Positions 1-52,407 of a stretch of DNA of 52,407 bases are shown piece after piece. The DNA is from a virus. How positions within the stretch are numbered: the stretch's first letter is position 1; every line of letters starts with the position of its first letter. A model generated the notes under the pieces. That model saw only the letters and a list, made by a program, of their open reading frames with translations. It had not been told where the DNA came from and made no database searches. The DNA is taken from the UHGV virus genome UHGV-0113213. The stretch is one strand, 5' to 3'. Both the position numbers and the translations under genes were made by a program.

Positions 1-544
1 TATCCAGCGAATCATTAAAGGGTATCCACACATCCGGCAGCGGCTGTAAAACATACGCGTAAGGCTGCGCCGTCTGATTGGCGTATTCGTGGGCTTCGTC
101 TCTGTATGTCTTAGCTGAATCGGCTGCGCTTGTCGCTGTTGTTGCAGCGTTGGTTGCAGTGGTAGCTGATTGTGATGCTAATTTTGAGGCTGAAATCACA
201 TCTTTGTTGTCGCTAAAAAATTCAACTGCGTCCGCTATTTCTGATTCTTTGCCCTGATAGTAACGCAGTGTTTCGGCTACATCCTGAGCAAGACCATCCA
301 CAGAGATCGAATCTGAAAGCAGGATACTAAATTTAGTTCCAGCCGGAATAGCAGGACTTGCCGCAGGTGTTACTGATAAACTTGTTGCGCTTTTTACCTC
401 TGTGATTGAGAAAATCTGCACCGGATTGCTAATGGCAATAAGGGTGCAACCAACCCTGATCAGAGATAATGCGGCATTGAATTCAGTCCCCGTTCCGGTA
501 ACTGTTTTTCCGCTAACGGCTATCGTGCCTGTTGTGTAAATCAT
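1..544 (-). CDS. Side tail fibre protein, N-terminal ~180 aa (gene runs off the window start)
   Basis: Minus-strand frame open from ATG at 542-544 (GGAG RBS upstream) to window edge; Ala/Thr/Ser-rich N-terminal region typical of lambdoid side fibres; located immediately downstream of J. Confidence 0.55.
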   Translation of the reverse strand, partial: MIYTTGTIAVSGKTVTGTGTEFNAALSLIRVGCTLIAISNPVQIFSITEVKSATSLSVTPAASPAIPAGTKFSILLSDSISVDGLAQDVAETLRYYQGKESEIADAVEFFSDNKDVISASKLASQSATTATNAATTATSAADSAKTYRDEAHEYANQTAQPYAYVLQPLPDVWIPFNDSLD

Positions 545-589
545 CGCAATGACTCCATTATGTTAATTAACCTGGTAATTTTACCATTT

Positions 590-624
590 TGTGATCTGTG
601 TTACATTTCTGGCTTATACAAAAT
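590..624 (+). promoter_or_regulatory. CRP-like palindrome TGTGATCTGTGTTACA (590-605) followed by TACAAAATG element (612-624); candidate promoter region for lipoprotein moron
   Basis: Match to TGTGA-N6-TCACA consensus read directly; same element pair recurs upstream of other morons; -35/-10 not cleanly assignable here. Confidence 0.35.
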
Positions 625-721
625 GTATTTATTGATTTATATCAATATCCGAAATGTTGTTTTGTCGGATATTTAAGCCACCGGATGAACCTGGCGAGCT
701 AACGAGAATGGGGATTCAAAA

Positions 722-970
722 ATGAAAAACATGCTCAAAGTGGTATTATTCGCTGCGGCTGTTGCTCTTACTGGTTGTGCTGTTGACAAAGATGCTGCAT
801 TGCACAACCTGCCAAATAGCGGAGTAATTCCTCAAGAAATTGTCTATGATGCTAATGGTCATCTTGTCTATGACACTGAAAAACTTCCATATACTGGTCA
901 ATGGTGTCATGAACTAGATCACAATATGCGCCGCATCGGTAGCCCGTCGAATTGTGTAGCTAACTACTAA
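722..970 (+). CDS. Small lipoprotein (82 aa), opposite-strand moron between side fibre and J; candidate superinfection-exclusion lipoprotein
   Basis: N-terminal signal peptide with lipobox LTGC (MKNMLKVVLFAAAVALTGCA); own terminator; position analogous to Cor/Llp-type lipoprotein morons near tail fibre genes. Confidence 0.65.
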   Translation: MKNMLKVVLFAAAVALTGCAVDKDAALHNLPNSGVIPQEIVYDANGHLVYDTEKLPYTGQWCHELDHNMRRIGSPSNCVANY

Positions 971-976
971 AAGAAA

Positions 977-1002
977 ACCCCGCGCAAAGCGGGGTTATTT
1001 TT
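977..1002. terminator. Bidirectional rho-independent terminator between lipoprotein moron and J
   Basis: GC stem CCCCGC...GCGGGG flanked by A-run on one side and T-run on the other. Confidence 0.7.
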
Positions 1003-4000
1003 ATGACCACGATCCAGAGCTTCTTGTGACAAGGACTAGGCCTGGTCTCCTTATTGCCGCTGATGATGTATTTGTGTAGTTTTCTGTAACAGTTACGGAA
1101 ACATGCTGAGATGTAATACCTGAAACACAATGAACGGCAACGTCTGACTTGTGGGGCGTTGATGCCGCCCTTTCTATGTCTATAGTCTTTGAATTTCCGT
1201 TAATGTTTATGGTTACGTTAATGCGTCCCGACTGGTTATATGTATAGTAAGCAAGGTTATAAGGTATCATTACATAAACCGTTTTCGATAAAGCAGATGA
1301 TGATGAATCCCAATAATTTTTGGTTACACTCCTGCTACCTGACCCTGATTGCGCAGGGAATGTTGCCTCTGGAATTACTGACATACTCGCAACGTCACCA
1401 ACAAAGGATGTAGCTTCTACAGTGCCTCTGAATTTACCGTCAGTCGCGTAAACAGTACCGTTAAACACACCAGAATTAGCGTATACCGTGCCGCGTACTG
1501 TAACGTTGTTAAATGTAGCCCAGCCATCTTTAACTATTGCCCAACCTTGATCGCTACCGTTCCAATTGTATGACGTTATGACATTGCCTATTTTTGCATT
1601 GTCGATTGAACCGTCTTTAATAAACGCTTCGCGCACATACATTGCGCCGTTAGTGACATAGAAAGGTGTCTGATATGTGCCGTTTGCGGCAGTCATTAAC
1701 ACGAATCGGTCAACAAGGAAAATGCACTGCGATTGAACATCAGTACCGCTGCCAGTGAGGCCAAGTGACATTCCTGTTGCGTATTTCATACCGTTGTTAT
1801 CAGTGGCAATCTTGATTGAATATGACGCATCAACGTTACCTTTAAAATCGGTTAACGCTTTCGATGTTGTCTCGATCGCTGTTGTGTTTCCGTTAACGGT
1901 CACTTTCAATTGATCAATTTTTGTCGATAATGCCTCATCTGCCGTTGACATGGCCTGCGACCATTCCGTGATGCTTGAGTTTACATCGTCGAAAGATGCC
2001 GATATTTGAACAAATTTTTCAGCACTTGATGCCTCGTGAGTTGCGAGCGCCGTTGATATATCTGTTATTTTTGCTGAAATGTTTTCATTAATATTGGCTT
2101 CAAGTGATGCTATAGCCTCCGCGCGGGCCTGTGTTTCGTCTGCTATTGCTGTGTCAATCCTTGCTATTTCCGCTTTTGTTTTTATCTGGCCTTTCCTGTA
2201 TTTTGCCTCAATAACGGTGCTCATCTTGCTTTGCGCTATTGAGTTGTTGATAAGTGCAATCGAGGCGTTTTGCAGACTTGCTTTCGCCTGTTCTATCTTG
2301 TCACTGTTTTTATCAACATCACTTTCAACAGAACCAAGCTCCGCACTGATGCCTGATATTGCCTGGGCGCGAGCGCTTGATTCGTCGGCGATAGCTTGAT
2401 CAAGGCGGCTAACACTGGCATTTGTGCTATTTTCAAGCGTTGTTAAATCAGCTTTAACATCTGTTATTGCGTCGCTTCTTGCCTGCGTTTCATCTGATAT
2501 TGCTTTATCGAGACGAGAAACGCTCGCGTCAGTTTTGTTTTCCAGGCTGCTGATACTGGCGTTAACGTTGCTTATAGCCTCCGTTCTAGCCTGCGTTTCG
2601 GTTGCGATTGCTTTGTCAACGCGGGCGATTTCCCCTTTGGTGCTGGAGTCCATTGCGTTCATTTCTGCTGTGATGGTTTCCAGTGATTCCGCTGTCGCTT
2701 TTTTCTCATCTGCGATAACGTTGTCGATACGGTCAATCTGTGCCTTTGTTTCGTTGCGACCTTTCTTATATTGAGCGGTAAGAGTAACCCGCGTGTTAGT
2801 TTGAGCAAGCGAGTTGTTGATCAGAGCAAGCGAAGCGTTTTGTAAACTTGCTTTTGTCTGTGCCAGTTCGTTATTAACGTTTTCGTTTGATACCTCTAAT
2901 GAGTCTATTCTTACCTCATGTTTGCCTATTCCATCGGCGTTTTCTTCGACTTTTTTATAAAGGTCTTCGGTGTCTTTTTTAAGTGTATCTGTATCAGCTT
3001 TAAGGCCATCTGTAGCTGTTTTAAGGTCGGCGGTTGCTGTTTTAAGGTCGGCGGTTGCGCTTTCTATAATATCAGTGCGATCACCAAGATCCTTAATATC
3101 ACTTACCAATTCCTTAAATTGCTCTGAGTTCATCACGTCTTTGGTGACATAGTCGCTGATTTCATCGAAGTTTTCAGTTGGCTTACCTGACGCCTCAACG
3201 AAGTCTGACACGCCAAAGGCATTGCGCGTGCGCACATAAACGTAATAAGTATGGCCCGTGTTCATTCCACCGAACGTCCACTGATACCCGCGCCCGGTAA
3301 ACTGCGCAGACGTGGTTATTTTTGCAGGATCTGTAATCTGGTTTTTCCCTGCATAGTAGAACTCATACGCTGTATCAGTTGTTAGCGTTGTTTTGCTTAT
3401 CGGGTACACTGTAGCCTGAAATACACCTGGAACCCAGTTAACGCCTATTGGCGAGGCTGGTGCACCAATAACAAGATCAACAATACTTTCAGCGCCCTTC
3501 ATGCCAGTATCATTTCTTCCGCGAACGCCTAACGAATACGCGCCAGCGTCGATGCCATAAAAATCATAACTGTATTTCGTTGTTTCGTAGCTTTTAACAA
3601 CCGCACCATCTGTGTTATATATGCGGATCTCAAAGGTCATGCGATGTGTTGTTGTCTGTGTCTCCCATGTTGCGCGGCATTGAACCGTTTCAGATCCAAT
3701 GTTTACCACCTTCAGATTTTCAATGCTCGGCACGCGGAAGTGATTAAGCGTGTCGTTGTTGATTTCAAATATAGCGCCTTCATCGACTACTGCTTGTTTG
3801 TTCGGGTCATGTTGCGCTGCTTCGATGGTGTACACGCTGTTGTTTTCAGTTTCTGCTACGCTGATGATTCGACATAAAACGGGTTTTGCAGATTCGGTTG
3901 ATACAGCAAAAACAGTACCGTTCCGAATCCATGCCGGGGCTGCTGCCAGTGTGATTTTGTTCCCGTTAACACCAGTGATCTGATGTTTTTTAAATTTGCC

Positions 4001-5578
4001 ATCGCCATCAAGTAAACTGATGGTGTCGCCTGCTGCAATGTATTCTGAATCGACTTTATCGACCGTTATCACTTTCCCATTGTTCGCCACGATACGACCG
4101 CCTAAACGCGCGCCTGCGCGGTTATTGTCGAGGATCTCGATTATATCCCCTGGCGTAAAGTGAATCGCATCACGGGCCATTTTAAACGTGAATTTTGACG
4201 GCTCGCGTTTTGCTGTTTCTATCAGCCATTTACCAGCGCGGTGCGCTTGCCCGCGTGAAGTGCACCCGAACGCCTCCAACGTGGTTTCGTTATAACCATC
4301 ACGGGCGATTAGCTCATCATCTGCCACATACTCTTTTGATTGCTCCCAGCCGTTTTCCGGGTCAGTCCATGATACAATCACGGCGTTGTAGCATTCTGCT
4401 CGGGCGATACTTGAACGAGTGAACGCACCATCAACGACGTTTGCGTTTGTGATGGTGGCGATCGGGTCTTGTGGCGCATCAATCATCACGGTAAGGCGTT
4501 GTCCGTCCCATAACGCGATGCCTCGGAACATCCCGGCGATATTGTCCAGTAAATCGCGGGCGCTCATTTGCTCTGTAATGTAAGCATTAAGCGTCATGCG
4601 AGGCTCAAGGCCACCGTAACCATCATCAACCAACTGGTCGCAGTATCGGGAGAGCGTATATAATGCGCCGTCGTCAACGTCAATATAGCCAGCATGGCGG
4701 GCAAGACCGAAACGCTCGTTTTTAACCAGGTAACGGAAGATCCACGCGGGGTTATTGGTGTACGCCTTCTTGAAGCCGCCAAGCCACAAACCGGAATAAG
4801 TGCGCGTTTCCGGGCTATAGTTATCAGGAACGTCAACAATCAGCCCGCGCAGGTGATAAGTGCGGGTAGGTGTATCAGTGTACTGATCATGATCAATAAC
4901 CGCGCCAGCTACAGCTGTGTGGGGATATGACAAATTATCGTCGATTATTTCGCTGTAACTACTCCATCTCGTATCATTCTGCAATAGATCGCTTGTGCTA
5001 TCGGCCGTTACACGGCGAACGCGAATATCAAACGGCTTTTCATCTGGTGCATTGATAATATGCGCTTCAAGATATTCTCCTCTGATCTTGCCGGGGCCTA
5101 TAGTGACATCTTTAACAAGCGTCCACGTAGAAGAAGATGAAGGCTTGACATCAATCATCATCATAACCGATGTGTTATGTTGATTGCTTTGCTCGTCAGA
5201 TTGTACAAGTGAATCGACGCCGATATTCAGGCGAACGCGCGTAACGTTAGGATCTGATACAGTCCTGATTATTGGGGTATCGTGTTTCACCTGAGCGTTA
5301 ACAATAACGGTTGATTCAATGGCGTTAAAACCGTTAATAGGTGATTGATCTAACGTGCCGTTACGCCACGCCACGCTAACACCAGGGACACTTGTATTGC
5401 CGTTCGCGTCTGTAACAGGTGTATCATTAAGCATCACGCTATTTAATGGCGCTTTTGTATTTACAGGTCCATAAATCGGACCTTCAGAAATAATATCAAG
5501 TACACGATAAAATTGTTTATGGTATAGATTATCGTTAATTAAAGTCGGTGTTTTTGCTTTACCGCCGCCGCTACTCAT
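1001..5578 (-). CDS. J: Tail tip / host specificity protein J (central tail fibre), 1525 aa
   Basis: N-terminal ~830 aa and C-terminal ~300 aa resemble lambda J as recalled (e.g. LSVIDAISEGPI-like start, NGWE, AFGCTSRGQAHRAG motifs); follows I-K-L in lambda order. Confidence 0.9.
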   Translation of the reverse strand: MSSGGGKAKTPTLINDNLYHKQFYRVLDIISEGPIYGPVNTKAPLNSVMLNDTPVTDANGNTSVPGVSVAWRNGTLDQSPINGFNAIESTVIVNAQVKHDTPIIRTVSDPNVTRVRLNIGVDSLVQSDEQSNQHNTSVMMMIDVKPSSSSTWTLVKDVTIGPGKIRGEYLEAHIINAPDEKPFDIRVRRVTADSTSDLLQNDTRWSSYSEIIDDNLSYPHTAVAGAVIDHDQYTDTPTRTYHLRGLIVDVPDNYSPETRTYSGLWLGGFKKAYTNNPAWIFRYLVKNERFGLARHAGYIDVDDGALYTLSRYCDQLVDDGYGGLEPRMTLNAYITEQMSARDLLDNIAGMFRGIALWDGQRLTVMIDAPQDPIATITNANVVDGAFTRSSIARAECYNAVIVSWTDPENGWEQSKEYVADDELIARDGYNETTLEAFGCTSRGQAHRAGKWLIETAKREPSKFTFKMARDAIHFTPGDIIEILDNNRAGARLGGRIVANNGKVITVDKVDSEYIAAGDTISLLDGDGKFKKHQITGVNGNKITLAAAPAWIRNGTVFAVSTESAKPVLCRIISVAETENNSVYTIEAAQHDPNKQAVVDEGAIFEINNDTLNHFRVPSIENLKVVNIGSETVQCRATWETQTTTHRMTFEIRIYNTDGAVVKSYETTKYSYDFYGIDAGAYSLGVRGRNDTGMKGAESIVDLVIGAPASPIGVNWVPGVFQATVYPISKTTLTTDTAYEFYYAGKNQITDPAKITTSAQFTGRGYQWTFGGMNTGHTYYVYVRTRNAFGVSDFVEASGKPTENFDEISDYVTKDVMNSEQFKELVSDIKDLGDRTDIIESATADLKTATADLKTATDGLKADTDTLKKDTEDLYKKVEENADGIGKHEVRIDSLEVSNENVNNELAQTKASLQNASLALINNSLAQTNTRVTLTAQYKKGRNETKAQIDRIDNVIADEKKATAESLETITAEMNAMDSSTKGEIARVDKAIATETQARTEAISNVNASISSLENKTDASVSRLDKAISDETQARSDAITDVKADLTTLENSTNASVSRLDQAIADESSARAQAISGISAELGSVESDVDKNSDKIEQAKASLQNASIALINNSIAQSKMSTVIEAKYRKGQIKTKAEIARIDTAIADETQARAEAIASLEANINENISAKITDISTALATHEASSAEKFVQISASFDDVNSSITEWSQAMSTADEALSTKIDQLKVTVNGNTTAIETTSKALTDFKGNVDASYSIKIATDNNGMKYATGMSLGLTGSGTDVQSQCIFLVDRFVLMTAANGTYQTPFYVTNGAMYVREAFIKDGSIDNAKIGNVITSYNWNGSDQGWAIVKDGWATFNNVTVRGTVYANSGVFNGTVYATDGKFRGTVEATSFVGDVASMSVIPEATFPAQSGSGSRSVTKNYWDSSSSALSKTVYVMIPYNLAYYTYNQSGRINVTININGNSKTIDIERAASTPHKSDVAVHCVSGITSQHVSVTVTENYTNTSSAAIRRPGLVLVTRSSGSWS
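2080..3080. repeat. In-frame tandem repeat region inside J (approx 100-bp units plus short 21-bp direct repeats) encoding coiled-coil heptad-like repeats
   Basis: Repeated DNA units e.g. GCCTGCGTTTC.TC.G.TATTGCTTT at ~2130, 2480, 2590; protein repeats ETQAR..AI and TATADLKTATADLK; internal duplication ASLQNAS(L/I)ALINNS(L/I)AQ. Confidence 0.5.
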
Positions 5579-5592
5579 GGTTAATTCTCCTG

Positions 5593-6123
5593 TTAACTTA
5601 CAACGTCTAAGGCGTCTTTATTGTTTGTTGTGTCTATGCCTAACGATCCGACGTTTGAACCTACTTTCATTTCTCCTAATAGGATTGGCACTGGTCTACC
5701 CTGTCCTACCCTGTTTTCTATGCTGGTGTAAGTGTTATTAGTTATGGTGTTATCCTGCGCGCTTTCTGATGATGTTTTTACCTTCATGTTGCGAGACATA
5801 AAAATAGAAAAAGCGACGCTGACAACTGATATACCAATCATAATCCAGCCAATCACACCAATACCTGCAATACCACCTTCAACTATTGGCGCAATAATTA
5901 CCGTAGTTCCATCTGGATATTTGCTATTAACAGCCGCTGGCGCGGTCTTTTCGTTGTAATCTTTCCCGGCAATTCGTAAGCGCAAAGGTGTATTTAAAAA
6001 CGCCTTTTTAAATTCCTGATTCTGCGCGGTCAATAAGCGAAGCCCTTGCGCTGGCGTTTCAACGTTTAAACACACTTTGCTGTAATATCTTCGAAGATTG
6101 CCCGTAAATCTAAATTTGAGCAT
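5593..6123 (-). CDS. I: Tail assembly protein I
   Basis: 176 aa with C-terminal hydrophobic Gly-rich segment and conserved end (ILLGEMKVGSNV) like lambda I; between K and J. Confidence 0.75.
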   Translation of the reverse strand: MLKFRFTGNLRRYYSKVCLNVETPAQGLRLLTAQNQEFKKAFLNTPLRLRIAGKDYNEKTAPAAVNSKYPDGTTVIIAPIVEGGIAGIGVIGWIMIGISVVSVAFSIFMSRNMKVKTSSESAQDNTITNNTYTSIENRVGQGRPVPILLGEMKVGSNVGSLGIDTTNNKDALDVVS

Positions 6124-6797
6124 TTATCAGATCTCCATATTGAATGCGTTTGTCGAACATAAGCAGGCCGCATTTGCTCGCGGCGGCTTAATAATCCGGC
6201 ATGGTCATGATGCAAAACCGTGTTATCACCCAGGTAAATCATTGCGTGACACGGGTCAGCGCCTTTGAATGGCTGGCGAATGATCACATCACCAGGCTGT
6301 ATGCTTTGCGCATCAACCTGATAAAACCCGTTCAATGGCAGGTTTTTTAAATACAGGTTTTCACCGCGAAGCCACCAGCCATCAAGGCGCTCGAAGTCAG
6401 GCAGATCTACACCGCAAAGGTGATATGCGTCGCGGAAAAGCGCGTAACAGTCTGTCGTTCCGTGTACGAATTTACGGCCTAGCAGGTGCGCAACCGGACG
6501 GAATTTCCTGATCTTGCCGCCGGAATATAAAAACCAGGGTAGCCCGGAAATAACCTGTTGCTGTCGATCCCGCGCTGACAATACAGGAATATCACCAACG
6601 TGGGAGTGGAAAACGGCGGTTATAACGCCCAATTCGTCCGCCTTGATGTAATCGTCCGGCGAAATCTTGAAGCTGTTGTAAGGCGTTTCAGACACGTTAG
6701 CGCACGGGTAAAAATACTCGTTATCTATTACAAGTCCGCAAACTTCCTCAAACGGATGCGCGGCGGCATAACGCGACATTTTGTCTTCCATCCCCAT
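6066..6797 (-). CDS. K: Tail assembly protein K (MPN/JAMM plus NlpC/P60-like domains)
   Basis: Motifs HSHVGD (JAMM-like) and Cys-containing NlpC/P60-like C-terminus; start moved to ATG at 6795-6797, 2 nt after L stop; overlaps I start as in lambda. Confidence 0.8.
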   Translation of the reverse strand: MGMEDKMSRYAAAHPFEEVCGLVIDNEYFYPCANVSETPYNSFKISPDDYIKADELGVITAVFHSHVGDIPVLSARDRQQQVISGLPWFLYSGGKIRKFRPVAHLLGRKFVHGTTDCYALFRDAYHLCGVDLPDFERLDGWWLRGENLYLKNLPLNGFYQVDAQSIQPGDVIIRQPFKGADPCHAMIYLGDNTVLHHDHAGLLSRREQMRPAYVRQTHSIWRSDKCSNLDLRAIFEDITAKCV

Positions 6798-6799
6798 GA

Positions 6800-7504
6800 T
6801 TAACCTACCTTGCTGGAACCAGGGAAACAGGAGATCGGCAGTGCTGCCGGACGCGGGAAACGCAAACGGCAACCGCTAAGGCGGTGGCTGCATTTGTCTA
6901 ACGTTGGGTCACTTGTTGGTGTATCTTTATCAGTTGCGACCGGGCCGCCAGAATACATGCACCCGTCGCCTCTGTATTGCCACTGACAAACGTCAGCAAG
7001 GATGGTGCGCCCTGGGATAACGGCTTTATCTGCATCAATTGGCGTTGACAATTCATATTGCACCTGATCCGCTGTTTCTTCGCTCATTGCTTCAACGACG
7101 TAAAAAGATACAGCCTCAATAGATGGATCTGCGTCTGGATTGCCGTTAGGGAAGTTAACGGCGTCCAGGTATTTAACCTCCACCTGGCGGCGCGTAACCT
7201 TCATGCCTCTTAGGTCGTTGAAATCGTTATTCATCCCCGTAATGAGTCCGCCGATGTTGGCTACAACCATTTGAGGGCGCGAATAAACGCCTTCGTTTTT
7301 CATTTCGAAGCCAGTAGCCTCGATCGGGTAGCTGTTGTAAGCCACACCCTTCCAGATAACCGGGCCGTAATAGCCATTCGCGCCGGAATGGAAGCGGATA
7401 ACCTCGCCACCCAGGGGCGTGAGGTCTAATTCAAACAAGTCAATTACCGCGCCGACTCCGGCATCGACGGAATCAATAATCATTTCTCTCGGAATATTGC
7501 GCAT
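6800..7504 (-). CDS. L: Minor tail protein L
   Basis: 234 aa; similarity to lambda L as recalled (VTGM, VRRKV, RFLDAVNF-like, FPGR, C-x-W-x-YRGD-C, CSKxLSGC motifs). Confidence 0.85.
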   Translation of the reverse strand: MRNIPREMIIDSVDAGVGAVIDLFELDLTPLGGEVIRFHSGANGYYGPVIWKGVAYNSYPIEATGFEMKNEGVYSRPQMVVANIGGLITGMNNDFNDLRGMKVTRRQVEVKYLDAVNFPNGNPDADPSIEAVSFYVVEAMSEETADQVQYELSTPIDADKAVIPGRTILADVCQWQYRGDGCMYSGGPVATDKDTPTSDPTLDKCSHRLSGCRLRFPRPAALPISCFPGSSKVG

Positions 7505-7522
7505 TTTCTCACCTTGTCATTC

Positions 7523-7587
7523 TGTGATCTGCGTCACGCTAAATCATACCAAAATGGATTGATCGCGGTTTTTACAATATGTATATT
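7523..7587 (+). promoter_or_regulatory. Moron promoter: CRP-like site TGTGATCTGCGTCACG (7523-7538), TACCAAAATGGA element, -35 TTGATC (7559-7564), 17-bp spacer, -10 TATATT (7582-7587)
   Basis: Hexamers and spacing read directly; CRP-like centre ~63 bp upstream of predicted start site (class I-like position). Confidence 0.5.
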
Positions 7588-7633
7588 TTACTCAAACGGA
7601 AGCATAGTTAACAAAATGGCGCGGAGGTGCGTT

Positions 7634-7822
7634 ATGACTGAAAAGCTATGGAAGTTGACGGTATTCATGACAGACGGTAGGGAAAAGGTTATCGCCCTGT
7701 ATGACGACGAGGGTGAAGCATTGGTTGACGCGCTTTTACTTGCTGAGGATGACCGCCTTTTGGGATACCAGATCGAACCTGTCAAATATGAGGCTAACAA
7801 AAATGAAAAAATACAGTCTTGA
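7634..7822 (+). CDS. Small acidic protein (62 aa), moron gene 1 between L and M
   Basis: ATG with GGAGGTG RBS; strongly acidic composition (DDEGEALVDALLLAEDD); opposite strand to tail operon. Confidence 0.6.
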   Translation: MTEKLWKLTVFMTDGREKVIALYDDEGEALVDALLLAEDDRLLGYQIEPVKYEANKNEKIQS

Positions 7823-8150
7823 TGTGTGGTTAAGTGGTAGCAAGGAGTGTTTCGGATTATTTGATAGCGAAGAAGTAGCCCTGGAAGAAGGCAGGATTCT
7901 TGAATGTAGTTTAGGCCATCCAGTGAAATATGCTGCTAATCCGGTACAGATAGTTGATGAGGTGGAAGATATGAACCCGAAAGATATTAATGGTAGCTTC
8001 ACTGCTTATTATGCAGATTCTATGGACCAGTCTTGCCCTGGTGAAATACACGCAAAAGGTTTCCCGGCTGACGATCCAGAAGCAAAACGCGAATACGAAA
8101 AAGCGGCGAAAGATTTCTGTATCGATAACCTTTCAGCATTCGATAAATAA
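7803..8150 (+). CDS. Acidic protein (115 aa), moron gene 2
   Basis: Start MKKYSL overlaps end of previous gene in another frame; acidic; no recognisable family. Confidence 0.6.
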   Translation: MKKYSLDVWLSGSKECFGLFDSEEVALEEGRILECSLGHPVKYAANPVQIVDEVEDMNPKDINGSFTAYYADSMDQSCPGEIHAKGFPADDPEAKREYEKAAKDFCIDNLSAFDK

Positions 8151-8159
8151 GGCGGCAAC

Positions 8160-8408
8160 ATGGGGCGGCGCAATCACGGTGATTATGTGTACACGTTGAA
8201 ACAGGCCGCCCGCCTCATCGGTTATCATGAACACGAATTTATTGATTTGCTGATTGAGCGCGGGATACTGTACCAGGTCTGTTTAACGCTGTACCCGAAA
8301 GCGAAATACCTACATGAAAAGTTATTCATCATCATGACGGATGAAAACCAGGTTAACCATTCATTCGTCACTGATAAGGGCGTTAATTATCTGCGTGATA
8401 ACTTATAG
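8160..8408 (+). CDS. Small protein (82 aa) with possible HTH (YTLKQAARLIGYHEHEFIDLLIERGIL), moron gene 3
   Basis: ORF 10 nt after previous stop; helix-turn-helix-like segment by eye. Confidence 0.5.
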   Translation: MGRRNHGDYVYTLKQAARLIGYHEHEFIDLLIERGILYQVCLTLYPKAKYLHEKLFIIMTDENQVNHSFVTDKGVNYLRDNL

Positions 8409-8530
8409 GTGACTGATTATAAAAATAAAAGTTTTGGCGCTAATAATAATGGGGTTGATAGTATTTGGCGTTCATGCTGTAGATCTGGACTGGAAAACGA
8501 TAGCAGAAAATATAGCATTAATGGAAATAG

Positions 8531-8568
8531 AATAAAAATAACCCCGCTTCGCGCGGGGTCGTGTTTAT
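8531..8568. terminator. Bidirectional terminator after moron cassette (stem CCCCGC/GCGGGG; stronger U-run on minus strand)
   Basis: Hairpin with A-run upstream and T-rich run downstream on plus strand. Confidence 0.55.
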
Positions 8569-8762
8569 ACGCCATCAACCAAAAATAAAACCTCCTTCCC
8601 TTCCCGGGATCTACACCCAACGTACCCATCACCAACGTCGTGAAGATACCATATATCGCCGTTGTCAGCTTTTACAGTAAGGTCGTTGATCTCATAGTCG
8701 TCAAACAATGTAAAAGCGTAAGTTTTGTCAACTACACAAGTCCCGTACATAACAACCCCCAT
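8565..8762 (-). CDS. Small protein (65 aa) inserted between M and L; member of the small paralog family seen at 28676-29581
   Basis: Start overlaps M stop (TAATG); shares C...F...Y and D-x-G-D-x-W-Y motif pattern with the tandem paralogs. Confidence 0.5.
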   Translation of the reverse strand: MGVVMYGTCVVDKTYAFTLFDDYEINDLTVKADNGDIWYLHDVGDGYVGCRSREGKEVLFLVDGV

Positions 8763-9115
8763 TAGCCAACAACTTGCTCAAACGTTGCGTTTAGCGTGTA
8801 CAAAGGCCCGTCTTTAGTCATACTCCATTGCCGACAGACAAAAAGCCTTTGCACGTTATCCATTGACGGCGACCAGTAAAAAGCCTCGACCGCGCCGCGC
8901 GCCCTCAAGAATGCTTCCGCCTGGATTGCTACGTTTCCACCATCACCACATCCGGCGCTACTGCCTTTAAACACCAGGGTGTAGCTATCAAGCAATGGAT
9001 TGATACCTTTTACCTGTCTTTGCTCATAACCATCGCCCAGCTTAACAACAGATACGTCTGGCTTCCTGGTCACGCTGTAGCTTCTTTGCGGCGTCCATCT
9101 GAACACTTCCGGCAT
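8762..9115 (-). CDS. M: Minor tail protein M
   Basis: 117 aa; FRW, GDGY.QR, ATFEQVV motifs as in lambda M; GGGGG RBS. Confidence 0.8.
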   Translation of the reverse strand: MPEVFRWTPQRSYSVTRKPDVSVVKLGDGYEQRQVKGINPLLDSYTLVFKGSSAGCGDGGNVAIQAEAFLRARGAVEAFYWSPSMDNVQRLFVCRQWSMTKDGPLYTLNATFEQVVG

Positions 9116-9150
9116 AAAACCCCCACAAGTTACATTTTGTATATATCTTT

Positions 9151-9178
9151 ACGCGCTTCTACGCGAAAAATAAGATCA
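9151..9178. repeat. TACGCG direct-repeat element TTTACGCGCTTCTACGCGAAAAATA (copy 1)
   Basis: Near-identical 25-27-bp copy at 21418-21445; both lie just upstream of minus-strand structural genes (M, portal). Confidence 0.6.
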
Positions 9179-9200
9179 TTGTCACAATGATTATAGCTAG

Positions 9201-9242
9201 TTTACAAAATGGCTTCACATAGCACGCAACAAGATGTATATA
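9201..9242 (+). promoter_or_regulatory. Moron promoter: TTTACAAAATGGC element, -35 TTCACA (9214-9219), 17-bp spacer, -10 TATATA (9237-9242)
   Basis: Read directly; about 40 bp upstream of the 9283 start codon. Confidence 0.5.
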
Positions 9243-9282
9243 GAAAGCAAGAAGAAAGTAGTACCAACGAAGGAGGCCCAAA

Positions 9283-9438
9283 ATGAAACGCTATGTAGTA
9301 GTAATGCTAAATAACGCATTCGAACAAGTGGAAATAGCAATCGTTAAGGGTTTCGACGACGCATTCAAATACGGTCAATTCATGATGAATGCGAAAGAAG
9401 ATGAATACCGGGACTTCTTCCTGAAGGCACTTAACTAA
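9283..9438 (+). CDS. Small protein (51 aa), moron gene between M and H (not in ORF track, below 60 aa)
   Basis: ATG preceded by AAGGAGG RBS; MKRYVVVMLNNAFEQVEIAIVKGFDDAFKYGQFMMNAKEDEYRDFFLKALN. Confidence 0.5.
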   Translation: MKRYVVVMLNNAFEQVEIAIVKGFDDAFKYGQFMMNAKEDEYRDFFLKALN

Positions 9439-9455
9439 GGATGATGGGGTGAGTT

Positions 9456-9710
9456 ATGAAACTGGTAGCGATTGACAGAAATCTGAAAGCACAGAAAAAC
9501 GCACAGGACCGGATCATCAAGAAAGGTAAGGAATTACTTAAAGCCTTTCTGAGAAAAGAAGTTTACCCCAAAAAGTTACGCGACGGTTACGGATACAAAA
9601 TGGATATCAATCTTGATTGGAGGCTGTTTAGCGAAGATTTGAAGGTTTGGTTAATTGTTGAGCACCGTGCCTATAACAAGTTATGTGGCGTGAAAGGCAC
9701 TCATAAGTGA
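9456..9710 (+). CDS. Small basic protein (84 aa), second gene of M-H moron
   Basis: RBS GGGGTGAG; Lys/Arg-rich; followed by terminator. Confidence 0.55.
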   Translation: MKLVAIDRNLKAQKNAQDRIIKKGKELLKAFLRKEVYPKKLRDGYGYKMDINLDWRLFSEDLKVWLIVEHRAYNKLCGVKGTHK

Positions 9711-9761
9711 GTCGAGATATTCGAAAGGGGATATATCGCGCGGAATGGTCGTTTATAAATA

Positions 9762-9801
9762 CGAAAAATAACCCCGGCATTGCACCGGGGTTTAGTTTAT
9801 T
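9762..9801. terminator. Bidirectional rho-independent terminator (stem CCCCGG/CCGGGG) after moron and after H
   Basis: Hairpin flanked by A-run and T-run; H stop codon lies in the T-run. Confidence 0.65.
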
Positions 9802-12139
9802 TGCGGCGAGGTTGCAACATTCCGCCTGGTCTTTGAGATTCCCTTGTTATCATTTTCATGGCTACACGTTCCATTGTTAATTCAAGTCTGCGGCTGTCTT
9901 CGTCGCTGAATCCGTTCGTGGTCTGAATGCTGATACTGACAGGCATACTAATACCGCCACCGCCGCCAATATCACGGCCCGGAATAACTCTGCCGTTCTC
10001 GCCAGGGATCATATATTGATTGCCGTTAGATGTCTGGAATAGCTCCGGCCTGTTGTGTTCCCCTACGCGGTACATATTACCACCAATGACGCTACCACCA
10101 TTAAAGCGACCGCCGCCGAAAATTGACGTAGCCAGCGACATGATCGCAGTGAGCGCCGCCGAACCAGCCGCCGCCCAGCTACCGCCAGTTGACGCCGCAG
10201 TTGCCGCCGCTGCTGGGGCCGCCGCCGCAGCAATGCTTCCCTGAGCTGCTACCGCGCTTGCTGTTGTACTTGTTTGCGTGGCCTTGCTTTGTGTCTCCAT
10301 CATGATCTGATCTGCTATCCAGTTTGCAGCTATGTCTGAGAGTCTGTTACCGATATTGCCGAGTATATTGCTTCCTAAGTTAGCAAAAACATCACTCAAT
10401 GATTGAGTGCCGTTTAACAGGCCAACAAGCGCATTACTCATTCCGCCTTTAAGGCCATTAACACAATCACCGATAAGGCCGTTTGTGTCGCTTTGCGCCT
10501 GCCATTGTTCCCATTTCAGATCGCGGATCTGTTGCTCATAGGCTAACAATTCCTGTTTCTGTTGCGCTTCAGTAGCGCCCAGGTCTATAAGCATTTGCTT
10601 ACGGATGGCCCATTCATTTTGCGCCTGCTGGATGGGGTCAACTTCGCCTTTTAGCTGATCCATCGGGCTTACTATTTGTGACCATTTATCACGCAATTCA
10701 TCTACCGGAATTTGTGCTAATTCTTCTTTCAGTTCCTTGCCGATCCCTTTTTGCGCGGCGCGGTACTCAAGGAGCGTGATTTTACCCTGGGCAAATGCAG
10801 CATCAATGGCCTTGCCGTTCTCCAACGCTTTGCGCATGGCGGCGGCGTCTTTGTTGTACTGATCAGAAACGCTTATACCTTTGTCACCAAGCCGATCAGC
10901 TTCCGATTTCTTCTCTTTTTTCTGTTTTTTCGGCTTGTCTACTGGCTTGTCGAATCCGGTAATCGCTCCGTCATTGGCAGCATTCTGTTCATTTTTCCTT
11001 GCTTCTTCTGTAGCCTGGATTGCTGCGGTCAGATCATCCTGTAGTTGCATGACCTTGCCAACGGTCTTCCCGTATTTCTTCTCGTAGTTGCTGTTATATT
11101 CGTCGGTTTGCTCTCCTACTACCTCCTTCATCCATTTATAGCCATCCATTAGCGCCTTGATTGGCGTCACCATTGCGATGATCTTCTCTGCCACCTCTCC
11201 AGCCTTAACAGCCACATCATCAAACATGTCGATAAATTCGCTACCAGCCGTTTTGAGTGTGTCGAAGCAGGTTTTAGCGAATTTAGCGCCATCGCCAAGC
11301 CCTTTAACGCCTTTCGTGATCAAGTCGATAGCTGAAACAACGCCATCTGACACGCCAAAAAGATCATCCAACTGCTCAACAAGGCCCATAATTTCTACTT
11401 TAAGCTCATTGATAGCCATGCCGGATGTGCGCGGCAACTGAGCAAACTTATCGTTTGTTTCCTGCGTAGCCGCCTGTATTGCGTTAACCATCCTTTCAGC
11501 CGTGATCTTGCCGTCCAGCATTTCGGCGCGGAACTGGCCCATTGATAATCCCATATGGCGGGCCATTGTTTGTACGATGGTCGGCGTATTTTCAAGCAGG
11601 CTGTTAAATTCTTCGGCACGAAGAACACCGCCGTCGATAGACTGACGGAATTGACGCATTGAGTTAGACATCTGTTCCGCTGACGCGCCGCCTAATGCAC
11701 CCATTTTCTGAATAGTGCCAACCAGGTTAAGCAATTGCCCTTCCGTAGCGGAGGTGTTTTTTAGTGAGATAGCCAGGCCTTGCCATAATTCGCCAGTATC
11801 TTTCAGGCTCTGCCCCGTCTCCCTGGATATTGCTTTCAGGCCGTCGAAAACCCGTCCGGCGGACTCCGCATCGCCCGTAAGCATTTTGATTTTTACGCGA
11901 AGCATTTTTGCTTGCTCCGCCATATCCATAAATTGGCGCACAGCCTCCGCAGCAATTAGCAGATGGATAACCCTGGTCAGTGCCTTGATGGATGTTTTCA
12001 GGGTGTTTACCTGGCGGTCAGCCTGTTTTGCGCCGCGCTCTATACGATCAAAGGCCTGGTCTGCCTGTCGTTGTGCAACGAGAAGTTGACCAGTTTTCGC
12101 ATCAACTTCGTAATAAATTGTACCTACACTGGTAGCCAT
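9797..12139 (-). CDS. H: Tail tape measure protein H (780 aa)
   Basis: Long alpha-helical/Ala-Gln-rich protein with Gly-rich C-terminal region; position upstream of M-L-K-I-J. Confidence 0.85.
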   Translation of the reverse strand: MATSVGTIYYEVDAKTGQLLVAQRQADQAFDRIERGAKQADRQVNTLKTSIKALTRVIHLLIAAEAVRQFMDMAEQAKMLRVKIKMLTGDAESAGRVFDGLKAISRETGQSLKDTGELWQGLAISLKNTSATEGQLLNLVGTIQKMGALGGASAEQMSNSMRQFRQSIDGGVLRAEEFNSLLENTPTIVQTMARHMGLSMGQFRAEMLDGKITAERMVNAIQAATQETNDKFAQLPRTSGMAINELKVEIMGLVEQLDDLFGVSDGVVSAIDLITKGVKGLGDGAKFAKTCFDTLKTAGSEFIDMFDDVAVKAGEVAEKIIAMVTPIKALMDGYKWMKEVVGEQTDEYNSNYEKKYGKTVGKVMQLQDDLTAAIQATEEARKNEQNAANDGAITGFDKPVDKPKKQKKEKKSEADRLGDKGISVSDQYNKDAAAMRKALENGKAIDAAFAQGKITLLEYRAAQKGIGKELKEELAQIPVDELRDKWSQIVSPMDQLKGEVDPIQQAQNEWAIRKQMLIDLGATEAQQKQELLAYEQQIRDLKWEQWQAQSDTNGLIGDCVNGLKGGMSNALVGLLNGTQSLSDVFANLGSNILGNIGNRLSDIAANWIADQIMMETQSKATQTSTTASAVAAQGSIAAAAAPAAAATAASTGGSWAAAGSAALTAIMSLATSIFGGGRFNGGSVIGGNMYRVGEHNRPELFQTSNGNQYMIPGENGRVIPGRDIGGGGGISMPVSISIQTTNGFSDEDSRRLELTMERVAMKMITRESQRPGGMLQPRRK

Positions 12140-12159
12140 GATTTAACCTCATGCAAAAA

Positions 12160-12221
12160 TGTGATCTGTGTATCTATTTTATACAAAATGGCTTTACTTC
12201 AACGACTCCATTTTGTATAAG
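12160..12221 (+). promoter_or_regulatory. Lipoprotein moron promoter: CRP-like TGTGATCTGTGTATCT (12160-12175), TACAAAATGGC, -35 TTTACT (12193-12198), 17-bp spacer, -10 TATAAG (12216-12221)
   Basis: Read directly; CRP-like centre ~61 bp upstream of predicted start site. Confidence 0.45.
12179..12220. repeat. Perfect 13-bp inverted repeat TTATACAAAATGG / CCATTTTGTATAA with 16-bp spacer in the H / lipoprotein divergent region
   Basis: Arms at 12179-12191 and 12208-12220 are exact reverse complements. Confidence 0.75.
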
Positions 12222-12266
12222 GAAGCTAAAGGGAATGGTCAGTAAATCAAGTTAGCGTGGTGGGTT

Positions 12267-12926
12267 ATGAAACGGTTAGCAAAAGTGGCAATGATTGCGG
12301 CGGTATTGGGTCTGGTTGGTTGCAATGAGGATAATGAAAAAGCGCCTATAGTGACCAATCAAGAGCAACAAGCATTAGTAGAGAAAAATGCTAAATGGCT
12401 TGCAGAACAACAAGCAAAACAAGCCGCATACGATGCACAGTTAGAAAAAGAAAATGCTGGTAAACAGTGGCTTGTAGTTGAAAGAAAAGATGATATGCAG
12501 GACGCAAAAAACGTATTCCTTTTTGTGAAAGCAGAACAATTCAGCGGAAGTCTTGATGCTTTCCCGACACTGAAGGCACAGGATAAGAATAAACCGGTAT
12601 TAACAATCGCTTGCCAGGGTAATAAAACAAAAATGTTCGTAGCATGGTCACACCATGTAACTGACGCCGGGGACACTACTTATATTAACTACCGGATCGG
12701 CGTTCACAAAGCTGTAGCTACTGAGTGGTGGCGGTCAACTAATTATAAAGCTCTTGGATTATGGGACGGCAAAAAAGCCATCCCAATGATTAAAAAACTG
12801 GTTAACGAAAAACAATTCATCATTGAAGTAGTGCCGGAAGCTGGCGACATTGAGAAAGCAGTGTTTAACATTGATGGTCTTTATAACCACATCGACAAAG
12901 TGAAAAACGCTTGCAACTGGAATTAA
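12267..12926 (+). CDS. Lipoprotein (219 aa), moron between H and tail chaperone
   Basis: Signal peptide with lipobox LVGC (MKRLAKVAMIAAVLGLVGCNE); opposite strand to structural operon. Confidence 0.7.
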   Translation: MKRLAKVAMIAAVLGLVGCNEDNEKAPIVTNQEQQALVEKNAKWLAEQQAKQAAYDAQLEKENAGKQWLVVERKDDMQDAKNVFLFVKAEQFSGSLDAFPTLKAQDKNKPVLTIACQGNKTKMFVAWSHHVTDAGDTTYINYRIGVHKAVATEWWRSTNYKALGLWDGKKAIPMIKKLVNEKQFIIEVVPEAGDIEKAVFNIDGLYNHIDKVKNACNWN

Positions 12927-12936
12927 GGGGTAAATC

Positions 12937-13311
12937 ATGAAAAAAATAATCAAAGCGGTTCTCATTGGTGTTATGGCTTTAGCTCTTACAGGGTGCGCAA
13001 GATCAACTGATTTCGTTAAGTTAGCTGATAAAAATTTGCAAGTTGGAATGACTTGTGAGCAAGTGAATAAAATAATGGGGGAACCACAAAGAATCGAGCA
13101 TGACGGTAATTATAGTTATCACGTATGGTATTCAGTAACCAGCACGATAGGATTTACTTACATGGATGTTGAAGAATTATCCCCTTCAAGGGTTATCGCA
13201 AAGTTTGATAACTGCATCCTAAAAGAATGGAAAGATCGCAGTAAGGCAAAGTCTGTATACAATACAATCACACACAGTTCACCAGGTACAGCAATTAAAG
13301 ATTTCAATTAG
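12937..13311 (+). CDS. Lipoprotein (124 aa), second moron gene
   Basis: Signal peptide with lipobox LTGC (MKKIIKAVLIGVMALALTGCA). Confidence 0.7.
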   Translation: MKKIIKAVLIGVMALALTGCARSTDFVKLADKNLQVGMTCEQVNKIMGEPQRIEHDGNYSYHVWYSVTSTIGFTYMDVEELSPSRVIAKFDNCILKEWKDRSKAKSVYNTITHSSPGTAIKDFN

Positions 13312-14002
13312 CAAAACGCCCGGATCTACCGGGCTTTTCTTGCTCACGATTTTTCATTCTTTCTAGTGCCTTTTTAGCGGCCTCCATTTGCTCGTCATAA
13401 GCACGTTTATTTATGTGAATGTTTGGCTTGCTTTTCTCGTTTCTTTCGTCTGGCGGCGTTTTAGCGCGTACAGCGGCCCTATATCCGGTCATTGTCATAT
13501 TCCATGCTTCCGATTCTGACAAGCCCAGGTGAGCAACGGCAGAATAGACGAATTCAAGGACGTTAAAAGTCGGCTTATATTCCCCTTCCGGGATTTCCCC
13601 GGACTCTTCTTCCGGGCCATCACCAATAAGACCGTGGTACATGCAGTGCTGCGCAAGCGTGATGATATCCTCGATCGGCATTAATCCGGGCTTTAACTTT
13701 AACTTACCCGAAGGAGTAAACCAGCATTCGCCCAATAACGGGCCTATTTCGTCGTCTGAGCAACATTTCAGGATGTGCATTGATGTCTGAACTATTTCAC
13801 CATAACACCGCGCCAGAATGCGATTGCGTAGGTCTGGATCTGCTGGCAATCGTGATGGATATTTGCCGCCGTGGATAAGTGCGAAATATTCGACAAGCTC
13901 ACTATCGTTGCCGATTTTAGCCATCGCAGCAAAGCAAGGATTAAACTCATAGCGCTTACCGTTCACCACGGCAGCAAATTGTCCTGTACGAACATGGATC
14001 AT
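13304..14002 (-). CDS. Putative tail assembly chaperone (G/GT analogue)
   Basis: Position between major tail protein and tape measure; acidic middle region; start moved to ATG at 14000-14002 with AAGGTG RBS; no frameshift site verified. Confidence 0.45.
   Translation of the reverse strand: MIHVRTGQFAAVVNGKRYEFNPCFAAMAKIGNDSELVEYFALIHGGKYPSRLPADPDLRNRILARCYGEIVQTSMHILKCCSDDEIGPLLGECWFTPSGKLKLKPGLMPIEDIITLAQHCMYHGLIGDGPEEESGEIPEGEYKPTFNVLEFVYSAVAHLGLSESEAWNMTMTGYRAAVRAKTPPDERNEKSKPNIHINKRAYDEQMEAAKKALERMKNREQEKPGRSGRFAN
13318..13342 (+). terminator. Rho-independent terminator after lipoprotein morons (stem GCCCGG/CCGGGC + TTTTCT)
   Basis: Hairpin followed by T-run on plus strand. Confidence 0.6.
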
Positions 14003-14011
14003 AGTATTCAC

Positions 14012-14039
14012 CTTAAAAGAAAAGGGGCCAAATGGCCCC
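14012..14039 (-). terminator. Hairpin plus U-run after major tail protein gene (attenuator/terminator)
   Basis: Stem GGGGCC/GGCCCC followed by T-run on minus strand. Confidence 0.55.
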
Positions 14040-14057
14040 GATTGTTAATATTGGCTG

Positions 14058-14534
14058 TTATGCTGGCGGAACGTCGCCTACCGTTACCTTGCCAGCGCTT
14101 TCGCACTCAATAGACCAGGTGGAAACATCATCATGCGGATCTTCTTCTTTAAAGGAAGTGCAAAGGAATGGGCCTTCAGTTACGTCTACAGGAGAAACGA
14201 TCTTCAGCCATACATAAGGTTGTGATCCGGTGGTTTCACCTGGCGTAATTACGTGGCGTTTCAGCGCTTTCTGATTATGGATTTCTTCAGTGCGGGACAC
14301 ACCGTCGCCGGAGAAAGAAACGGATTTGTAAGTAACCATTGATTCTTTCGTGTAATCGGCTGATTTATCGGCGGTGGCGTCAGCGGTTTCCCATTCAACG
14401 GAAAGTGTTTTACCACGCATCATGCCTAACGCTTTGTACGCTTCAGCTTCCGGCTTCGCATTTGGACAAGCGATAGCGAAGAATACAGCAACGTCACGGC
14501 CTGTAAACGTGCCTTTTTCGCAAGTCTGAGACAT
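14058..14534 (-). CDS. Major tail (tube) protein
   Basis: 158 aa, position upstream of chaperone/tape measure, followed by strong hairpin; composition typical of siphovirus tube proteins. Confidence 0.65.
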   Translation of the reverse strand: MSQTCEKGTFTGRDVAVFFAIACPNAKPEAEAYKALGMMRGKTLSVEWETADATADKSADYTKESMVTYKSVSFSGDGVSRTEEIHNQKALKRHVITPGETTGSQPYVWLKIVSPVDVTEGPFLCTSFKEEDPHDDVSTWSIECESAGKVTVGDVPPA

Positions 14535-14547
14535 GTTTAGTTACCTC

Positions 14548-14934
14548 TTATCTGGATATTATGGTTTGAAAAGCTACGGTAAAAATAAAGCGCCCTTCTC
14601 TCGTCTGCATTGCGGGAATAGCGCCAACTGGCTTCATGTGTGTAATTTTATCAGTTTTATACTCGGTTATCATACTTTGACGTATTGCGTCGGCGAGGTC
14701 TTCCACTTCACTAATATTTGCATCGTTACGCGCTGAAATAACCAGGATGCGAAAATAGTCACGGGTTATCGCCTCTTCTCCCGCCGCGCCGCCGTTTTGC
14801 TGTATGACAATATATCTGCTGTTATTCGAATTGGATCGCTCATTCCAGAAACGGGCCTGCAAAATATAACCTTCGTCGTACCCGTGGGATTTAATCCAAT
14901 CCCTTATTTCGTCGTAAACCTCGCTGCGTTTCAT
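14548..14934 (-). CDS. Tail terminator / tail completion protein candidate
   Basis: 128 aa, immediately upstream of major tail protein, ATGA-type coupling. Confidence 0.4.
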   Translation of the reverse strand: MKRSEVYDEIRDWIKSHGYDEGYILQARFWNERSNSNNSRYIVIQQNGGAAGEEAITRDYFRILVISARNDANISEVEDLADAIRQSMITEYKTDKITHMKPVGAIPAMQTREGRFIFTVAFQTIISR

Positions 14935-15371
14935 GTCTTGTAACCTTCTATAATCGTTTTATAAATATCGTCTGCGTTATCTGGTTCCTCGAATGCTTTG
15001 CGCAAAAATTCAGGCTCCGCGTTCGGATCCCAGTAATTACCCTTACCAGTACCGCCGCCAAATTCGACGCCTTCTCTGGTTTTACCGAAATGTTCGCGCG
15101 GCTGGCCTTTTAATGTGCCCGGCATGTCATGCACCCATTCAGCGTAGCGGGCGGTATAACCCAGACGTAATTGCATACCCTCAGGAGTGTCACCTATATA
15201 CTGGAATTGACTGTTAATTAAAAAACCAGTATCGATCGGCGTCATATTTGCAGCAAATCCACCAGCAACAAGCCCCACTCGCCATAATACATCGTGCGTT
15301 TTTCTGTCTGTAATTTCCTTTAGCTCCTGCTTCAATCGCTCCCTGACGCGTTTAACGCCCTTAATAGGCAT
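14931..15371 (-). CDS. Head-tail joining protein candidate (HK97 gp10-like)
   Basis: 146 aa in neck gene block; assignment by position and size. Confidence 0.4.
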   Translation of the reverse strand: MPIKGVKRVRERLKQELKEITDRKTHDVLWRVGLVAGGFAANMTPIDTGFLINSQFQYIGDTPEGMQLRLGYTARYAEWVHDMPGTLKGQPREHFGKTREGVEFGGGTGKGNYWDPNAEPEFLRKAFEEPDNADDIYKTIIEGYKT

Positions 15372-15373
15372 AA

Positions 15374-15763
15374 TTAACCCCCTGTTACGATCTTATAATC
15401 CGGCGTGTCGTTAAACATGCTCATGTCCCATTCAACGATTCCGGTTATAAAGTTGGCCCCAGCCGCCAGCGGGTCGGAAATAGCAGTAGTGTCACCAGTG
15501 GCAAGCATCCATCCTTTTTCAGGGAGCTGCACTGGCTGCATCTTGTGAAGCAGTTCGGTATATACGGTTATCGTGTTGCTAACCTCATTCCCGTTTGCGT
15601 CTGTTGCGGTTCCGTCAGTACGCTCCCATGCACAATCTACCAGGTATGGCGCACCGTATACGTCGGAGTTTGTCCAGTCGTCACGCGTTACGGGGTAAAT
15701 GGTGGCTAATGCCTTGTAACTGAATCTCGCGATCTTACTCATAGCCATAGCTCCATTTAACAA
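15374..15763 (-). CDS. Head-tail adaptor / head closure candidate
   Basis: 129 aa in neck block. Confidence 0.4.
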   Translation of the reverse strand: MLNGAMAMSKIARFSYKALATIYPVTRDDWTNSDVYGAPYLVDCAWERTDGTATDANGNEVSNTITVYTELLHKMQPVQLPEKGWMLATGDTTAISDPLAAGANFITGIVEWDMSMFNDTPDYKIVTGG

Positions 15764-15920
15764 TTTTCGGATGGGTTTTCGCCACGCGCGGGCAAAGAAT
15801 TACCCATTCGCCAGCATCATTGAGGTAGGCGGCTACCTGTCGCCCGGTGTCTGTCTTCACCCATACGCGGGTAAACAGTTTCGGCAATAACGGATCCGGT
15901 AATGTCAGGTCGTTCCACAT
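15735..15920 (-). CDS. Small structural-module protein (61 aa)
   Basis: ORF coupled to neighbours in neck block. Confidence 0.35.
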   Translation of the reverse strand: MWNDLTLPDPLLPKLFTRVWVKTDTGRQVAAYLNDAGEWVILCPRVAKTHPKIVKWSYGYE

Positions 15921-15922
15921 TG

Positions 15923-16309
15923 TTACATCCTCCCACTTTTACCTATCCAAAGCCCTGCGTGCGCGGTGTTTTCTGGATCTGCTGGAATCAGTTCGGCTGT
16001 ACAGTGATGTTTATCAATGGAGTAAAGCAACGAATAGGCCGCCTTCCATCGTTTGTTGAAATCGACATAGCGGTATGACTGACTCGCACCGTTCGGCCCA
16101 GTCTGCGAGGAAACGTATTTATCAGCCTGGCTTAGTCCTAACAGGCCAATCAGATAAAGCTGAATCAATGTTGCAGTGGAGGCCGGATAGTTGGCATCAA
16201 GGCATTCATTAACGCTATTTGCCTGCTCCACCAGCAAAGATAAGATAATGTCTGGCAGGTCAATACCCTGGCTTTCAAGATATTCCCGCGCCTGTTCTGT
16301 AGTGACCAT
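15923..16309 (-). CDS. Head completion / connector protein candidate
   Basis: Start moved to ATG at 16307-16309 (GGAG RBS) downstream of the post-capsid hairpin. Confidence 0.4.
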   Translation of the reverse strand: MVTTEQAREYLESQGIDLPDIILSLLVEQANSVNECLDANYPASTATLIQLYLIGLLGLSQADKYVSSQTGPNGASQSYRYVDFNKRWKAAYSLLYSIDKHHCTAELIPADPENTAHAGLWIGKSGRM

Positions 16310-16330
16310 TTTGTTTGCTCCACATACAAA

Positions 16331-16358
16331 AAAAATCCCCGGCATCGCGCCGGGGAGT
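16331..16358 (-). terminator. Hairpin plus U-run immediately after major capsid gene (partial terminator/attenuator)
   Basis: Stem CCCCGGCGCGATGCCGGGG followed by T-run on minus strand. Confidence 0.5.
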
Positions 16359-16374
16359 TACAGGAAATACGAAA

Positions 16375-17427
16375 TTATTTGTGACCGTAAACAACACCGG
16401 AACGGCCCAGCATGTCGCAGGTGATTTGTAAGCCTTCGGCAGACATGATTTTGAAGTTGTAGTTATCGGTAGGCATGGTGCGCGGCAGAGGCACTACGCC
16501 AGTAGTCATACCAACCAGCGGGGTAATGACGTTGCGGCGGCGTTGATAGGCAATGAACTCGTTGCCTTTCAGTGCATAGGTCTGACGGATTTCTTTAACC
16601 GGAATGAACGGTTTAACGATATTCAGAACACTGCCTACGACAGTCCCGTTTGCAATGTGCGGCGCTGCCAGGTTAGCCATAATTTCAGGTGACACCCACA
16701 TGAGATCATACTGGTCAACGCGGTTGTTGCGGGCCATAACACCGAATGCACCAGTGGTGAAGAATTTGATGAGAGCATCGAATCCGTCAGTGGTGAGATC
16801 TTCGGAGGTCATGACTAGTTGCTGGGTATTGCGGTGATTTTTAATACCCTGGCCAGGTTTACCGTTGACGTTGATTTTTGCGTTACCGTTAAGGTAATAA
16901 TCAACGCGGGCCTTGTTGAATTTTTGCAGTTTCAGGCGCTGGCTATCCAGTGCAAGGTCAATACCAACAGTTTTCAGACCTTCGGAATGACGCCAGCTGA
17001 CACCGTAACCCGCTGCGAACATCGGGATCGGGTCGCCATCGCTGCCATATTCAGTGTGATCGAAGCCATGCGGGGCTTGACCATCGATACTAACGACAAC
17101 TTCATCGTTAATATCACCGGATACGCTGTACATTTTCTCGGTTTTACCGATTGGCAATACGGTTTGCACAGCCATCAAATCGTTTACGATTTCAATACCA
17201 GTCTCTTCGGTGCTCATTTCGATAATCTGGTTATCGACAGCTTTCCAGAACTCCTGATCGAAGCCGCCAACGGCATTACATGCCAGGATGTCAGCGGTCA
17301 TGTTTGCCATATTTGCGGCAATAAGAGCGCCGTCCTGATCATTGAACATGTTGCGCTGCGCCCAAAGGTGATCCCACTGGGCACGAATGCGGCTGTTGGT
17401 AGCAAGGTTGTGTTTATTAAACAACAT
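16375..17427 (-). CDS. Major capsid protein (350 aa)
   Basis: Size and position after decoration and scaffold genes; followed by attenuator hairpin typical of highly expressed capsid genes. Confidence 0.75.
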   Translation of the reverse strand: MLFNKHNLATNSRIRAQWDHLWAQRNMFNDQDGALIAANMANMTADILACNAVGGFDQEFWKAVDNQIIEMSTEETGIEIVNDLMAVQTVLPIGKTEKMYSVSGDINDEVVVSIDGQAPHGFDHTEYGSDGDPIPMFAAGYGVSWRHSEGLKTVGIDLALDSQRLKLQKFNKARVDYYLNGNAKINVNGKPGQGIKNHRNTQQLVMTSEDLTTDGFDALIKFFTTGAFGVMARNNRVDQYDLMWVSPEIMANLAAPHIANGTVVGSVLNIVKPFIPVKEIRQTYALKGNEFIAYQRRRNVITPLVGMTTGVVPLPRTMPTDNYNFKIMSAEGLQITCDMLGRSGVVYGHK

Positions 17428-17446
17428 AGTTTTTCACCTCTTATTA

Positions 17447-17848
17447 TTATGCAACGCGGACACGTACAAAATCAGCCGCTTCAAGGGTTACAGTTTCCTG
17501 GCAGAAAGCGAAAACAGGTTCATCAGATGTAACCAATTTAAAGCCACCTTCACCAATGGTGATGGCAGCGTCTTTGGTGTAAGCACCTTCAGGAAGCAGA
17601 ATCGCAAATTCACGTCCTTCTTCTGCGTAGTCAGCAACCACGGAATGACCAACCGGGATCGCATCTTCAATGCCTAAACCTTCATGGTATGCCGGGTTAA
17701 CAACATAAATACGTCCTGTGGTATCAGTTGCGGCAGCGAATTTACCAGACGCCATTTTTACCGGAGTACCCGGCTTAAGTGCTGCGGCAGATACTGCTGT
17801 TTCAGTAACGGATTTGCCGTCAATATTTACACGACGAAAACGGGCCAT
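17447..17848 (-). CDS. Head decoration protein candidate (DUF2190-like)
   Basis: 133 aa Gly/Ala-rich protein directly upstream of capsid gene. Confidence 0.5.
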   Translation of the reverse strand: MARFRRVNIDGKSVTETAVSAAALKPGTPVKMASGKFAAATDTTGRIYVVNPAYHEGLGIEDAIPVGHSVVADYAEEGREFAILLPEGAYTKDAAITIGEGGFKLVTSDEPVFAFCQETVTLEAADFVRVRVA

Positions 17849-17858
17849 AATTCACCTC

Positions 17859-19145
17859 TTATGCGAAATAGTTGTTAATGTCAGGGGTGGCAGGTTTATT
17901 TCCACCAGCGGCTGAGTTTGCTGCCATTGGTGCTGCTTTACCCAGGGATTTAAACATTGCGTCTAACGCTTCACCACTTAATGCGTTAGCAACAATTTCG
18001 CCGTGTACTTTTGCTACTGCGGCGCGTTTTTCTGCTTCTTCTTTATTTGCGTTTGCTGCGATCTCTTCTTTAATCGCTTTCTGATTGGTCTGTAATTCTT
18101 CAACGCTTGCCTGTACTGGTTTTAATGCCTCTGCTACTGCATTAGCGATATTGGCGGATAAGCCTTCGTTAATTTCTTTTACCAGTTCGGCGCGTTCTTC
18201 TTTGGTCAAAGGCATGGGATCGTCCTCCGATTTATTGGCCTTAATTTTTTCATTCAGGGAGAAAAGATTAGAAAGGTGTTCAGCGAACTGCGTAAACCAG
18301 GATTTACTTTCCTCGTTGGTTGCAAGCTCGCCATTATTGAGAATAATTTTATCAGCCTGTTTTTCATATGCGCAAACTTGAGCACTTTCTGTATTAGTGG
18401 CGATCGTCACTTCTTTATCAGTGAAGTCCACCACATACACGTAATCGGCATCAGGAAATAATTCACGCGCCGCGTCGGTTAATTGTTTCTCAAGCGTACG
18501 GTAACTGTTTTCTTTCATTGCCACCGCCATTAACGGTTTCGCCTGGTCAGTATTAACCATCAACCCTACACCCTGTTCAGGTGATGCGGCTGGCGGCTCA
18601 TGCAGCAAAATAGCGTCATGGTCGATCGACATAATTTTTACTACATGGTCAGCGCCCTGGGCTTTCATCTCTTCAGTAGCTGGCATACGCTGACGATATA
18701 CAGCGACGGACGACCAGATAGGATCTTTGCTTTCTCCTTTCTCCAGTGCTTCCAGTCGGGTTAATAATTCACGCCCCTGTTCTGAATGGCTGGCTGTTTC
18801 AATATCCACCCATTTTTCCACATAAACACGATTGCCGCGTAATTCAACGTTTCTGTTCCACGCTCCACAAAACCCGGTGTTCAATCCTTCCGGGCTAAAT
18901 GCGGAAACAAATTTACCGTCAACGGTAGGATGACCCAGCGGGGCGAGTGTCCCCTCCAGTGACTGGTAATTAGCGATAATTTCAGCTTCCGGGTAATATT
19001 CACGATTCATAACGATATTGAATGGCAGCGTATATGATGGCACAACAATGTGCTCGCGTCCGTTATAAGTTTCCCGGCGTATGGTATTAGCGGTTAATTT
19101 GGTATTAACCTGAATCAGTTCTTTACTCACGGTTTTTACTCCCAA
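17859..19145 (-). CDS. Head scaffold / maturation protease candidate (DUF2213-like), 428 aa
   Basis: Position between head morphogenesis and decoration genes; C-terminal coiled-coil, Ala/Glu/Lys-rich. Confidence 0.5.
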   Translation of the reverse strand: MGVKTVSKELIQVNTKLTANTIRRETYNGREHIVVPSYTLPFNIVMNREYYPEAEIIANYQSLEGTLAPLGHPTVDGKFVSAFSPEGLNTGFCGAWNRNVELRGNRVYVEKWVDIETASHSEQGRELLTRLEALEKGESKDPIWSSVAVYRQRMPATEEMKAQGADHVVKIMSIDHDAILLHEPPAASPEQGVGLMVNTDQAKPLMAVAMKENSYRTLEKQLTDAARELFPDADYVYVVDFTDKEVTIATNTESAQVCAYEKQADKIILNNGELATNEESKSWFTQFAEHLSNLFSLNEKIKANKSEDDPMPLTKEERAELVKEINEGLSANIANAVAEALKPVQASVEELQTNQKAIKEEIAANANKEEAEKRAAVAKVHGEIVANALSGEALDAMFKSLGKAAPMAANSAAGGNKPATPDINNYFA

Positions 19146-20077
19146 TCTTCGCCATATTTAGCGTGCGCAACTTTATAGTTTTCTTGCGCCCGATCTAATA
19201 TTCGTTCGTTTAATATGTTACCGTCTTCGTCAACTAATACGGTAATCGTGCTACATTTGCAGTTAATTGAATTAGGGGATCTACTCCACCATTCGCGCTG
19301 CTCATCTATGGTGTATGTTTTACCGTGCCGCTGCGCGTGCGATAGCCTGGTAGTCGGTGATAATGCCGAAATGTGCATTTGCATAGTGCGCAGATTAAAT
19401 TCTTCTGTCGCCGCTTCTGCCTCATCCATACGCGCTGTGCGTAACGCTGTGCATATTTCAGTTCGAGCAATACGTTTACACCTGTATAGCGGTAATTGCG
19501 TCTCCTGATTCAATGTGCGCGCTATTTCCAGTGGGTTTAAACCACGGGCCATGCCTTCAGTTAATCGCCGGGCCATATCCTTTTTGATCTGTGCGGTCAG
19601 CCCGCGCATTTCCTCAAATACACGGGTACGGACCAGAGCAAGGCGTGTTCGGTAAGTTGTACTGGATAACACGGCAGATACATCGGGATAAACGCTTGAG
19701 TACGTGACAGACTGGTTAGCAAGGTTGGCGTATTCCTGTGCCGTGCCTCGCAGATACGCGACCTTCACGTATTCCTGCCAGAACCAAAAACTTTCCGGGT
19801 CGGTTAGCTCGAATATCTCATCAATCATGTCGCTGGCGTCCTCCAGCATGTCGTGCAATTCATCCATGTAAATCTGGAAGGTATATTTCTTATTAACAGC
19901 CAGGCTATATTGTATTTTGTCCAGTATGGCGATATATGGATCGGCTACTTTTTTCAGGCAGGATTTGAAACGCTTAATAGCGCCAGACCTCAACCTCCCT
20001 GTCATGGTCGGGTCTTCGGTGTTAGATGGCATTATCGCGGCTGGAGGTATTCGCCTGATTATTTTCTTCACCTTCAT
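19136..20077 (-). CDS. Head morphogenesis protein (SPP1 gp7 / Mu F-like minor head protein)
   Basis: 313 aa directly downstream of portal; start codon uncertain (alternatives at 20032, 20005). Confidence 0.6.
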   Translation of the reverse strand: MKVKKIIRRIPPAAIMPSNTEDPTMTGRLRSGAIKRFKSCLKKVADPYIAILDKIQYSLAVNKKYTFQIYMDELHDMLEDASDMIDEIFELTDPESFWFWQEYVKVAYLRGTAQEYANLANQSVTYSSVYPDVSAVLSSTTYRTRLALVRTRVFEEMRGLTAQIKKDMARRLTEGMARGLNPLEIARTLNQETQLPLYRCKRIARTEICTALRTARMDEAEAATEEFNLRTMQMHISALSPTTRLSHAQRHGKTYTIDEQREWWSRSPNSINCKCSTITVLVDEDGNILNERILDRAQENYKVAHAKYGEDWE

Positions 20078-21395
20078 TGTCGTTTTCCTCGTCGTCCAGT
20101 TCTACTTCCTGCGTTGGCCCTTCATACCCGGCAGCCTCGCGGATCTCGTCACCGTCGAATACTTGTTCACCTGTGGCGAGACATGCCTGATTGATTTGCG
20201 CCATTTTGTATGCCGCGTCGAGTAGCTCGGCTTTCGTCATGGCGTTAAGGTCGTCCCACAGTACCGACACGTCGACTGGCATACTGATAAGGCGGAGATC
20301 TGCCATCTTGCGGAATAGTTCCTCAAGCTCGCCTCCTATTTCCTCCCGGCGGGTCATACAGCGGTTATTGAAGTAGCGGAGGTCTTCGGTTGATGCACGC
20401 TCACCCTGCTGATTCCCAACCAGGATACGCGTTGGAATGTCGATACCAGCGGCGGCGGTTTGCAGGTTGACGTCATAGGTAGCTGATGGATCCGCCACGG
20501 CAGTAACCAGCGGGCTAACGGTAGCTCCCTGTAATGCCATCATCACATCATTCCCTTTGTTTATATCCTCTGCCGCTTCATTGAATTTTTCGCGCAGCTC
20601 TGTAACGTCGCAACCGTATGTCGCAGCCAGGGAACGGAAATCAATCTCTTTGTCGAATGAGATAGCTAGTTGACGCGCTGCGTTTTTCAGAAAGGATTCA
20701 CCGCTACCGCCTTCCACTTTCTCCAGCGATACAAAAGCGTTATAGGACGGCTCAAGGAAAGCGATGGCATCATCAGAATAATCACCGAAGATAAATATGC
20801 GATCTGGATGTATCTTTCTTGCTATGGTCTTACTGTTAATGCGCTCCTTGTATTCCCACCATGTCGGCAGGCCATAGCTTTCACTTTCCGGATCTTCTTC
20901 GAAGTCCTTCGGTGTAAGAGCACCAGCCCATACAGGGGTAAATTTGGCAATGCCTACACCTTTCGTCACTGGCTGATCCCACGGCTGGTTATCCCTGACG
21001 TGAATTAACAGGCCAGCATAACGACCAATGAGGCGGCGGCGATCGCATTCAGCTATGACGCGCCAGAAACGATTATCAAATCGTTTTTTGATTTCTCTTT
21101 CCCACGGCGTTTCCTTTTTTGCTTTCTCGTCTTCCGTACCTTCGATCAGCGTTGGCCTGGTGCGCCAGCACGTAGTGATGATCTTCTCAATAGCACCGTG
21201 AGCGATACCACCGCGACGATACAGTTTGTATAAATCGGCATAGGTGATTTCTTCTTTGAATCCGTATTCACTCCACGCAGCATCACGCTTTGCATCAATA
21301 CCCATTGAGAAAGGATGCGCGGCGGCATAGCGTGCAAAGGCCGCCTGACGTTGTGACAAGGCAGCATTAACCGCCAATTCTAAATTGGATGGCAT
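20022..21395 (-). CDS. Portal protein
   Basis: ~457 aa downstream of TerL; start moved to ATG at 21393-21395 (AGGAG RBS 7 nt upstream). Confidence 0.75.
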   Translation of the reverse strand: MPSNLELAVNAALSQRQAAFARYAAAHPFSMGIDAKRDAAWSEYGFKEEITYADLYKLYRRGGIAHGAIEKIITTCWRTRPTLIEGTEDEKAKKETPWEREIKKRFDNRFWRVIAECDRRRLIGRYAGLLIHVRDNQPWDQPVTKGVGIAKFTPVWAGALTPKDFEEDPESESYGLPTWWEYKERINSKTIARKIHPDRIFIFGDYSDDAIAFLEPSYNAFVSLEKVEGGSGESFLKNAARQLAISFDKEIDFRSLAATYGCDVTELREKFNEAAEDINKGNDVMMALQGATVSPLVTAVADPSATYDVNLQTAAAGIDIPTRILVGNQQGERASTEDLRYFNNRCMTRREEIGGELEELFRKMADLRLISMPVDVSVLWDDLNAMTKAELLDAAYKMAQINQACLATGEQVFDGDEIREAAGYEGPTQEVELDDEENDNEGEENNQANTSSRDNAI

Positions 21396-21417
21396 AATGT
21401 TTACTCCTGAATGCATG

Positions 21418-21445
21418 TTTACGCGTTGCTACGCGAAAAATAGAA
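21418..21445. repeat. TACGCG direct-repeat element TTTACGCGTTGCTACGCGAAAAATA (copy 2)
   Basis: Near-identical to 9151-9178; between TerL stop and portal start. Confidence 0.6.
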
Positions 21446-21473
21446 AAATTCGTGATGGATTGTGAGATGTTTT

Positions 21474-22988
21474 TTAAAATCCGCGCAGGCGCTTAGGTAA
21501 CATAAGGCCCATTGCCTGTGGCTGGCTTAATTCAGTGATACCCCACACCATAGCGTCGAGGCGGTCAGGTGATTTTTTAGCGGTAGCTGGCACGTATTCC
21601 ATCATTTGATTTTCCAGCGTGTACAGGCTGCCTGTGTGGGCCACCCTTCCTTGTGCATACAGTGCCGATATTGGCTCGGCGCGGGCGAATTTACCCTTGC
21701 TTGCGTGCACCTTAACAATGCGGCCTTTGAATCCGGCGTTACGTAGCGTGGCCTCTGCCATATCACCACCCTGGTTGGTTTCGATAACCATCGCGTCAGC
21801 TTCATGGATGTTGTAGGCGTTCATTGCTGCTTGCGCCCAGTCATTAGGTGACATGCGTCCTGAGTAGTCACCGTCTACTGAATACTGAGCATTCTTGCCA
21901 CCACCATAAGCGGAACAGGCTACAATCCCTGTTTCGTCTGACTCATCAGATGATGTTGTCGCCGGGTCGATGGCTATCACCGTGCGAATTTTCTCCTGCG
22001 TTATCTGCATCCTGTGCGCGGCGGTTATCATCGCTTCAGTCCACAATGCGCCCTCTTGATCGAACTTGCGCGGACACTGCATATATTGAGCTTCGAATGT
22101 TCGGCGATGTGATTTAAGAGTTGATTCATCTTTATCACTATGCTTATGCAACCATAGCCAGCCATCCGGCAGGTTGTGAGGAACAGGAATAGCAAATTTG
22201 TTTTCCGGGTACAGATCCCAATAGTCAAGACTGTTGTCGATCTTCACTGGCAGGCAAAGGTGATGCCATTTCTCACCACTACCGCCACGTAACAGGTAGC
22301 CGGATAAATCATCGTAGTGGATACGCTGCATGATGACGATCACTGGCGTTGTTTGCACAGCCAGGCGCGAAGAAAGCGTGTCGTTGTAATTGGTATTAAC
22401 CTGCTTTCGCACCACATCAGAATAAGCGTCAGCTGGTTTCAGGGGGTCATCAATAATCATTGCGCCGTTAAACCCAGGTTCCATGTACCCGGCGCGGAAC
22501 CCTGTCACCTGTCCAAGCGATGACGTCGCATACACGCCGCCACCCTGAGTGGTCCACCACAGGTTTTTCGCGTTCGAATCGTTGCGCATTTGCATAGGCC
22601 ACAATTCCTGATATTGCGGCATCGTGATTATGTTTCTTGTCTCTGAGGAATTAAGCAAGGCGAGTCCGTGTGAATACGATACATGCAGGAATCTGGTGCG
22701 GGGTTCTATTGCGAGGCAGCGGGCCATCATGTGAATTGTGGCAATCATTGTTTTGCCATAGCCCGGTGGGATGTTGATTATCAACCTGGTGATTTCACCA
22801 TTAATAACTCGTTGTAGCGTATCGGCAATTATTCTGTGATGACGCCCAACCAAAAAGTCCTTGCCAACCTGTTGCTTATAAAAGTAGGAACTAAAAAACA
22901 AAGGTGCTGATATGTCTTTGGGGGCACAACCTTTAACACACAACCCCCTTAGAACCTCTCTGTCAATCTTTGTCGTCGCAGTCTCCAT
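21474..22988 (-). CDS. terL: Terminase large subunit
   Basis: 504 aa; Walker A-like PPGYGKT; C-terminal nuclease-type acidic motifs; position before portal. Confidence 0.9.
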   Translation of the reverse strand: METATTKIDREVLRGLCVKGCAPKDISAPLFFSSYFYKQQVGKDFLVGRHHRIIADTLQRVINGEITRLIINIPPGYGKTMIATIHMMARCLAIEPRTRFLHVSYSHGLALLNSSETRNIITMPQYQELWPMQMRNDSNAKNLWWTTQGGGVYATSSLGQVTGFRAGYMEPGFNGAMIIDDPLKPADAYSDVVRKQVNTNYNDTLSSRLAVQTTPVIVIMQRIHYDDLSGYLLRGGSGEKWHHLCLPVKIDNSLDYWDLYPENKFAIPVPHNLPDGWLWLHKHSDKDESTLKSHRRTFEAQYMQCPRKFDQEGALWTEAMITAAHRMQITQEKIRTVIAIDPATTSSDESDETGIVACSAYGGGKNAQYSVDGDYSGRMSPNDWAQAAMNAYNIHEADAMVIETNQGGDMAEATLRNAGFKGRIVKVHASKGKFARAEPISALYAQGRVAHTGSLYTLENQMMEYVPATAKKSPDRLDAMVWGITELSQPQAMGLMLPKRLRGF

Positions 22989-23478
22989 GAGTATTGTACT
23001 CCTTATTCAGGTTATCGATTATCTCAAGGACAGTAGTCTGATTTACTTCTACCTGGACGGGCGCTTCTTCCCTGTTACCTACGATCTCCTGCGTGACGCG
23101 CTCACCATATTTACGCGGTTGCAGTTTTGCCAGTAACCATTTACGAGTTTCAATCATCAGTTGATGGCGGCGGCATTGGTCTTTATCGGTGTTCTCCGCT
23201 GCGTCTGCTATGTCGATAATCTCATCAGCCAATATCTCAAAACCGATCTCCTTCGCGCGCATGTACATGTCCGAGAACTCCGGCACGTCTCTGAACCATT
23301 TAAGGATTGTTGAACGCGCAGGCATATCAGGCATCTTCGAAATTTTGTTAATACTCTGACCGTCCGCCACCAGCTCACAGATTTCTAATGCCTTTTCTTC
23401 GGTATAACCATGCGGACGGCCCGTCTTTTTGGCTGCTGGCTTTTTATCGTCAGCATTTGCCTTTTTAGTGCGGGCCAT
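22963..23478 (-). CDS. terS: Terminase small subunit
   Basis: 171 aa, N-terminal basic region and HTH-like segment, overlaps TerL start. Confidence 0.7.
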   Translation of the reverse strand: MARTKKANADDKKPAAKKTGRPHGYTEEKALEICELVADGQSINKISKMPDMPARSTILKWFRDVPEFSDMYMRAKEIGFEILADEIIDIADAAENTDKDQCRRHQLMIETRKWLLAKLQPRKYGERVTQEIVGNREEAPVQVEVNQTTVLEIIDNLNKEYNTHGDCDDKD

Positions 23479-23488
23479 AATTCACCTC

Positions 23489-23632
23489 TTAATCATCTTT
23501 ACCAAATCTTAATTTAAATTCATTCATCATCTTTTCTACTTCCTGTTCGGAAAGATAGATGGTTTCATTATTTTCTGCTGAATCAAGTGCCTTTCTTATT
23601 TCATCTGCTATTTTTAGTTCTTCATCGTTCAT
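23489..23632 (-). CDS. Small acidic protein (47 aa) MNDEELKIADEIRKALDSAENNETIYLSEQEVEKMMNEFKLRFGKDD
   Basis: ATG with GAGGTG RBS; last gene before terS; soluble acidic. Confidence 0.5.
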   Translation of the reverse strand: MNDEELKIADEIRKALDSAENNETIYLSEQEVEKMMNEFKLRFGKDD

Positions 23633-23643
23633 ATCGTCACCTC

Positions 23644-23727
23644 TTAATATTTGTTGATGATATATACGCAAGCCACAAAACTTGCGCAATATGTTAATAC
23701 TTCCAACCAGTCGAATAGCTCTTTCAT
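23644..23727 (-). CDS. Mini-gene, 27-aa hydrophobic peptide MKELFDWLEVLTYCASFVACVYIINKY
   Basis: ATG overlaps upstream stop (ATGA); hydrophobic helix. Confidence 0.45.
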   Translation of the reverse strand: MKELFDWLEVLTYCASFVACVYIINKY

Positions 23728-23867
23728 TGTTGCCCCTTGAATATATGCTTCGCTTCTCTGTAAATTAGCGCACCAGTCATTACAATCGCGTATACGCATA
23801 ACATTAACGCGACGATAAGCACGCCAGAACAAAGCAAAAACATCAGTAGATCGATAAATTCAAACAT
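23724..23867 (-). CDS. Mini-gene, 47-aa membrane peptide MFEFIDLLMFLLCSGVLIVALMLCVYAIVMTGALIYREAKHIFKGQQ
   Basis: ATG 8 nt after upstream stop (GGTGAG RBS); two hydrophobic stretches. Confidence 0.45.
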   Translation of the reverse strand: MFEFIDLLMFLLCSGVLIVALMLCVYAIVMTGALIYREAKHIFKGQQ

Positions 23868-23875
23868 AATATTTC

Positions 23876-23944
23876 TCACCAGGAGAAAACAATAACAACC
23901 AACAGTGCGCTTATAGCTATAATTAAGAAATCACTATCAGACAT
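23876..23944 (-). CDS. Mini-gene, 22-aa single-TM peptide MSDSDFLIIAISALLVVIVFSW
   Basis: Start overlaps upstream gene by ATGTCTGA. Confidence 0.45.
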   Translation of the reverse strand: MSDSDFLIIAISALLVVIVFSW

Positions 23945-24011
23945 TGATAATTACCAAGATAATAAATAACGCAACTGTACACACGATCAACATAATATCA
24001 ATAGCGTTCAT
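23937..24011 (-). CDS. Mini-gene, 24-aa single-TM peptide MNAIDIMLIVCTVALFIILVIINV
   Basis: GTGAG RBS then ATG 8 nt after upstream stop. Confidence 0.45.
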   Translation of the reverse strand: MNAIDIMLIVCTVALFIILVIINV

Positions 24012-24019
24012 TCGCTCAC

Positions 24020-24088
24020 CTACTGAGTCAGTGCTGTCATGGTAAGAACAATCGCGACAATCAGGAAAAAGAAATCAAGCCATTTCAT
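24020..24088 (-). CDS. Mini-gene, 22-aa single-TM peptide MKWLDFFFLIVAIVLTMTALTQ
   Basis: AGGAG RBS in 15-nt spacer. Confidence 0.45.
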   Translation of the reverse strand: MKWLDFFFLIVAIVLTMTALTQ

Positions 24089-24103
24089 TTTAACTCCTGA
24101 GAT

Positions 24104-24175
24104 TCAGTTAACACTTAAAAGCACCGCAACGATGACAATCACTATAATCATGCAAAAGAAGTCTGCTTCTCTCAT
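24104..24175 (-). CDS. Mini-gene, 23-aa single-TM peptide MREADFFCMIIVIVIVAVLLSVN
   Basis: ATGA overlap with upstream stop. Confidence 0.45.
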   Translation of the reverse strand: MREADFFCMIIVIVIVAVLLSVN

Positions 24176-24252
24176 CTTTTTAGCCCTCGATAAAAATCAA
24201 CAGCAATGACTACAACTACAGCCACCAGCAATAGCATTTCGTATGCGTTCAT
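24172..24252 (-). CDS. Mini-gene, 26-aa single-TM peptide MNAYEMLLLVAVVVVIAVDFYRGLKR
   Basis: ATGA overlap with upstream stop. Confidence 0.45.
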   Translation of the reverse strand: MNAYEMLLLVAVVVVIAVDFYRGLKR

Positions 24253-24347
24253 TTGATGCTACCCATAACAAGGCCGATGATAATAATTATGGCGACAATG
24301 CCTAACATCATTCCGAACATAATCGCCATCAGTTCGAATATATCCAT
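24249..24347 (-). CDS. Mini-gene, 32-aa single-TM peptide MDIFELMAIMFGMMLGIVAIIIIIGLVMGSIK
   Basis: ATG 3 nt after upstream stop. Confidence 0.45.
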   Translation of the reverse strand: MDIFELMAIMFGMMLGIVAIIIIIGLVMGSIK

Positions 24348-24350
24348 GCT

Positions 24351-24425
24351 TCAGCTTTCAATGAATATCATGATCGCCAGCCATACGGCGACGCATAAGG
24401 AAAGGATGATTAGCGGGTCAATCAT
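24351..24425 (-). CDS. Mini-gene, 24-aa single-TM peptide MIDPLIILSLCVAVWLAIMIFIES
   Basis: GGTGGGG RBS, ATG 4 nt after upstream stop. Confidence 0.45.
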   Translation of the reverse strand: MIDPLIILSLCVAVWLAIMIFIES

Positions 24426-24429
24426 ATTT

Positions 24430-24540
24430 TCACCCCACCAAATACTTGATATATACGTTTATCAGCGCAACTATAATAGAACCAGCAAGAAACACAGAAA
24501 CGCCGATTAATACGGCAATGATGTAAGCGGCCATAATCAT
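24430..24540 (-). CDS. Mini-gene, 36-aa membrane peptide MIMAAYIIAVLIGVSVFLAGSIIVALINVYIKYLVG
   Basis: TAATG overlap with upstream stop. Confidence 0.45.
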   Translation of the reverse strand: MIMAAYIIAVLIGVSVFLAGSIIVALINVYIKYLVG

Positions 24541-24602
24541 TACTTCCACAACAAAAACAATATTACAGCCGCCGCCATTCCGATAAATAAATAAGCGTCC
24601 AT
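24540..24602 (-). CDS. Mini-gene, 20-aa single-TM peptide MDAYLFIGMAAAVILFLLWK (first of array)
   Basis: ATG 2 nt after stop of HExxH gene, GAGG RBS inside that gene. Confidence 0.45.
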   Translation of the reverse strand: MDAYLFIGMAAAVILFLLWK

Positions 24603-24604
24603 AA

Positions 24605-25189
24605 TCAGCCTCGTTTAAAGCTCATTACACGCGGTACAAGCGCCTCTTTTGCTTTAGGCTTACGTTTGCCTTTCTTGGCTGGTTTTTTCTCTTCTTTCGG
24701 CTCCTCTGCCTGCTCTACTGCCTGTTCTGCTGCATCAGTCGCCTTTTCCGCCTGCTCCAATGCCTGCTCAACGACTTCAGCGGCCTGCATAGCTGCCAAC
24801 TGTGCTTCGTTAGATTCAGCCAGGATCGGGAAGAATGCATCAAAGATGCGGCCCACCATGTAAGCATATGTCTCGTTTGCCGGATGGCTTGGTTCTGTAG
24901 TCGCTACGACACCGACATCACTTAAAACGTGGAATGTAGTGTGAGCCGCTTCATGTACCAGCGTACCAAGCTCATTATCGAATACTGCGATCACGTAGAA
25001 GTTACCGCCTTTCTCGCCAGTGCAAGTAAGTGTTAAACCTCCTGCCAGTTCAAAATCAGGTTCGATTGGGATCCCTGCCTTTTCGCAAAATTCATAGAAC
25101 ATGTCACGAGTCGGGCAGAAGAAAACTGTTGTATGCTCGAAGAGCGGGACTTTGAATTGAGGCAACTTAATGCCTTTACCCTTAGCCAT
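24605..25189 (-). CDS. HExxH-motif protein (194 aa) with Lys/Ala/Glu-rich C-terminal tail; putative minimal zinc metallopeptidase-like protein
   Basis: Motif TLVHEAAHTTFHV; low-complexity repeat AEQAVEQAEEPKEEKKPAKKGKRKPKAK; directly precedes mini-gene array. Confidence 0.55.
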   Translation of the reverse strand: MAKGKGIKLPQFKVPLFEHTTVFFCPTRDMFYEFCEKAGIPIEPDFELAGGLTLTCTGEKGGNFYVIAVFDNELGTLVHEAAHTTFHVLSDVGVVATTEPSHPANETYAYMVGRIFDAFFPILAESNEAQLAAMQAAEVVEQALEQAEKATDAAEQAVEQAEEPKEEKKPAKKGKRKPKAKEALVPRVMSFKRG

Positions 25190-25526
25190 CAGAATATTCC
25201 TCTATCCTGAAAAATATAACCCCCGCAAAACTGGACACCGCAGGGAGTGAAAACAGATATAAAACACTGAAAACGGCGCTTAGTGAGTACCGTTTGCAGA
25301 ATTTTATAAAACTGGACCTGCTTAACATCTCTGATAAACAGATCCGGGCGCTCGTCCTACGCGTGGCAGGTGAGTAAATGGCGCTTTCTTCTACCCAGGT
25401 AGCGCCGTACCTGTTAATGAGGTTGTTTACCCGGTATTACGTGTTTTTGAATTTCCGCCGTCGCTCGCGGGAAGGATTGACCCGGTTATGGCTGGCTGGC
25501 AGAAACGGCGACACGTCCACGAGCTG

Positions 25527-26015
25527 TTATTCTTTACGCAAGCACTGCGTTTTGATGTAGTCCTGTAGGCCAGTGATCTGTGCGTCTTTTATTTTTAGTT
25601 GTTCTCTGAGGGATAGATAAGCCGATTTAGCGTCGGCAGTAGGTTCGCAGGTGGCTCCATCAATGCGGCTGGAGGTTCCGGTATTACTGTCTGTTCGCAT
25701 TGGCACGGCGTTGACGCGCAACCGGATAGTACCGTTATCAATGCCAGTGCGCAGATCGGCAATGTCAGATCTGATAGCTTTAATCTCATCGTGATACCTC
25801 TTATCAAGTTTTGACAGTTCGGCGTTTCGCTCCTTCATCTGCTGAATAGTGTTACTTGCTGTCTTCAGTGCGCCTTTCGTCACCGTGACTTCTTCCTGTA
25901 ACCTTGTCGCCTCACCCTGGTAATAACACGTTACGGCGGTTAGTCCGGCAATAATGCAAACAACAGCGGCGATAATTAACGCCTTCACCTTGTCCACGTT
26001 TCCCCCCATTCGCAA
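25527..26015 (-). CDS. Rz: Rz-like i-spanin
   Basis: N-terminal TM helix, coiled-coil periplasmic domain, C-terminal Cys; contains embedded Rz1 in +1 frame; overlaps endolysin end. Confidence 0.8.
25595..25789 (-). CDS. Rz1: Rz1-like o-spanin lipoprotein embedded within Rz
   Basis: [24 protein letters not shown] lipobox followed by Pro-rich short mature peptide; embedded in Rz reading frame +1. Confidence 0.8.
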   Translation of the reverse strand: MRLKLSDLTLPICALALITVLSGCASTPCQCEQTVIPEPPAALMEPPANLLPTLNRLIYPSENN

Positions 26016-26476
26016 ACGGCATATTCAACATCTCGGCGGTTTACCAGGCCTTGCCACTTCTTACCACCAGCGTATACCCAGCGTTTAAGCTGTGCGCACG
26101 CCTCTGATTTCTTACCGTCATTGAGTAGCTTTAATAAGGTTGATGTTTTGAAGTTGGTTGCGCCTACGTTATAGGCGAATGAATAAAGCGCAGCGCGGGT
26201 AAAATCTGATATTTCGACTTTGATATATGGGTTAATCGCTTTTGCGGTTTTGTGGAGATCTTTGTTTAACAAAGTATCGCATTCTGATTGCGTGTAAGTC
26301 TTACCAAGCATGATGTCTTTTCCGGTGTGACCATAGCAAACAGTCCATACACCGATAACATCACGATAAGGATCGTACTCCACGCCCTCTAATGGTTTAA
26401 CCATCACAGCCGCAATAGCGATCGCCCCACCAGCCGCCGCAGCAATAATTTTATTCTTCAGCGATTGGCTAATCAT
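25985..26476 (-). CDS. SAR endolysin (T4-type lysozyme fold, GH24-like)
   Basis: N-terminal signal-arrest-release segment [17 protein letters not shown] then E...D...T catalytic pattern ([23 protein letters not shown]); start at ATG 26474-26476 one nt after holin stop. Confidence 0.85.
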
Positions 26477-26477
26477 G

Positions 26478-26678
26478 TTACTTATTCCCCATTCGCGCGT
26501 CGTGTTCCTCTTGCGCTCGCTTGTTCTCCTGTGATTTGAAGTAATAGTTAACGGCAAATGTGCCTATGGTTGATAAGATACCCACAAAGACAGCAATATC
26601 ATTAATGGTTATCGCGCCGAAAAAAGCAGTTACGGCCCCGGTCACATACGCGCACGCCTCCCGTATTCTGTCGAACAT
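26478..26678 (-). CDS. Holin (pinholin-like, class II)
   Basis: 66 aa, two hydrophobic helices, charged C-terminus; GGAGG RBS; directly upstream of SAR endolysin. Confidence 0.7.
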
Positions 26679-26689
26679 AGATTTTCCTC

Positions 26690-26722
26690 CAACAAAGCAA
26701 AAACCCGGCTCGTGGCCGGGTA
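26690..26722 (-). terminator. Rho-independent terminator immediately upstream of holin (tR-prime-like)
   Basis: Stem CCCGGC/GCCGGG followed by long U-run on minus strand, ~15 nt before holin RBS. Confidence 0.65.
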
Positions 26723-26783
26723 ATTACAATTTCGCATTGTTAGGAAATATTTTAATCTATTTGTTTTTTATGCGCGATTATGG

Positions 26784-26966
26784 CTACAAATCACTAACTT
26801 TCACCAAATCGCCATTATCAAGCCAGATTTTAATTGTTTCTCGCGTCGTCTTGATGATTGGCGCTACCCACTCACCATCGCTAACGCAAACGCGAATATC
26901 ACCACCCTCTATGCGATAAAACATCTTGTCGATTAGTGTTACGGCGTATATACCATCTTCAATCAT
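26784..26966 (-). CDS. Small protein (60 aa); possible distant member of small paralog family
   Basis: ORF coupled to neighbour; GIYAVTL and SDGEW motifs. Confidence 0.4.
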   Translation of the reverse strand: MIEDGIYAVTLIDKMFYRIEGGDIRVCVSDGEWVAPIIKTTRETIKIWLDNGDLVKVSDL

Positions 26967-27157
26967 TTCTTGCGCTCCTTAATAACCCTTTTGATCTGCG
27001 CGCGCGCGGCATCTACGAGAGCAATAAACACCGCTACAGGCCAGAAAGGAATCTCAAGACCACCACGATCGAGATCATTAGATTTGATAAAACAAGACAT
27101 CAGGATAGCGCCAGCAATATAAAGGAGAAACACAGCAATGATAAGACATTCAATCAT
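26963..27157 (-). CDS. Small membrane protein (64 aa, two hydrophobic segments, basic C-terminus)
   Basis: MIECLIIAVFLLYIAGAILMSCFI...; start overlaps upstream gene by 8 nt. Confidence 0.45.
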   Translation of the reverse strand: MIECLIIAVFLLYIAGAILMSCFIKSNDLDRGGLEIPFWPVAVFIALVDAARAQIKRVIKERKK

Positions 27158-27290
27158 CCTCTTTCTCCCCGCCTAAATATTGATATATTTCTTCAGCATT
27201 TTCCCCGCGCTCAAAACAATAATGTTCAAACATGCGCCAATTTTCACTAAGAAACATAACAATAAAATTGTTAACGTATTCGTCATCCAT
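27150..27290 (-). CDS. Small acidic protein (46 aa), not in ORF track
   Basis: ATG 2 nt after upstream stop; MDDEYVNNFIVMFLSENWRMFEHYCFERGENAEEIYQYLGGEKEDD. Confidence 0.4.
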   Translation of the reverse strand: MDDEYVNNFIVMFLSENWRMFEHYCFERGENAEEIYQYLGGEKEDD

Positions 27291-27292
27291 AG

Positions 27293-27604
27293 TTAATCAT
27301 CCTCTTCATCATCTTCTTGTTCAGCCAGGAAATCATCTACGGCACGGTAAGTAACTGGAGGGATATATTCGAAGTCATCCGTATCAAGATCGAGCGTCCG
27401 GCTGTCGCCGTCGTCGTCCAGCGTATTCATCCCTAATTCACCGAAAGGGCCGTACCCAATGTGGCCCAGGTATTCGCAACCAATCGTAAACCCAGGGTAT
27501 TCGCCTTTACACCGGATTTTGTAAGGTTTATTTGATGCGCTCAATTTCCGACCCTCCACTTTCTGCTTTAGTGATTTTGTATTCTGCCGCCAGTTCAGCG
27601 CCAA
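27293..27604 (-). CDS. Hypothetical protein, acidic C-terminus; start uncertain (possibly TTG/GTG near 27541)
   Basis: ORF from track; overlaps upstream gene; GGAGGG RBS located internally. Confidence 0.35.
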   Translation of the reverse strand: MALNWRQNTKSLKQKVEGRKLSASNKPYKIRCKGEYPGFTIGCEYLGHIGYGPFGELGMNTLDDDGDSRTLDLDTDDFEYIPPVTYRAVDDFLAEQEDDEEDD

Positions 27605-27851
27605 GCAATTCCACTTCCATATTAGCGATACCCTGGAACATCAGATAGGCAAAAACTAGGCTTTTAATTCTATCCGGGTCTTCAAGATGGTCTGCATTAA
27701 AAGGCGGTTCCGATACGTGGAAGCATTTAACATGCGCATCGTCTTCAGTGGCTACACAGAAACATGCGCCAGGTTGCCCGGCGAATTCCCCCAATCTTTC
27801 TTCGTTCGGTAAAGTACCACGGAAAACTTTAACGCTGATAAATTTAGTCAT
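27528..27851 (-). CDS. Hypothetical protein (107 aa)
   Basis: ORF in co-oriented operon. Confidence 0.45.
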   Translation of the reverse strand: MTKFISVKVFRGTLPNEERLGEFAGQPGACFCVATEDDAHVKCFHVSEPPFNADHLEDPDRIKSLVFAYLMFQGIANMEVELLGAELAAEYKITKAESGGSEIERIK

Positions 27852-27854
27852 TGT

Positions 27855-28109
27855 TTATTCTCCTTCGTAAAGAGTTGCCACCAGTTCGGCATCTGTTAGC
27901 GTGTTATAATCTGTATAAAACCCGCAACGCATAAGTGAAGAAAGGCCAGCCACTTTGCACCACATAGGGGTCGATTCGCTCAAATATTCATTCTCCCTTT
28001 TTTCGCTGTATTCCAGTTCATAAAACCGACTATTGTTAACAACCTCAATTACACGGCTGTATGTGCCATCAAGCCTACTAACTCCGCGCCATAGTCTGAT
28101 CACAACCAT
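27855..28109 (-). CDS. Hypothetical protein (start moved to second ATG with GGAG RBS)
   Basis: ORF from track 27855-28136. Confidence 0.4.
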   Translation of the reverse strand: MVVIRLWRGVSRLDGTYSRVIEVVNNSRFYELEYSEKRENEYLSESTPMWCKVAGLSSLMRCGFYTDYNTLTDAELVATLYEGE

Positions 28110-28148
28110 AATTTCTACTCCGTTTGATGGGGCCATTCTGCCCCGTGT

Positions 28149-28289
28149 TTATTCTTCTTCTCCTCCTCTAAATCCTAAGCACTCCGCGTATTCGTCAATG
28201 CTTAATGCTTCTTCACCTGGTGCCAATACTTCAAAGTAGCGGGCGTATAGTTCGAAAACCCAGGCCGGATATTTAGCGTTAGCGTTCAT
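28149..28289 (-). CDS. Small acidic protein (46 aa), not in ORF track
   Basis: ATG with AAGGGGG RBS right after upstream stop; MNANAKYPAWVFELYARYFEVLAPGEEALSIDEYAECLGFRGGEEE. Confidence 0.4.
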   Translation of the reverse strand: MNANAKYPAWVFELYARYFEVLAPGEEALSIDEYAECLGFRGGEEE

Positions 28290-28298
28290 GGTTCCCCC

Positions 28299-28577
28299 TT
28301 ATGCCATGCGTGCAAATTCAAGTGATTTGCATTCGTAGTCTTCCTCTGCCTGTTCGATGACTGCCATCATCATTTCGTTTGCGTTGTTGAATGCGTTGCT
28401 TTGTGCGAACTTGTCGGCTCCACCTTCTTCTTCGAACTCCGCGTTGTTTGCTGCAATGTAGTGATATTCGATGTTGTTCAGGTAAGGGCTTGCAGCGTGT
28501 GCTGGGTCTTCTTTCTCCACCATCTCCCAAAATGCGTTTAAGCGAGATTCGACTTCTTTGTTAATCCAGCGTTTCAT
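28299..28577 (-). CDS. Hypothetical protein (92 aa)
   Basis: First gene downstream of the 28613-28674 promoter; GGAGGG RBS. Confidence 0.5.
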   Translation of the reverse strand: MKRWINKEVESRLNAFWEMVEKEDPAHAASPYLNNIEYHYIAANNAEFEEEGGADKFAQSNAFNNANEMMMAVIEQAEEDYECKSLEFARMA

Positions 28578-28612
28578 TTTTCTACCCTCCGCATCGTTCT
28601 CTCTTCAGCTTC

Positions 28613-28674
28613 TTTATAACAAAATGGCACTGCCGAAACAATGCCATTTCGTAAACCTTGTGATACAGATCACA
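28613..28674 (-). promoter_or_regulatory. Promoter with near-consensus CRP-like palindrome TGTGATCTGTATCACA (28659-28674), TTTACGAAATGGCA element, -35 TTGTTT (28636-28641), 17 bp, -10 TATAAA (28613-28618)
   Basis: Read on minus strand; CRP-like centre ~61 bp upstream of predicted start. Confidence 0.5.
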
Positions 28675-28675
28675 T

Positions 28676-28903
28676 TTACGTTTCTTCCGTAAAAGTAACC
28701 TTCATCGCCCCATCCGAACTACGGACAACATAACGACCAATACCGCCTAGCGGCCCTGCATACCATAAGTGACCGTAAGTGTCAGTCACGACGATAAACG
28801 GAAATTTAGGAGACAATCCCATCGGTTTTTCAGCCGTGTACTGTGCTCCTTCCTCAAAACAACCTAATCCCGATTCGTTACACGTTAAAATCATTTTATG
28901 CAC
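28676..28903 (-). CDS. Small protein paralog A (75 aa)
   Basis: Shares C-x2-S-x4-F-x2-G...Y-x-V and D-x-G-x-x-W-x-Y motifs with neighbours. Confidence 0.5.
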   Translation of the reverse strand: MHKMILTCNESGLGCFEEGAQYTAEKPMGLSPKFPFIVVTDTYGHLWYAGPLGGIGRYVVRSSDGAMKVTFTEET

Positions 28904-29135
28904 CTACATACGAAAACGCAGCAAAAGCACCACCACAAGCCCGCGCATAAACAAGCGCAGTTCCACATCCCATCTTATAAAATCGCCATAACTGGCCCTG
29001 GTCGTCAGTAATGGCGTGAATATATTCCTGATCCTTTGCGTCAAACAATGCCGCTCCGACTTCGTAGATCTTGCCATTCTTAAAAAACGCGCTGCATCGT
29101 GAGTATGTGCACTGGTATCTCTGATTCTGTCTCAT
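28896..29135 (-). CDS. Small protein paralog B (79 aa)
   Basis: Motifs CSAFFKNGKIYEV and TDDQGQLWRFY. Confidence 0.5.
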   Translation of the reverse strand: MRQNQRYQCTYSRCSAFFKNGKIYEVGAALFDAKDQEYIHAITDDQGQLWRFYKMGCGTALVYARACGGAFAAFSYVGA

Positions 29136-29144
29136 AACACTACC

Positions 29145-29360
29145 TCACCACTTAACAAAACGCGCGATCGGTTCCGTACTGAACTGGCTGGCAACGTGTC
29201 CACGCGCGTAACAATCCCAATAGCGCCACGCGTCTCCGTGGTCGTCTTTAATGTATTGGGTGTTAAGTTCATCACCAGTCAGGTGAGCTACGGTATATAT
29301 TCCGCCAACCTCAAAGCATGATGATTTTGATTCAGTGCATCTAACATACATGATATTCAT
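29145..29360 (-). CDS. Small protein paralog C (71 aa)
   Basis: Motifs CFEVGGIYTV and KDDHGDAWRYW. Confidence 0.5.
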   Translation of the reverse strand: MNIMYVRCTESKSSCFEVGGIYTVAHLTGDELNTQYIKDDHGDAWRYWDCYARGHVASQFSTEPIARFVKW

Positions 29361-29581
29361 TCCTTATTTGCATTTATAAATAGCGCAACTGGCACACCAT
29401 TACCGCCAACGCCATCAACGAATCCGCTACCATTGAGATCGTTATAAAAAAACCACGGATCGCCATCTTCATCATAAATGTACTGAATATCGTTAGTTCT
29501 GCTTATTAGCGTTTCTATGTCGTAAATCTCATCAACCACAAAAAGATTAGGGAAACGAGACTTTATACATTTTACAAACAT
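29357..29581 (-). CDS. Small protein paralog D (74 aa)
   Basis: Motifs FVVDEIYDI and YDEDGDPWFFY. Confidence 0.5.
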   Translation of the reverse strand: MFVKCIKSRFPNLFVVDEIYDIETLISRTNDIQYIYDEDGDPWFFYNDLNGSGFVDGVGGNGVPVALFINANKE

Positions 29582-29832
29582 CAGAAAACCCCTTTATAAT
29601 CGACCGTGTATTTTACCACCAATTTCCACTCGCTATAGTTTTCCATGTCGCGCGGCTGCCAGCCTTTCATGCCTACAGCACTACGCGCAGCGTGGCGGCG
29701 ATAATCGTCATTAAGATCGGCAATGCACCACGGTTGAAGGAAGAACATATAATTCGCTTCGTTAACCAGAATAGCCATCATCCGTCCAGTGGCCTTATCT
29801 TTCGCCCTGAAATAACTTACCTTGATTTTCAT
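29581..29832 (-). CDS. Hypothetical protein (83 aa)
   Basis: ORF with ATGA-type coupling. Confidence 0.45.
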   Translation of the reverse strand: MKIKVSYFRAKDKATGRMMAILVNEANYMFFLQPWCIADLNDDYRRHAARSAVGMKGWQPRDMENYSEWKLVVKYTVDYKGVF

Positions 29833-30044
29833 TTTAATACCTCGTCGATCAGCATTTCTTCTTCCAGGTTAGCCGGACGTTTACGGAATATCCCGGCAAA
29901 AACCAGGTCATCAAGTAGGTCTTTGCGTTTAAATAGCCACTCTTTCATTATTACCCCGTCATCGCTGCGATATACGACGCCGTTTTTCAAAAAATAAAAA
30001 GTGCTGGTATTTGTTTGAAGGTATAAATCTTCGTAAACGTCCAT
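29829..30044 (-). CDS. Hypothetical protein (71 aa), possible divergent paralog (NGVVYRSDDG)
   Basis: ORF in operon. Confidence 0.4.
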   Translation of the reverse strand: MDVYEDLYLQTNTSTFYFLKNGVVYRSDDGVIMKEWLFKRKDLLDDLVFAGIFRKRPANLEEEMLIDEVLK

Positions 30045-30048
30045 GATA

Positions 30049-30276
30049 TTAACCCTCGACTACTTGCAAGCCGCGCCCCTTATCGCCTACGAAGTCGCCC
30101 AGGCTAAACGTATATGACCACGCCGGGTTAATGTAGTAATCATCAGCACCGTGAGCGATAAGGTCTTTACCCAAAATGACGCAGGTCACATCATCAGAAT
30201 GAACAACGTCTACCGTTTCCCCTACCACGCGTTTTAATGATGGGTAGCCGTGATCGTGCAAGAATTTAACTTTCAT
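30049..30276 (-). CDS. Hypothetical protein (75 aa)
   Basis: ORF in operon. Confidence 0.45.
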   Translation of the reverse strand: MKVKFLHDHGYPSLKRVVGETVDVVHSDDVTCVILGKDLIAHGADDYYINPAWSYTFSLGDFVGDKGRGLQVVEG

Positions 30277-30560
30277 ATTTCTTTCCCTTTATAAGTAACA
30301 GCATCAGCGATCAACAATACCGCCAGCAATTCACCGTCATGTAACGGGTCTGGAATAGCAAAAAATATGTCGCTGTTTTTGTCCGGCACTACTACGCGCA
30401 TATTTCCCTGTTTGTCTTCATGCACGAACCACGGCTTTTCGTGTGGCTCAAACATGCCGAAAAGTAATTTAAGATCTATTTCTTCACCCTTCGTGAATAA
30501 CGACACATCAGTTGTAGTGATAACTAACGCTTTCTGATCTGCTGTTTTCTTCGCTCTCAT
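30273..30560 (-). CDS. Hypothetical protein (95 aa)
   Basis: ORF in operon. Confidence 0.45.
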   Translation of the reverse strand: MRAKKTADQKALVITTTDVSLFTKGEEIDLKLLFGMFEPHEKPWFVHEDKQGNMRVVVPDKNSDIFFAIPDPLHDGELLAVLLIADAVTYKGKEI

Positions 30561-30835
30561 TCCTCTGTCTCCCAGCGGTCTATGCTGATTAAAAAGTCCC
30601 GGATAGCGTGTCGCTCGTCGCGCGTCGGTTTACGCTTCCGGTAAATTTTGAAATCGAACCATTCTTTTTCTTGTTCGAAGTCCAGATCGTAAGCAAGCGC
30701 CTCGATATATCCGCAGTCGTGATACTGGTAAGCCACGCCAGCACGAACAAAAAAGCGGGTTTTATCCCGCTTGTGTTCATAGATACACATATTTGCCCCA
30801 CTATGCAGTTGTGTAACTATCAACCAGCTTTTCAT
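30557..30835 (-). CDS. Hypothetical protein (92 aa)
   Basis: ORF in operon. Confidence 0.45.
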   Translation of the reverse strand: MKSWLIVTQLHSGANMCIYEHKRDKTRFFVRAGVAYQYHDCGYIEALAYDLDFEQEKEWFDFKIYRKRKPTRDERHAIRDFLISIDRWETEE

Positions 30836-31031
30836 CCTTCATTCTGGAAAGCTGCATGATATTCATCGTGTAGCCGTTGTCAGAGAAAAGCCACTCCGCA
30901 GCCTTGCGACGAAAAACAATATCATCATGGTTACGTGTCCATGTAGCTATCACAACGCGTTTCCCGTTAGTGGCGAACATAGATAACGCGTTATCAACTA
31001 CGTCGATAGCCTGCCAGATTTTTAGTTCCAT
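30801..31031 (-). CDS. Hypothetical protein (76 aa)
   Basis: ORF in operon. Confidence 0.4.
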   Translation of the reverse strand: MELKIWQAIDVVDNALSMFATNGKRVVIATWTRNHDDIVFRRKAAEWLFSDNGYTMNIMQLSRMKDEKLVDSYTTA

Positions 31032-31387
31032 GATTTATCTCCGTAGATTTTGAATAGTTCACACGCTTCCTGATTTTCAAGTATATTCATATGCAGGTCA
31101 CGCAGGCGGCGCATTGTGCGGAATCGCGGTCTGAACTCCTGGCTACGTTTAATGTATTTGCCGCCAATTGAATAAATATGCCCGTATGCGTACCATCTGT
31201 TGCCTACCCATATATCATATTCTTTTCCTTCGTAATTAAATTTTATAGTTAGCTCGCCTACTTCAACTATTAACCCTTTATCAATGATGTCATTAAGCAT
31301 TTCGTCCCATTCTTTGAGGAATGGTTGCTGATAAAAACCAAAAAGCGTATTTGCAGCATGGCAAAGATAATCAATGATTATTTGCAT
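31022..31387 (-). CDS. Hypothetical protein (121 aa)
   Basis: ORF in operon. Confidence 0.45.
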   Translation of the reverse strand: MQIIIDYLCHAANTLFGFYQQPFLKEWDEMLNDIIDKGLIVEVGELTIKFNYEGKEYDIWVGNRWYAYGHIYSIGGKYIKRSQEFRPRFRTMRRLRDLHMNILENQEACELFKIYGDKSWN

Positions 31388-31391
31388 ATTA

Positions 31392-31628
31392 TCACCACAT
31401 CATGTAATAAACGTTCTCGTCAGCTAATGCGTCCGCTACATCCTGCGTCATGTGCCTGACTTCAAGGAAAAAATCCTCATCATGCCATTCACTAACAAGC
31501 ATACGCGCCCATTTACGGCGGCGGCGCTTATTGTGTCGTAGATCATCAAAAGTCATTAATGCTTTGTCATATGCCCTTACAAGGCGTTTACGGTTACTTT
31601 TCATTGCTCGACCCACCTTAACATCCAA
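31392..31628 (-). CDS. Hypothetical basic protein (78 aa)
   Basis: ORF in operon. Confidence 0.4.
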   Translation of the reverse strand: MDVKVGRAMKSNRKRLVRAYDKALMTFDDLRHNKRRRRKWARMLVSEWHDEDFFLEVRHMTQDVADALADENVYYMMW

Positions 31629-31909
31629 TTCACATCACATTTAATTGCGAATACTCTCACCGGATCAGTGCCGAATAATGGATGTGTGATAGTTTTCACT
31701 TCGTACCCAAAATAAGGAAGGTTAATAATCCTGTGTTTTTCGTGGTTGGCAGGGTATCCCCATTTAATAATCAGGCGCTCATATTCCCGCCCTTCCAGAC
31801 GTTTACGCCAATAGTCATTATAAAGCCGGTATTCCTCCACCTTCTTTCCCGCCCGGATAGCGTGGAAATATTCCCCTTTCAGATTCAAATGCAGGTCTTT
31901 ACTTGCCAT
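31601..31909 (-). CDS. ASCH-domain-like protein (start uncertain)
   Basis: Motif EYFHAIRAGKKVEEYR resembles ASCH/PUA-like G-K-K-x-x-E-x-R signature. Confidence 0.45.
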   Translation of the reverse strand: MASKDLHLNLKGEYFHAIRAGKKVEEYRLYNDYWRKRLEGREYERLIIKWGYPANHEKHRIINLPYFGYEVKTITHPLFGTDPVRVFAIKCDVNWMLRWVEQ

Positions 31910-32081
31910 CGCTATGATCCTGTAAACAGTCGTTATAGCCTTCAATATATCCGGTTAATCCGGTATTACTCACTGACCATTCAGCCGAACGGCGTTTGAT
32001 GGCCTTGTCCATCGTCATTTCATCGCCTGGTCCGCCTGGCTCAATGTATTTTCTTAAATCCCTTACTATCCACGCCATCAA
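31899..32081 (-). CDS. Hypothetical protein (60 aa)
   Basis: ORF in operon. Confidence 0.35.
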   Translation of the reverse strand: MMAWIVRDLRKYIEPGGPGDEMTMDKAIKRRSAEWSVSNTGLTGYIEGYNDCLQDHSDGK

Positions 32082-32156
32082 TGATGCGTATCACTGCACA
32101 CACGCGCCGTTAATGTCAGGTCATTGACCAGCTTTGCAAATAGATGTTCTTTTAAT

Positions 32157-32504
32157 TTAGGCTTCATTGTCGTCACCTTCGAAATACTGCTCAATCGCAC
32201 GTTTGACGTTCATTTCTCGCTGATAATTGTTACCGCTATAGATTGCGGCTGCCGATACGTGATCGATAATTTGCTGTAATAAATAAGGATGAATTTTTAT
32301 TTTTTCATCAAGGACAATGCGAGATGGCTTAGGTGCTGTAGCAATATCATCAACGATTTCTATCTCACCACCTCCGCCGCAGCGAGGACAAACGAATTTA
32401 TCACCTTGATACAGCATGATGCCGCAACCTTTTTCGGTTTTTACGACCATGCCATCGTCGTCGCAGTTTTCGCAATACAGCCACCGAATATTAATTATTT
32501 TCAT
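32157..32504 (-). CDS. Zinc-ribbon protein (CENCDDDG...CPRCGGGG); start uncertain
   Basis: Two CxxC pairs. Confidence 0.4.
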   Translation of the reverse strand: MKIINIRWLYCENCDDDGMVVKTEKGCGIMLYQGDKFVCPRCGGGGEIEIVDDIATAPKPSRIVLDEKIKIHPYLLQQIIDHVSAAAIYSGNNYQREMNVKRAIEQYFEGDDNEA

Positions 32505-32694
32505 TGTCGTTACTCCGTCCGTAAATATGGACAGGCTCAACTGGTACTGCTGGCAATTCGCCATCATTTAACTCGCTCGCCATGCCTAATATTAAACGCG
32601 CTTCAGCACCAGTGACTTTCTTGCACCATGCGTCGCCTGTTTTATCTTCAAATAAGATAACGGCAAACTGATCGTTTATTTCCAGCTTATCCAT
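32491..32694 (-). CDS. Hypothetical acidic protein (67 aa)
   Basis: ATGA overlap with Q stop. Confidence 0.4.
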   Translation of the reverse strand: MDKLEINDQFAVILFEDKTGDAWCKKVTGAEARLILGMASELNDGELPAVPVEPVHIYGRSNDNENN

Positions 32695-33422
32695 TATTCA
32701 CCCCGTGTCACTCGTTTGATTTCGCTTTCCGCGCGAGATTCTTCTTTGAATAGCTCCGCTATGGCGTCTTCATAGAAAACCCTGTATTTCTTCCACCATG
32801 TTGATCTGCTTACCGGGAAAACAAGCTGGTTAACAGCCTGCCGGACGAGATCTACAGGGAAACGCGAGTACCCGCGCCCGCCGCAGTGCTGGCACGTTTT
32901 GAATACTGGCATTTCCGCCGCTTCGCTGGCTGCTTTATCCGGTACTTCGCCACGCCCCTTGCACCTCTGGCAATGGTTTTTAACGTAGCCTTTGCCGTTG
33001 CACCGCGAGCAAACTGTCGATGTGTATTCACAATATGGATTCGGTAAAAGCCCGTTACCTCCGCACTTAGGGCAAACCTTTTCGGTAGCCGCACTTTGGC
33101 AGTAATCCCGAAACGCGAAAACGGCAACAAGAATAATAAGATCATTGCGTTGTTCTTCATTTAATTCCATCACGTATTCGTAATCTTTCGCCATAACCCT
33201 TAAACGCTCTGTAAGCAAAATTACGGCCCTGTGTTTTTCAGCTTGCGATAGCTCCATTTTCCCTAAAAAAGCACTATAGCCAAGCTCTACGCGCGATTGC
33301 GCCATACCAGCGGCGGTAAGCGCATCCGTCGTATTAAGTGCATCCGGGGATGTTCCCCGGCTTTCGTCTGATAATCGCGGTGATTTGGGAAAGTGGAATT
33401 TCAGAATGGATTCTAAATTCAT
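32694..33422 (-). CDS. Q: Late-gene antiterminator Q-like protein (242 aa)
   Basis: N-terminus MNLESILKFHFPKSPRLSD...AAGMAQS...AFLGK and multiple CxxC zinc motifs match my recollection of the Q antitermination family; located after NinG-RusA. Confidence 0.65.
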   Translation of the reverse strand: MNLESILKFHFPKSPRLSDESRGTSPDALNTTDALTAAGMAQSRVELGYSAFLGKMELSQAEKHRAVILLTERLRVMAKDYEYVMELNEEQRNDLIILVAVFAFRDYCQSAATEKVCPKCGGNGLLPNPYCEYTSTVCSRCNGKGYVKNHCQRCKGRGEVPDKAASEAAEMPVFKTCQHCGGRGYSRFPVDLVRQAVNQLVFPVSRSTWWKKYRVFYEDAIAELFKEESRAESEIKRVTRGE

Positions 33423-33604
33423 TATTTACCCCCATAGCGAGCAATAAGGCGTTTGCGATCAGAAATGGTTTGCACCAGTTTTCTTTCAAGCTCTTTCAGC
33501 GCAAGTAATTCCTGCATGTGAAAAGCCTGGATTCGTCTGACTGTCGCTAAATCATGCTCGTCACGTTGAACATCTATTTGCAGATCTTTAATTTCGTTTT
33601 TCAT
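33422..33604 (-). CDS. Hypothetical protein (60 aa)
   Basis: ORF between RusA and Q. Confidence 0.4.
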   Translation of the reverse strand: MKNEIKDLQIDVQRDEHDLATVRRIQAFHMQELLALKELERKLVQTISDRKRLIARYGGK

Positions 33605-34008
33605 TGCTCACCCCACATATTAGTCGCATATTCGTTAATATCCGGTAGCAGGTCGCCGCGTTCGCATACCTTAATAAACAATCGCCCGCCTTTTACCTTC
33701 CGGCAGCGGACAATTTTTATTGAGTCGATTTGCCCATCATCATTCCAGAATCCGGCACAAGTAAGGCTGTCAAAAAGGCATTTTGGGATATTATCAAGAT
33801 CTCTGACCCGGTTATCCGGCGGCGCGGCATAAATGGCGATTGCCAGTCGGCAAGATAGGTTAATGTCTAAATTTAATAATTCGATGATGTCTTTTACTTG
33901 TTCCCGGTATTCCTTCCCCACTTCGCTGATATAGTGAAAACCTCGTGAATGTCGGTAATATCGGTTATTAGATGGCGGGTAAGGTAGGCTAAATGTATAC
34001 TCGTTCAT
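33601..34008 (-). CDS. rusA: Holliday junction resolvase RusA
   Basis: Motifs LPYPPSNNRYYRH, RDLDN, GFWNDD, VKGGRL match RusA family. Confidence 0.85.
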   Translation of the reverse strand: MNEYTFSLPYPPSNNRYYRHSRGFHYISEVGKEYREQVKDIIELLNLDINLSCRLAIAIYAAPPDNRVRDLDNIPKCLFDSLTCAGFWNDDGQIDSIKIVRCRKVKGGRLFIKVCERGDLLPDINEYATNMWGEQ

Positions 34009-34610
34009 GCTGCCTTTCTCCTTAAGGCGTCCAATTTTGCCTGATAGATGTTTATTAGCTCCTTACATTCTGCGATCGTCCATTTATGCGTATCATTGTT
34101 GTTCTCCAGCGCTTCCACCCTGGCGAGGCCAATTTTTCGAATCAGTGCTGGGCGATAGGCTTGTATGTTTCCGTCTAATGTCTGATTGCAGTGCCTACAT
34201 TGTTTATGGACGTTATCTTCATTGAAGCGAAGGTGTCCGGCGGCGGCGACCGTCCTGTAATGCCCCGCATCGTATCCGCATTGCTCACCGTAGTAAGTCC
34301 CGCAGGATATGCACGGCAACCGCGCGTCACGTTCGCGGATATAGGCATTAAATACCGCTTGTGCCTGCTTTAACCAATAGCTACGCGGATTTAACTGCTT
34401 CCGCTTCCGGTTGCGTTCTTCCCGCTGGCTATCACGGCGTTTCTTCCGTTCCATAGCCTTCATAGCCTTCTCACGGTCGCGGCATAACTGGTCAAATTTC
34501 AGTTCTTCCAGGCATTCGTCGCTGCACCACGTTTGATTGTGATATTTAGGCTCAAAAAAAACGCCGCAGCATTTGCAACGGCGTCTTATTGGTTTCTTAG
34601 GGTTTTGCAT
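34005..34610 (-). CDS. ninG: NinG / Rap recombination protein
   Basis: Start moved to MQNPKKPIRRRCK; motifs RSYWLKQAQ, LPCISCGT, DAGHYRT, LRFNE.N.HKQC as in lambda NinG. Confidence 0.85.
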   Translation of the reverse strand: MQNPKKPIRRRCKCCGVFFEPKYHNQTWCSDECLEELKFDQLCRDREKAMKAMERKKRRDSQREERNRKRKQLNPRSYWLKQAQAVFNAYIRERDARLPCISCGTYYGEQCGYDAGHYRTVAAAGHLRFNEDNVHKQCRHCNQTLDGNIQAYRPALIRKIGLARVEALENNNDTHKWTIAECKELINIYQAKLDALRRKAA

Positions 34611-34624
34611 AAAAACCACCCCAA

Positions 34625-34801
34625 TTATTTTTGATTCTCTGTTTCGTTCAGCCTTTCGGCGTGTCCGGCCCTTAGCGAGTGATCTACACATTCGTTGTAC
34701 TCGTTACATTCTCCTTTTTTCGTGCTGCATACATTGCACATTGCACGCATGACGCTTTCTCGTTCATAGTCGTCATGCCATTGGTAATCATCAAAAGACA
34801 T
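34625..34801 (-). CDS. Small Cys-rich protein (58 aa; CNVCSTKKGECNEYNEC), not in ORF track
   Basis: ATG with AAGGAG RBS; overlaps spurious N-terminal extension of NinG track ORF in another frame. Confidence 0.4.
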   Translation of the reverse strand: MSFDDYQWHDDYERESVMRAMCNVCSTKKGECNEYNECVDHSLRAGHAERLNETENQK

Positions 34802-34825
34802 AATGCTCTCTCCTTTTCAGGTGAT

Positions 34826-34864
34826 TTCTACGCATTTCAGCGCTGCCGGATTTTTAAAGAGCAT
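34826..34864 (-). promoter_or_regulatory. Internal nut-like site: boxA ATGCTCTTTAAAAATCCGG plus hairpin CGCUGAAAUGCG
   Basis: 18-mer identical to the rightward-leader boxA at 43321-43339; same 3-nt spacing to a short GAA-containing hairpin. Confidence 0.45.
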
Positions 34865-34960
34865 TTTGTTTGCTTGAAGTATACAAAATGGATACCCCCA
34901 AACAAGGCAAAAAGCGCCATTATGTGATCCGCATCACGCAATGATGCCATTTTGTAAACT

Positions 34961-35725
34961 TTAGTCCGGTAAAATGCGGTTAAGCGTAGTACGAGTGATG
35001 GCCCGGTCGTTAGCCAGGAATACAGCACGGGCAAAGCCGCGCGGCGTTAGTGAGCGGATCATCTTAGTGCGTTTCGACTCTCCTCCTAACTTCGCGTGCT
35101 GTTTGCTGTCTTCCCATTCATCCGGCATAGGTACAGGCCGGAATAGCGGCTGCTTAAATCCATTCCCGCACCAGATACAAGTTTTCTTCGTGTATGCGTC
35201 GCGGGCAGCTATGTATTCAGGGAAAGCAGGGTGTTTGTCGTCTTCAGGCAGGTAGCCACCGTAAGCGCACGGGTTGAAGATAAAATCAGGTTTGCGCCAT
35301 AACGTTGACAGCGCACCTACCGGATTTTCCACCATCCACGGGACGTGGTACATATCAGCAAGCGTTTCTACCAGTTTTGCGTTGTATACCGCCTTCTGCT
35401 GGAAGTAAGGTTCTTTTTTCCGCTTATCAGCAAACCAGCGAGCGCCGGACACCGCAAGATCGTCGCACGGAGGAAAGCCCAGGATAATGTCAGGATCTGG
35501 ATAAACAGACAATTCAGGGGAGAACATTACCAGGAAATGGCTGTCAATCCATACGTTGATATACTCAATGTTCGGATGAATGATTTTGACGCCTTCATAA
35601 TCGCCGTGATTAGCGCCATCATAGTTGAAGCAATAGCATTTATAACCAGCGTCGGCCCAATCTTTAACGGCGTATCCGCTGCCGTCGTACAGCGACCACA
35701 CCACCCAATTTCTAAGCCCACTCAT
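34961..35725 (-). CDS. C5-cytosine DNA methyltransferase-like protein (divergent, 254 aa)
   Basis: Motif I-like LYDGSGYA, catalytic PC-like GFPPCDDLAVSG, ENV-like ENPVGA. Confidence 0.5.
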   Translation of the reverse strand: MSGLRNWVVWSLYDGSGYAVKDWADAGYKCYCFNYDGANHGDYEGVKIIHPNIEYINVWIDSHFLVMFSPELSVYPDPDIILGFPPCDDLAVSGARWFADKRKKEPYFQQKAVYNAKLVETLADMYHVPWMVENPVGALSTLWRKPDFIFNPCAYGGYLPEDDKHPAFPEYIAARDAYTKKTCIWCGNGFKQPLFRPVPMPDEWEDSKQHAKLGGESKRTKMIRSLTPRGFARAVFLANDRAITRTTLNRILPD

Positions 35726-36225
35726 TTCCTACCCTCGAACGTAAAGTAGCGGCGCATGATGATAGTGATCACCGTTACCGCCGCCATTTTTGAGATGAAT
35801 TGCATAGCTGATATTTCCGGCATGAATGCCATAAACGATAGCGTTGGGAAAATTAACGCATCGCCAATGGCGGACGCTATATTTGCAGGCCAGCGTTTAG
35901 AATCGAAATCACCAGGTAAAACCCGGTAAACGCCGCCAGAAATAAGCGCACCGGAAACAACCGCGACGAATGACGCGATCGCCACCATTCCGGCGTCGTA
36001 ATTTATCAGCACCGTGATTGCGCCAGCGGCGGCGCATGTTGTAGCCGACCATTTAAGGCCGCCGTCATATAACAGAAAATCACGAATCATCATATTGACA
36101 CACACGGCGGCTACCGTGGTGATCGGAATTACCCACGGGCCACAGTGGTTAACAATAAGATTGATGATAACGAAAACGGCGACATAAACGCAGGCTAATA
36201 ACCTGTCAATTGCCACCATCTTCAT
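35722..36225 (-). CDS. Integral membrane protein (167 aa, 4-5 TM helices); weak resemblance to YhhQ/VUT transporter family
   Basis: Hydrophobic profile by eye; family assignment tentative. Confidence 0.45.
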   Translation of the reverse strand: MKMVAIDRLLACVYVAVFVIINLIVNHCGPWVIPITTVAAVCVNMMIRDFLLYDGGLKWSATTCAAAGAITVLINYDAGMVAIASFVAVVSGALISGGVYRVLPGDFDSKRWPANIASAIGDALIFPTLSFMAFMPEISAMQFISKMAAVTVITIIMRRYFTFEGRK

Positions 36226-36400
36226 TTAGCTCTTCCTCCCGATACGCTAATATCTGTTCGGCCTTAAGCGCGTTATAAGCAATAAGGTCTATAAGAGTGT
36301 CGAGCGGATCAGTTCCATTAGCGAGAATAGCCCCTAAACGCGCTTCCTTGAGGCAAATCATTAGATCCCATACATCAAGTGGGGTTAAATTCGCATTCAT
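36206..36400 (-). CDS. Hypothetical protein (64 aa)
   Basis: ORF in operon. Confidence 0.35.
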   Translation of the reverse strand: MNANLTPLDVWDLMICLKEARLGAILANGTDPLDTLIDLIAYNALKAEQILAYREEELNEDGGN

Positions 36401-36517
36401 CTTAGCGTTGAAAATAGCCGCTATTTTTGGCGCTGATTTTTCTTCTTTTCGATCGTATCCGTTTTGCTCCCTCTTGCCTCGATAGTTTCAGCCGCAAGTC
36501 TCAGCAATTCAGCCGCT

Positions 36518-37057
36518 TTATTCATTTTCTGCACCTCTTGCATATAGCTCTTTACGTGTTATCTGCGTGAAAATACATTCATGTCTGCATCGTGGATGCC
36601 AGATCAGGAACAAGCTCCCCTTATTGTTCCCGCTTACTGGTTTCCCTGTTGCAGCATTGATAAACGCCAGCCGCCCGCGCGTGATTAATCGGCATTCGTT
36701 TGCCGTCTCCACGCCGTTCATAAACCAGCTAACAGAAATGTCAGCGGGCAATAACATTACGCATCCGATATGATTTCGGCTGTGTTCAAGCGCCGCTTTA
36801 TCAACGAATGGCCCCGGATTAGAATATGGCGGATTCATCCAGACATACTCACCAGGCATCGCCACCGCTCCCCACGGATAATGGAGCGTGTCCATTTCTT
36901 CGGTTATATATCGCGGTATTAATGCGTTTGCCTTGTTTGCCGCCACATCCGCGACGAACTCGAATTCTCGATCCATTCCTCTAAAAACGGGTTTTGGCGT
37001 TTGCCATAAGTCCTTTATTTCTTTCGGCGTATGGCTGCCGCCGTAATCATTTTTCAT
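36518..37057 (-). CDS. Phage-type DNA N6-adenine methyltransferase
   Basis: Motif WMNPPYS (NPPY catalytic motif), size ~180 aa typical of phage Dam family. Confidence 0.75.
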   Translation of the reverse strand: MKNDYGGSHTPKEIKDLWQTPKPVFRGMDREFEFVADVAANKANALIPRYITEEMDTLHYPWGAVAMPGEYVWMNPPYSNPGPFVDKAALEHSRNHIGCVMLLPADISVSWFMNGVETANECRLITRGRLAFINAATGKPVSGNNKGSLFLIWHPRCRHECIFTQITRKELYARGAENE

Positions 37058-37066
37058 TACGCCCCC

Positions 37067-37555
37067 TTAGAAATAATCCTGATCTGTTCCCCAGCGGTTA
37101 TTCAGATACCCCACCAACCACACAAAACGCTCAATACTGATTAGCGGGGCGACCTTGCGATAATGCTTATCTAATATCAGCCGCGTGGCTTTATCGCTGT
37201 AGCCGTTCTTCTCTACCTCCGCTTTGCAGGCCGAAAGCGCGGCGCGGGCGGCAGTCTTTACGGCGTTAAATTGCGGCTCTGACATATTGAATAAGGCCAT
37301 AGGATCACCATGTGTCAGTCCAATCCGGCGCGGCAGTCCAGCAAAAACCAATGAATGCGCTAACAGCCAATAAAGCGCGGGCTGCAAAAAGAATATTCCC
37401 AATGTCGTTAAATTCAGGAAGCGACCACGTAATAAACATAGCCCCAGCATAATAACACCGATAACAGTCATGGCCGCCAGGAAAACAAAAAGCGTAGCCA
37501 AAAGCCACGCCCCCAACCAGTTAAAAAAGCTCTTAAGCATTTTAAACGTCCTCAA
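37067..37555 (-). CDS. Membrane protein (162 aa, N-terminal TM helices)
   Basis: ORF in operon; hydrophobic N-terminal half. Confidence 0.45.
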   Translation of the reverse strand: MRTFKMLKSFFNWLGAWLLATLFVFLAAMTVIGVIMLGLCLLRGRFLNLTTLGIFFLQPALYWLLAHSLVFAGLPRRIGLTHGDPMALFNMSEPQFNAVKTAARAALSACKAEVEKNGYSDKATRLILDKHYRKVAPLISIERFVWLVGYLNNRWGTDQDYF

Positions 37556-37745
37556 TTACCCCGCCTTTCACACGCTCTTTAATATCCCATACGTGAGGCT
37601 TGCATATTTCCTGATAATAGTGATCCGGCCTGCTGCCGAAATACCATTTGCCATCCATATAAAAATAAACGCCAGAATAATTTCCTGGCGCTGCCTTTGT
37701 TGCTGCTTCTGGAATTTTCCATTCCATGTAATGTTTAAATTTCAT
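37542..37745 (-). CDS. Hypothetical protein (67 aa)
   Basis: ORF in operon. Confidence 0.4.
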   Translation of the reverse strand: MKFKHYMEWKIPEAATKAAPGNYSGVYFYMDGKWYFGSRPDHYYQEICKPHVWDIKERVKGGVIEDV

Positions 37746-37929
37746 GAGTTTTTAAATAACCCCTTCTGAATGCTTTGATGTAAAGTCCTAGCCTTCTTAT
37801 ATGCTGAACGCCATCAATGATGCGCACTAAATAAATTGCACCGTTTGTGTCAGATACAAAATGACAGCCAAAACCAATACCAACCAACTTCAGGTTGTCA
37901 GGTATTCTATAATCAGTTTTCTGTTCCAT
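37735..37929 (-). CDS. Hypothetical protein (64 aa)
   Basis: ORF in operon. Confidence 0.4.
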   Translation of the reverse strand: MEQKTDYRIPDNLKLVGIGFGCHFVSDTNGAIYLVRIIDGVQHIRRLGLYIKAFRRGYLKTHEI

Positions 37930-37932
37930 GCC

Positions 37933-38025
37933 TCACCTCATATGGTATTCAATAAACCACCTGATAAACAGACATAAGGCAATAAAACCCCAGCAACAGC
38001 ACATATAAAACAATGTGTCGTCCAT
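37933..38025 (-). CDS. Mini-gene, 30-aa hydrophobic peptide MDDTLFYMCCCWGFIALCLFIRWFIEYHMR
   Basis: ATG 2 nt after upstream stop, GAGG RBS; next gene starts 3 nt after its stop. Confidence 0.4.
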   Translation of the reverse strand: MDDTLFYMCCCWGFIALCLFIRWFIEYHMR

Positions 38026-38027
38026 AA

Positions 38028-38246
38028 TTAAGCCTCAATAACACCGTAATCGAACGTGCCTAAATACCGTTCGATACTTACAACCTCAATACCATCAATG
38101 CACCGTTTCCACACAGACACCTGGCTTTCATTTTCTCTGAAGTGCATATTAGAAAGCACTTCATCGGCTGGGTAGCCTTTCCCGGCGACGTAGGCATCGT
38201 GACCTACGCCACCTTCTACGCAATAAAGCATCAATTCGCGTTCCAT
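38028..38246 (-). CDS. Hypothetical protein (72 aa; start at MERELML)
   Basis: GGAGGAAACAAG RBS before internal ATG. Confidence 0.4.
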   Translation of the reverse strand: MERELMLYCVEGGVGHDAYVAGKGYPADEVLSNMHFRENESQVSVWKRCIDGIEVVSIERYLGTFDYGVIEA

Positions 38247-38344
38247 CTTGTTTCCTCCGTGCCGTAAACCTCTTAATTTCAGTTTACAAAACGGATATGC
38301 GATCGCAATACAAAATGTATATTTATGTGATCGCAATCACGCTG

Positions 38345-38965
38345 TTAATGCAGTACACGTTTTTCCTGTTCATGAATAGGCTGTGCACTTTTCATTGCTT
38401 CGTTAAGCGTAGCTATAGCCGCCTGTACGCCGAATTCATTAGCGCGCATATCATCGCCAACAAATTTTCCGTAAAGCACCGGAATAAACGCCTTAACGTT
38501 CACTTCTTCGTGTCCTTCCTCAATAAATTTCTGCAACATCTTAACCTCAAAGACCTTTTTCATCAGGCCGCGCATAGAATGCAGTGAAACACTGCCAAGC
38601 AGATCCTTGTTCAACGGGAAAATAACAGCACTTCCGAACGCGAGCGGATCAACATCTTCCGGCACTGGTGCGCGTCCGAATTCCTCCTCCATGCGTCTTA
38701 CGAAAGTGAGGCAGAACACATAACGCGCTACCGATGTTTTTTCTTCCATGCTTAAAGACACGTAATCGCGGATTGATGCATTCATCATAATATCGACAAT
38801 CTGTAGCGCCAGATTTAAGTCACTGTCATACACTCCTGCTTCCATATCTTTTAAAACTTCGTGATAATCCTTAGTTACCACTTCGTGAAAGCTCGCGTCC
38901 TCTGTGTAGCGAGTAATTAACATGCCTTCGCTGCCGAGTGAATAAGCCGTTTTGATATTGTTCAT
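38345..38965 (-). CDS. Hypothetical protein (~206 aa)
   Basis: Start moved to MNNIKTAYS with AAGGG RBS. Confidence 0.45.
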   Translation of the reverse strand: MNNIKTAYSLGSEGMLITRYTEDASFHEVVTKDYHEVLKDMEAGVYDSDLNLALQIVDIMMNASIRDYVSLSMEEKTSVARYVFCLTFVRRMEEEFGRAPVPEDVDPLAFGSAVIFPLNKDLLGSVSLHSMRGLMKKVFEVKMLQKFIEEGHEEVNVKAFIPVLYGKFVGDDMRANEFGVQAAIATLNEAMKSAQPIHEQEKRVLH

Positions 38966-38976
38966 AATATTTACCC

Positions 38977-39309
38977 TTATAGTGGATGATGCCATTTCAT
39001 TTCAGTTTCTGAATTAAACGGGTTTCCTTCGCTTGAAAGGAATAAATCACGCTCCCGTTTCAGTTCTTCCGGGCTTATTTCTATTTCATCAATCTGACCG
39101 AACGATCCAGGCATCATCCGTTTTAAATCGGATAGCGGACGCATAAGGCCGCAGCCACGTAACAGCATGTCTATAGCGAATTGTCTACGCCCTGCTGCAT
39201 CATTAAAGCGACGCGCCCACGGGACACACACAATCCGGCGTTCGAACTCAATAAATAGTGATAGCTTGTTAGTCTGACTATCATAGGCCTTATGTAATTT
39301 AATTTTCAT
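38977..39309 (-). CDS. Hypothetical protein (110 aa)
   Basis: ORF in operon. Confidence 0.45.
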   Translation of the reverse strand: MKIKLHKAYDSQTNKLSLFIEFERRIVCVPWARRFNDAAGRRQFAIDMLLRGCGLMRPLSDLKRMMPGSFGQIDEIEISPEELKRERDLFLSSEGNPFNSETEMKWHHPL

Positions 39310-39490
39310 TTAACACCTCAACATATTGTTCAAGATGCCATCTCCCCACCTCATCATCTTCCTCATCAAATAATATTACTTGACCACCAGGCAAAAAAGA
39401 AAAGGCAGCTATAATAAACTCATAGCCATACCAAGTGCGGATCTTCTCACCGCCTTTCAGGTGTTTTACTTTCACTAATTTTATAGCCAT
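39299..39490 (-). CDS. Hypothetical protein (63 aa)
   Basis: ORF in operon. Confidence 0.4.
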   Translation of the reverse strand: MAIKLVKVKHLKGGEKIRTWYGYEFIIAAFSFLPGGQVILFDEEDDEVGRWHLEQYVEVLNEN

Positions 39491-39753
39491 ACGCCGTACA
39501 TCCCATTCAGCCCGGCAAACAATTTCCGCCAGTGGTCTTCAACATAATCCCGGAACGGCTTAACGCGAACATTGCGGGCCTTCAGTTCAATCTTGTCAAA
39601 GAAACGAGGCTCAATAATCGTTCCATCCAGATATTTAACCAGGATCGGGCGCTCAAGATCGTTATATGTCTTGTTCAGCACAACCAGACCAGGGTCGCTA
39701 CGATATTCTGGCAAAACAACAAGATCGCCATCTTTTGCATTCCAAGTAACCAT
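39481..39753 (-). CDS. Hypothetical protein (~90 aa)
   Basis: ATG overlaps upstream mini-gene stop (TGATG). Confidence 0.45.
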   Translation of the reverse strand: MVTWNAKDGDLVVLPEYRSDPGLVVLNKTYNDLERPILVKYLDGTIIEPRFFDKIELKARNVRVKPFRDYVEDHWRKLFAGLNGMYGVWL

Positions 39754-39872
39754 CACATCGCCCCTTTACAAATAAAGCTAATCACCGCAGCAAGTGCGCC
39801 GCAAAACACAATCGTAAACAGGAAACAAATAACGCAAAAAGCGACCCTTACAATATTCTTGCAAACCTTCAT
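39753..39872 (-). CDS. Mini-gene, 39-aa Cys-rich membrane peptide MKVCKNIVRVAFCVICFLFTIVFCGALAAVISFICKGAM
   Basis: ATG 3 nt after upstream mini-gene stop. Confidence 0.4.
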   Translation of the reverse strand: MKVCKNIVRVAFCVICFLFTIVFCGALAAVISFICKGAM

Positions 39873-39875
39873 AAC

Positions 39876-39995
39876 TCACCCCAACAATGCAACAATTAAT
39901 TCAGCAATAAAAACGGCGACATAAAAAGAAGCTGTGATATAAATCACCCCAATAACGAAGGCGGCGGCTAATGCCGCAATTTTTACCATGCTCAT
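39876..39995 (-). CDS. Mini-gene, 39-aa membrane peptide MSMVKIAALAAAFVIGVIYITASFYVAVFIAELIVALLG
   Basis: ATGA overlap with upstream gene stop. Confidence 0.4.
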   Translation of the reverse strand: MSMVKIAALAAAFVIGVIYITASFYVAVFIAELIVALLG

Positions 39996-40231
39996 TTATC
40001 AGCCTCCGCAATGAACTTATCAAGCCATTTGTTATTGGCCAGGCGTTCGGCATCTTCGCCAAATGTTTTACGTTCGCTTAATTCCTTGCGCGTTGGTATA
40101 GGCCATTTATCGTGCCACCCGGCAGACGTTTCGAACTCATACAGGCCGCCGTTAAAAGTGACATAGTCATCAGATGAGTCAGGCAGCTCTTTATCAACAT
40201 CTTTTTCTTCGATCATGATTTGATACCTCAT
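39992..40231 (-). CDS. Hypothetical acidic protein (79 aa)
   Basis: ORF in operon. Confidence 0.45.
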   Translation of the reverse strand: MRYQIMIEEKDVDKELPDSSDDYVTFNGGLYEFETSAGWHDKWPIPTRKELSERKTFGEDAERLANNKWLDKFIAEADK

Positions 40232-40509
40232 TAATCGTTAATAACCTGGCCCATACGCCCGCGATATTTGCGCATACGTGGATCGACATATTCAGGCCAG
40301 TGCATATCCGGTTTTCTTTGCAGCGGATAAAAACTTGCCTGCCAGTTGTCGAACCATATTTGTTTTGCGTACAGGTCACTAAATCTTTTCGCCATCCGTT
40401 CCGCTGCCGTGCCGCATAAAAAAAGCCCGCGATCGATTTGATCACGGGCTTCTTTTAATACTTGCTCTTTTGTTCGTGGCGGTGGTGGCGGTTTTAGATA
40501 ATCAACCAT
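40231..40509 (-). CDS. Hypothetical protein (92 aa, poly-Pro near N-terminus)
   Basis: ORF in operon. Confidence 0.45.
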   Translation of the reverse strand: MVDYLKPPPPPRTKEQVLKEARDQIDRGLFLCGTAAERMAKRFSDLYAKQIWFDNWQASFYPLQRKPDMHWPEYVDPRMRKYRGRMGQVIND

Positions 40510-40524
40510 CGCTAACCTATTGGA

Positions 40525-40929
40525 TCAAAACGGGATATCGTCATCAAAGTCCATCGGCGGATTATTCCCGTTATTATTCTGCTGCTGCGGAGGCGCTTTC
40601 TGCTGCTGGCCTTGTTGGTTAACGTTCATGAATTCAAATTCGTTAACCGCCACTTCTACCGCCGTTCCCTTCGTGCCGTCGTTCCGGTCATATTGCCGAA
40701 CATCCAGGCGACCGCTTACCACTATTTTTCCACCCTTGCGGATATGTGGCGCTAATTTTTCCGCACGCTCACCAAATACCAGGCAAGTGACCCACATTGT
40801 CCGCTTATTATCGCCGTAGCCATTCGTTACAGCTAACGGAAAACTACCAATCGCTTTCCCGTTTTGTGTGTAGCGAACCTCCATATCATTACCGATATTC
40901 CCGCCCAGCGTGATTGAATTTAAACTCAT
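40525..40929 (-). CDS. ssb: Single-stranded DNA-binding protein
   Basis: OB-fold-like N-terminal region, Gln/Asn/Pro-rich linker, acidic C-terminal tail DFDDDIPF. Confidence 0.85.
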   Translation of the reverse strand: MSLNSITLGGNIGNDMEVRYTQNGKAIGSFPLAVTNGYGDNKRTMWVTCLVFGERAEKLAPHIRKGGKIVVSGRLDVRQYDRNDGTKGTAVEVAVNEFEFMNVNQQGQQQKAPPQQQNNNGNNPPMDFDDDIPF

Positions 40930-41573
40930 TAACCCATCTCCCCGTTAAGCTCTGCTACCCGGATGTCATAAACATCTTTTGCCTTGATTCGATGTTCCGA
41001 TCCTTCCGGTAGTAATTTCCAGCATTTGCCAAATATTTCACGCAGCTTGTTAGCGTCCTGCGCTTTCGCTGCTGCATCACAGAAACGTGCTAATACTTCA
41101 TCAGGATTTGGCGGCGCTTTCTGCTGCTGTGGTTGTTGTTTTGGTGGGTTTTTCTGCTGGCGAGGCTGCTGGCCTGTCTGCTTAGCGTATGCGTCAGTAT
41201 CAGGATCTCGCGCATCATCAATGCAGAATAAACCGTTCAAAGCGTATTTTCGCGCGTAACTTGATGTCGCACCTGTTAGCTGGCTTGCGTCCATTCCCTT
41301 CTTGCTTTCTTCTTCCCTGGCGTAAGCCGTTACCGCTATTTCGTCTTCACCGTCGCTTAGCGTCGCCGTAGCTTTCACATAATAGCGATTGCCGATCAGG
41401 ACAATTTCATCGCTTACAGTCAGCGTAATACTTTGAAGCAGTGGTTTAACCGCCTCTAAAATATCCTCCGCCGACCTGTAATTATATCCACCAAAATTAT
41501 TACGCTGATTTTTCGGCGCGTTCAGCGTTTGCTGAATCGTCCATAGCTTTTTATGTAACTCTGTTTTCACCAT
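40929..41573 (-). CDS. erf: ERF-family single-strand annealing protein
   Basis: N-terminal motifs NFGGYNYRSAEDILEAVKPLL typical of Erf; Gln/Pro-rich C-terminus; adjacent to SSB. Confidence 0.7.
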   Translation of the reverse strand: MVKTELHKKLWTIQQTLNAPKNQRNNFGGYNYRSAEDILEAVKPLLQSITLTVSDEIVLIGNRYYVKATATLSDGEDEIAVTAYAREEESKKGMDASQLTGATSSYARKYALNGLFCIDDARDPDTDAYAKQTGQQPRQQKNPPKQQPQQQKAPPNPDEVLARFCDAAAKAQDANKLREIFGKCWKLLPEGSEHRIKAKDVYDIRVAELNGEMG

Positions 41574-41689
41574 TTAATCTCCCGTGCTGTTAACACTATG
41601 TATAAGGCTTTATTCGCGGCGCTCCACATTTCGGCATCGTGAAGCATTTCCGCTACTGCCAGTTTGAATTGAAGCGCCTGAATAACCAT
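41567..41689 (-). CDS. Small protein (40 aa), not in ORF track
   Basis: GGAG RBS; stop overlaps Erf start (ATGGTGA). Confidence 0.4.
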   Translation of the reverse strand: MVIQALQFKLAVAEMLHDAEMWSAANKALYIVLTAREIKW

Positions 41690-41719
41690 AATGTCATCTC
41701 CGGATGTTTACATTTTGTA

Positions 41720-42010
41720 TTAATGGTAGCGGACTTTATCCAGGGGTTTTTCCCCTAAATGGCGTGGTTGCGTTGCGTGGTAGTAGCTGCCGCTTTCATT
41801 TTCCGTATACCATTTTACTGATCCTTTGCGACGTTCTTTAATGCTATTTGGTTTGCATCTTTCCTCGTTTGCAAATCGAATAGCTTTATCCACATTGTCT
41901 GTTTTATTGATTGCAGGTGATGATTTTCTTTCGTTTTCTCTTTTTATCCTTCTGCGTTCCCTGGCATTCATTTTGCTATCACATTTACCATATATAATTG
42001 TAACGCTCAT
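41720..42010 (-). CDS. N: N-like antitermination protein (arginine-rich motif MNARERRRIKRENERK)
   Basis: First gene of leftward operon downstream of pL/nutL; ARM resembles lambda/P22 N; true start may be internal ATG at 41971. Confidence 0.55.
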   Translation of the reverse strand: MSVTIIYGKCDSKMNARERRRIKRENERKSSPAINKTDNVDKAIRFANEERCKPNSIKERRKGSVKWYTENESGSYYHATQPRHLGEKPLDKVRYH

Positions 42011-42066
42011 AATCTGATCTCCGTATATCCTTGATGATACTTAATAAAAAATCATCTTCGTTAATT

Positions 42067-42104
42067 GCCGCACTTCCAGCGGCTGACCAGATTGTTAATG
42101 AGCG
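42067..42104 (-). promoter_or_regulatory. nutL-like site: boxA CGCTCATTAACAATCTGG plus boxB-like hairpin GCCGC-UGGAAGU-GCGGC
   Basis: boxA resembles CGCTCTTA/TGCTCTTTAACAA consensus; 5-bp stem with GAA-containing loop; located between pL and N. Confidence 0.45.
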
Positions 42105-42358
42105 GCTTAACATCTTTCAACTAATCCCGCAATCATCGCCGTTCCCGGCGTGACCTTGCTCACTCCAAGCAAGCTGACTCGTCGCCTTGCGTGCGGTTTC
42201 GTGGGGGATGTAACGCTTTAAACACCCCATGCGCCTTGTTATCAGTGCCGCTTTCGGTCCCCCATCGGGGAGTTACTCCACGGTTGACAAGGTGTTAAGC
42301 CTGATTTTTAAAGTGCCAGGAAGTTGCTTTTGTTACCTGCGCCCTTCCTTTGACTCGC

Positions 42359-42387
42359 AATATACGCCCCGTAAAACATCGAGTCAA
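42359..42387 (-). promoter_or_regulatory. Candidate pL: -35 TTGACT (42382-42387), 17-bp spacer, -10 TATATT (42359-42364), with TACAAAATGGA element immediately upstream
   Basis: Read on minus strand. Confidence 0.45.
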
Positions 42388-42481
42388 TCCATTTTGTATA
42401 CTTTTTTAAAATATTTTATATGCCATTGATATTTAAATAATAAATAACGTTTTCTGTTTACGTTTTGGTGTTTTCCAGGCA

Positions 42482-42510
42482 AAGAAAAGCCGCCATTCGG
42501 CGGCTAATGT
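42482..42510. terminator. Hairpin GCCGCC-ATTC-GGCGGC after cI (U-run on minus strand; weaker on plus)
   Basis: Stem flanked by A-run/T-rich run directly after cI stop. Confidence 0.55.
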
Positions 42511-43158
42511 TTATGGCAGGTTTACGATCTTCGCATCAACCACCACGCCTATAATTTTTGATTCTGGATTCATAGGGATTGGCGGATACAGCGGATTGAG
42601 CGAACGTAAAAGCCTTTGACCTCCATCAATAATCAACTGTTTAAACGTCGGTATCTGCCCTTCCTCAAGCTGGGCTATAACCAGTTTGCCGTCAATAGCT
42701 GGCGCGTGCGGGTCCACAAGTATCATCGTCCCCGCCGGGATGCTCAACCCCTGCGGCGCGTTCATTGATTCACCTTTGGCAACCAGCCAGTAACTGTCAT
42801 CTGAACAAATAACGCTAGTCGTAACGTGTCGTAATGCTGAACGCCTTGCGTCATCCATATTGTTTACTGTGTCCTTCCAGTCAATAACCGGGTAACTACC
42901 TAAATCACGCGGCGGCACGGCCTGAAGTGTATTAGAAACAGAATCATCAATGACCATGCCATCATGTGTAACAGTAAACTGCCGACGACCAAGCTCGCGC
43001 ATAATCCGCGCAATATCTTCAAGATTTGGCTCTCGGCGACCGTTCAGCCAGTGTGACAGGCCGCCTTTAGTTATCCCCATACGATCCGCGAGTGAATCCT
43101 GGCTCATGCCCTGCGCCCGCATGAGCTGCTTTGCTAAGTCATACCATTTTGTTTTCAT
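42511..43158 (-). CDS. cI: CI-like repressor (HTH_XRE plus S24 LexA-type peptidase domain)
   Basis: N-terminal HTH (MSQDSLADRMGITKGGLSHWLNGRR), C-terminal autocleavage-type domain with Ser (GESM) and Lys (KQL) region. Confidence 0.85.
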   Translation of the reverse strand: MKTKWYDLAKQLMRAQGMSQDSLADRMGITKGGLSHWLNGRREPNLEDIARIMRELGRRQFTVTHDGMVIDDSVSNTLQAVPPRDLGSYPVIDWKDTVNNMDDARRSALRHVTTSVICSDDSYWLVAKGESMNAPQGLSIPAGTMILVDPHAPAIDGKLVIAQLEEGQIPTFKQLIIDGGQRLLRSLNPLYPPIPMNPESKIIGVVVDAKIVNLP

Positions 43159-43185
43159 GTCGCTACCCTATAACCTCAAAAAGTT

Positions 43186-43285
43186 TGATGCAAGTCACAA
43201 AACGTGTATTTTAAGCCTTGATCTTAAAATTCCATTTTGTAAACTTGCAGACAAGGTAAGGCCATACTTGCAAAGACGCAAGGAA
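43186..43285. promoter_or_regulatory. Immunity-region operator/promoter segment: inverted repeats CTTGCAGACAAG (43244-43255) and CTTGCAAAGACGCAAG (43267-43282) plus TACAAAATGG element (43232-43244)
   Basis: Palindromes read directly; exact operator boundaries not resolved. Confidence 0.4.
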
Positions 43286-43320
43286 AAAGATAACGGAAGG
43301 CACAAAAAGGCACTTACCTT

Positions 43321-43356
43321 ATGCTCTTTAAAAATCCGGTGTCGCTGCGAAGCGAA
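43321..43356 (+). promoter_or_regulatory. nutR-like site: boxA ATGCTCTTTAAAAATCCGG plus short hairpin CGCUGCGAAGCG
   Basis: boxA close to rrn-type TGCTCTTTAACAA; in leader of rightward operon. Confidence 0.45.
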
Positions 43357-43463
43357 AAACAAATATCACGCAACGGCGGGATCTGTTGAGCGGTCAGTCA
43401 CTGCTATCTAATGCTAATGGGATGCCCGCCCGCGCGTTCACTCTAACCATAGGAGAAAATGCG

Positions 43464-43730
43464 ATGAGTATAAACATGATTAGTAAAGCATGGAACGTAA
43501 AACTTAATAGCCCGATTCAAAAACTTGTCTTAATGGCTCTGGCTGAAAAGGCAGATAACAAAGGACGGGTACATGATGCATCACGCAAAGAAGTAGCCGC
43601 AATGTGTGAACTTCCTGTTCATACGGTACATGATGCCTTCGCCGCGTTAATGGATAAAGGATTTGTTTGTCGTCTTGATGCATTCAGTGATGTCTATGTA
43701 GTGATGTTGCCGGGGGGGGATGATCTATGA
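43464..43730 (+). CDS. Winged-HTH protein (HTH_36-like), first gene of rightward operon; replication-initiator N-terminal module or Cro analogue
   Basis: AGGAG RBS; segment SPIQKLVLMALAEKADNKGRVHDASRKEVAAMCELPVHTVHDAFAALMDKGFV. Confidence 0.55.
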   Translation: MSINMISKAWNVKLNSPIQKLVLMALAEKADNKGRVHDASRKEVAAMCELPVHTVHDAFAALMDKGFVCRLDAFSDVYVVMLPGGDDL

Positions 43731-44773
43731 AGTGGTTTAAGCATGACAGCGATGCGAACCGCGATGAAAAACTTCAAAACGTTTTGTTAGATTATGGCCT
43801 GGAAGGGTACGGGCTTTATTGGTATTGCCTCGAACTAATAACTTATGACGTAGATCAGCACAATCTGAATTTTGACCTACGACATGACGCGAGAATCATT
43901 GCGCGAAACGTCGGATCGACTGAAAAACGTATAGAAGAAATGATGAAATACTTCATCGAAATTGGTTTGTTTGAATGTTCTCAAGGCCACATAACTTGTT
44001 TAAAGTTATTGAAAAGGCTTGATCAATCAATGACTTCTAAAAGCGCGTACAGGGCCGCCATAAACACAGCTAAGGAGCAATTAAAATTAGAAAAGTTAAT
44101 CAATCCAACACAAAAAGGTCATGATAGGGTCATGACCGGGTCAGGAAAGGGTCATGAATTAGAAGTAGAAGAAGAAAGAGAAAAAGATATATACACTTCG
44201 TGTATTGTCGAAAATGAACAAAAAATGTTCAATCGGGATGGCGTAAACGAAGCGGCATTGCGTTGTCTTTCCTTCTACAACGACAAGGCAGGATGCAAAT
44301 GTCGTGATGCGAAGCCATTCATAGAACTACTGACAGAAACAAAAACACGTAAAGCATATACTGAGGAAGAAATCACATTAGTAATCGAGTGGGCTTTAAC
44401 GCAATGGCGTAGCCGTGGTGGAACACCTAAGCCTATCAACATTTGCCGGGTAACTAAATTTGATGGGTATCTGGCTGATGCTGAACAATGGCGCAAACTG
44501 TCAGCCACTGCAAACGCTGCCGATGTGGTGGAAGCATTTAACAGCACGTTTGACGGTCTGTTACCACATGCCGAACTGGATCGGGATCTTGAACGTAAGA
44601 TCTATGCGTTCACTGACTACCTGAAAGACAAAAGCATCACTGGCTTTATTGCTTACTTTGAGGCGTTCAAAAACACGGCTTCAGATTTTTACTTCGGCAA
44701 TGGCTTTACTGCGACACTGGATTTTCTACTTAAACCAAAAACGCTACGTGATACACGATGTGGCGCTCTTTGA
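43727..44773 (+). CDS. Replication initiation protein candidate (DUF4373-like N-terminus)
   Basis: N-terminus MKWFKHDSDANRDEKLQNVLLDYGLEGYGLYWYCLELI; ATGA overlap with upstream HTH gene. Confidence 0.55.
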   Translation: MKWFKHDSDANRDEKLQNVLLDYGLEGYGLYWYCLELITYDVDQHNLNFDLRHDARIIARNVGSTEKRIEEMMKYFIEIGLFECSQGHITCLKLLKRLDQSMTSKSAYRAAINTAKEQLKLEKLINPTQKGHDRVMTGSGKGHELEVEEEREKDIYTSCIVENEQKMFNRDGVNEAALRCLSFYNDKAGCKCRDAKPFIELLTETKTRKAYTEEEITLVIEWALTQWRSRGGTPKPINICRVTKFDGYLADAEQWRKLSATANAADVVEAFNSTFDGLLPHAELDRDLERKIYAFTDYLKDKSITGFIAYFEAFKNTASDFYFGNGFTATLDFLLKPKTLRDTRCGAL

Positions 44774-44905
44774 CCAATCACGATCCGCAAAAATCCAAAA
44801 TTACCCACAAACAACCTCACCAGCTAGCTAAATCGCATGTGGTGCTACACTTGCTTACCTTTTTGCGATTAGCTCGTTATAGAGCGTTACAGAGAGGATT
44901 TTAAA

Positions 44906-45007
44906 ATGGACGGTAAACACGTTTTCGCCCTGGCTTTTGCCATCGCTGCGGCAATCGCTGTTAACGTCGCCTTGTTCGGCGGATTGTATCTGCTAGTTAA
45001 TCCATAA
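44906..45007 (+). CDS. Mini-gene, 33-aa single-TM peptide MDGKHVFALAFAIAAAIAVNVALFGGLYLLVNP
   Basis: ATG with GAGG RBS in intergenic gap; not in ORF track. Confidence 0.35.
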   Translation: MDGKHVFALAFAIAAAIAVNVALFGGLYLLVNP

Positions 45008-45147
45008 CTACCCTTCTACCTTAAAAATCGAAAATTAGCCACATGATTGCGCTTCTGGCGCAAAAAAGACACTGCAACCTTACAAGTGGGTTACGCGGTG
45101 GGTTTTTGCGTTGTAGCGCGTCTGAGGCGTTTTAAGGAGTTGGATCG

Positions 45148-46071
45148 ATGCGCAAGTTAACACATGATGAACAGGTTGCGGCTATCGCTAAGGTTAATCA
45201 TGATGTCGAAGTGCTTGGGGAAATTGTCAATAACAGGACAAAAGTATCCTGCCGCTGCAAGGTTTGCAGTCACGAATGGTCGGCTAGACCTTACAATCTT
45301 AAAAGCGGTTACGGCTGCCCGAAATGCGCCGGAAAGATGAAATTATCACACGAAGAACAGGTTGCCGCTATCGAGAAGGTTAATTCTGATGTCGAAGTGA
45401 TTGGCGAAATAATAAACGGCGATACAAAAGCATTATGCCGCTGCAAAGTTTGTAATCACGAATGGTCGGCTAAACCTAACAACCTAAAAAACGGGCGCGG
45501 CTGCCCGAAATGTAAAGGTTTAAAAATCGCACAAAGACGAACATTATCACACGAAGAACATTTATCCGCTATCACTAAGGTAAATCATGATATTGAAGTA
45601 TTGGGAGAAATAATAAACGATAGGACAAAAGTATTATGTCGATGCAAGGTTTGTGATCATAAGTGGTCGCCTAGACCTTATGCTATTAAAAGCGGGCAAG
45701 GCTGCCCGAAATGTGCGAAACACGGTTTTTTGTCACACAATTTCGGCAAACTTTACATCATGGTTGATGATCCTGAAGTGCCTACACAAATGAAAATCGG
45801 CGTAAGCGTTAATGAGAACAAGCGAAGAAATCGGGTATTAAAAAGCGCACATAAATCAGGCGTTAGAATCCCTGATTTATGTGTCGTGAAAACGTTAGAA
45901 GGTCCAACCGAAAATATCCATGAATTAGAAAGCACGATGCATAAATATTTCAGCAATTATAAAATTAACTTTCCTGTAAAATTTGATGGCAGTAATGAGT
46001 TTTTCTATTACAGGCCGGAAGTATTCGACATGGTAGAAGAAGCATATAAAGAGATTGTTTGCTGTCAATGA
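45148..46071 (+). CDS. Protein with three tandem ~58-aa zinc-ribbon repeats and C-terminal T5orf172/GIY-YIG-like domain (307 aa)
   Basis: Repeat HEEQVAAI.KVN.DVEV.GEI.N..TK..CRCKVC.HEWSA.P.NLK.G.GCPKC three times; C-terminal GKLYIMVDD...KIGVSVNENKRRNRV. Confidence 0.55.
   Translation: MRKLTHDEQVAAIAKVNHDVEVLGEIVNNRTKVSCRCKVCSHEWSARPYNLKSGYGCPKCAGKMKLSHEEQVAAIEKVNSDVEVIGEIINGDTKALCRCKVCNHEWSAKPNNLKNGRGCPKCKGLKIAQRRTLSHEEHLSAITKVNHDIEVLGEIINDRTKVLCRCKVCDHKWSPRPYAIKSGQGCPKCAKHGFLSHNFGKLYIMVDDPEVPTQMKIGVSVNENKRRNRVLKSAHKSGVRIPDLCVVKTLEGPTENIHELESTMHKYFSNYKINFPVKFDGSNEFFYYRPEVFDMVEEAYKEIVCCQ
45157..45690. repeat. Three tandem ~175-bp DNA repeats (about 80 percent identical) encoding the zinc-ribbon modules
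   Basis: Direct comparison of the three units beginning CACGAAGAACAGGTTGC. Confidence 0.7.
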
Positions 46072-46104
46072 ATATACAAAATGTAAACATGAGGAAATAA
46101 CAAC

Positions 46105-47223
46105 ATGTCACAAAGAAAGATAAGCGATGAGCAATTGATCGCTGAATATAACAACGGTTTAACGTACAAGCAGATCGCTGAAAAATATGGCATGTCAAAA
46201 CGCAACGTCGAGCGCCTGGGCGCAAAGCTGGCGAAACGCGGTTTAATATCCACGCGTCGCGCGCCGGGTTTTGGCGTCAATGGCGAGTCATTGCTAGTTG
46301 ATAAGGATGGCAATGTGATTATGCGCTGGATTAAAACAGCCCGTGATCGCGATGAAATGGAAAGGCTAATGCAAGCGGCTTGCGATGCTTTCACGGAAGA
46401 CATGCCACGCGCTGAGGCTGTGCCAGTGCCGGAAATTGATTTCCAAAAAAGCCTGGCTCTTTATCCGGTATTCGATCTGCATATCGGTGCGCTTGCGCAT
46501 AAAGCTGAATGCGGTGAGAGCTACGACACCGGGATCGCCGAACGTGTGTTAAATGACTTCTTCGACTACGCGGTGGGCGCTGCGCCAATGTCTGAAAAGG
46601 CTGTTTTGTTGTTAGGAGGTGATATTCTTCACACTGACGGCCTGTTACCAGTGACGCCATCAAGCAATCACGTCCTGGATTGCGATTCACGCTACGCAAA
46701 ACTGGTTTACGTGGCGATCCGGTCGGTCCGGCGTGCGGTCGGGAAGATGTTACTAAATCATAAGTATGTCGAGATCCAGACATTATCCGGTAATCACGAC
46801 CAATCAGGGATGATCTGGCTACGTGCGGCGCTGGCGGCTTTTTACGAAGATGAACCGCGCGTAACTGTTGATGTGTCCCCTGCTATCGTTCACCACACAC
46901 AGTACGGCAAAACATTCCTTGCTTACCACCACGGACACACCATCAAAAAACCAGAAAATTTGTTGTCTGCCTGCGTCTCTGACTGGCGGGAGGATTTCGG
47001 CAAGTCGTCGGCGGTTTACGCTCATTGCGGACACTGGCATCACCAACGGCTGATTGAATCATCGTTAGGCGTTGTTGAGTATCACGGCACGTTAGCTGGC
47101 AAAGACGCTTATTCAACAAATGGCGGCTGGCGGTCGCGTCGGCTGGCTGCGGTAATAATTTACAGTCCTGATCATGGGGAAATCGGGCGCTTTGTTTATT
47201 ACCCTGAATATTCCATTTTGTAA
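46105..47223 (+). CDS. HTH-fused calcineurin-like metallophosphoesterase (372 aa)
   Basis: N-terminal HTH (LTYKQIAEKYGMSKRNVERL); phosphoesterase motifs DLHIG, GGDILHTDG, GNHD, GHWHH. Confidence 0.55.
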   Translation: MSQRKISDEQLIAEYNNGLTYKQIAEKYGMSKRNVERLGAKLAKRGLISTRRAPGFGVNGESLLVDKDGNVIMRWIKTARDRDEMERLMQAACDAFTEDMPRAEAVPVPEIDFQKSLALYPVFDLHIGALAHKAECGESYDTGIAERVLNDFFDYAVGAAPMSEKAVLLLGGDILHTDGLLPVTPSSNHVLDCDSRYAKLVYVAIRSVRRAVGKMLLNHKYVEIQTLSGNHDQSGMIWLRAALAAFYEDEPRVTVDVSPAIVHHTQYGKTFLAYHHGHTIKKPENLLSACVSDWREDFGKSSAVYAHCGHWHHQRLIESSLGVVEYHGTLAGKDAYSTNGGWRSRRLAAVIIYSPDHGEIGRFVYYPEYSIL

Positions 47224-47241
47224 ACCGGAGGCGATACCATA

Positions 47242-48663
47242 ATGATAACCGAACAAGTAAACTCATTGCGGCAAGAAAGAGAATCTGCGGTTATCGGTGG
47301 CCTGCTGTTAGGTGGGCTTACTCCTAACGCGCAAGACGTTCTCGCTACTCTAGATCCTGAAGTATTCACTATTCCGCTATATAAGCGGGCTTTTGAAATT
47401 ATCCGTGCGCAAGCCAGAAACAGAAATCTCATCGACGCGTTACTGGTTGGTGATGAGATTGGTAATGAAAACTTTGTGCCGCTAATGCAAACGGCGCGAT
47501 CGTGCCCTTCTGCTGCCAACCTGAAGGGGTACGCACAGTTACTACGTGAAGAGCACCAACGTCGGCAGATGTTGGAACTCATCGACGATATGCGCTACAA
47601 ACTGGAAACTGGGACACTTGAGGTCGTCAAAGAGACGATGAAAGATTTTGATTCCCGGTATTCAAAATTAAAGGTAACAAAAGATCAGATTATCCCGGTG
47701 CTGTTGCGAGATGCTGTCCAGGAATACACGGAAGTGCTAAGTAAACGCATGGAGTGTGGCGTGAACTCTGACAACATCAAAACAGGGATTGACCCACTCG
47801 ACGAAATGTTAGGCGGCATTAACGCTACTGATATGGTGCTTATCGCCGGACGCCCAGGGTCTGGTAAATCGGCGTTGGCGTTGGCAATTGCCCGCGCGGC
47901 GGCTGAACGCCAATACCCTGGCGGAGAAGGTCAGCGGGTAGGCGTTTTGCTGTTCACGCTTGAAATGTCGCTCGATCAGATGACTGAACGCGCTATCGCT
48001 GGCGCAGGGAACTTGTCAACGGATTGCCTACGTAATCCGGTAAAACTGGATGACGAAGGGTGGGCGCACGTTGCCCAGGGGATGAGCGCACTTGCCGATC
48101 TCGACGTGTGGATTGTTGACGCATCACAGTTAACGGTCGAGGAAATACGCGCCACCACGGAACGGATGAAACAGGACCATCCTAACCTGGGAATGGTAAT
48201 GATTGACTACATCGGGTTAATGAAGCTGGCTAAGGCCGAACGTCATGATCTCGCCGTAGGGCAATTGTCGTGGTCATTGAAAATGATGGCGAAAGAGTTG
48301 CGCGTGCCAGTGGCGGCGCTGGCGCAATTATCCCGCCGCGTTGAAGAACGACCGAACAAGCGCCCTAACAATTCTGATCTGCGTGATTCCGGCAATCTGG
48401 AACAAGACGCAGACAGGATCATCATGGTCTACCGCGACGGCTACTACAACGAACAATCAGTTGCACGCGAGTACATGGAGATCATCGTTTCAAAAAACCG
48501 TCACGGGAAAACGGGTACTGTTTACCAGCGGTTTGATGATAACGGCAACATTTTACCATGCGACCAGGCCCGCGCGGCGTCCGCGTGTATCCAGTCAATG
48601 CAACAACGTCAGGCGACAAGCCGATTCTCCCAGCGAAATAACCAGACAAACTCATCTTTTTAA
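47242..48663 (+). CDS. DnaB-like replicative DNA helicase
   Basis: Walker A GRPGSGKS, DnaB-type motifs (MIDYIGLM, LAQLSR, DLRDSG), 473 aa. Confidence 0.85.
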   Translation: MITEQVNSLRQERESAVIGGLLLGGLTPNAQDVLATLDPEVFTIPLYKRAFEIIRAQARNRNLIDALLVGDEIGNENFVPLMQTARSCPSAANLKGYAQLLREEHQRRQMLELIDDMRYKLETGTLEVVKETMKDFDSRYSKLKVTKDQIIPVLLRDAVQEYTEVLSKRMECGVNSDNIKTGIDPLDEMLGGINATDMVLIAGRPGSGKSALALAIARAAAERQYPGGEGQRVGVLLFTLEMSLDQMTERAIAGAGNLSTDCLRNPVKLDDEGWAHVAQGMSALADLDVWIVDASQLTVEEIRATTERMKQDHPNLGMVMIDYIGLMKLAKAERHDLAVGQLSWSLKMMAKELRVPVAALAQLSRRVEERPNKRPNNSDLRDSGNLEQDADRIIMVYRDGYYNEQSVAREYMEIIVSKNRHGKTGTVYQRFDDNGNILPCDQARAASACIQSMQQRQATSRFSQRNNQTNSSF

Positions 48664-48739
48664 TTAACTTGAGAAACGGCTTACCGGAAAGTTTACCGCT
48701 TTCTGGTGGCTGTTTTCGCGCTTAAATCGAGGCTAAAAA

Positions 48740-49297
48740 ATGAGCGTTGAACTTGAAACAAAAATTATCAATATCCTTGAACTTGATGGCATCGACACAA
48801 TGCACCAGCTACGCCAGAAAACAGGATTATCAGCGGAATATGACGAAGCTGGATGTTTGCCTGAGACAATTAAACACCTGATAGACGCTGGTATTGTTGA
48901 GCGTGTGTATACATATTTTGGACCGCGCCGCCGCTTGCTGGGGTATCGAATTAAATATTTGTATGCTCAACGGCGCGATCGTGTGGCGGCGTTATTTAGT
49001 GACTACAGCGTTAAAAAGCGTATGCGTGACATTAGCGCGGAAACTGGTATTCCGTGGAATTACCTGTCGCGCACGCTGCGTTTAATGGTACTTGATGAAA
49101 CGCTTTGCATAGACACCAATAAACACGGCCTTAACTTTTACTCACTGTTTAAACCTGGGCGCTTTGGTCACGCTAATGATCTCGCGTTTAATTTTGACAG
49201 CCGCCTGAATGAATACCGGAAAAATAACGGCCTGTTACCGGATAAACCAGTATTTGAGATCGAAAAACTTAACGGTGAAACGGGGTTAGAATTATGA
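48740..49297 (+). CDS. Hypothetical protein (185 aa)
   Basis: ORF in rightward operon. Confidence 0.45.
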   Translation: MSVELETKIINILELDGIDTMHQLRQKTGLSAEYDEAGCLPETIKHLIDAGIVERVYTYFGPRRRLLGYRIKYLYAQRRDRVAALFSDYSVKKRMRDISAETGIPWNYLSRTLRLMVLDETLCIDTNKHGLNFYSLFKPGRFGHANDLAFNFDSRLNEYRKNNGLLPDKPVFEIEKLNGETGLEL

Positions 49298-49500
49298 GAC
49301 GGGTAATCTTTTATTCAGTTGAAACGTTTATCGACGATACGCGCGTTTATTATCCGTGGGAAGTATACGACGCAAAGGTGTATACACCGCCACTGATGCG
49401 GAAATATAAACACGTAAAATTTAACCGGGTTTTTGTGCCAATGCACGATGCATTGCGGGCGCTGCGTGGGGAATTGCGAAACACAATGCGGATTGTGTAA
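49294..49500 (+). CDS. Hypothetical protein (68 aa)
   Basis: ATGA overlap. Confidence 0.4.
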   Translation: MRRVIFYSVETFIDDTRVYYPWEVYDAKVYTPPLMRKYKHVKFNRVFVPMHDALRALRGELRNTMRIV

Positions 49501-49508
49501 GGGGAGTT

Positions 49509-49706
49509 ATGGACAAGGAACTGGATTTAACTGTTGAAGACCTGAGCACGATTGCGGAATACATGCGCGGCGATGATCCTGATCGCCCTGTTGTCGTTGA
49601 TATGAAAAAACTTAAAAACGATTTTATGGCTAGTTCAAGGCTCATTTCTTTATGGGCGATCATGTATGCGCGTGCACCGCGTGAAAATAGTAACGGTGTA
49701 TCATGA
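49509..49706 (+). CDS. Hypothetical protein (65 aa)
   Basis: ORF in operon. Confidence 0.4.
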   Translation: MDKELDLTVEDLSTIAEYMRGDDPDRPVVVDMKKLKNDFMASSRLISLWAIMYARAPRENSNGVS

Positions 49707-50134
49707 AACAAATTAGATTTGAAATAGTTAATGACGCTGTGAAAGAAAATGCTATCAGGCAGATAAGGGAAATACAGCCTGATAGCAAAAGCCCGCTGAT
49801 AATTACCATCCAGGAGAAAACCCGCTCGCTAAGCCAAAATGCGTTGCTTTGGGCGCTGTTGACCGACATTAGCGATCAGGTTAATTGGTACGGTAAGAAG
49901 CTGTCGCCGGAAGACTGGAAAGCGGTATTCACTGCCGGACTTAAGAAATATGGCGTAGTCCCTAACCTGGATAAATCAGGCTTCGTTGTATTGGGAACGT
50001 CTACAAGTCGAATGAGTAAATCAGAATTCAGCGAACTAATCGAATTGATTTACTCGTTCGGTGCGGAGCATGATGTTCAATGGTCGGGTGATACGAAATT
50101 AAATGAGGAATTCATAAAACGCTGGGGGCAATAA
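49703..50134 (+). CDS. ninB: NinB (Orf-family recombination mediator)
   Basis: Motifs VTIQEK.RSL.QN, VPNL, GFVVLG.STSRM, EFSELIELI as in lambda NinB. Confidence 0.8.
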   Translation: MKQIRFEIVNDAVKENAIRQIREIQPDSKSPLIITIQEKTRSLSQNALLWALLTDISDQVNWYGKKLSPEDWKAVFTAGLKKYGVVPNLDKSGFVVLGTSTSRMSKSEFSELIELIYSFGAEHDVQWSGDTKLNEEFIKRWGQ

Positions 50135-50310
50135 TGGCGCGTTATTATATGGCTAAACCTACCGGAATTTTGTATAAGATTGATGGCGAATACGTTTTTT
50201 ATTTTCACAACCAGGCGCGAGAGTGGCGATTGTGTCACGCGCACTTTCAGCACGAAATAGAAAACCACCCTGAATATTTTATTAAGGTTGACAATGTAAC
50301 GGTGGCGTAA
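50134..50310 (+). CDS. Small protein (58 aa), not in ORF track
   Basis: ATG overlapping NinB stop (TAATG); coordinates approximate. Confidence 0.35.
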   Translation: MARYYMAKPTGILYKIDGEYVFYFHNQAREWRLCHAHFQHEIENHPEYFIKVDNVTVA

Positions 50311-50325
50311 CTGAGGATAGGCAAA

Positions 50326-50973
50326 ATGAATAAACTTAAAGCAATTGGCGTAATTCGCCATCGTGTAGACCCGGACTACCCTTCTTTTGAGGTTGCCACA
50401 TACCGCAACGAATACCAATATGGATCATCTTTCCTTGTGGGTGTTCGCGCTGATACTGGCGGCACTTATTCAGTTATGGCGGCTTCATGTGTTTTTGAAG
50501 AATATAAAAATATAGATGATGACGGCATGAATAAAGAAAGTGAAATCATTGATGAATTAATCGAAGATGAGCGGCATGATTGCGATAAACCGGAAGTTAC
50601 AGAATGGAAGGCAGGAGAAAAGCCGCCGTGCGGAGTGTGGCTTGATTGCATTGGATCAAGAAGCGATATAGTGATTGATGTCGTTAAGTTTTTCTACCTG
50701 GGCGATAAGTGGTCTATTGCTCACAGTAAATTAGATACAGGTATTGAAACACCAATTGCATGGAAACAATACTCGTACCGCATTCACATTGACCCGAAAG
50801 AAAAAGCACTGGCGGAAATTGCGTTTGCGCTGGCTACTAAGGTGATTGGTGAAGATGCGGCAAAAGAAATTAATTTTAACCGCGACAACGAATTTTCATG
50901 CGATTATCGCAACATGGCGCAAGCTATTATCGACGGATGTATCGGACACGTTGAATACACGGGAGGTAAATAA
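50326..50973 (+). CDS. Hypothetical protein (215 aa)
   Basis: ORF in operon. Confidence 0.45.
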   Translation: MNKLKAIGVIRHRVDPDYPSFEVATYRNEYQYGSSFLVGVRADTGGTYSVMAASCVFEEYKNIDDDGMNKESEIIDELIEDERHDCDKPEVTEWKAGEKPPCGVWLDCIGSRSDIVIDVVKFFYLGDKWSIAHSKLDTGIETPIAWKQYSYRIHIDPKEKALAEIAFALATKVIGEDAAKEINFNRDNEFSCDYRNMAQAIIDGCIGHVEYTGGK

Positions 50974-51203
50974 TGGATAAAACAGGGACAATCCTTCTTA
51001 GTCGCCCTGCCATCTGCCGGATGCTTGGTGGAATTAGCAGGGGAACATTTTATTTATGGCGTAAAAAATGGGAACGGAACGGAACTCCGTTCCCCGACCC
51101 GGTTGATGTACTTGGTAACGGTCGTGGCGTTATGTACCGCTATCAGGACGTAATGCAGTTCTTTGATCAGATTGGTTTAACGTCAGCCAAAGATAATACA
51201 TAA
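50973..51203 (+). CDS. xis: Excisionase / AlpA-like HTH regulator
   Basis: 76 aa with HTH-like segment (ICRMLGGISRGTFYLWRKK), adjacent to and convergent with integrase. Confidence 0.55.
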   Translation: MDKTGTILLSRPAICRMLGGISRGTFYLWRKKWERNGTPFPDPVDVLGNGRGVMYRYQDVMQFFDQIGLTSAKDNT

Positions 51204-52357
51204 TCAGCAAACTTATTTAGCGCCTCCTTTTGTTCGTCAAGATAATCGTATTTATCGTACACCGCCAGTATTCCCCTTAATGAATGGCCTAAGATCTTTT
51301 CCGCAATATGTACCGGAACACCTATAGCTGAAAGGTGTGTCCGGCACGTCCTGCGGAGGTCGTGACAGGACCATGATTTACCGCCCATCCTTTTACGCAC
51401 GAAGATTGCGGCTACTTTTATCACCGATGCGTTTACTGGCCTGTTACCGCCGTTAATCACTGGCGGGAACACGTAATCATACTCATGGGAGGATAACACC
51501 TCCCTGAGCATTTTTATCGACAAATCTGATAATCCCCGCCTGATTTCACTTCTTGTCTTCGCCACCGCTGCCGGGACGGTCCACACCCCGTTATCCAGGT
51601 CGAGGTGCTCCCTTCTCATTTTCTGCAACTCCCCCACCCTGCACCCGGTGAGCAATAATAGCTTTAATGCTATCTTGTTCTGACGGTAGATCTGCGAATC
51701 ATCCACCGTTCGCCAGAAATGGCCTATTTCATCGCATGATAAATAACGCTCGCCAACCGCATAATTTTCGCCAACGTCAATAACCCTGATATTGTTTATC
51801 GCTGTACTGGTCATTAGCCCGCGCCTGATAGCGCTGTTCACAACAATCTTCATTCGCTTAAGTATCAGTCCCGCCGTAACCGCGTGGCCCGCCGCAGTGA
51901 TCTCGCCGAATATGTCCATCCATTGTTTCGTACTGACATCATCGGCAATATACTCACCGAATTTATCGACAACATGGCGCTTAAGCGCGCTCCTGACGTC
52001 ATTATATGCAACCAGCTTAATAACGTTCGGCAGGGATAAATAGTCACTCACAATGGCGCTTATTGTTAATTTGCCACGCTCAATACTTATCGCTTGCTTT
52101 ACTGAAACGGTTGGATTCTTCCCCTTCGCTAATAGTTCTTTGTATTCTGCCACCGCGTGGCGTGCATCTTTCAACGTCATGCTGCCGTAATCGCCGATCT
52201 TCATCCTTACAGGCTTACCGTTGAACCTGTACCGGAACTGGAAAATAATTTTCCCTTTCGGGCTTATCCTGGCAGACAAGCCATCGCGATCTGCTATCTC
52301 GTTCGGGCCGTCATATGGCTTGTTTGCTATTGCGCGTAATTTCGTATCCGTCAGCAT
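51167..52357 (-). CDS. int: Tyrosine integrase (P4-like family)
   Basis: N-terminal arm-binding-type region; C-terminal catalytic residues in HDLRRT and LGHS...Y context; 396 aa at prophage end. Confidence 0.9.
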   Translation of the reverse strand: MLTDTKLRAIANKPYDGPNEIADRDGLSARISPKGKIIFQFRYRFNGKPVRMKIGDYGSMTLKDARHAVAEYKELLAKGKNPTVSVKQAISIERGKLTISAIVSDYLSLPNVIKLVAYNDVRSALKRHVVDKFGEYIADDVSTKQWMDIFGEITAAGHAVTAGLILKRMKIVVNSAIRRGLMTSTAINNIRVIDVGENYAVGERYLSCDEIGHFWRTVDDSQIYRQNKIALKLLLLTGCRVGELQKMRREHLDLDNGVWTVPAAVAKTRSEIRRGLSDLSIKMLREVLSSHEYDYVFPPVINGGNRPVNASVIKVAAIFVRKRMGGKSWSCHDLRRTCRTHLSAIGVPVHIAEKILGHSLRGILAVYDKYDYLDEQKEALNKFADYVLSLADVKPI

Positions 52358-52407
52358 TCTGATACCTCTTTTTGGTCACGATTTGGTACACAGTTTTATC
52401 TGAACGG

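Follow-up and report, generated by a model that had tools for sequence, protein, structure and literature searches.

The lipoprotein gene and its surroundings

The window, by which we mean the whole stretch of 52,407 nucleotides analysed here (UHGV-0113213), opens with the 5' part of a side (lateral) tail fibre gene on the minus strand (1..543). This gene runs off the window start, is annotated as a tail fibre protein in matching phage records, and is preceded by a ribosome-binding site, GGAG, at 552-555, 8 nt before its ATG at 543-541. A second minus-strand gene (1001..5578), which encodes 1525 aa in the list of open reading frames (ORFs), was assigned as the J-like central tail fibre or tail tip gene by its homology to mEp010 J. 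GpJ Pfam domains were found on the J ORFs that adjoin the identical lipoprotein gene in public assemblies (L011-L014). Between these two genes lies a plus-strand prolipoprotein gene of 82 aa plus stop (722..970), divergent from the fibre gene and convergent with J. We annotate it as a type-C Lpp superinfection-exclusion lipoprotein, an orthologue of Lpp010. The first-pass annotation had described an 82-aa lipoprotein with an LTGC lipobox and two mature Cys residues, placed on the opposite strand between the side-fibre start (543) and the J stop (1001). All of these features are present, and the placement was confirmed.

The translation of 722..970 is MKNMLKVVLFAAAVALTGCAVDKDAALHNLPNSGVIPQEIVYDANGHLVYDTEKLPYTGQWCHELDHNMRRIGSPSNCVANY. 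Its N-terminus through the lipobox is MKNMLKVVLFAAAVALTGC, after which the mature part continues with AVDK. The signal peptide, read from the sequence (residues 1-18; 722..778 on the plus strand), has a basic N-terminus and a hydrophobic core and ends in a canonical L-T-G-C at residues 16-19, which satisfies the lipobox pattern [LVI][ASTVI][GAS]C. Cys19, encoded by 776-778, is the first residue of the 64-residue mature protein and is predicted to be acylated. In the E. coli Lol pathway, lipoprotein sorting is governed by the +2 residue rule. Because the residue at +2 after Cys19 is Ala (not Asp), the protein is predicted to be sorted to the outer membrane. The mature part contains two further Cys residues, Cys62 and Cys78, which probably form a periplasmic disulphide. 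In alignments of the family, conservation is highest in the loop from Cys62 to Cys78, WCHELDHNMRRIGSPSNC (905..955 on the plus strand), and the protein carries the C-terminal motif TGQWC...RxG..NC...Y with both Cys residues. Among 25 homologues, Cys19, PNSGV, TE, TGQW (T58, G59, Q60, W61), R71, G73, N77, C78, and Y82 are invariant, and C62 is nearly so, being kept in at least 90% of them. AlphaFold2 models were of low confidence, with a pLDDT of 57.6 for the full-length protein with the 25 homologues and 52.0 for the mature part alone.

A Shine-Dalgarno-like GGGGA (710..714) lies 7 nt before the ATG of the lipoprotein gene, and the corresponding motif in relatives is GAGGA. The dN/dS ratio was 0.08-0.14 against five orthologues, with synonymous changes far exceeding non-synonymous ones. 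These results indicate that 722..970 is a real gene under purifying selection. The antisense ORFs at 673..807 and 746..910 were rejected as shadows of the lipoprotein gene.

The stops of the lipoprotein gene and J are 30 nt apart in the window. As the first-pass annotation had proposed, a bidirectional intrinsic terminator, common to the lipoprotein gene on the plus strand and J on the minus strand, lies between them (976..996), as found by a scan of both strands and by RNA folds. Its hairpin has an 8-bp G+C-rich stem with T-runs on both strands, and the fold is stable in both directions (-17.7 kcal/mol, z = -4.9, on the plus strand; -15.1 kcal/mol, z = -2.4, on the minus strand). A terminator is annotated at the equivalent site in mEp010, mEp013, mEp044, and mEp554. 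An Rfam scan of 1-3000 gave only one sub-threshold match, on this terminator.

The divergent intergenic region of 178 bp upstream of the lipoprotein gene is approximately 95% conserved among six mEpimmI-type phages. It contains a CRP-consensus-like palindrome, TGTGATCTGTGTTACA (590..605), 124 nt from the lipoprotein ATG, and the element TACAAAATG at 617-625, which is conserved as (T/C)ACAAAATG in relatives. Both elements had been noted before and are present. In the palindrome, 9/10 core CRP consensus positions match, and as a match in sequence the site is genuine. MagusPhagus, mEp010, mEp013, mEp044, and mEp554 have the site equally far from the ATG, differing by 1-2 mismatches, and the upstream regions of the Seuratvirus homologues have no CRP-like site. 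A consensus scan of 544-721 revealed no convincing sigma-70 promoter on the plus strand, and likewise none was found upstream in the temperate relatives. The best plus-strand candidate (8/12 with a TG extension, 581-607) is not conserved in mEp010. On the minus strand, the CRP-like site overlaps a possible promoter directed at the fibre gene (604 to 578; GTAACA-15-TAAAAT, TG-extended), so that any target of the site is ambiguous. In the virulent phages, a strong promoter of the host type (TTGACT-16-TATATT) precedes the lipoprotein gene by about 40 nt. The earlier description of the gene as a moron is thus established only in part, through the gene's own terminator. A small ORF in the intergenic region (560..676, 38 aa), annotated as hypothetical in relatives, was rejected as a gene: it is AT-rich and without homologues, its annotated limits vary from phage to phage, and in mEp013 it has lost 1 nt to a deletion.

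Phage group, family distribution, and pairing with J

A 24-kb stretch of the window (3000-27000) matched only seven phage records, namely mEp021, mEp010, mEp013, mEp044, mEp515, mEp554, and MagusPhagus, with a DNA identity of 85-89% over 77-90% of the query. The six mEp phages belong to the mEpimmI (mEp021) group of temperate coliphages, and these matches place the window phage in that group. This group was classed as non-lambdoid by its describers (PMC11893012), and the earlier description of a lambdoid phage was corrected on this point. The identical lipoprotein sequence was found in 191 blocks of public assemblies and also in IMG/VR contigs of approximately 52.5 kb. In the five assembly loci shown, it lies on chromosomal contigs near a prophage end, beside CorA-family or AbgT-family host genes, and the adjoining J C-terminus is 99-100% identical to that of the window.

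The lipoprotein is 95% identical to the MagusPhagus protein annotated as 'lipoprotein' and 89-91.5% identical to the orthologues of mEp010, mEp013, mEp044, and mEp554. It matched PHROG 12984, also annotated as 'lipoprotein', with E = 2.4e-27 over positions 5-77 of 77, and no model in Pfam, NCBIfam, or PADLOC matched it beyond signal-peptide noise. Of 50,697 phage records searched by tblastn, 44 contain the family. Besides the mEpimmI phages, the carriers are virulent Seuratvirus (CAjan, Seurat, Skure, Greed, and SLUR phages), Nonagvirus (9g), and Dhillonvirus (EP23, PNS1, HH3), plus a few others. The comparative genomics of the J-stf junction suggested at first pass thus yielded homologues at the equivalent position in mEpimmI, Seuratvirus, Nonagvirus, and Dhillonvirus phages. 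At 50% identity, a profile search across 1.84 billion representative proteins yielded just three clusters of the family, which is thus narrow; a fourth match, to a 4467-aa repeat protein, was dismissed as a chance match. Two scans of species-representative genomes gave no copy of the lipoprotein. Among all PDB chain sequences, searched with a family profile to E = 10, only two matches appeared, both at chance level (E 0.46 and 0.83).

The lipoprotein gene keeps close company with J. A convergent J-like ORF ends 28-34 nt from the lipoprotein stop in 29 of 31 IMG/VR loci. The gene order of the window, with J on the minus strand, the lipoprotein gene on the plus strand, and the lateral tail fibre gene on the minus strand, is the same in CAjan and KurtStettler. 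Convergence with J, with about 30 nt between the stops and a common terminator, was also found in mEp010, mEp013, mEp044, and mEp554.

The C-terminal approximately 140 aa of J (1004..1423 on the minus strand), presumed to be its receptor-binding end, are related to the J ends of LamB-dependent Seuratvirus phages. The last 140 residues of the window J are 67% identical to those of MagusPhagus and 46-49% identical to those of GottfriedDienst, WildeMaa, SeppeHuegi, CAjan, and Seurat, and the last approximately 125 residues diverge from mEp010 J. In the alignment, the J ends fall into two classes: class I includes the window, MagusPhagus, and CAjan, and class II comprises mEp010, mEp013, mEp044, mEp554, and KurtStettler. 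Both classes include phages that are LamB-dependent by experiment. When the IMG/VR loci were sorted by J end, 14 were class I, 15 were class II, and none was of the lambda type. The terminal domain of lambda J has no recognisable relation to class I or class II, and only the preceding linker aligns.

The BASEL isolates among the 44 carrier records are only GottfriedDienst (Bas21), KurtStettler (Bas22), WildeMaa (Bas23), and SeppeHuegi (Bas24). The BASEL supplementary table gives LamB as the terminal receptor for exactly Bas21-24. The family therefore tracks LamB use exactly within the BASEL collection. From the 46-49% identity of its J end to those of Bas21, Bas23, and Bas24, the window phage probably uses LamB. 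The relatives with known receptors point to LamB, and not to FhuA, as the receptor concerned. In the BASEL paper, such genes beside receptor-binding loci are treated as cognate superinfection exclusion genes.

The slot between J and the side fibre gene is filled differently in other phages. In the OmpA-dependent mEp021 it holds an unrelated lipoprotein (gp81), in an E. coli M15 prophage it holds cor, on the strand opposite to the tail tip (J-like) gene, and in lambda it holds lom between J and stf. The first-pass comparison with the slot of lom/cor-type conversion genes was well founded, since lambda lom and E. coli M15 cor hold the equivalent slot.

Exclusion by an orthologue and comparison with known systems

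It has been reported that the plasmid-expressed orthologue from mEp010, gp116 (Lpp010), excluded mEp010, mEp044, mEp554, and lambda, all of which are LamB-dependent (PMC11893012). The same paper on the mEpimmI phages (Front Microbiol 2025, PMC11893012) named these proteins 'type-C' lipoproteins and showed by knockout that the type-C carriers mEp010, mEp013, mEp044, and mEp554 are LamB-dependent. However, mEp013 escaped exclusion by Lpp010 in spite of its dependence on LamB (PMC11893012). The challenge phages were class II J-end phages and lambda, and exclusion was scored as plaque formation in a spot test, a format in which adsorption and injection are not separable (PMC11893012). We found no report in the literature of LamB binding, an adsorption assay, or cellular localisation for Lpp010, and none on how a 64-residue lipoprotein silences LamB.

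The window protein is 91% identical to Lpp010 over all 82 residues. The two differ at seven residues, of which two lie in the signal peptide and five are among the 64 mature residues (D24E, E39D, I40V, A45G, and N46S), and the last 36 residues are identical. They belong to the same family and phage group and have in common the lipobox, the Cys pair, the J-convergent position, and the terminator. They differ in the partner, since Lpp010 goes with a class II J end, whereas the window lipoprotein pairs with a class I (Seuratvirus-like) end. The exclusion function suggested by the first-pass annotation gains support from this orthologue, whose expression from a plasmid kept superinfecting phages out (PMC11893012). 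Neither the gene family nor its position nor its exclusion phenotype is therefore new, all three having been published in 2025 for the 91%-identical orthologue (PMC11893012). The addition made in this study is modest: in temperate and virulent phages alike, genes of this family are paired, as a conserved two-gene module, with LamB-type J ends of two divergent classes.

The lipoproteins of the Seuratvirus, Nonagvirus, and Dhillonvirus phages (CAjan gp19, KurtStettler bas22_0021, 9g, and EP23; PHROG 12984) are homologous to the window protein, with 69-77% identity over residues 30-82 and 53-62% overall. They differ from it in the N-terminal third of the mature protein. We found no experiment on CAjan gp19, bas22_0021, or the 9g and EP23 proteins in the literature.

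Cor (phi80, N15, HK022, and mEp167; PHROG 1119) is a small lipoprotein of the outer membrane whose gene, like that of the window protein, occupies the slot between J and the fibre gene, and it excludes phages sharing the receptor of its carrier. However, Cor targets FhuA-dependent phages, whereas the relatives of the window protein with known receptors are LamB-dependent. Homology to Cor was not found: the match to PHROG 1119 had E = 0.16 and covered only residues 4-22, within the signal peptide, there was no NCBIfam match, and hhalign against E. coli M15 Cor gave a probability of 2.6% on the signal peptide only. Lom of lambda is alike in its slot (J to stf) only. It is an outer-membrane protein of 206 aa, not a lipoprotein, and is encoded on the same strand as J. 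The Ail/Lom beta-barrel domain of approximately 200 aa gave no Pfam match above noise in the 82-aa lipoprotein. We know of no phage-exclusion role for Lom. The label 'lom/cor-type' is thus supported by function and position, but not by sequence homology to Cor or Lom.

Lpp021 (mEp021 gp81, 'type-A') is likewise a slot lipoprotein that excludes phages using the receptor of its carrier, but it goes with OmpA-dependent phages, and it excludes OmpA-dependent phages in the published assays (PMC11893012). The idea that types A and C are distant homologues, which was based on similar Cys spacing, was dropped because hhalign aligned the signal peptide only.

Llp of T5 is reportedly a small disulphide-containing lipoprotein, encoded on the opposite strand beside the receptor-binding protein gene, that inactivates the phage's own receptor. 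It differs from the window protein in its target, which is FhuA. Structures of Llp are present in the PDB, and Llp was not among the matches of the PDB sequence search with the lipoprotein family. By these comparisons, the window protein appears to be a functional analogue of Cor and T5 Llp and is not homologous to Cor or Lom.

Proposed action on LamB and its alternatives

We consider it likely that the window lipoprotein makes the cell resistant to phages that use the maltoporin LamB as receptor. In the proposed mechanism, the exported precursor would receive its lipid at Cys19 and lose its signal peptide to signal peptidase II, and the Lol pathway would then carry the lipoprotein to the inner (periplasmic) leaflet of the outer membrane. 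Here the mature protein of 64 residues, to which a Cys62-Cys78 disulphide probably lends stability, would act on LamB, and the tail tips of incoming phages would then be unable to use LamB productively. The outer-membrane location, direct binding to LamB, the disulphide, and the timing of expression are inferred. The lipoprotein gene and the receptor-binding C-terminus of J would travel as a two-gene receptor module of convergent genes with one common bidirectional terminator, and a phage would therefore always carry a block that matches its own receptor. In a lysogen, competing LamB-dependent phages would be excluded; during lytic growth, progeny would not be wasted on the LamB of infected cells and debris.

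Most simply, the target of the lipoprotein would be LamB and not a particular tail protein. Action via LamB is suggested because lambda was excluded although its J end is unrelated to class I or II, and action via the receptor is also suggested because one lipoprotein family pairs with two divergent classes of J C-termini. Since mEp013 escapes, the block does not amount to LamB simply being lost or wholly occluded; the escape speaks for an altered LamB and against one that is removed or completely covered. By analogy, the action of T5 Llp on FhuA may serve as the closest mechanistic model.

The mEp013 escape also bears on a different account, in which the lipoprotein permits adsorption to LamB and blocks a later step, either the trigger for DNA ejection or the passage of DNA across the periplasm and inner membrane. 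Such an escape is more easily squared with a subtle effect on triggering than with masking alone, and the published spot test cannot tell adsorption from injection. However, Ala at +2 predicts the outer rather than the inner membrane, the gene is linked to the receptor-binding J end and not to tape-measure or ejection genes, and the spectrum tested so far follows the receptor. We regard a block at a later step as rather unlikely. Somewhat less doubtful, though still the less probable view, is that the main benefit is lytic and not lysogenic: LamB would be masked on the infected cell and on debris, and new virions would be spared inactivation. Protection of progeny in lytic growth is said to have been proposed for T5 Llp. 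This view gains from the strictly virulent Seuratvirus, Nonagvirus, and Dhillonvirus phages, which keep the gene at the equivalent place, and from promoters, as virulent copies have the strong TTGACT-16-TATATT promoter and temperate copies have no obvious constitutive one. The temperate phages, however, keep a distinct and highly conserved upstream region, which suggests regulation separate from the late operon. No finding speaks directly against a mainly lytic benefit, which is compatible with the preferred explanation, as the molecular action is the same and only the selective advantage differs.

Two further accounts fare worse. The gene could be cargo for host fitness or virulence of the Lom or Bor type (adhesion, serum resistance), with any effect on phages incidental. 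The small lipoprotein Bor of lambda is a known example of such cargo, and lambda has lom in the equivalent slot. However, the window protein has no similarity to any Pfam or NCBIfam family, Lom/Ail included, its orthologue Lpp010 has a direct exclusion phenotype, gene presence follows receptor use, and the gene is also found in virulent phages, to which host virulence is of no benefit. We consider this account very improbable. That the 82-aa ORF is a chance frame in the spacer encoding no protein could be argued from its shortness and from the lack of a curated family match, but this reading is effectively refuted by the conservation data and has a negligible chance of being correct. The dN/dS of 0.08-0.14 and the full-length conservation of the family across distinct phage groups speak against it, as do the intact signal peptide and lipobox, the invariant Cys19 and Cys78 with the nearly invariant Cys62, the gene's own ribosome-binding site and terminator, and the activity of the cloned orthologue.

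For annotation, the gene can be named, where most records say "hypothetical protein" or "lipoprotein"; its 91%-identical counterpart has a published exclusion phenotype. Together, the lipoprotein and the J C-terminus predict that the window prophage uses LamB and that it confers on its host resistance to LamB phages of the lambda and Seuratvirus types, a prediction of use in host-range prediction and in the choice of phages for cocktails. The silencing of LamB by a 64-residue lipoprotein is a tractable structural question, and one that predates the window.

The CRP-like site at 590-605 raises a further, attractive idea about regulation. The synthesis of LamB requires cAMP-CRP. If the lipoprotein were also under cAMP-CRP control via this site, the block would be made only when the maltose regulon, and hence LamB, is induced; we consider this improbable. 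Were it true, a receptor-masking gene would be co-regulated with its target receptor, and CRP control would keep any cost to maltodextrin uptake small. The lipoprotein would also represent a third, structurally unrelated route, after Llp and Cor, to silence a porin or transporter from the periplasmic side.

Exchange of the J end and contents of the slot

The receptor-binding end of the J gene (1004-1423, minus strand) was compared with the locus L002 (2555-3004) from outside this genome, and was found to be Seuratvirus-like, that is, of class I. The phages mEp010, mEp013, mEp044, and mEp554 have class II J ends, yet all of these phages share the lipoprotein at about 90% identity. The J end has evidently been swapped independently of the adjoining lipoprotein gene. 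The centre of J (2000-3200, residues ~830-1230) is a long, internally repeated stretch resembling a coiled coil (for example, ATADLKTATADLKTATDGLKADTDTLKK). The number of repeats differs between the J proteins of the window and mEp010, which leads to staggered BLAST alignments.

The space between the tail fibre and J genes can also hold other genes. In the prophage of E. coli M15 (L007 2000-3463), which shows 98% DNA identity with positions 481-646 of the window, this slot is occupied by cor. Its tail tip gene is followed by two additional small genes, and its fibre gene adjoins an inserted IS903B. In mEp021 (L003 1762-2915), the slot contains an unrelated type-A lipoprotein of 72 aa followed on the same strand by a 311-aa 'virion structural protein'; the slot is therefore variable in both content and size. 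In two IMG/VR viral contigs of about 28 kb (L045 and L046), the match was confined to residues 29-82 of the lipoprotein, and no convergent long ORF was found within 200 nt downstream of it. The arrangement at these two loci is different or degraded.

Candidate regulatory elements upstream of the lipoprotein gene and elsewhere in the window

On the minus strand at 578-604, overlapping the CRP-like site of the slot, the sequence GTAACA-15-TAAAAT plus a TG extension (a 9/12 match) resembles a promoter facing the tail fibre gene. This candidate promoter could restart transcription of the fibre gene after the J terminator. Two symmetrical elements were read closer to the lipoprotein gene, namely the palindrome TTGAT-N4-ATCAA (632-645) and the inverted repeat ATATCCGA-N10-TCGGATAT (647-672), which precedes the ATG of the lipoprotein gene by about 50 nt. 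In the alignment of six phages, the palindrome has a single variable position (column 107, C in mEp044), and the arms of the inverted repeat have two (column 120, A in the five relatives; column 122, A in mEp013). Either repeat could be an operator or form a hairpin in the 5'-UTR. The same region contains a 38-aa ORF (560-676, plus strand), which is listed as a hypothetical protein in related records (MagusPhagus CDS0020, mEp010_117, and others). Its annotated limits vary from phage to phage and its counterpart in mEp013 has a 1-nt deletion, so it is probably not a gene.

The 52.4 kb contain nine sites that deviate from the CRP core TGTGA-N6-TCACA at no more than one position (590, 7523, 28659, 31685, 34923, 38326, 39933, 43184, and 46618); base composition predicts about 1.7. 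The match at 28659 is perfect, most of the nine share TGTGAT...ATCAC, and about six are intergenic or at gene boundaries. These sites could be bound by CRP, or could instead be operators of a phage regulator.

Copies of the Seuratvirus-type cassette

In virulent Seuratvirus phages, the lipoprotein gene is preceded by a near-consensus sigma-70 promoter, TTGACT-16-TATATT, about 40 nt from the ATG (promoter region at 2343-2426 in both L004 and L005), which suggests that the lipoprotein is expressed early in infection by the host RNA polymerase. The Seuratvirus-type cassette, including this promoter, was also found in a prophage of E. coli O68:H12 strain 97.3 (L006 2607-3104), where it adjoins a TipJ-family gene. 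The lipoprotein start codon of this copy is ATA rather than ATG, and RefSeq annotates a 165-aa ORF starting at an upstream GTG. The prophage copy may be a start-codon mutant.

Follow-up and report, generated by a model that had tools for sequence, protein, structure and literature searches.

A dispersed pseudo-palindromic element as the probable operator of the CI-type repressor in an mEpimmI-group Escherichia coli prophage

Introduction

The window (the whole stretch of DNA analysed, 52,407 nucleotides) is an Escherichia coli prophage of the mEp021 / mEpimmI group. In a classic collection of human-gut coliphages that depend on Nus, about half are mEpimmI phages. These constitute one immunity group, with operators and promoters undescribed; their repressor Rep021 has been shown by experiment to confer immunity, and its operators were previously undefined (PMC11893012). 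A short element, TACAAAATG, recurs in this prophage, and the question that it raises is what recognises it. A sequence-only reading had noted the element next to -35 hexamers, in the position of a proximal UP-element subsite, and had proposed that it marks a family of phage promoters or the binding site of a shared regulator.

Results

Occurrence of the 9-mer

The 9-mer TACAAAATG occurred 16 times on both strands of the window against an expectation of 0.75, and this number was reached in none of 100 shuffles. Exact copies were located at 617+, 9133-, 9203+, 9594+, 12182+, 12209-, 20202-, 34882+, 34948-, 37855+, 38309+, 41711-, 42390-, 43233-, 46075+ and 47214-. Thirteen of the 16 lay outside genes or at gene edges. 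The copies at 9594, 20202 and 37855 look incidental, as they were, respectively, inside a ParE-like gene, inside the portal gene, and not conserved in relatives. In a near-identical prophage annotated with PGAP, six of seven copies were in non-coding DNA, which made up 15% of the sequence (P = 8e-5).

The claim of a recurrent element with a random expectation below one was confirmed by these counts, and the positions first given for it deviated by no more than about 13 nt from exact copies. Both variants reported earlier (7546 and 28644) were real, the first being TACCAAAATGG at 7547-7557, with a 1-nt insertion, and the second TACGAAATG at 28645-28653(-). The element was wider than the proposed 10-13 nt, T[A/T]TACAAAATG[G/T][A/C], within a pseudo-dyad of 15-17 bp.

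Architecture of the sites

Information profile and arm scoring placed TACAAAATG at the core of a pseudo-palindrome of 15-17 bp, (G)TWTACA-AAA-TGKAWW(C), which had arms TWTAC-N5-GTAWA (extended GTWTACA-AAA-TGKAWWC) and half-sites 10 bp apart, a distance that would suit a helix-turn-helix dimer. Thirteen of the tabulated sites matched at least eight of the ten arm positions, and T, C and TG were invariant in 13 of 13 sites. The right half-site was poor at 8 of 13 sites because G replaced the palindromic T (TACAAAATGG). Only three sites in the window had perfect arms (10/10), two of them exactly 25 bp from another copy. Ten of the 13 sites were co-directional with transcription and three were opposite (34882, 38309 and 47214). 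Among sites of TyrR, OmpR, PhoP, Fis, NarL, EvgA, IHF, DnaA and LexA, we know of none that fits all the invariant positions.

Two other readings of the motif were rejected. As a plain -10 element of the opposite strand, it had the key T at -7 in only 6 of 13 copies, and its information was in CATTTTGTA and not in the hexamer. The arm GTATA supplied TATAnn at several promoters, which is kept only as a consequence of overlap between operator and -10. The ATG within the motif, if read as a start codon, opened frames of just 1-10 codons.

Position at promoters

The location next to -35 hexamers was borne out at six sigma-70-like promoters (9-mers at 42390-, 9203+, 12182+, 12209-, 7547+ and 28645-), where the order was 9-mer, 2 nt (3 nt at 28645), -35-like hexamer, 17 nt and -10-like hexamer. 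The register was exact, with the 9-mer at -46 to -38 and AAAA at -43 to -40. Each of the six promoters had a second copy 25 bp downstream, over the -10, and the window contained six pairs 24-25 bp apart. These pairs copied the pL module of relatives, in which one site abuts the -35 and another overlaps the -10. Elsewhere, copies covered the -10 hexamer, as at pR and at the promoter preceding nutR2, or occupied gene junctions that had no promoter. About ten predicted promoter-like modules carried sites, which numbered about 20 in all.

In its position and A-tract at six promoters the element resembled UP-elements of the rrnB P1 type, and 7 of its 9 positions fit the proximal consensus, which Estrem and co-workers in 1999 are said to have given as AAAAAARNR. 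A very A+T-rich tract also preceded the element at pL. A proximal subsite boosting a family of phage promoters through contact with the C-terminal domain of the RNA polymerase alpha subunit is nevertheless very unlikely, and this part of the sequence-only reading was unsupported. The invariant T and C (-46 and -44) and the TG are sequence-specific positions that depart from the preference of the alpha domain for A-tracts, and the element has dyad symmetry. Copies occurred over -10 hexamers or away from promoters, and the second copy 25 bp downstream over the -10 is the layout of OL2/OL1 repression. Tandem or triple palindromic operator sets surrounded homologous repressor genes in unrelated prophages, and the element was absent from 832 kb of the tail regions of other phages. 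The placement of the 9-mer at -46 to -38 would follow from the seat of an OL2-type operator.

Immunity region

Coordinates of the putative operators and associated features are in Table 1. The repressor region was 99.7% identical to E. coli prophages annotated with "LexA family protein", and the closest solved structure to the repressor was lambda CI (3BDN). The pL and pR regions, on the two sides of the repressor gene, had only one long sequence in common, the motif.

Table 1. Putative operators and associated features of the window (promoters are predicted; given as -35 hexamer, spacer length, -10 hexamer)
Feature	Position	Strand	Context
Site TATACAAAATGTATT (615-629) and weak inverted copy (581-595)	581..629	+	Upstream of small lipoprotein-like gene (722-970)
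Putative tandem operators: TACCAAAATGG variant (7547-7557) and TTTACAATATGTATA (7571-7585; arms 10/10), 25 bp apart	7546..7585	+	On promoter TTGATC-17-TATATT, upstream of operon with KilAC antirepressor gene (8160-8408)
Single palindromic site TATACAAAATGTAAC	9129..9143	-	17 nt upstream of start codon of minor tail gene M (8762-9115)
Putative tandem operators: 9201-9215 (strong) and 9226-9240 (weak), 25 bp apart	9201..9240	+	On promoter TTCACA-17-TATATA, upstream of ParE-like toxin module (9283-9710)
Putative inverted operator pair: 12180-12194 and 12205-12219, 25 bp apart	12180..12219	.	Common to two face-to-face promoters: rightward TTTACT-17-TATAAG, towards VasI-like gene 12267; leftward GTCGTT-17-TATAAA, towards tape-measure gene (start 12139)
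Tandem pair: TACGAAATGG variant (28641-28655) and CCATTTTGT (28616-28630), 25 bp apart	28616..28655	-	On leftward promoter TTGTTT-17-TATAAA
Putative operator TATACAAAATGGATA	34880..34894	+	Reverse strand is -10 (TATACT) of leftward promoter TTGTTT-16-TATACT
Putative operator TTTACAAAATGGCAT	34944..34958	-	Directly after stop codon of gene 34961-35725
Putative tandem operators TTTACAAAACGGATA and AATACAAAATGTATA, 24 bp apart	38283..38321	+	Gap in early-left operon; weak candidate promoters, leftward TTGCGA-16-TAAACT and rightward TATGCG-16-TATATT
Single site AATACAAAATGTAAA	41707..41721	-	Exactly between stop codon of N-like gene (41720-42010) and next ribosome-binding site
OL1-type putative operator TTTACGGGGCGTATA	42361..42375	.	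Both arms perfect (10/10), G+C-rich centre
pL promoter	TTGACT 42387-42382, 17-nt spacer, TATATT 42364-42359	-	OL2 on first two -35 bases
OL2-type putative operator TATACAAAATGGATT	42386..42400	-	Abuts -35 of pL
CI-type repressor gene (HTH_3 and S24 peptidase; Rep021 family)	42511..43158	-	Proposed binder of the element
Weak OR2-type site GTCACAAAACGTGTA	43194..43208	+	At predicted start of repressor-gene transcript
OR1-type putative operator TTTACAAAATGGAAT	43229..43243	-	Overlaps -10 (TAAACT) of rightward pR candidate TTGATC-16-TAAACT
Single site TATACAAAATGTAAA (arms 10/10)	46073..46087	+	Between two genes of rightward replication operon, 21 nt before start codon 46105
Single site TTTACAAAATGGAAT	47210..47224	-	Overlaps stop codon of gene 46105-47223, just upstream of DnaB-type helicase gene (47242)

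At pL, the OL2-type site had the same geometry as OL2 of the Tatumella prophage L139, and TTTACGGGGCGTATA overlapped the spacer and the -10, 25 bp from OL2. Operator, -35 and -10 were conserved and the spacer was variable among 35 unique relatives. An inverted repeat at pL (TTGACTCG...CGAGTCAA), considered as an alternative operator, was only partly conserved in mEp021 and mEp515 and different in the sister group.

On the other side of the repressor gene, the OR1-type site also overlapped the -35 region of a leftward repressor-gene promoter (-10 TAAAAT), and a nut boxA was present at 43321, 75 nt downstream. The counterpart of the weak site GTCACAAAACGTGTA in the sister phage L132 was a better copy (CCATTTTGTGAC), and GTCACAAAACGTGTA was similar to the middle OR site TATACATTTTGTGTC of L137 and L139. 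There were 1-2 sites each at OL and OR in the window, compared with 2-3 in relatives.

Dispersed sites

A weaker third copy (7608-7622) was found near the pair upstream of the antirepressor operon. The inverted pair at 12180..12219 was conserved in 22 unique relatives, with a variable downstream flank. The promoter overlapped by TATACAAAATGGATA was about 20 nt upstream of the boxA of nutR2 (34864-34826), and its -35 and operator/-10 were conserved among 36 unique relatives, with a variable spacer. The site TTTACAAAATGGCAT directly preceded a hairpin and U-run (predicted terminator t4 of mEp021). An RNA stem formed by the two nin-region copies around this terminator was rejected, as the fold barely surpassed shuffles (z = -1.7). 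No promoter was evident at the 9129..9143 site, and none was found at the 41707..41721 site. In mEp021, the site corresponding to that at 47210 was still next to the helicase start despite the insertion of an HNH gene.

Several copies coincided exactly with the edge of a gene or module (41711, 46075, 47214 and those flanking accessory gene blocks on the opposite strand), as would be left by duplicated promoter cassettes, or by linkers for modular recombination between phages, without a regulatory role of their own. The sites at 41711 and 46075 indeed had 34 nt in common at 82% identity. Such an origin is extremely improbable: the six promoters were not recent duplicates, since their spacers and flanks were mutually unrelated, the motif was a conserved island inside variable intergenic DNA, and the same element surrounded the repressor genes of unrelated phages.

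Conservation among relatives

The same copy positions were retained in about 80 related genomes, and the density of TACAAAATG in about 80 mEpimmI loci was 0.22-0.34 copies per kb, whereas 832 kb of distant gpM-homologue loci contained none. Operators, -35 and -10 were kept and spacers diverged among the 22-36 unique relatives compared. In the sister group (L132-134), with the same synteny, the repressor was 55% identical overall (N-terminal domain 71%, C-terminal domain 48%), with an identical recognition helix, and Cro was different; the motif was retained at pL, at OR and at dispersed sites.

Sites around homologous repressors

In unrelated prophages of Enterobacter, Serratia and Tatumella, homologues of the repressor (about 50% identical) were flanked by the strict form TATAC-N5-GTATA, as in TATACATTTTGTATT and GATACGTTTTGTATA. 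The recognition helix of these homologues was near-identical (ITKGAVSHWLN). Beside cro/cII or N genes and boxA, these sites were grouped by two or three at OR and in pairs at OL, and the two members of each OL pair were 25 bp apart in L137, L138 and L139. Of the strict matches in these loci, 3 of 5, 4 of 4 and 4 of 5 were within OR or OL; the survey for dispersal in the lambdoid relatives covered 6-20 kb. A Citrobacter prophage had TACAAAATGGAA in OR and, at pL, a copy adjoining the -35.

Altogether, five homologues whose recognition helix was identical or nearly so (L132, L135, L137, L138 and L139) had the site in their surroundings. A homologue with an altered helix (KTQGGIGHW; L141) had ATAC-N5-GTAC sites, and a control with a helix of the P22-C2 type (L140) had P22-type operators and no TATAC-N5-GTATA site. 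This test of co-variation is weak, because every repressor with a similar recognition helix whose context was examined also had a similar site. The distant repressor loci L049-L051 (38% identity) belonged to unrelated phages and were discarded as uninformative. Searches of the searchable full-text literature for TATAC-N5-GTATA, the motif and its palindromic forms returned nothing relevant.

Of the two proposals of the sequence-only reading, a shared regulator was the one favoured by the evidence. The regulator could be other than the repressor, such as a phage-encoded class II activator or a host factor, with proximity to the repressor gene reflecting promoter architecture. Class II activators typically sit at a fixed position immediately before the -35, several -35 hexamers were poor (e.g., GTCGTT at 12209), and CRP-like palindromes beside many copies suggest composite regulation. 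This alternative is unlikely, however, given that a repressor with a conserved recognition helix was the protein noted beside the element across the examined loci, and that the motif stayed in the sister group where the Cro analogue was replaced. Two copies in tandem at 25 bp, one of them covering the -10, are arranged as for repression, and the consensus pL promoter requires no activator.

Discussion

Proposed mechanism

The prophage's own lambda-CI-type repressor (Rep021 family) most probably recognises the element, TACAAAATG being the core of its operator. The Cro analogue presumably recognises the same operator, and the two binders are inseparable in the present data because Cro-type proteins would bind the same sites as the repressor. 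We infer repressor binding, the direction in which each promoter is regulated and any function as a roadblock from the sequence, geometry, conservation and co-occurrence with homologous repressors that were observed directly.

At pL, two cooperatively bound dimers, OL2 on the -35 and OL1 over the spacer and -10, would shut the promoter. At pR/pRM, the strong site would cover the -10 of pR and adjoin the -35 of the repressor-gene promoter, and the weak site would cover the start of the latter, an arrangement that would reproduce the logic of lambda OR. With the pL-type module repeated at five further promoters, one repressor could silence about ten promoters in different parts of the prophage and might in addition block read-through. 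Against a repressor operator stands the strong site of pL at about -42, which is an activating position for lambda CI at PRM; repression at pL would depend on the weaker, G+C-centred downstream site. The poor right half-sites, and numbers of sites at OL and OR below those of relatives, also speak against it.

More tentatively, a CI-type dimer of this prevalent human-gut coliphage group might govern the whole prophage through about 20 dispersed operators that comprise about ten pL-like modules (including those before tail genes, the antirepressor operon and the toxin module) and stoperator-like roadblocks, in part together with host CRP sites; we regard this wider scheme as possible, with considerable doubt.

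Comparison with known systems

The predicted system resembled the CI/Cro operators of lambdoid phages (lambda, 434 and P22) in its CI-type repressor with HTH and S24 domains, its pseudo-palindromic sites of 15-17 bp with half-sites about one helical turn apart, the overlap of sites with the -35 and -10 of early promoters that diverge on either side of the repressor gene, the distance of about 2.4 helical turns between neighbouring sites, and N-type antitermination with nut sites downstream. It differed in having 1-2 sites each at OL and OR and more than 15 others over 47 kb, some of them in pL-type modules among the tail genes and others alone at gene junctions.

The C1 immunity repressor of P1, a temperate phage of E. 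coli, has 22 dispersed operators at many separate promoters (PMC8546580). The number and spread of sites were similar in the window, where the promoters are predicted, but P1 operators are asymmetric 17-mers (ATTGCTCTAATAAATTT), whereas the sites of the window were pseudo-symmetric and often in tandem at 25 bp, and the repressor was lambda-CI-like. To our knowledge, P1 C1 is not a CI-type HTH-S24 protein.

The gp71-type repressor of mycobacteriophage L5 and Cluster A has more than 20 sites throughout the genome, some at promoters and others in short gaps between the genes of an operon (PMC9283540). The junction sites at 9129, 41707, 46073 and 47210 were like these stoperators. Stoperators are asymmetric 13-mers bound by monomers and oriented with transcription, whereas the sites of the window were dyad-symmetric and of mixed orientation. 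By analogy, it may be conjectured that the repressor blocks elongation at the junction sites.

Implications

A concrete operator sequence, a map of about 20 sites and about ten candidate repressor-controlled promoters are new for mEpimmI. If confirmed, the dispersal of operators over the genome, so far associated with P1 and mycobacteriophage stoperators, would extend to a lambda-type repressor. Many co-evolving operators would, if real, explain the single immunity type of a large group and its lack of immunity diversification, as well as a DNA-binding domain more conserved than the remainder of the repressor. The locations of the sites suggest a direct response of the antirepressor operon, and of several accessory gene blocks among the tail genes, to the level of repressor and possibly also to cAMP-CRP.

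A second enriched element in the window, a palindrome with the CRP consensus, was located beside several of the sites.

Abundance and Symmetry of the Element

With both strands of the 52.4-kb window counted, the 9-mer TACAAAATG was present in 16 copies where 0.75 would be expected, a number reached in none of 100 dinucleotide shuffles. The sequence-only reading, which had described the element as recurring beside many promoters, located its copies to within about 13 nt, and both of its variants exist, TACCAAAATGG at 7547-7557 with a one-base insertion and TACGAAATG, a minus-strand copy at 28645-28653. Thirteen exact copies were intergenic or on a stop codon. Three others (9594, 20202 and 37855) look incidental, the first lying within the ParE-like gene, the second within the portal gene, and the third showing no conservation in relatives. 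In a near-identical E. coli prophage annotated with PGAP, non-coding DNA (15%) held six of the seven copies (P = 8e-5).

Alignment of 13 sites widened the element to T[A/T]TACAAAATG[G/T][A/C]. As a 15-mer it was a pseudo-palindrome, TWTAC-N5-GTAWA, with an A/T-rich centre, and at least 9 of the 10 arm positions were matched at only 18 places in the window. Three sites had perfect arms, and for two of these the distance to another copy was exactly 25 bp; judged roughly by how often arms match in the background, fewer than one such partner would be expected by chance. The symmetric T was replaced by G in 8 of 13 sites, partly because the right arm overlaps the -35.

Prophage Organization

The window, a prophage carried by 35 complete E. 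coli genomes, shares 86-89% identity with phage mEp021 and related phages of the mEpimmI group. The paper describing this group covers the repressor Rep021, three nut sites and the N-like protein Gp17, and gives no operators or promoters (PMC11893012). The nut-like sites at 43321(+), 34864(-) and about 42300(-) correspond to mEp021 nutL, nutR2 and nutR1. Four opposite-strand accessory blocks, bounded by near-identical bidirectional terminators, break up the tail operon (table) and carry genes for a KilAC antirepressor, a ParE-like toxin (preceded by a small ORF), a VasI-like protein and a lipoprotein-like protein, the gene of the last (722-970) corresponding to the superinfection-exclusion lipoprotein of mEp021. 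Within the gene for the zinc-ribbon protein (45148-46071), a 173-nt unit was present as three tandem copies (45154-45713; 76-80% identity).

Positions of element sites and associated features in the window
Feature	Position	Strand or direction	Remark
Strong pL site	42386-42400		Overlaps first two bases of -35
Second pL site	42361-42375		Perfect arms, G+C centre; covers spacer and -10
Strong OR site	43229-43243		Covers -10 of best rightward promoter candidate, TTGATC-16-TAAACT
Weak OR copy	43194-43208		At predicted start of repressor-gene promoter
Module	7546/7571	Rightward	Target: antirepressor operon
Module	9201/9226	Rightward	Target: ParE-like module
Module	12180	Rightward	Target: VasI-like gene
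Module	12205	Leftward	Target: tape-measure gene
Module	28641/28616	Leftward	Target: gene 28299-28577
Further site pair	38283/38307
Site before nutR2	34880-34894		Supplies -10 (TATACT) of conserved leftward promoter candidate directly upstream of nutR2
Single copies at gene junctions	9129, 41707, 46073, 47210		Without recognisable promoter
CI-type repressor gene	42511-43158	Minus
Integrase gene	Right end of window
Replication operon	Left of integrase gene	Rightward
Long operon		Leftward	N-like gene, recombination genes, Q-like gene, lysis, head, tail
Accessory blocks in tail-gene region	7635-8408, 9283-9710, 12267-13311, 722-970	Plus
Example block terminators	970-1004, 8532-8566	Bidirectional	Near-identical
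Nut-like sites	43321-43359(+), 34826-34864(-), about 42290-42320(-)		boxA TGCTCTTTAAAAATCCGG
CRP-consensus palindromes	590-605, 7523-7538, 28659-28674, 31685-31700, 34923-34938, 38326-38341, 39933-39948, 43184-43199, 46618-46633

Association With the Repressor Family

The element was the only long sequence that the promoter regions on either side of the repressor gene had in common, and whether it travels with the repressor was therefore checked through a homologue search. The sister phage group (repressor P0008; L132-134) had the same gene order, a different Cro and a repressor 55% identical overall, with an identical recognition helix (ITKGGLSHWLNGRR), and retained TACAAAATG at pL, OR and dispersed sites. 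Immunity specificity would ordinarily be expected to change faster in the DNA-binding domain; the reverse was observed between the window repressor and P0008 (71% identity in the N-terminal, DNA-binding domain vs 48% in the C-terminal domain).

Repressor homologues about 50% identical occurred in otherwise unrelated prophages. In Enterobacter (L137), Serratia (L138) and Tatumella (L139), classic sets of TATAC-N5-GTATA operators, e.g., TATACATTTTGTATT and GATACGTTTTGTATA, flanked the repressor gene; the cro-cI interval held two to three sites, and two more, spaced by 25 bp, lay upstream of the N gene or boxA. The Citrobacter locus (L135) had TACAAAATGGAA in OR and another copy abutting the pL -35. 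A homologue with a changed helix (L141) was accompanied by ATAC-N5-GTAC sites, and a P22-C2-type control (L140) had no element-type site and P22-type operators instead. Because it accompanied repressor homologues across the compared loci, the element is best read as the probable operator of this repressor family; every repressor examined with a similar helix had similar sites, which limits the evidence from co-variation.

Copies of the element were kept at orthologous positions in mEp021 and mEp515 and likewise in about 80 IMG/VR loci of the group, where their density was 0.22-0.34 per kb. No copy occurred in 832 kb from 49 loci of more distant phages sharing only a gpM homologue. In alignments of orthologous regions chosen by their flanks and not by the motif, the element stood out as an island of conservation. 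The spacers of pL and of the promoter preceding nutR2 varied, while element, -35 and -10 were conserved at both.

Sites at Early and Dispersed Promoters

Predicted pL reads TATACAAAATGGAT-TGACT, 17 nt, TATATT, and the layout of its two sites was the same as that of OL2 and OL1 in the Tatumella locus. The sequence-only reading had placed the element just upstream of the -35, in the position of a proximal UP-element subsite. The geometry stands, and is explained by OL2-type operators lying immediately before the -35; on this view, agreement with the proximal subsite at 7 of 9 positions is a side effect of that placement, and the UP-element reading is not supported. An inverted repeat, TTGACTCG ... 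CGAGTCAA (42349-42388), bracketed the pL -35 and transcription start; it was partially conserved in relatives, the sister group had a different repeat at the same place, and it is possibly a site for the Cro analogue.

The rightward promoter candidate at OR lies 75 nt upstream of a nut boxA, and the strong OR site also lies next to the -35 region of the promoter reading leftward into the repressor gene (-10 TAAAAT). At five further places the pL-type module recurred: a site is followed after 2-3 nt by a -35 and, 17 nt beyond that, by a -10 lying within a second site, 25 bp from the first; the sites at 12180 and 12205 form one inverted pair common to both face-to-face promoters.

On the minus strand the insertion variant (7541-7557) reads CCATTTTGGTATGAT and makes an extended -10, TGgTATGAT, aimed at tail gene L (start codon 7504), a possible leftward promoter. 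Just upstream of the operator at 9201, before the ParE-like module, lay a perfect palindrome of 17 bp, ATCATTGT-C-ACAATGAT (9175-9191); it was not conserved in mEp021 or mEp515 and may be an antitoxin operator. The two nin-region operator copies enclosed a hairpin at 34905-34945(-) (-19.9 kcal/mol, z = -1.7) that was followed by UUUUUG and matched predicted terminator t4 of mEp021; the sister group had a different hairpin there, likewise flanked by inverted operator copies.

Proposed Mechanism and Known Systems

Shown here are a sequence family and its symmetry, how its members are placed relative to promoter-like hexamers, that they are conserved, and that they occur together with one repressor family. 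Repressor dimers would bind the sites, cooperatively at the 25-bp pairs, and would thereby keep pL, pR and the further promoters shut in the lysogen, repression of pL presumably resting on the weak downstream site. By analogy with lambda CI at PRM, the strong OR site may in addition activate the promoter of the repressor gene, and the junction sites may serve as auxiliary looping sites or roadblocks.

Of the defining features of lambdoid CI/Cro operators, the sites share all that can be read from sequence. Unlike lambdoid operators, they are dispersed, about 20 over 47 kb, with some 10 promoter-like modules, which resembles the C1 operators of phage P1, 22 in number and likewise dispersed (PMC8546580), and the stoperators of mycobacteriophages (PMC9283540). 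P1 and stoperator sites are asymmetric, unlike those of the window; a monomeric repressor has been described for L5 (PMC9283540). Stoperators are oriented with transcription, whereas the window sites were mixed (10 co-directional, 3 opposite). No description of this operator was found in the searchable literature. A single immunity type is reported for the whole mEpimmI group (PMC11893012). Speculatively, many dispersed operators would make a change of repressor specificity hard, a constraint consistent with the one immunity type and with the higher conservation of the N-terminal domain.

CRP-like and FNR-like Elements

The CRP-consensus palindrome TGTGA-N6-TCACA occurred nine times in the window at up to one mismatch (1.4 expected), and for five of the nine an operator copy lay no more than 40 nt away. 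A palindrome was centred 25.5 bp before the -35 at promoters 12182 and 28645, which puts it at about -60.5 relative to the predicted start; the one before 12182 (12160-12175) was a weaker match outside the nine. At the 7559 promoter the distance was 28.5 bp (about -63.5). These placements are class I CRP positions. In relatives the arms were conserved and the centres variable. The palindromes may place the repressor-regulated promoters under host cAMP-CRP control, or may be bound by another phage protein. In front of the lipoprotein-like gene, a perfect FNR box, TTGAT-N4-ATCAA (632-645), was centred 41.5 bp upstream of a predicted start and accompanied by a -10-like GATATT (668-673), an arrangement that suggests anaerobic control.

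Follow-up and report, generated by a model that had tools for sequence, protein, structure and literature searches.

A modular, length-variable shaft in the lambda-type J protein of an mEpimmI-group coliphage

The J gene and its enlarged shaft

The window analysed here, a stretch of 52,407 nucleotides from the UHGV virus genome UHGV-0113213, carries on its minus strand a gene for a tip attachment / central tail fibre protein J. Pfam domains FNIII-A_GpJ, Phage-tail_3, Ig_J, Ig_J_second and Phage_Tail_Tip were detected in its product above cut-off, the protein was assigned to PHROG 31 ('central tail fiber J'), and a PDB sequence search matched it to lambda J (8iyk) with E 5e-192. Its layout, a hub and a series of FNIII/Ig domains followed by a tail-tip beta-prism, is that of lambda-type J proteins. 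Directly upstream lie three ORFs on the minus strand (5593-6123, 6066-6872 and 6800-7504) whose counterparts are annotated L, K and I in relatives, the K-like product having NlpC/P60, and the lambda-type order of L, K and I followed by J is thereby present in the window. The full-length lambda J model NF049904 (NCBIfam) scored 758.8 bits, below its cut-off of 1950; judged by sequence, the window protein is a homologue of lambda J, not a lambda-J equivalog. Its main parts are as follows.

1001-5578, minus strand: J gene, 1525 aa, identified from the ORF list, Pfam, PHROG and the lambda match
1838-3175, minus strand: expanded alpha-helical shaft, J 802-1247, between Ig_J_second and the tail-tip beta-prism, with no lambda match
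1466-1879, minus strand: Phage_Tail_Tip beta-prism, J 1234-1371 (Pfam E 1e-38), aligned with lambda J 839-1011 and homologous to the lambda central straight fibre
1001-1465, minus strand: C-terminal receptor-binding region (RBD), J ~1372-1525, from clustering of the last 140 aa

Nucleotide comparison places the window in the mEpimmI group of (mEp021-like) coliphages: in Megablast searches, 72-85% of positions 20000-44000 were covered at ~87-89% identity by the group phages compared (mEp010, mEp013, mEp021, mEp044, mEp515, mEp554 and MagusPhagus). The J proteins of the group are 72-83% identical to that of the window and have its domain order and three types of shaft module in common; the RBD type is shared with MagusPhagus and differs from the LamB and OmpA types of the group. 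An enlarged, repeat-bearing J is expected in such a phage and had been noted previously, mEpimmI J proteins having been described as differing in size, with 'repeats of different length (positions 950-1,475)' (PMC11893012, 2025); that paper does not analyse the unit structure, periodicity and quantisation given here. The published TEM description of the group reports '~130 nm tails' and is silent on a long tip fibre, an observation that sits against a long rod at the tip.

A sequence-only reading of this DNA had described J as 1525 aa long against 1132 in lambda, owing to an insertion of ~370 aa at 2080-3080. Both lengths hold (ORF 1001-5578, minus strand; lambda J taken from the PDB), with a total gap of 393 aa, and the estimate of the excess is borne out, since HMMER aligns only the flanking J 1-847 (with lambda J 1-854) and J 1229-1413 (with lambda 839-1011), leaving ~381 aa without a lambda match; the additional stretch between the second Ig/FNIII domain and the beta-prism thus comes to some 380-390 residues. 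The span, however, was drawn too small, the whole shaft occupying nt 1838-3175, and while the residues are indeed extra, they are better termed an expansion of the alpha-helical shaft (AHS) that lambda already possesses than an insertion. In lambda J the order is FNIII-2, AHS (809-861, 53 residues), CSF and RBD, and the AHS is a bundle of three helices which holds the FNIII trimer in a clamp; LamB binding remodels the bundle, in part to beta sheet (PMC11101478). Like the window shaft, it sits between FNIII-2 and the beta-prism, and its first ~45 residues can be aligned to the window J shaft. The window shaft is ~8-fold longer (~420-445 residues vs 53), and lambda has neither tandem modules nor known length polymorphism. 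A Pfam search found no domain in J 812-1233, and a PDB sequence search gave no match to J past residue 1413.

Repeat modules and stepwise length variation

The shaft is composed of three module types, namely 7-aa repeats, a 74-aa block present twice, and 36-aa units. In the window, two perfect heptads, two blocks and five units combine into a shaft of 446 aa, arranged as follows from its N-terminal end.

2948-3073, minus strand: 7-aa repeat zone, J ~836-877 (DIIESAT ADLKTAT ADLKTAT DGLKADT DTLKKDT EDLYKKV)
3015-3058, minus strand: perfect 21-nt tandem repeat, 2.1 copies (TRF, 100% matches), encoding ADLKTAT twice, polymorphic in copy number
2645-2866, minus strand: duplicated block copy 1, J 905-978, consisting of the head KASLQNASLALINNSLAQTNTRVTLTAQYKKGR and one degenerate 36-aa unit
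2321-2644, minus strand: three tandem 36-aa units, J 979-1086, with anchors spaced exactly 36 aa
2075-2296, minus strand: duplicated block copy 2, J 1095-1168, including the fifth 36-aa unit, delimited by BLASTP against copy 1
1838-2074, minus strand: conserved distal shaft, J 1169-1247, running into the beta-prism, strongly conserved among aligned relatives

The strings singled out earlier were found at J 841-854 (TATADLKTATADLK, nt 3017-3058), J 910-926 (ASLQNASLALINNSLAQ, nt 2801-2851) and J 1100-1116 (ASLQNASIALINNSIAQ, nt 2231-2281), with ETQAR..AI at J 993, 1029 and 1147. An internal duplication, put at ~65 aa in the sequence-only reading, is real (70 aligned residues, 53% identity, BLASTP E 2e-24); its two copies lie 190 aa (570 nt; DNA family D2) apart, and because they share only 60% nucleotide identity, the duplication must be old. 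The matching DNA tandem repeats claimed alongside it exist for the 21-nt unit only, next to which TRF reported a degenerate array at 2987-3026; the 108-nt units (DNA family D1, 108-nt spacing) have diverged, their 69-nt cores being 61-77% identical. In the same way, 'heptad-like' is accurate for the true 7-aa repeats at J ~836-877, whereas the main period of the shaft is 36 aa, with a hydrophobic period of 3.6. The consensus of the 36-aa units is TDASVSRLDQAIADETSARxxAISGVNASISxLDxK. Two antisense ORFs within the repeat region (2079-2399 and 2424-2774, plus strand) were judged to be composition artefacts.

Repeat number varies among relatives. J measures between 1393 and 1935 aa in relatives; in the 119 close relatives that could be parsed, shaft lengths run from 400 up to 855 aa and change by increments of 7 and 36 aa, each shaft having 4-15 of the 36-aa units. 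The 7-aa zone spans 63 to 119 aa, with length differences that are multiples of 7 in all 119 proteins, and the remainder of the shaft equals 340+36k aa in 108 of the 119 (slope, 35.9 aa per unit). At the finest scale, the 21-nt unit is present once in one relative (L010), twice in the window and three times in another (L008), between otherwise identical flanks in near-identical genomes, and one protein (P0006) corresponds to the window J with a single heptad and a single in-register 36-aa unit taken out. Across 43 aligned relatives the head of block 1 is nearly invariant, whereas the 36-aa units vary; block copy 2 is missing in MagusPhagus and mEp515. Pfam families PF28217 and PF27241 are annotated on longer relatives, the window J carrying neither, and a word-indexed search for homologues of the isolated shaft returned 15 proteins, mostly fragments. 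An invariant region of ordinary beta structure, the outcome that would have told against the original proposal, is thus not what was observed, as lengths vary and helix is predicted.

It is highly improbable that this architecture reflects mis-assembly, to which repeats are prone, or a neutral expansion free of constraint, a view with which the uncoupling of receptor type from shaft length would agree. The identical J protein turned up on 4 contigs of several independent origins, and E. coli genomes contain versions of 1525 aa, which effectively rules out an assembly artefact; the same architecture is also seen in isolate genomes and cultured phages. Moreover, every length change keeps both frame and register (7 or 36 aa) and the core positions are invariant, which together are the signature of structural constraint on the shaft.

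The length variation had further been proposed to tune tip geometry or host range. A single RBD cluster of 96 proteins, including that of the window, has shafts of 400-855 aa. OmpA is needed by mEp021 and mEp515, with shafts of 769 and 435 aa, and LamB by mEp013 and mEp044, with shafts of 446 and 769 aa, so that in the characterised phages the receptor tracks the C-terminus of J and not the length of the shaft. Since shaft length is uncoupled from RBD type, a role in host range through receptor choice is unsupported; tuning of tip geometry may still reasonably be inferred.

Predicted helical character and similarity to known fibres

The shaft contains no proline in 443 aa. Its hydrophobic power peaks at 3.6 residues, ~10x background within the 36-aa units, and it has no period-2 hydrophobic signal. 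Columns 5, 8, 12, 23, 26 and 30 of the unit are fully hydrophobic and column 33 is so in 92%, while E15 and R19 stand unchanged in 37 of 37 units. The strict 3.5-residue period of a canonical heptad coiled coil was not found across the shaft, being confined to the 7-aa repeats at J ~836-877; to judge from the sequence, a spacing of 3.6 residues, which places 10 core positions in every 36 residues, would suit a bundle that is almost straight and contains stutters.

AlphaFold2 (AF2) predicted helix in two runs, at J 804-1222 when given an MSA and at J 803-1248 from the single sequence, at low confidence in both cases (monomer models; mean pLDDT 56 and 62, pTM ~0.25), with the three tandem 36-aa units at pLDDT 65-83 in the MSA run. 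Confidence was lowest at block copy 1, with the helix breaking there or just upstream, and each of the two block copies had a break or low-confidence stretch in it or close by; in the models, beta strands come directly after the shaft helix. With such breaks, the rod may kink or double back and need not be straight over its whole length. Weak matches to the shaft came from the SMC and SF-assemblin coiled-coil families and from designed helical repeat proteins. Helical shafts of J-like fibres are recognised by a helical segment that follows the final FNIII domain and precedes the beta-prism, and by sequence similarity to a central fibre with a solved shaft; the window shaft shows both, the helix as a low-confidence AF2 prediction and the similarity as that to the F2 fibre described below. 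The extra residues of J are almost certainly a repeat-built helical expansion of the shaft.

The distal part of the shaft is similar to the F2-pyocin central fibre, J 1134-1264 matching fibre residues 967-1096 (phmmer, E 7e-10), a segment that possibly does not lie wholly in the modelled shaft. The alpha-helical shaft of that fibre has been solved and proved to be a coiled coil of three strands (PMC13455828). F-type pyocin central fibres (F2 PyoF10, PDB 25vf; F7 CFP) share the J-like hub domains (E 3.5e-129), and their long three-stranded coiled-coil shaft lies ahead of a beta-prism (PMC13455828), as the window shaft does. In contrast to the window J, an array of 36-aa units has not been reported in the pyocins, whose RBD is supplied by separate proteins and whose host is Pseudomonas. 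Another J-like protein, T1 gp33 (PDB 9l9p_S; 1172 aa), is likewise longer than lambda J, and its residues 848-980, with IADETQAR-type repeats, align with J 1094-1233 (E 3e-10); the C-terminal part of gp33 is flexible and unresolved, with a predicted fibre of ~370 Å (PMC11945409). Compared with the window J, gp33 has fewer repeats, its units stand in another context, and the duplicated block is missing.

Beyond tail fibres, an exhaustive profile search with the 36-aa unit matched a YadA-anchor protein (E 3.6e-29) carrying ~12 tandem 18-aa half-units, EVSRLDTAISDEKTKREQ. Adhesins of the YadA family are trimeric rods with coiled-coil stalks, their length varying with repeat number. They are bacterial surface proteins and not phage proteins, and the likeness lies in the coiled-coil motif, with no common descent implied. 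Among distant relatives of the 36-aa unit there are also some with Gly-Pro in every linker (P0139), with which a continuous helix would be hard to reconcile there.

A probable trimeric rod and competing readings

Taken together, these observations make it probable that the J shaft is a modular helical shaft of lambda type which forms a long trimeric rod and whose module number changes independently of the RBD. The modules would be joined in register, the ten core positions of a 36-aa unit making ten turns of a helix with 3.6 residues to the turn, and the invariant Glu and Arg, four residues apart, would lie in the core line of the unit. In the virion, three J chains would most likely wind into one extended three-stranded coiled coil, giving a rod of ~60 nm if the coiled coil is continuous. 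Such a rod would keep the beta-prism and RBD away from the tail-tip cone as a spacer and, as a signal transmitter, would couple receptor binding with tip opening. Copy change probably occurs by slippage at the perfect 21-nt repeat and by in-register recombination between 108-nt units; this would account for the ladder of shaft lengths in the mEpimmI lineage, whichever RBD is attached.

A helical rod might have the added function of a spring, its metastable coiled coil refolding into a beta-prism after receptor binding, as the 163-residue coiled-coil shaft of the F7 pyocin central fibre does on cell contact (PMC12874032, preprint). Each 36-aa unit would then become one beta-hairpin, the number of units setting stroke and stored energy, and by our own geometric estimate the motif-bearing part would shorten from ~50 nm to ~9 nm, drawing the tip to the membrane and opening it. 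The switch motif of the F7 study, SxSxxMxxLxS (PMC12874032), occurs 18 times in the shaft under strict residue classes, whereas composition-preserving shuffles give 5.2 +/- 2.2 and none of 5000 reaches 18. It stands in forward orientation at unit position 18 in 37 of 37 units and in reverse at position 3 in 34 of 37, an alternation at fixed positions such as antiparallel strands would need. It is absent from the first ~110 residues of the shaft (J 802-914), matching the non-switching 'spine' (PMC12874032); the invariant E15/R19 pair supplies an acidic-Arg i+4 pair in the core that parallels F7 Glu1039/Arg1043, and the strands predicted by AF2 right after the helix stand where 'seed' strands would be. 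The partial conversion of lambda's short shaft upon LamB binding (PMC11101478) and the sequence similarity between the distal shaft and the central fibre of F pyocins point the same way, and a switch has been predicted in 21 of 24 siphophage central fibres (PMC12874032), where HK639, mEp390, TLS and Shlf1 are named. Against this, the motif test was post hoc, defined after the sequence had been seen, its shuffles leave helical amphipathicity uncontrolled, and internal repeats are non-independent observations. The 36-aa-unit profile compared with F2 fibre residues 967-1096 reached an hhalign probability of 5.6% (E 0.007), only the distal shaft being aligned by phmmer, and the motifs are spaced 15 and 21 residues apart, compared with ~27 residues per strand in F7, so that the geometry of the prism would differ; the F7 switch segment comprises 163 residues and 5-6 strands, vs ~340 motif-bearing residues and ~18 motif copies in the window. 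The source is also a preprint, which states that lambda and T5 have no extensive switch (PMC12874032). Because each 36-aa unit has two oppositely oriented copies of the motif, such a role is plausible by analogy with F7, though we regard it as possible rather than probable. The same caution attaches to the notion that the mEpimmI J proteins might be a natural ladder of 4 to 15 switch quanta with interchangeable RBDs.

The motif evidence would also serve for a shaft that is a static beta-prism already in the virion, a longer version of the lambda central straight fibre to which repeats add hairpin layers. AF3 gave a beta-prism for 30% of comparable central-fibre regions (PMC12874032), and the Gly-Pro linkers of the distant unit relatives and the lack of mention of a long thin tip fibre in the published TEM description would fit. 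This is nonetheless unlikely, as both AF2 runs gave helix and were most confident precisely over the units, hydrophobic residues recur every 3.6 positions with a period of 2 absent, the shaft is entirely free of proline, and the unit profile also matches the YadA-anchor protein, from a family known for trimeric coiled-coil stalks. It is rather doubtful, too, that the duplicated block (KASLQNAS..TNTRVTLTAQYKKGR) serves side tail fibres as a kink or docking site on the shaft, its duplication adding a second tier and the units spacing the sites. The head of block 1 is almost invariant in the 43 aligned relatives while the units vary, the helix breaks and pLDDT minima of AF2 lie at or near both blocks, and a side-fibre gene adjoins J in every relative, its N-terminus falling at window 1-545. 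Side fibres attach at a kink of the shaft in the F2 pyocin (PMC13455828), and interruptions outside coiled coil were suggested as possible side-fibre attachment sites in the F7 preprint (PMC12874032). However, MagusPhagus and mEp515, with one block each, have side-fibre genes of 1160 and 449 aa, no covariation of side-fibre gene length with shaft length was seen in 7 relatives, and lambda-like phages normally attach their side fibres elsewhere on the tip. The trimeric helical rod stays our preferred reading.

Non-contractile phage tails cross the cell envelope with no evident source of power, and in a preprint of 2026 it is proposed that central fibres store energy in their coiled-coil shaft and release it by refolding into a beta-prism (PMC12874032). 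If the mEpimmI shafts did refold in this way, they would be by far the longest such springs known, with up to ~650 motif-bearing residues vs 163 in F7, and both the stroke (tens of nm) and the energy for penetrating the envelope would be determined by how many units a shaft has; the mEp515/mEp021 pair, with the same OmpA-type RBD on shafts of 435 and 769 aa, would then allow the powering of a non-contractile tail to be tested. The window and its relatives provide a naturally graded series of shafts, in clean 36-residue steps and with the same or different RBDs, which would be handy for putting the stored-energy idea to the test and for designing phages or tailocins with fibres of a chosen length.

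Architecture of the enlarged J protein

Sequence comparison places the window among the mEpimmI (mEp021-like) temperate coliphages: seven of these phages matched its J gene, and such phages cover 72–85% of a separate 24-kb stretch at ~87–89% identity. The J product was assigned to central tail fibre J in PHROGs, and the gene and its Pfam domains are as follows.

1001–5578, minus strand: J gene, a single long ORF encoding 1525 aa
J 88–214: FNIII-A_GpJ
J 335–492: Phage-tail_3
J 609–707: Ig_J
J 709–811: Ig_J_second
J 1234–1371: Phage_Tail_Tip

No Pfam match was found across J 812–1233. In comparison with solved structures, lambda J 1–854 aligned with J 1–847, and lambda J 839–1011 with J 1229–1413; because only these segments align, ~381 residues lack a lambda counterpart. 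This bears out the sequence-only reading, which had described J as enlarged relative to lambda (1525 aa versus 1132 aa for the lambda chain) and whose quoted strings were all found where it had placed them. We set the repeat-built shaft as J 802–1247 (nt 1838–3175), which starts just past the second Ig domain and extends to the first tail-tip-domain strand, and divided it into five consecutive parts.

Part 1: stretch aligning with the upper helix of the lambda shaft, then six 7-aa repeats (J ~836–877)
Part 2: 74-aa block, with KASLQNASLALINNSLAQTNTRVTLTAQYKKGR as its head and a degenerate 36-aa unit as its tail
Part 3: three 36-aa units, consensus TDASVSRLDQAIADETSARxxAISGVNASISxLDxK
Part 4: second copy of the 74-aa block
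Part 5: conserved distal stretch

Anchors of the 36-aa unit are spaced by exactly 36 residues in the window and in all seven cultured relatives. The internal duplication noticed earlier (ASLQNAS... blocks) is genuine, its copies being 53% identical across 70 residues (BLASTP E = 2e-24) and 570 nt apart; their 60% nucleotide identity marks it as old. The accompanying claim of matching DNA tandem repeats held for one perfect repeat (21 nt × 2.1 copies, 3015–3058) and not for the 108-nt units, which are diverged direct repeats (61–77% identity between 69-nt cores). Two antisense ORFs on the plus strand (2079–2399 and 2424–2774; 106 and 116 aa) lie wholly within the repeat region; their products are rich in Leu/Ile/Ala/Ser, as expected for the reverse complement of Ala/Ser/Asp/Glu-rich codons, and both are probably non-genic.

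An 82-aa lipoprotein (signal peptide with lipobox LTGC) is encoded on the other strand (722–970, plus) immediately next to the J 3′ end, at a position kept in 7/7 relatives; it is probably the counterpart of the Lpp superinfection-exclusion proteins known from mEpimmI phages. The window start cuts a side tail fibre gene, leaving its N-terminal part (1–545, minus; MIYTTGTIAVSGKTVTGTG...), homologous to the MagusPhagus gene downstream of J, while an integrase-like ORF (51167–52357, minus) occupies the opposite end; with such ends, the contig appears to be in prophage order and broken inside the side-fibre gene.

Shaft length among relatives and receptor type

Annotated J proteins of the seven relatives measure 1393, 1478, 1504, 1707, 1727, 1828, and 1828 aa. 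Protein searches recovered the identical 1525-aa J on four contigs, as well as 120 close relatives of 1482–1935 aa. Across the 119 J proteins that were parsed, shafts spanned 400–855 aa and 4 to 15 units, the zone of 7-aa repeats was always 63, 70, 77, 84, 91, 105, or 119 aa long, and the shaft minus this zone equalled 340+36k residues in 108 proteins (regression slope, 35.9 aa per unit). A 94% identical protein, P0006, corresponds to the window J less one heptad and less exactly one 36-aa unit, the junction falling within a shared ETQAR. At the DNA level, the 21-nt unit GCAACCGCCGACCTTAAAACA occurs once, twice (the window), or three times in three near-identical genomes with otherwise the same flanks. 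Given the quantised shafts, P0006, and these copy numbers, the proposed repeat-driven length variation proved correct.

Longer J relatives (P0032–P0120) carry precomputed matches to PF28217 and PF27241, sometimes also PF06705, which the window J does not; PF28217 and PF27241 possibly describe the repeat region. A 188-aa gene inserted immediately before J, whose start it overlaps, is present in mEp515 (L003, 1942–2508; annotated as hypothetical) and mEp021 (L005, 2442–3008; putative HNH endonuclease), and absent from the window and the remaining relatives.

The suggestion that this variation could tune host range was not supported. When receptor-binding ends were compared by clustering the last 140 J residues, a single cluster of 96/119 proteins, including the window, contained shafts from 400 to 855 aa, and smaller clusters with more than one shaft length likewise mixed short and long. 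OmpA is required by mEp021 and mEp515, and LamB by mEp010, mEp013, mEp044, and mEp554 (PMC11893012); since shafts differ by >300 residues inside each of these classes, receptor choice tracks the C-terminus and not the repeats. The window's own receptor-binding end (1001–1465, minus; J ~1372–1525), which falls in the largest cluster and is common to MagusPhagus, is unlike the LamB-type and OmpA-type ends of characterised mEp phages and had no sequence match in the PDB. Side-fibre gene length did not track shaft length in the seven relatives.

A predicted coiled-coil shaft and a possible fold switch

Several features point to helix. The shaft contains no proline in 443 residues, and the maximum of its hydrophobicity spectrum lies at a period of 3.6 residues, ~ten-fold above background inside units. 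Among 37 distinct units, positions 5, 8, 12, 23, 26, and 30 are always Leu/Ile/Val, position 33 is hydrophobic in 92%, and Glu15 and Arg19 never vary; adding Thr1 brings the core to ten positions in every 36 residues. AlphaFold2 runs on J 795–1300, with a 43-sequence alignment and with the single sequence, both predicted, at low confidence (mean pLDDT 56 and 62; units 65–83, first-block region down to ~40), a nearly continuous helix up to the tip-domain beta strands, with breaks at or near both 74-aa blocks. Weak matches of the shaft to SMC, SF-assemblin, and designed helical repeat proteins also point to helix.

Lambda J runs from FNIII-2 through an alpha-helical shaft (809–861) and a beta-prism to the receptor-binding domain; its shaft, in which three helices form a bundle, holds the FNIII trimer in a clamp and undergoes remodelling upon LamB binding (PMC11101478). 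The window's extra residues sit exactly at the position of that shaft, and J 1134–1264 aligns with the F2 pyocin central fibre (E = 7e-10); the region is therefore read as an expanded trimeric coiled-coil shaft, which would be ~60 nm long if continuous. We infer its trimeric state, true physical length, and continuity across both 74-aa blocks. Such a shaft would set how far the receptor-binding domain stands from the tail-tip cone and would pass on the receptor-binding signal, its length shifting through slippage at the 21-nt repeat and through in-register recombination between 108-nt units.

The shaft might also refold. In the F7 pyocin central fibre, a 163-residue coiled-coil shaft is reported to become a beta-prism upon cell contact, a switch needed for killing; each strand bears an SxSxxMxxLxS motif that runs in alternate directions, following the orientation of the strand, the coiled-coil core holds Glu-Arg i+4 pairs, the first 20–60 residues form a non-switching spine, and coiled-coil interruptions may serve as side-fibre attachment sites (2026 preprint, PMC12874032). 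Scanning the window shaft with the residue classes of that preprint gave 18 motif matches versus 5.2 ± 2.2 in shuffles (0/5000 reached 18), in a test devised after viewing the sequence and with shuffles blind to amphipathic periodicity. Matches occupy fixed unit positions (reverse at 3 in 34/37 units, forward at 18 in 37/37) and are missing from the first ~110 shaft residues, and the invariant Glu15/Arg19 pair fits. On this reading, a 36-aa unit would form ten turns of helix in the coiled-coil state and a single hairpin after switching, and this would account for gains and losses always involving whole units. Against this, the unit profile lacks a convincing alignment to the pyocin fibre segment, and strand spacing is unlike that of F7. 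We regard a multi-unit fold switch in the window shaft as rather unlikely, its case being suggestive and not established.

Distribution of the unit and precedents

The unit of the proposed coiled-coil shaft was present in 58 representative protein clusters in an exhaustive profile search, among them a 1922-aa J-like fibre carrying 13–16 units. Related ...AIADExxAR... arrays with periods of 33, 35, 36, 37, 40, 42, and 47 residues occur in P0137, P0139, P0141–P0151, and other proteins; among these distant array proteins only P0137 was confirmed as J-like (Pfam), and Gly-Pro in every 36-aa linker of P0139 argues against a continuous helix there. P0138 (1834 aa), whose domains include a membrane anchor of the YadA type, has ~12 tandem 18-aa half-units (EVSRLDTAISDEKTKREQ, residues ~1470–1700), which the profile of the phage 36-aa unit hits at E = 3.6e-29; one coiled-coil motif therefore serves both a bacterial adhesin-type protein and phage central fibres.

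mEpimmI J proteins have been reported to vary in size, with 'repeats of different length' at positions 950–1475 (PMC11893012), long helical shafts of J-like fibres have been solved in F-type pyocins (PMC13455828), and a long C-terminal fibre was predicted for T1 gp33 (PMC11945409). Size-variable, repeat-bearing J proteins in this group and long helical shafts in J-like fibres were thus known before; new here are the module anatomy, the strict 7-aa/36-aa quantisation, the uncoupling of shaft length from receptor type, and the fit of each unit to the switch motif of the F7 preprint.

What the first reader, a model, noticed from the sequence alone, without database searches (positions are those of the whole stretch)
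7505..8570. Three-gene opposite-strand moron between tail genes L and M encoding acidic proteins and an HTH protein
A plus-strand cassette (7634-7822, 7803-8150, 8160-8408) interrupts the minus-strand M to L order that is contiguous in lambda. It has its own promoter (-35 TTGATC, -10 TATATT) preceded by a CRP-like palindrome, and ends in a bidirectional hairpin. The first two products are strongly acidic, as DNA mimics or anti-restriction proteins often are; the third has an HTH-like segment. This is a good candidate for a lysogenic-conversion, defence or anti-defence module whose function cannot be read from sequence.
Basis: partly seen in the sequence, partly recalled or inferred. Interest (0 to 1): 0.72.

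Follow-up and report, generated by a model that had tools for sequence, protein, structure and literature searches.

The report
CRP-linked accessory operon inside tail genes
Between two tail genes of an E. coli prophage of the mEp021 (mEpimmI) group lies a small opposite-strand operon, present in every relative examined, with a promoter that looks cAMP-CRP-dependent; it encodes a small DNA-binding KilAC-domain protein, two fast-evolving acidic proteins and a decayed membrane-peptide gene, and its function is still untested.

Summary
The three plus-strand ORFs, the TTGATC-17-TATATT promoter, the palindrome TGTGATCTGCGTCACG and the bidirectional hairpin are all at the stated coordinates. The genes are real: dN/dS is 0.05-0.3.

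The window is an E. coli prophage of the mEpimmI (mEp021) group. Every relative examined (about 55 loci) carries this cassette between L and M, so it is a fixed module of the group, not a recent insertion.

In 54 loci the palindrome sits 35-36 nt before the -35. Only its four central bases vary, which is the footprint of a dimeric CRP-type site at about -62.

- **g3** is a stand-alone KilAC (Pfam ANT) domain. Its confident model has a MerR/excisionase-type winged-HTH fold.
- **g1 and the N-half of g2** are small acidic beta-beta-alpha-beta domains that evolve fast and have no known homologues.
- **The C-half of g2** is highly conserved, has its own invariant Shine-Dalgarno and ATG, and occurs alone elsewhere.
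- **A fourth gene**, a small hydrophobic peptide, follows g3 in relatives. Here its ATG is mutated to ATA.

No evidence supports a DNA mimic, an anti-restriction protein or a structural role.

Best reading (inferred): a prophage-expressed, catabolite-gated regulatory or conflict operon built around the KilAC protein. It is a new member of a known kind, of moderate interest.

The parts
7523..7538 (.). CRP-type palindrome TGTGATCTGCGTCACG, centre 7530.5, about -62 to -63.5 from the inferred transcription start
   Evidence: exact TGTGA-N6-TCAC occurs 8 times in the window against 0.34 expected; the half-sites are invariant, only the 4 central bases vary in 21 distinct versions from 54 loci, and the offset to the -35 is fixed at 35/36 nt.
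7559..7587 (+). Sigma-70-type promoter: -35 TTGATC (7559-7564), 17-nt spacer, -10 TATATT (7582-7587). Inferred start near 7594.
   Evidence: 9 of 12 matches. The hexamers are conserved in all aligned relatives. The transcription start has not been mapped.
7634..7822 (+). g1: 62-aa acidic protein (pI 4.43). The conserved core is residues 1-51 and the C-terminal tail is variable. GGAGGTG Shine-Dalgarno at 7622-7628.
   Evidence: phrog_29559, function unknown. dN/dS 0.21-0.32 and dN 0.15-0.21. Weak similarity to the g2 N-domain (BLASTP E 7e-5; hhalign E 0.004, probability 8%).
7803..7970 (+). g2 N-domain (residues 1-56): variable beta-beta-alpha-beta domain found in discrete allelic types
   Evidence: AlphaFold pLDDT about 90 over residues 1-50. 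Alignment of 45 homologues. dN/dS 0.23. Foldseek hits to small phage proteins, some named DUF7336, at E 0.006-0.1.
7959..8150 (+). g2 C-module: internal Shine-Dalgarno GAGGTGG (7959-7965), ATG for Met57 (7971-7973), then a 59-residue highly conserved acidic module ending at the g2 stop
   Evidence: The sequence (A/G)AGGTGGAAGA(G/T)ATG is invariant in 12 loci. The same module is a stand-alone 59-aa CDS in E. coli MFDS1019527 and a stand-alone 56-aa protein in an unrelated phage contig. dN/dS 0.13. The model has low confidence here, pLDDT 44-62.
8160..8408 (+). g3: 82-aa stand-alone KilAC (Pfam ANT) domain protein with a MerR/excisionase-type winged HTH
8419..8535 (+). g4 remnant: a small hydrophobic-peptide gene. 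Relatives start with ATG (MKIEVLALIIMGLIVFGVHA..., 38-45 aa). Here codon 1 is ATA (8419-8421), leaving only a TTG at 8434 or an ATG at 8449. Its Shine-Dalgarno AGGTGA (8407-8412) overlaps the g3 stop.
   Evidence: Substitutions between relatives are mostly synonymous (by eye, about 9 synonymous to 3 non-synonymous between mEp021 and mEp010). Two other hydrophobic peptide types (23-24 aa) occupy this position in other relatives.
8540..8560 (.). Bidirectional intrinsic-terminator hairpin that closes the cassette and faces the minus-strand tail operon
   Evidence: Conserved in relatives. Annotated as a terminator on both strands in mEp021.

Best explanation
The region is a single, tightly packed operon: g1, g2 (with its internal g2C start), g3 and g4. 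It is fixed between tail genes L and M in all mEpimmI-group phages examined. It is read against the tail operon from its own sigma-70 promoter and is closed by a bidirectional terminator.

Inferred regulation. The promoter has a weak -35 and a CRP-type site about 62 bp upstream, the class I activator position, and no repressor-operator-like sequence. The operon is therefore probably transcribed from the prophage when cAMP-CRP is high. It would be silenced by convergent late transcription during lytic growth.

Inferred function. The conserved centre is g3, a stand-alone KilAC winged-HTH protein. It most likely acts as a small regulator of the lysogeny/induction circuit or of the host SOS response, by binding DNA or a partner such as RecA or the phage repressor. 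The conserved acidic g2C module and the fast-evolving acidic domains g1 and g2N would be protein-binding modulators or specificity subunits. The small membrane peptide would be an accessory effector, and it is already inactivated in this lineage.

Shown: the anatomy, the conservation pattern, the domain and the fold. Inferred: transcription in the lysogen, CRP dependence and every molecular activity.
For: Operon anatomy and coding..

Fixed position. The cassette is present at this position in all 11 fetched relatives. g3 is 88-100% identical in 44 IMG/VR contigs, and in 41 of them the palindrome-promoter element is found upstream of g3. The cassette region matches in 35 of 5,426 complete E. 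coli genomes, 19 of them over at least 80% of the query.

Binding-site footprint. Only the 4 central bases of TGTGATC-NNNN-TCAC vary, and the offset to the -35 is fixed. The core matches 9 of 10 positions of TGTGA-N6-TCACA. The same palindrome is about 20-fold enriched in this prophage (8 found, 0.34 expected). It lies at -59.5 to -63.5 from predicted starts of at least four promoters, plus two more by hand.

g3. It passes the Pfam KilAC threshold and has a confident winged-HTH model. It is the only antirepressor-like gene annotated in mEp021. It is near-core for the group (PMC11893012).

What KilAC domains do. In Listeria phage protein AriS the KilAC domain alone blocks the SOS response, probably through RecA (PMC9043618).

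Group biology. mEpimmI lysogens are mostly not UV-inducible, and their repressor lacks the Ala-Gly cleavage site (PMC11893012). A non-SOS input to induction, or SOS damping, would fit this group.

Different rates of change. The promoter block, g2C and g3 are 81-99% identical across relatives. g1 and g2N are 55-77% identical and have 5-10 times the dN of L and M.
Against: No transcript, CRP-binding or phenotype data exist.

The predicted CRP centre (-63.5 here, -62.5 in half of the relatives) is 1-2 bp off the canonical -61.5, and the start site is only inferred. The palindrome could instead be bound by a phage protein.

g3 lacks the N-terminal AntA, Bro-N or Rha domain of all characterised KilAC proteins. 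It is only distantly similar to the Listeria KilAC domain (hhalign E 0.055).

A winged HTH argues for DNA binding, but the DNA target is unknown.

The repressor's missing cleavage site already explains UV non-inducibility without g3.

g1, g2 and g4 have no homologues of known function, so their roles are guesses.

The region is also a hotspot for extra small ORFs. That fits a cargo/conflict locus as well as a regulatory one.
Confidence: 0.42

Rival explanations
1. Prophage-encoded defence or superinfection-exclusion module of the sensor-plus-membrane-effector type. The fast-evolving soluble proteins g1 and g2 would recognise proteins of incoming phages. The small hydrophobic peptide g4 would be the membrane effector, and g3 the regulator. 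In this window the system would be crippled by loss of the g4 start codon.
For: - The opposite-strand, self-contained operon is typical of lysogen-expressed morons.
- The neighbouring plus-strand islands carry conflict genes: a ParE-like toxin with an upstream partner at 9283-9710, and an Lpp-type exclusion lipoprotein at 722-970 whose family was shown to exclude phages (PMC11893012).
- g1 and g2N occur in discrete, divergent allelic types.
- Three alternative hydrophobic peptide types occupy the g4 slot.
- Extra small ORFs come and go.
Against: - No PADLOC, Pfam or NCBIfam defence model matches.
- The cassette is fixed in all relatives rather than present or absent like typical defence cargo.
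- dN/dS is below 1 throughout.
- g4 is dispensable in at least six loci.
- The g2C relative in another phage has no KilAC neighbour.
Confidence: 0.22
2. Anti-defence module. g1 and g2 would be acidic DNA mimics or inhibitors of restriction, CRISPR or other host defences, made early after infection from a repressor-independent promoter.
For: - pI 4.4 and 21-23% acidic residues, among the most acidic 5% of this prophage's ORFs.
- Small size, narrow distribution and fast protein evolution.
- The g2C-like stand-alone protein sits in a cluster of small ORFs in another phage.
Against: - There is no Ocr, ArdA or Acr family match.
- The acidity is moderate and is shared with the tail protein L (pI 4.75) and the 65-aa tail-operon ORF (pI 4.17).
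- The position against the late operon with a catabolite-type site is unusual for early anti-defence genes.
- The best-conserved parts are g2C and g3, not the acidic N-domains.
Confidence: 0.13
3. A true antirepressor module, a second immunity region analogous to P22 immI embedded in late genes. g3 would bind the non-cleavable Rep repressor and trigger induction when cAMP-CRP rises. g1 and g2 would restrain or tune it.
For: - Rep lacks the Ala-Gly cleavage site and lysogens are not UV-inducible, so a non-SOS inducer is needed (PMC11893012).
- g3 is the only antirepressor-like gene annotated.
- Rep (about 96% similar across 48 phages) and g3 (88-100% identical) are both unusually uniform across the group, as expected for a partner pair.
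- P22 immI is a precedent for an antirepressor unit among late genes (own knowledge, not tested here).
Against: - KilAC alone has never been shown to bind a repressor. Its only assayed activity is SOS inhibition.
- The winged-HTH fold points to DNA binding.
- A promoter active in the lysogen would make the lysogen unstable unless further control exists, and no such control was identified.
Confidence: 0.13
4. Tail-assembly chaperones or minor virion components that happen to be encoded on the other strand.
For: Location inside the tail gene cluster. Small acidic proteins are common among assembly chaperones.
Against: - Opposite strand with its own promoter and terminator.
- No similarity to structural or chaperone families in Pfam, PHROGs or fold searches.
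- Not flagged among the mass-spectrometry-supported virion proteins in the mEp021 record.
- Lower G+C than the tail genes.
Confidence: 0.03

Closest known systems
Phage morons (Hendrix/Juhala sense), for example the HK97 gp15 or lambda lom/bor units inserted among late genes
   Same: An autonomous unit lying between two genes that are adjacent in lambda (M and L). It has its own promoter-like and terminator-like signals and lower G+C than its neighbours, and it is oriented so that it can be expressed from the prophage.
   Different: It is not a sporadic insertion. It is present at the same place in every relative examined, with a near-core gene (g3). It is a four-gene operon rather than a single gene. 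Expression from the prophage has not been demonstrated.
AriS-type KilAC (Pfam PF03374 ANT) regulators of temperate phages (Listeria phi10403S AriS, A118 Gp42)
   Same: g3 passes the Pfam KilAC threshold and aligns over residues 11-81 with the KilAC domain of A118 Gp42. In that family the KilAC domain alone is enough to damp the host SOS response.
   Different: g3 is only the KilAC domain (82 aa). It has no AntA, Bro-N or Rha N-terminal domain and lacks about the first 22 model positions. Direct similarity is weak (hhalign E 0.055). The host is Gram-negative. The gene sits among tail genes rather than in the early region. No activity has been tested.
Small MerR/excisionase/AlpA/Cox-type winged-HTH proteins of mobile elements
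Class I CRP-dependent promoters (lac type)
   Same: TGTGA-N6-TCAC core (9 of 10 positions), a weak -35, and a site centred about 62 bp upstream of the inferred start. The conservation pattern is that of a dimer-binding site.
   Different: The predicted centre is -63.5 or -62.5 rather than -61.5. The start is not mapped and CRP binding is not shown. The same palindrome is about 20-fold enriched across the prophage, so a phage-encoded binder is not excluded.
P22 immI (mnt-arc-ant), a second immunity region embedded in the late region
   Same: A regulatory unit labelled antirepressor, placed among late or tail genes and carrying its own promoter.
   Different: No sequence or domain relationship (P22 Ant is not a KilAC protein). 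There are no Arc/Mnt-type repressors. The comparison rests on recalled knowledge and was not tested here.

Membership tests
Moron (autonomous accessory unit in a phage late region) | Lies between two genes that are adjacent in related phages | tested here: met
   L (PF05100) and M (PF05939) flank it and are adjacent in lambda (established knowledge). Within its own group the cassette is never absent, so no 'empty site' relative was found.
Moron (autonomous accessory unit in a phage late region) | Own promoter and own terminator | tested here: inconclusive
   Promoter consensus match 9 of 12 plus strict conservation. Hairpin with U-tract on both strands. Neither has been verified by transcript mapping.
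Moron (autonomous accessory unit in a phage late region) | Base composition distinct from neighbours | tested here: met
   41-44% G+C against 51-52% in L and M.
Moron (autonomous accessory unit in a phage late region) | Expressed from the repressed prophage | not testable with these tools
   Needs RNA-seq or 5' RACE of a lysogen.
Pfam PF03374 ANT / KilAC domain | Profile score at or above the curated gathering threshold | tested here: met
   g3 scores 29.4 bits against a cutoff of 25.3, with model positions 23-105 of 108 matched. RefSeq names it a KilAC domain-containing protein.
AriS-like dual-function SOS regulators | Two-domain architecture: N-terminal AntA/Bro-N/pRha plus C-terminal KilAC | tested here: not met
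   g3 is 82 aa and consists of KilAC only. A118 Gp42 has AntA plus ANT.
AriS-like dual-function SOS regulators | KilAC-dependent inhibition of the SOS response | not testable with these tools
   Activity is known only for Listeria proteins (PMC9043618).
Class I CRP-dependent promoter | 22-bp site with TGTGA-N6-TCACA core | tested here: met
   TGTGATCTGCGTCACG matches 9 of 10 core positions. The half-sites are invariant across 21 distinct versions.
Class I CRP-dependent promoter | Site centred near -61.5 (or a further helical turn upstream) of the transcription start | tested here: inconclusive
   Centre at -63.5 here and -62.5 in relatives, measured from a start inferred 7 nt after the -10. 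The start is not mapped.
Class I CRP-dependent promoter | CRP-cAMP binding and crp-dependent transcription | not testable with these tools
   Needs EMSA or footprinting and reporter assays.
DNA-mimic anti-restriction proteins (Ocr, ArdA and similar) | Sequence or fold similarity to a known mimic | tested here: not met
DNA-mimic anti-restriction proteins (Ocr, ArdA and similar) | Very high negative charge density arranged like DNA phosphates | tested here: inconclusive
   pI 4.4 and 21-23% D+E, about the 5th percentile in this phage. The spatial charge pattern was not analysed. The C-half of the g2 model has low confidence.
Type II toxin-antitoxin pair | Recognisable toxin or antitoxin domain in g1-g3 | tested here: not met
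   None in Pfam, NCBIfam or PADLOC. The ParE-like toxin lies in the neighbouring island, not in this cassette.
DUF7336 small phage proteins | Profile match or clear fold match | tested here: inconclusive
   No hmmscan hit at E<=0.1. Foldseek hits to several DUF7336 proteins only at E 0.01-0.1, TM-score relative to the target 0.65-0.7.

The most novel reading that the evidence does not exclude
A minimal, stand-alone KilAC protein is placed under cAMP-CRP control inside the tail region. It would be the missing non-SOS input into the lysis-lysogeny switch of a whole, gut-prevalent family of UV-non-inducible coliphages. It would either damp RecA/SOS or counteract the non-cleavable repressor according to carbon status. 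The conserved acidic g2C module would be its partner, and the variable g1 and g2N domains would set specificity. The roughly 20-fold enrichment of CRP-type palindromes at about -60 of several phage promoters would mean that the phage's transcription programme as a whole is wired to host catabolite signalling.
Probability: 0.15. Interest if true: 0.75.

Novelty: new member of a known kind. Interest (0 to 1): 0.45.

Why it matters
mEpimmI phages are reported to be as common as lambdoid phages in human faecal E. coli. How their prophages are induced is unknown, because their repressor lacks the RecA-dependent cleavage site.

This cassette holds the only antirepressor-family gene annotated in mEp021, and it has a binding-site footprint that points to catabolite control. 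It is therefore a concrete, testable candidate for a nutritional input into induction or SOS damping.

It also defines three uncharacterised small-protein families (g1/g2N, g2C and the hydrophobic peptides) with a clear conserved-versus-variable pattern. These are useful material for screens of phage-phage or phage-host conflict.

If it turns out to be only an ordinary lysogen-expressed cargo operon, the practical gain is better annotation. The RefSeq name 'transporter' for g1 homologues has no support here (no family or transporter-domain match, 51-69-aa soluble acidic proteins), and the fourth gene and the internal start of g2 are not annotated in the RefSeq prophage records (the fourth gene is annotated in several mEp phage GenBank records).

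Tried and rejected
- **Family searches.** Pfam, PHROGs, NCBIfam and PADLOC scans of g1 and g2 gave only function-unknown PHROGs.
- **Exhaustive profile search.** The g2 family against 1.8 billion representatives gave 4 clusters below 1e-10, so the family is confined to these phages.
- **Paralogy of g1 and g2N.** BLASTP E 7e-5 but hhalign probability only 8%. I keep this as 'possible'.
- **Ipe.** I asked whether the haemolysis-inducing Ipe protein of mEp021 is in this cassette. It is not. ipe is mEp021_29 in the early region.
- **Solved structures.** A PDB sequence search with g3 found nothing.
- **Positive selection in g2N.** Median dN/dS is 0.23 and the maximum 0.59, so there is no evidence for it.
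- **Known RNAs.** Rfam found nothing at gathering thresholds in the window and nothing relevant at E<=1 in 7300-9900.
- **LexA box or Rep-operator-like repeats in 7505-7633.** None seen by eye. The likely Rep operators (CTTGC-N6-GCAAG type near 43250-43300) are my guess only.
- **The over-represented motif T(T/A)TACAAAATGG / CCATTTTGTAWA.** I could not find published nut or operator sequences. My best reading is that it forms the spacer end plus -10 of a class of phage promoters, but this is unresolved.
- **Does the g2C module always travel with a KilAC gene?** It does not in the one unrelated contig examined.
Full report
**What the window is.** The 1.4-kb region 7400-8800 is 99.6-99.9% identical to prophages in seven complete E. 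coli genomes, for example strain M1/5. It is 83-88% identical to phages mEp013, mEp021, mEp010, mEp515, mEp554, mEp044 and MagusPhagus. These are the Nus-dependent, non-lambdoid 'mEpimmI' coliphages described in PMC11893012. The window is essentially one such prophage, with its late genes on the minus strand. The tail genes are J 1001-5578, I 5593-6123, K 6066-6872, L 6800-7504, M 8762-9115 and the tape-measure gene 9797-12139.

**Checking the observation.**
- The three plus-strand ORFs (7634-7822, 7803-8150, 8160-8408) are the same CDS that RefSeq calls in strain M1/5.
- They are real genes. Against 11 relatives, dN/dS is 0.21-0.32 for g1, 0.18-0.33 for g2 and 0.04-0.2 in most comparisons (up to 0.36) for g3.
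- The promoter TTGATC-17-TATATT (7559-7587) is found by the scan. The scan also shows that such matches occur at chance frequency, 6 found against 5.3 expected, so the match alone proves nothing.
- The evidence that counts is comparative. In an alignment of 13 loci, and then in 54 loci, the -10 is invariant and the -35 nearly so.
- The palindrome TGTGATCTGCGTCACG (7523-7538) always lies 35 or 36 nt before the -35.
- Among 21 distinct versions of this site, TGTGATC and TCAC are invariant apart from single exceptions. Only the four central bases vary freely. That is the footprint expected of a dimeric protein-binding site, and the core matches the CRP consensus TGTGA-N6-TCACA at 9 of 10 positions.
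- With the start inferred 7 nt after the -10, the centre lies at -63.5, or -62.5 in relatives that lack one base. This is close to, but not exactly, the class I position of -61.5.
- The hairpin at 8540-8560 is terminator-like on both strands. MFE of the 56-nt stretch 8525-8580 that contains it is -16.3 and -19.4 kcal/mol, and the U-tract is better on the minus strand.
- g1 and g2 are acidic: pI 4.43 and 4.41, 23% and 21% D+E. That is about the most acidic 5% of ORFs in this prophage. Tail protein L (pI 4.75) and the neighbouring 65-aa ORF (pI 4.17) are acidic too.
- The cassette has lower G+C (41-44%) than L and M (51-52%).

1. A conserved 65-aa minus-strand gene (8565-8762) lies between M and the cassette. 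It belongs to phrog_3249, has dN/dS about 0.07, and its start overlaps the M stop as TAATG.
2. The operon has a fourth gene. In most relatives a small hydrophobic peptide follows g3 by 10 nt, with its Shine-Dalgarno overlapping the g3 stop: MKIEVLALIIMGLIVFGVHA..., 38-45 aa. Substitutions between relatives are mostly synonymous. Other relatives carry different hydrophobic peptides of 23-24 aa in that slot. In this window and five or six near-identical loci the ATG is ATA (8419-8421), so the gene is probably no longer translated efficiently.
3. g2 is composite. Its N-half (residues 1-56) is variable and occurs in discrete allelic types. Its C-half is nearly invariant and is preceded by an invariant (A/G)AGGTGGAAGA(G/T)ATG, that is, a Shine-Dalgarno plus Met57. 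The C-module exists as a stand-alone 59-aa CDS in one E. coli prophage. It also exists as a stand-alone 56-aa protein among small ORFs of an unrelated phage contig with a Mu-type portal.
4. Some relatives have an extra 75-93-aa ORF between g2 and g3, or a 67-aa ORF after g3. None has a family match.

**What the proteins are.**
- g3 matches Pfam ANT/KilAC above the curated threshold, 29.4 against 25.3 bits.
- Its AlphaFold model is confident, pLDDT 86 and pTM 0.73.
- g3 is 88-100% identical in 44 viral contigs.
- Its synonymous divergence (dS 0.06-0.44) is well below that of g1, g2, L and M (0.6-1.1).
- The g2 model is confident only for the N-domain (beta-beta-alpha-beta, pLDDT about 90). The conserved C-module is predicted poorly, pLDDT 44-62, which may mean that it folds on a partner.
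- g1 may be a paralogue of the g2 N-domain (BLASTP E 7e-5), but the profile comparison is weak.
- The g1 and g2 families are confined to these E. coli phages.

**How it evolves.** Sliding identity across 12 loci shows two conserved blocks: the L start with the promoter region (0.89-0.99) and g2C with g3 (0.81-0.97). They flank a variable stretch covering g1 and g2N (0.55-0.77). g1 and g2 have 5-10 times the non-synonymous divergence of L and M at similar dS. There is no sign of pervasive positive selection: g2N has median dN/dS 0.23 and g2C 0.13. The picture is allele exchange between conserved flanks together with relaxed constraint.

**Regulatory context.** This part goes beyond the finding.
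- Exact TGTGA-N6-TCAC occurs 8 times in the window against 0.34 expected.
- With one mismatch allowed it occurs 25 times against 5.25 expected.
- The near-perfect sites are mostly intergenic. They lie upstream of the cassette, of the Lpp-type exclusion lipoprotein gene 722-970, of the third plus-strand island at 12267, and at several early-region intergenic positions, including the region just upstream of a boxA-like TGCTCTTTAAA.
- For four of them a sigma-70-like promoter is predicted with the palindrome centre at -59.5 to -63.5. Two more fit by hand: the site at 12159 lies at -61.5 with a -10 of TATAAG, and the site at 28659 lies near -60.
- A second motif, T(T/A)TACAAAATGG (reverse CCATTTTGTAWA), is also strongly over-represented, 15 against 0.82 and 16 against 1.06. 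Copies flank the cassette promoter at 7548 and 7608. In several places the reverse form supplies the end of the spacer and the -10 hexamer. What binds it, if anything, is unresolved.
- These data make a CRP-type activator site the most economical reading. A phage-encoded binder is not excluded.

**Mechanism.**
- *Shown:* a compact operon, fixed in the group, with a conserved promoter and palindrome, a terminator, one KilAC winged-HTH protein, two or three acidic small-protein modules and a membrane-peptide slot.
- *Inferred:* it is transcribed from the prophage. It has its own promoter, no operator-like repeats by eye, and an orientation against the late operon. Transcription would be stimulated by cAMP-CRP and shut off by convergent Q-dependent late transcription.
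- *For g3:* the only experimental knowledge about KilAC domains in the searchable literature is that the KilAC domain of Listeria phage protein AriS, expressed alone, blocks the SOS response, probably by acting on RecA. Homologues with different N-domains do the same (PMC9043618).
- *For the group:* mEpimmI lysogens are mostly not UV-inducible, and their CI-like repressor lacks the Ala-Gly cleavage site (PMC11893012). g3 is the only antirepressor-family gene annotated in mEp021.
- *My preferred reading:* g3 is a small regulator acting on the lysogeny/induction circuit or on SOS. g2C would be a conserved acidic partner, and g1 and g2N variable modulators. Confidence is 0.42, because nothing beyond anatomy and domain assignment is demonstrated. 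g3 is only distantly similar to the Listeria domain (hhalign E 0.055) and lacks the N-terminal domain of all characterised family members.

**Rivals.**
- *Defence or exclusion module (0.22).* A soluble sensor plus a membrane peptide would fit the neighbourhood (ParE-like toxin island, Lpp exclusion gene), the allelic variation and the membrane-peptide slot. It has no family support, and the cassette is fixed rather than sporadic.
- *A true antirepressor unit (0.13).* This is attractive because Rep is non-cleavable and both Rep and g3 are unusually uniform. However, KilAC has never been shown to bind a repressor.
- *A structural or chaperone role (0.03).* This is unlikely. The genes are on the opposite strand, have no homology to such proteins, and are not flagged as virion proteins in the mEp021 record.

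**Comparison with what is known, and verdict.**
- The unit behaves like a moron, but it is a fixed, multi-gene one.
- g3 is a member of Pfam KilAC but not of the two-domain AriS architecture.
- The promoter looks like a class I CRP promoter, with the spacing unverified.
- The sequences are already in databases as hypothetical proteins, and the mEpimmI paper lists a 'KilAC-like antirepressor' among near-core genes. No function or regulation has been described.
- I rate it a new member of a known kind, with interest 0.45.
- The more novel reading is a catabolite-gated minimal KilAC protein acting as the non-SOS input to induction in a common gut phage family, within a phage-wide CRP-type promoter pattern. 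I give it about 0.15 probability. It would be clearly interesting if true.

Noticed in passing
window 8419-8535 (+): A fourth cassette gene: a small hydrophobic peptide (38-45 aa in relatives, MKIEVLALIIMGLIVFGVHA...). Its ATG is ATA in this window and in five or six near-identical loci. Other relatives carry 23-24-aa hydrophobic peptides (MCEHYVLEVIIIIIGLLCILLSTL or MDKVIENVLVVAGAIAIVYAFLN) in the same slot.
   Followed up: partly
window 7959-7973 (+), inside g2: An invariant internal Shine-Dalgarno plus ATG, (A/G)AGGTGGAAGA(G/T)ATG, lies before Met57 of g2. The C-terminal 59 residues may also be made as a separate product. The same module is a stand-alone gene in E. coli MFDS1019527 (L011 1800-1979) and in an unrelated phage contig (L014 5001-5171).
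   Followed up: partly
window 590, 7523, 12159, 28659, 31685, 34923, 38326, 39933, 43184, 46618: CRP-consensus palindromes are about 20-fold enriched in the prophage: exact TGTGA-N6-TCAC 8 times against 0.34 expected. Most are intergenic, and several lie about 60 bp upstream of predicted promoter starts. These include the Lpp exclusion gene, the third plus-strand island, early-region promoters and the immunity region.
   Followed up: partly
window 584, 7548, 7608, 9201, 12180/12208, 28616/28644, 34880/34947, 38283, 42389, 43232, 47213 and others: The motif T(T/A)TACAAAATGG (reverse CCATTTTGTAWA) is strongly over-represented, 15 against 0.82 expected. It occurs twice as a 12-bp inverted repeat with a 16-nt spacer (12180-12219 and 28616-28655). 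Its reverse form often supplies the spacer end and -10 of predicted promoters. No published operator or nut sequence could be found for comparison.
   Followed up: partly
window 9283-9438 and 9456-9710 (+), hairpin 9770-9792: A second opposite-strand island lies between M and the tape-measure gene. It holds a very conserved 51-aa protein (dN/dS about 0.03) followed by a ParE-like toxin (PF24732, 44 bits), with its own bidirectional terminator. It looks like a toxin-antitoxin pair. Relatives add HNH or zinc-ribbon genes here.
   Followed up: partly
window 8565-8762 (-): A conserved 65-aa acidic ORF (phrog_3249, function unknown, dN/dS about 0.07) is translationally coupled to M through a TAATG overlap. 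It is an extra gene of the tail operon that lambda lacks.
   Followed up: partly
window 722-970 (+): A lipoprotein (MKNMLKVVLFAAAVALTGC...) lies downstream of J on the opposite strand. It corresponds to the Lpp superinfection-exclusion genes tested in PMC11893012. A CRP-like palindrome lies at 590-605, about 40 bp before a possible start (class II-like position).
   Followed up: partly
window 7543-7551 and 7585-7614 (-): Two promoter-like elements on the minus strand point at L: an extended -10 TGGTATGAT (7551-7543) and TTGTTA-18-TAAAAT (7614-7585). Both are conserved in relatives. If real, L-K-I-J could have their own promoter, overlapping the cassette promoter and the palindrome.
   Followed up: no
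window 6800-7400 versus 7400-8800: Mosaic boundary. The window is 99.9% identical to E. coli M1/5 across 7400-8800, but its L gene is only about 88% identical in nucleotides (97% in protein) to that of M1/5.
   Followed up: no
g1 homologues in RefSeq (for example WP_086611599.1, L004 3234-3389): NCBI names g1 homologues 'transporter'. No NCBIfam or Pfam model supports this, and the proteins are 51-69-aa soluble acidic proteins. The name looks like an annotation error that has been propagated.
   Followed up: partly
window 8160-8408 (g3): Synonymous divergence of g3 (dS 0.06-0.44) is several-fold lower than in the flanking genes (0.6-1.1). This could reflect recent recombinational spread of the g2C-g3 block or an additional constraint on the nucleotide sequence, for example on the antisense late transcript. 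It is not resolved.
   Followed up: no
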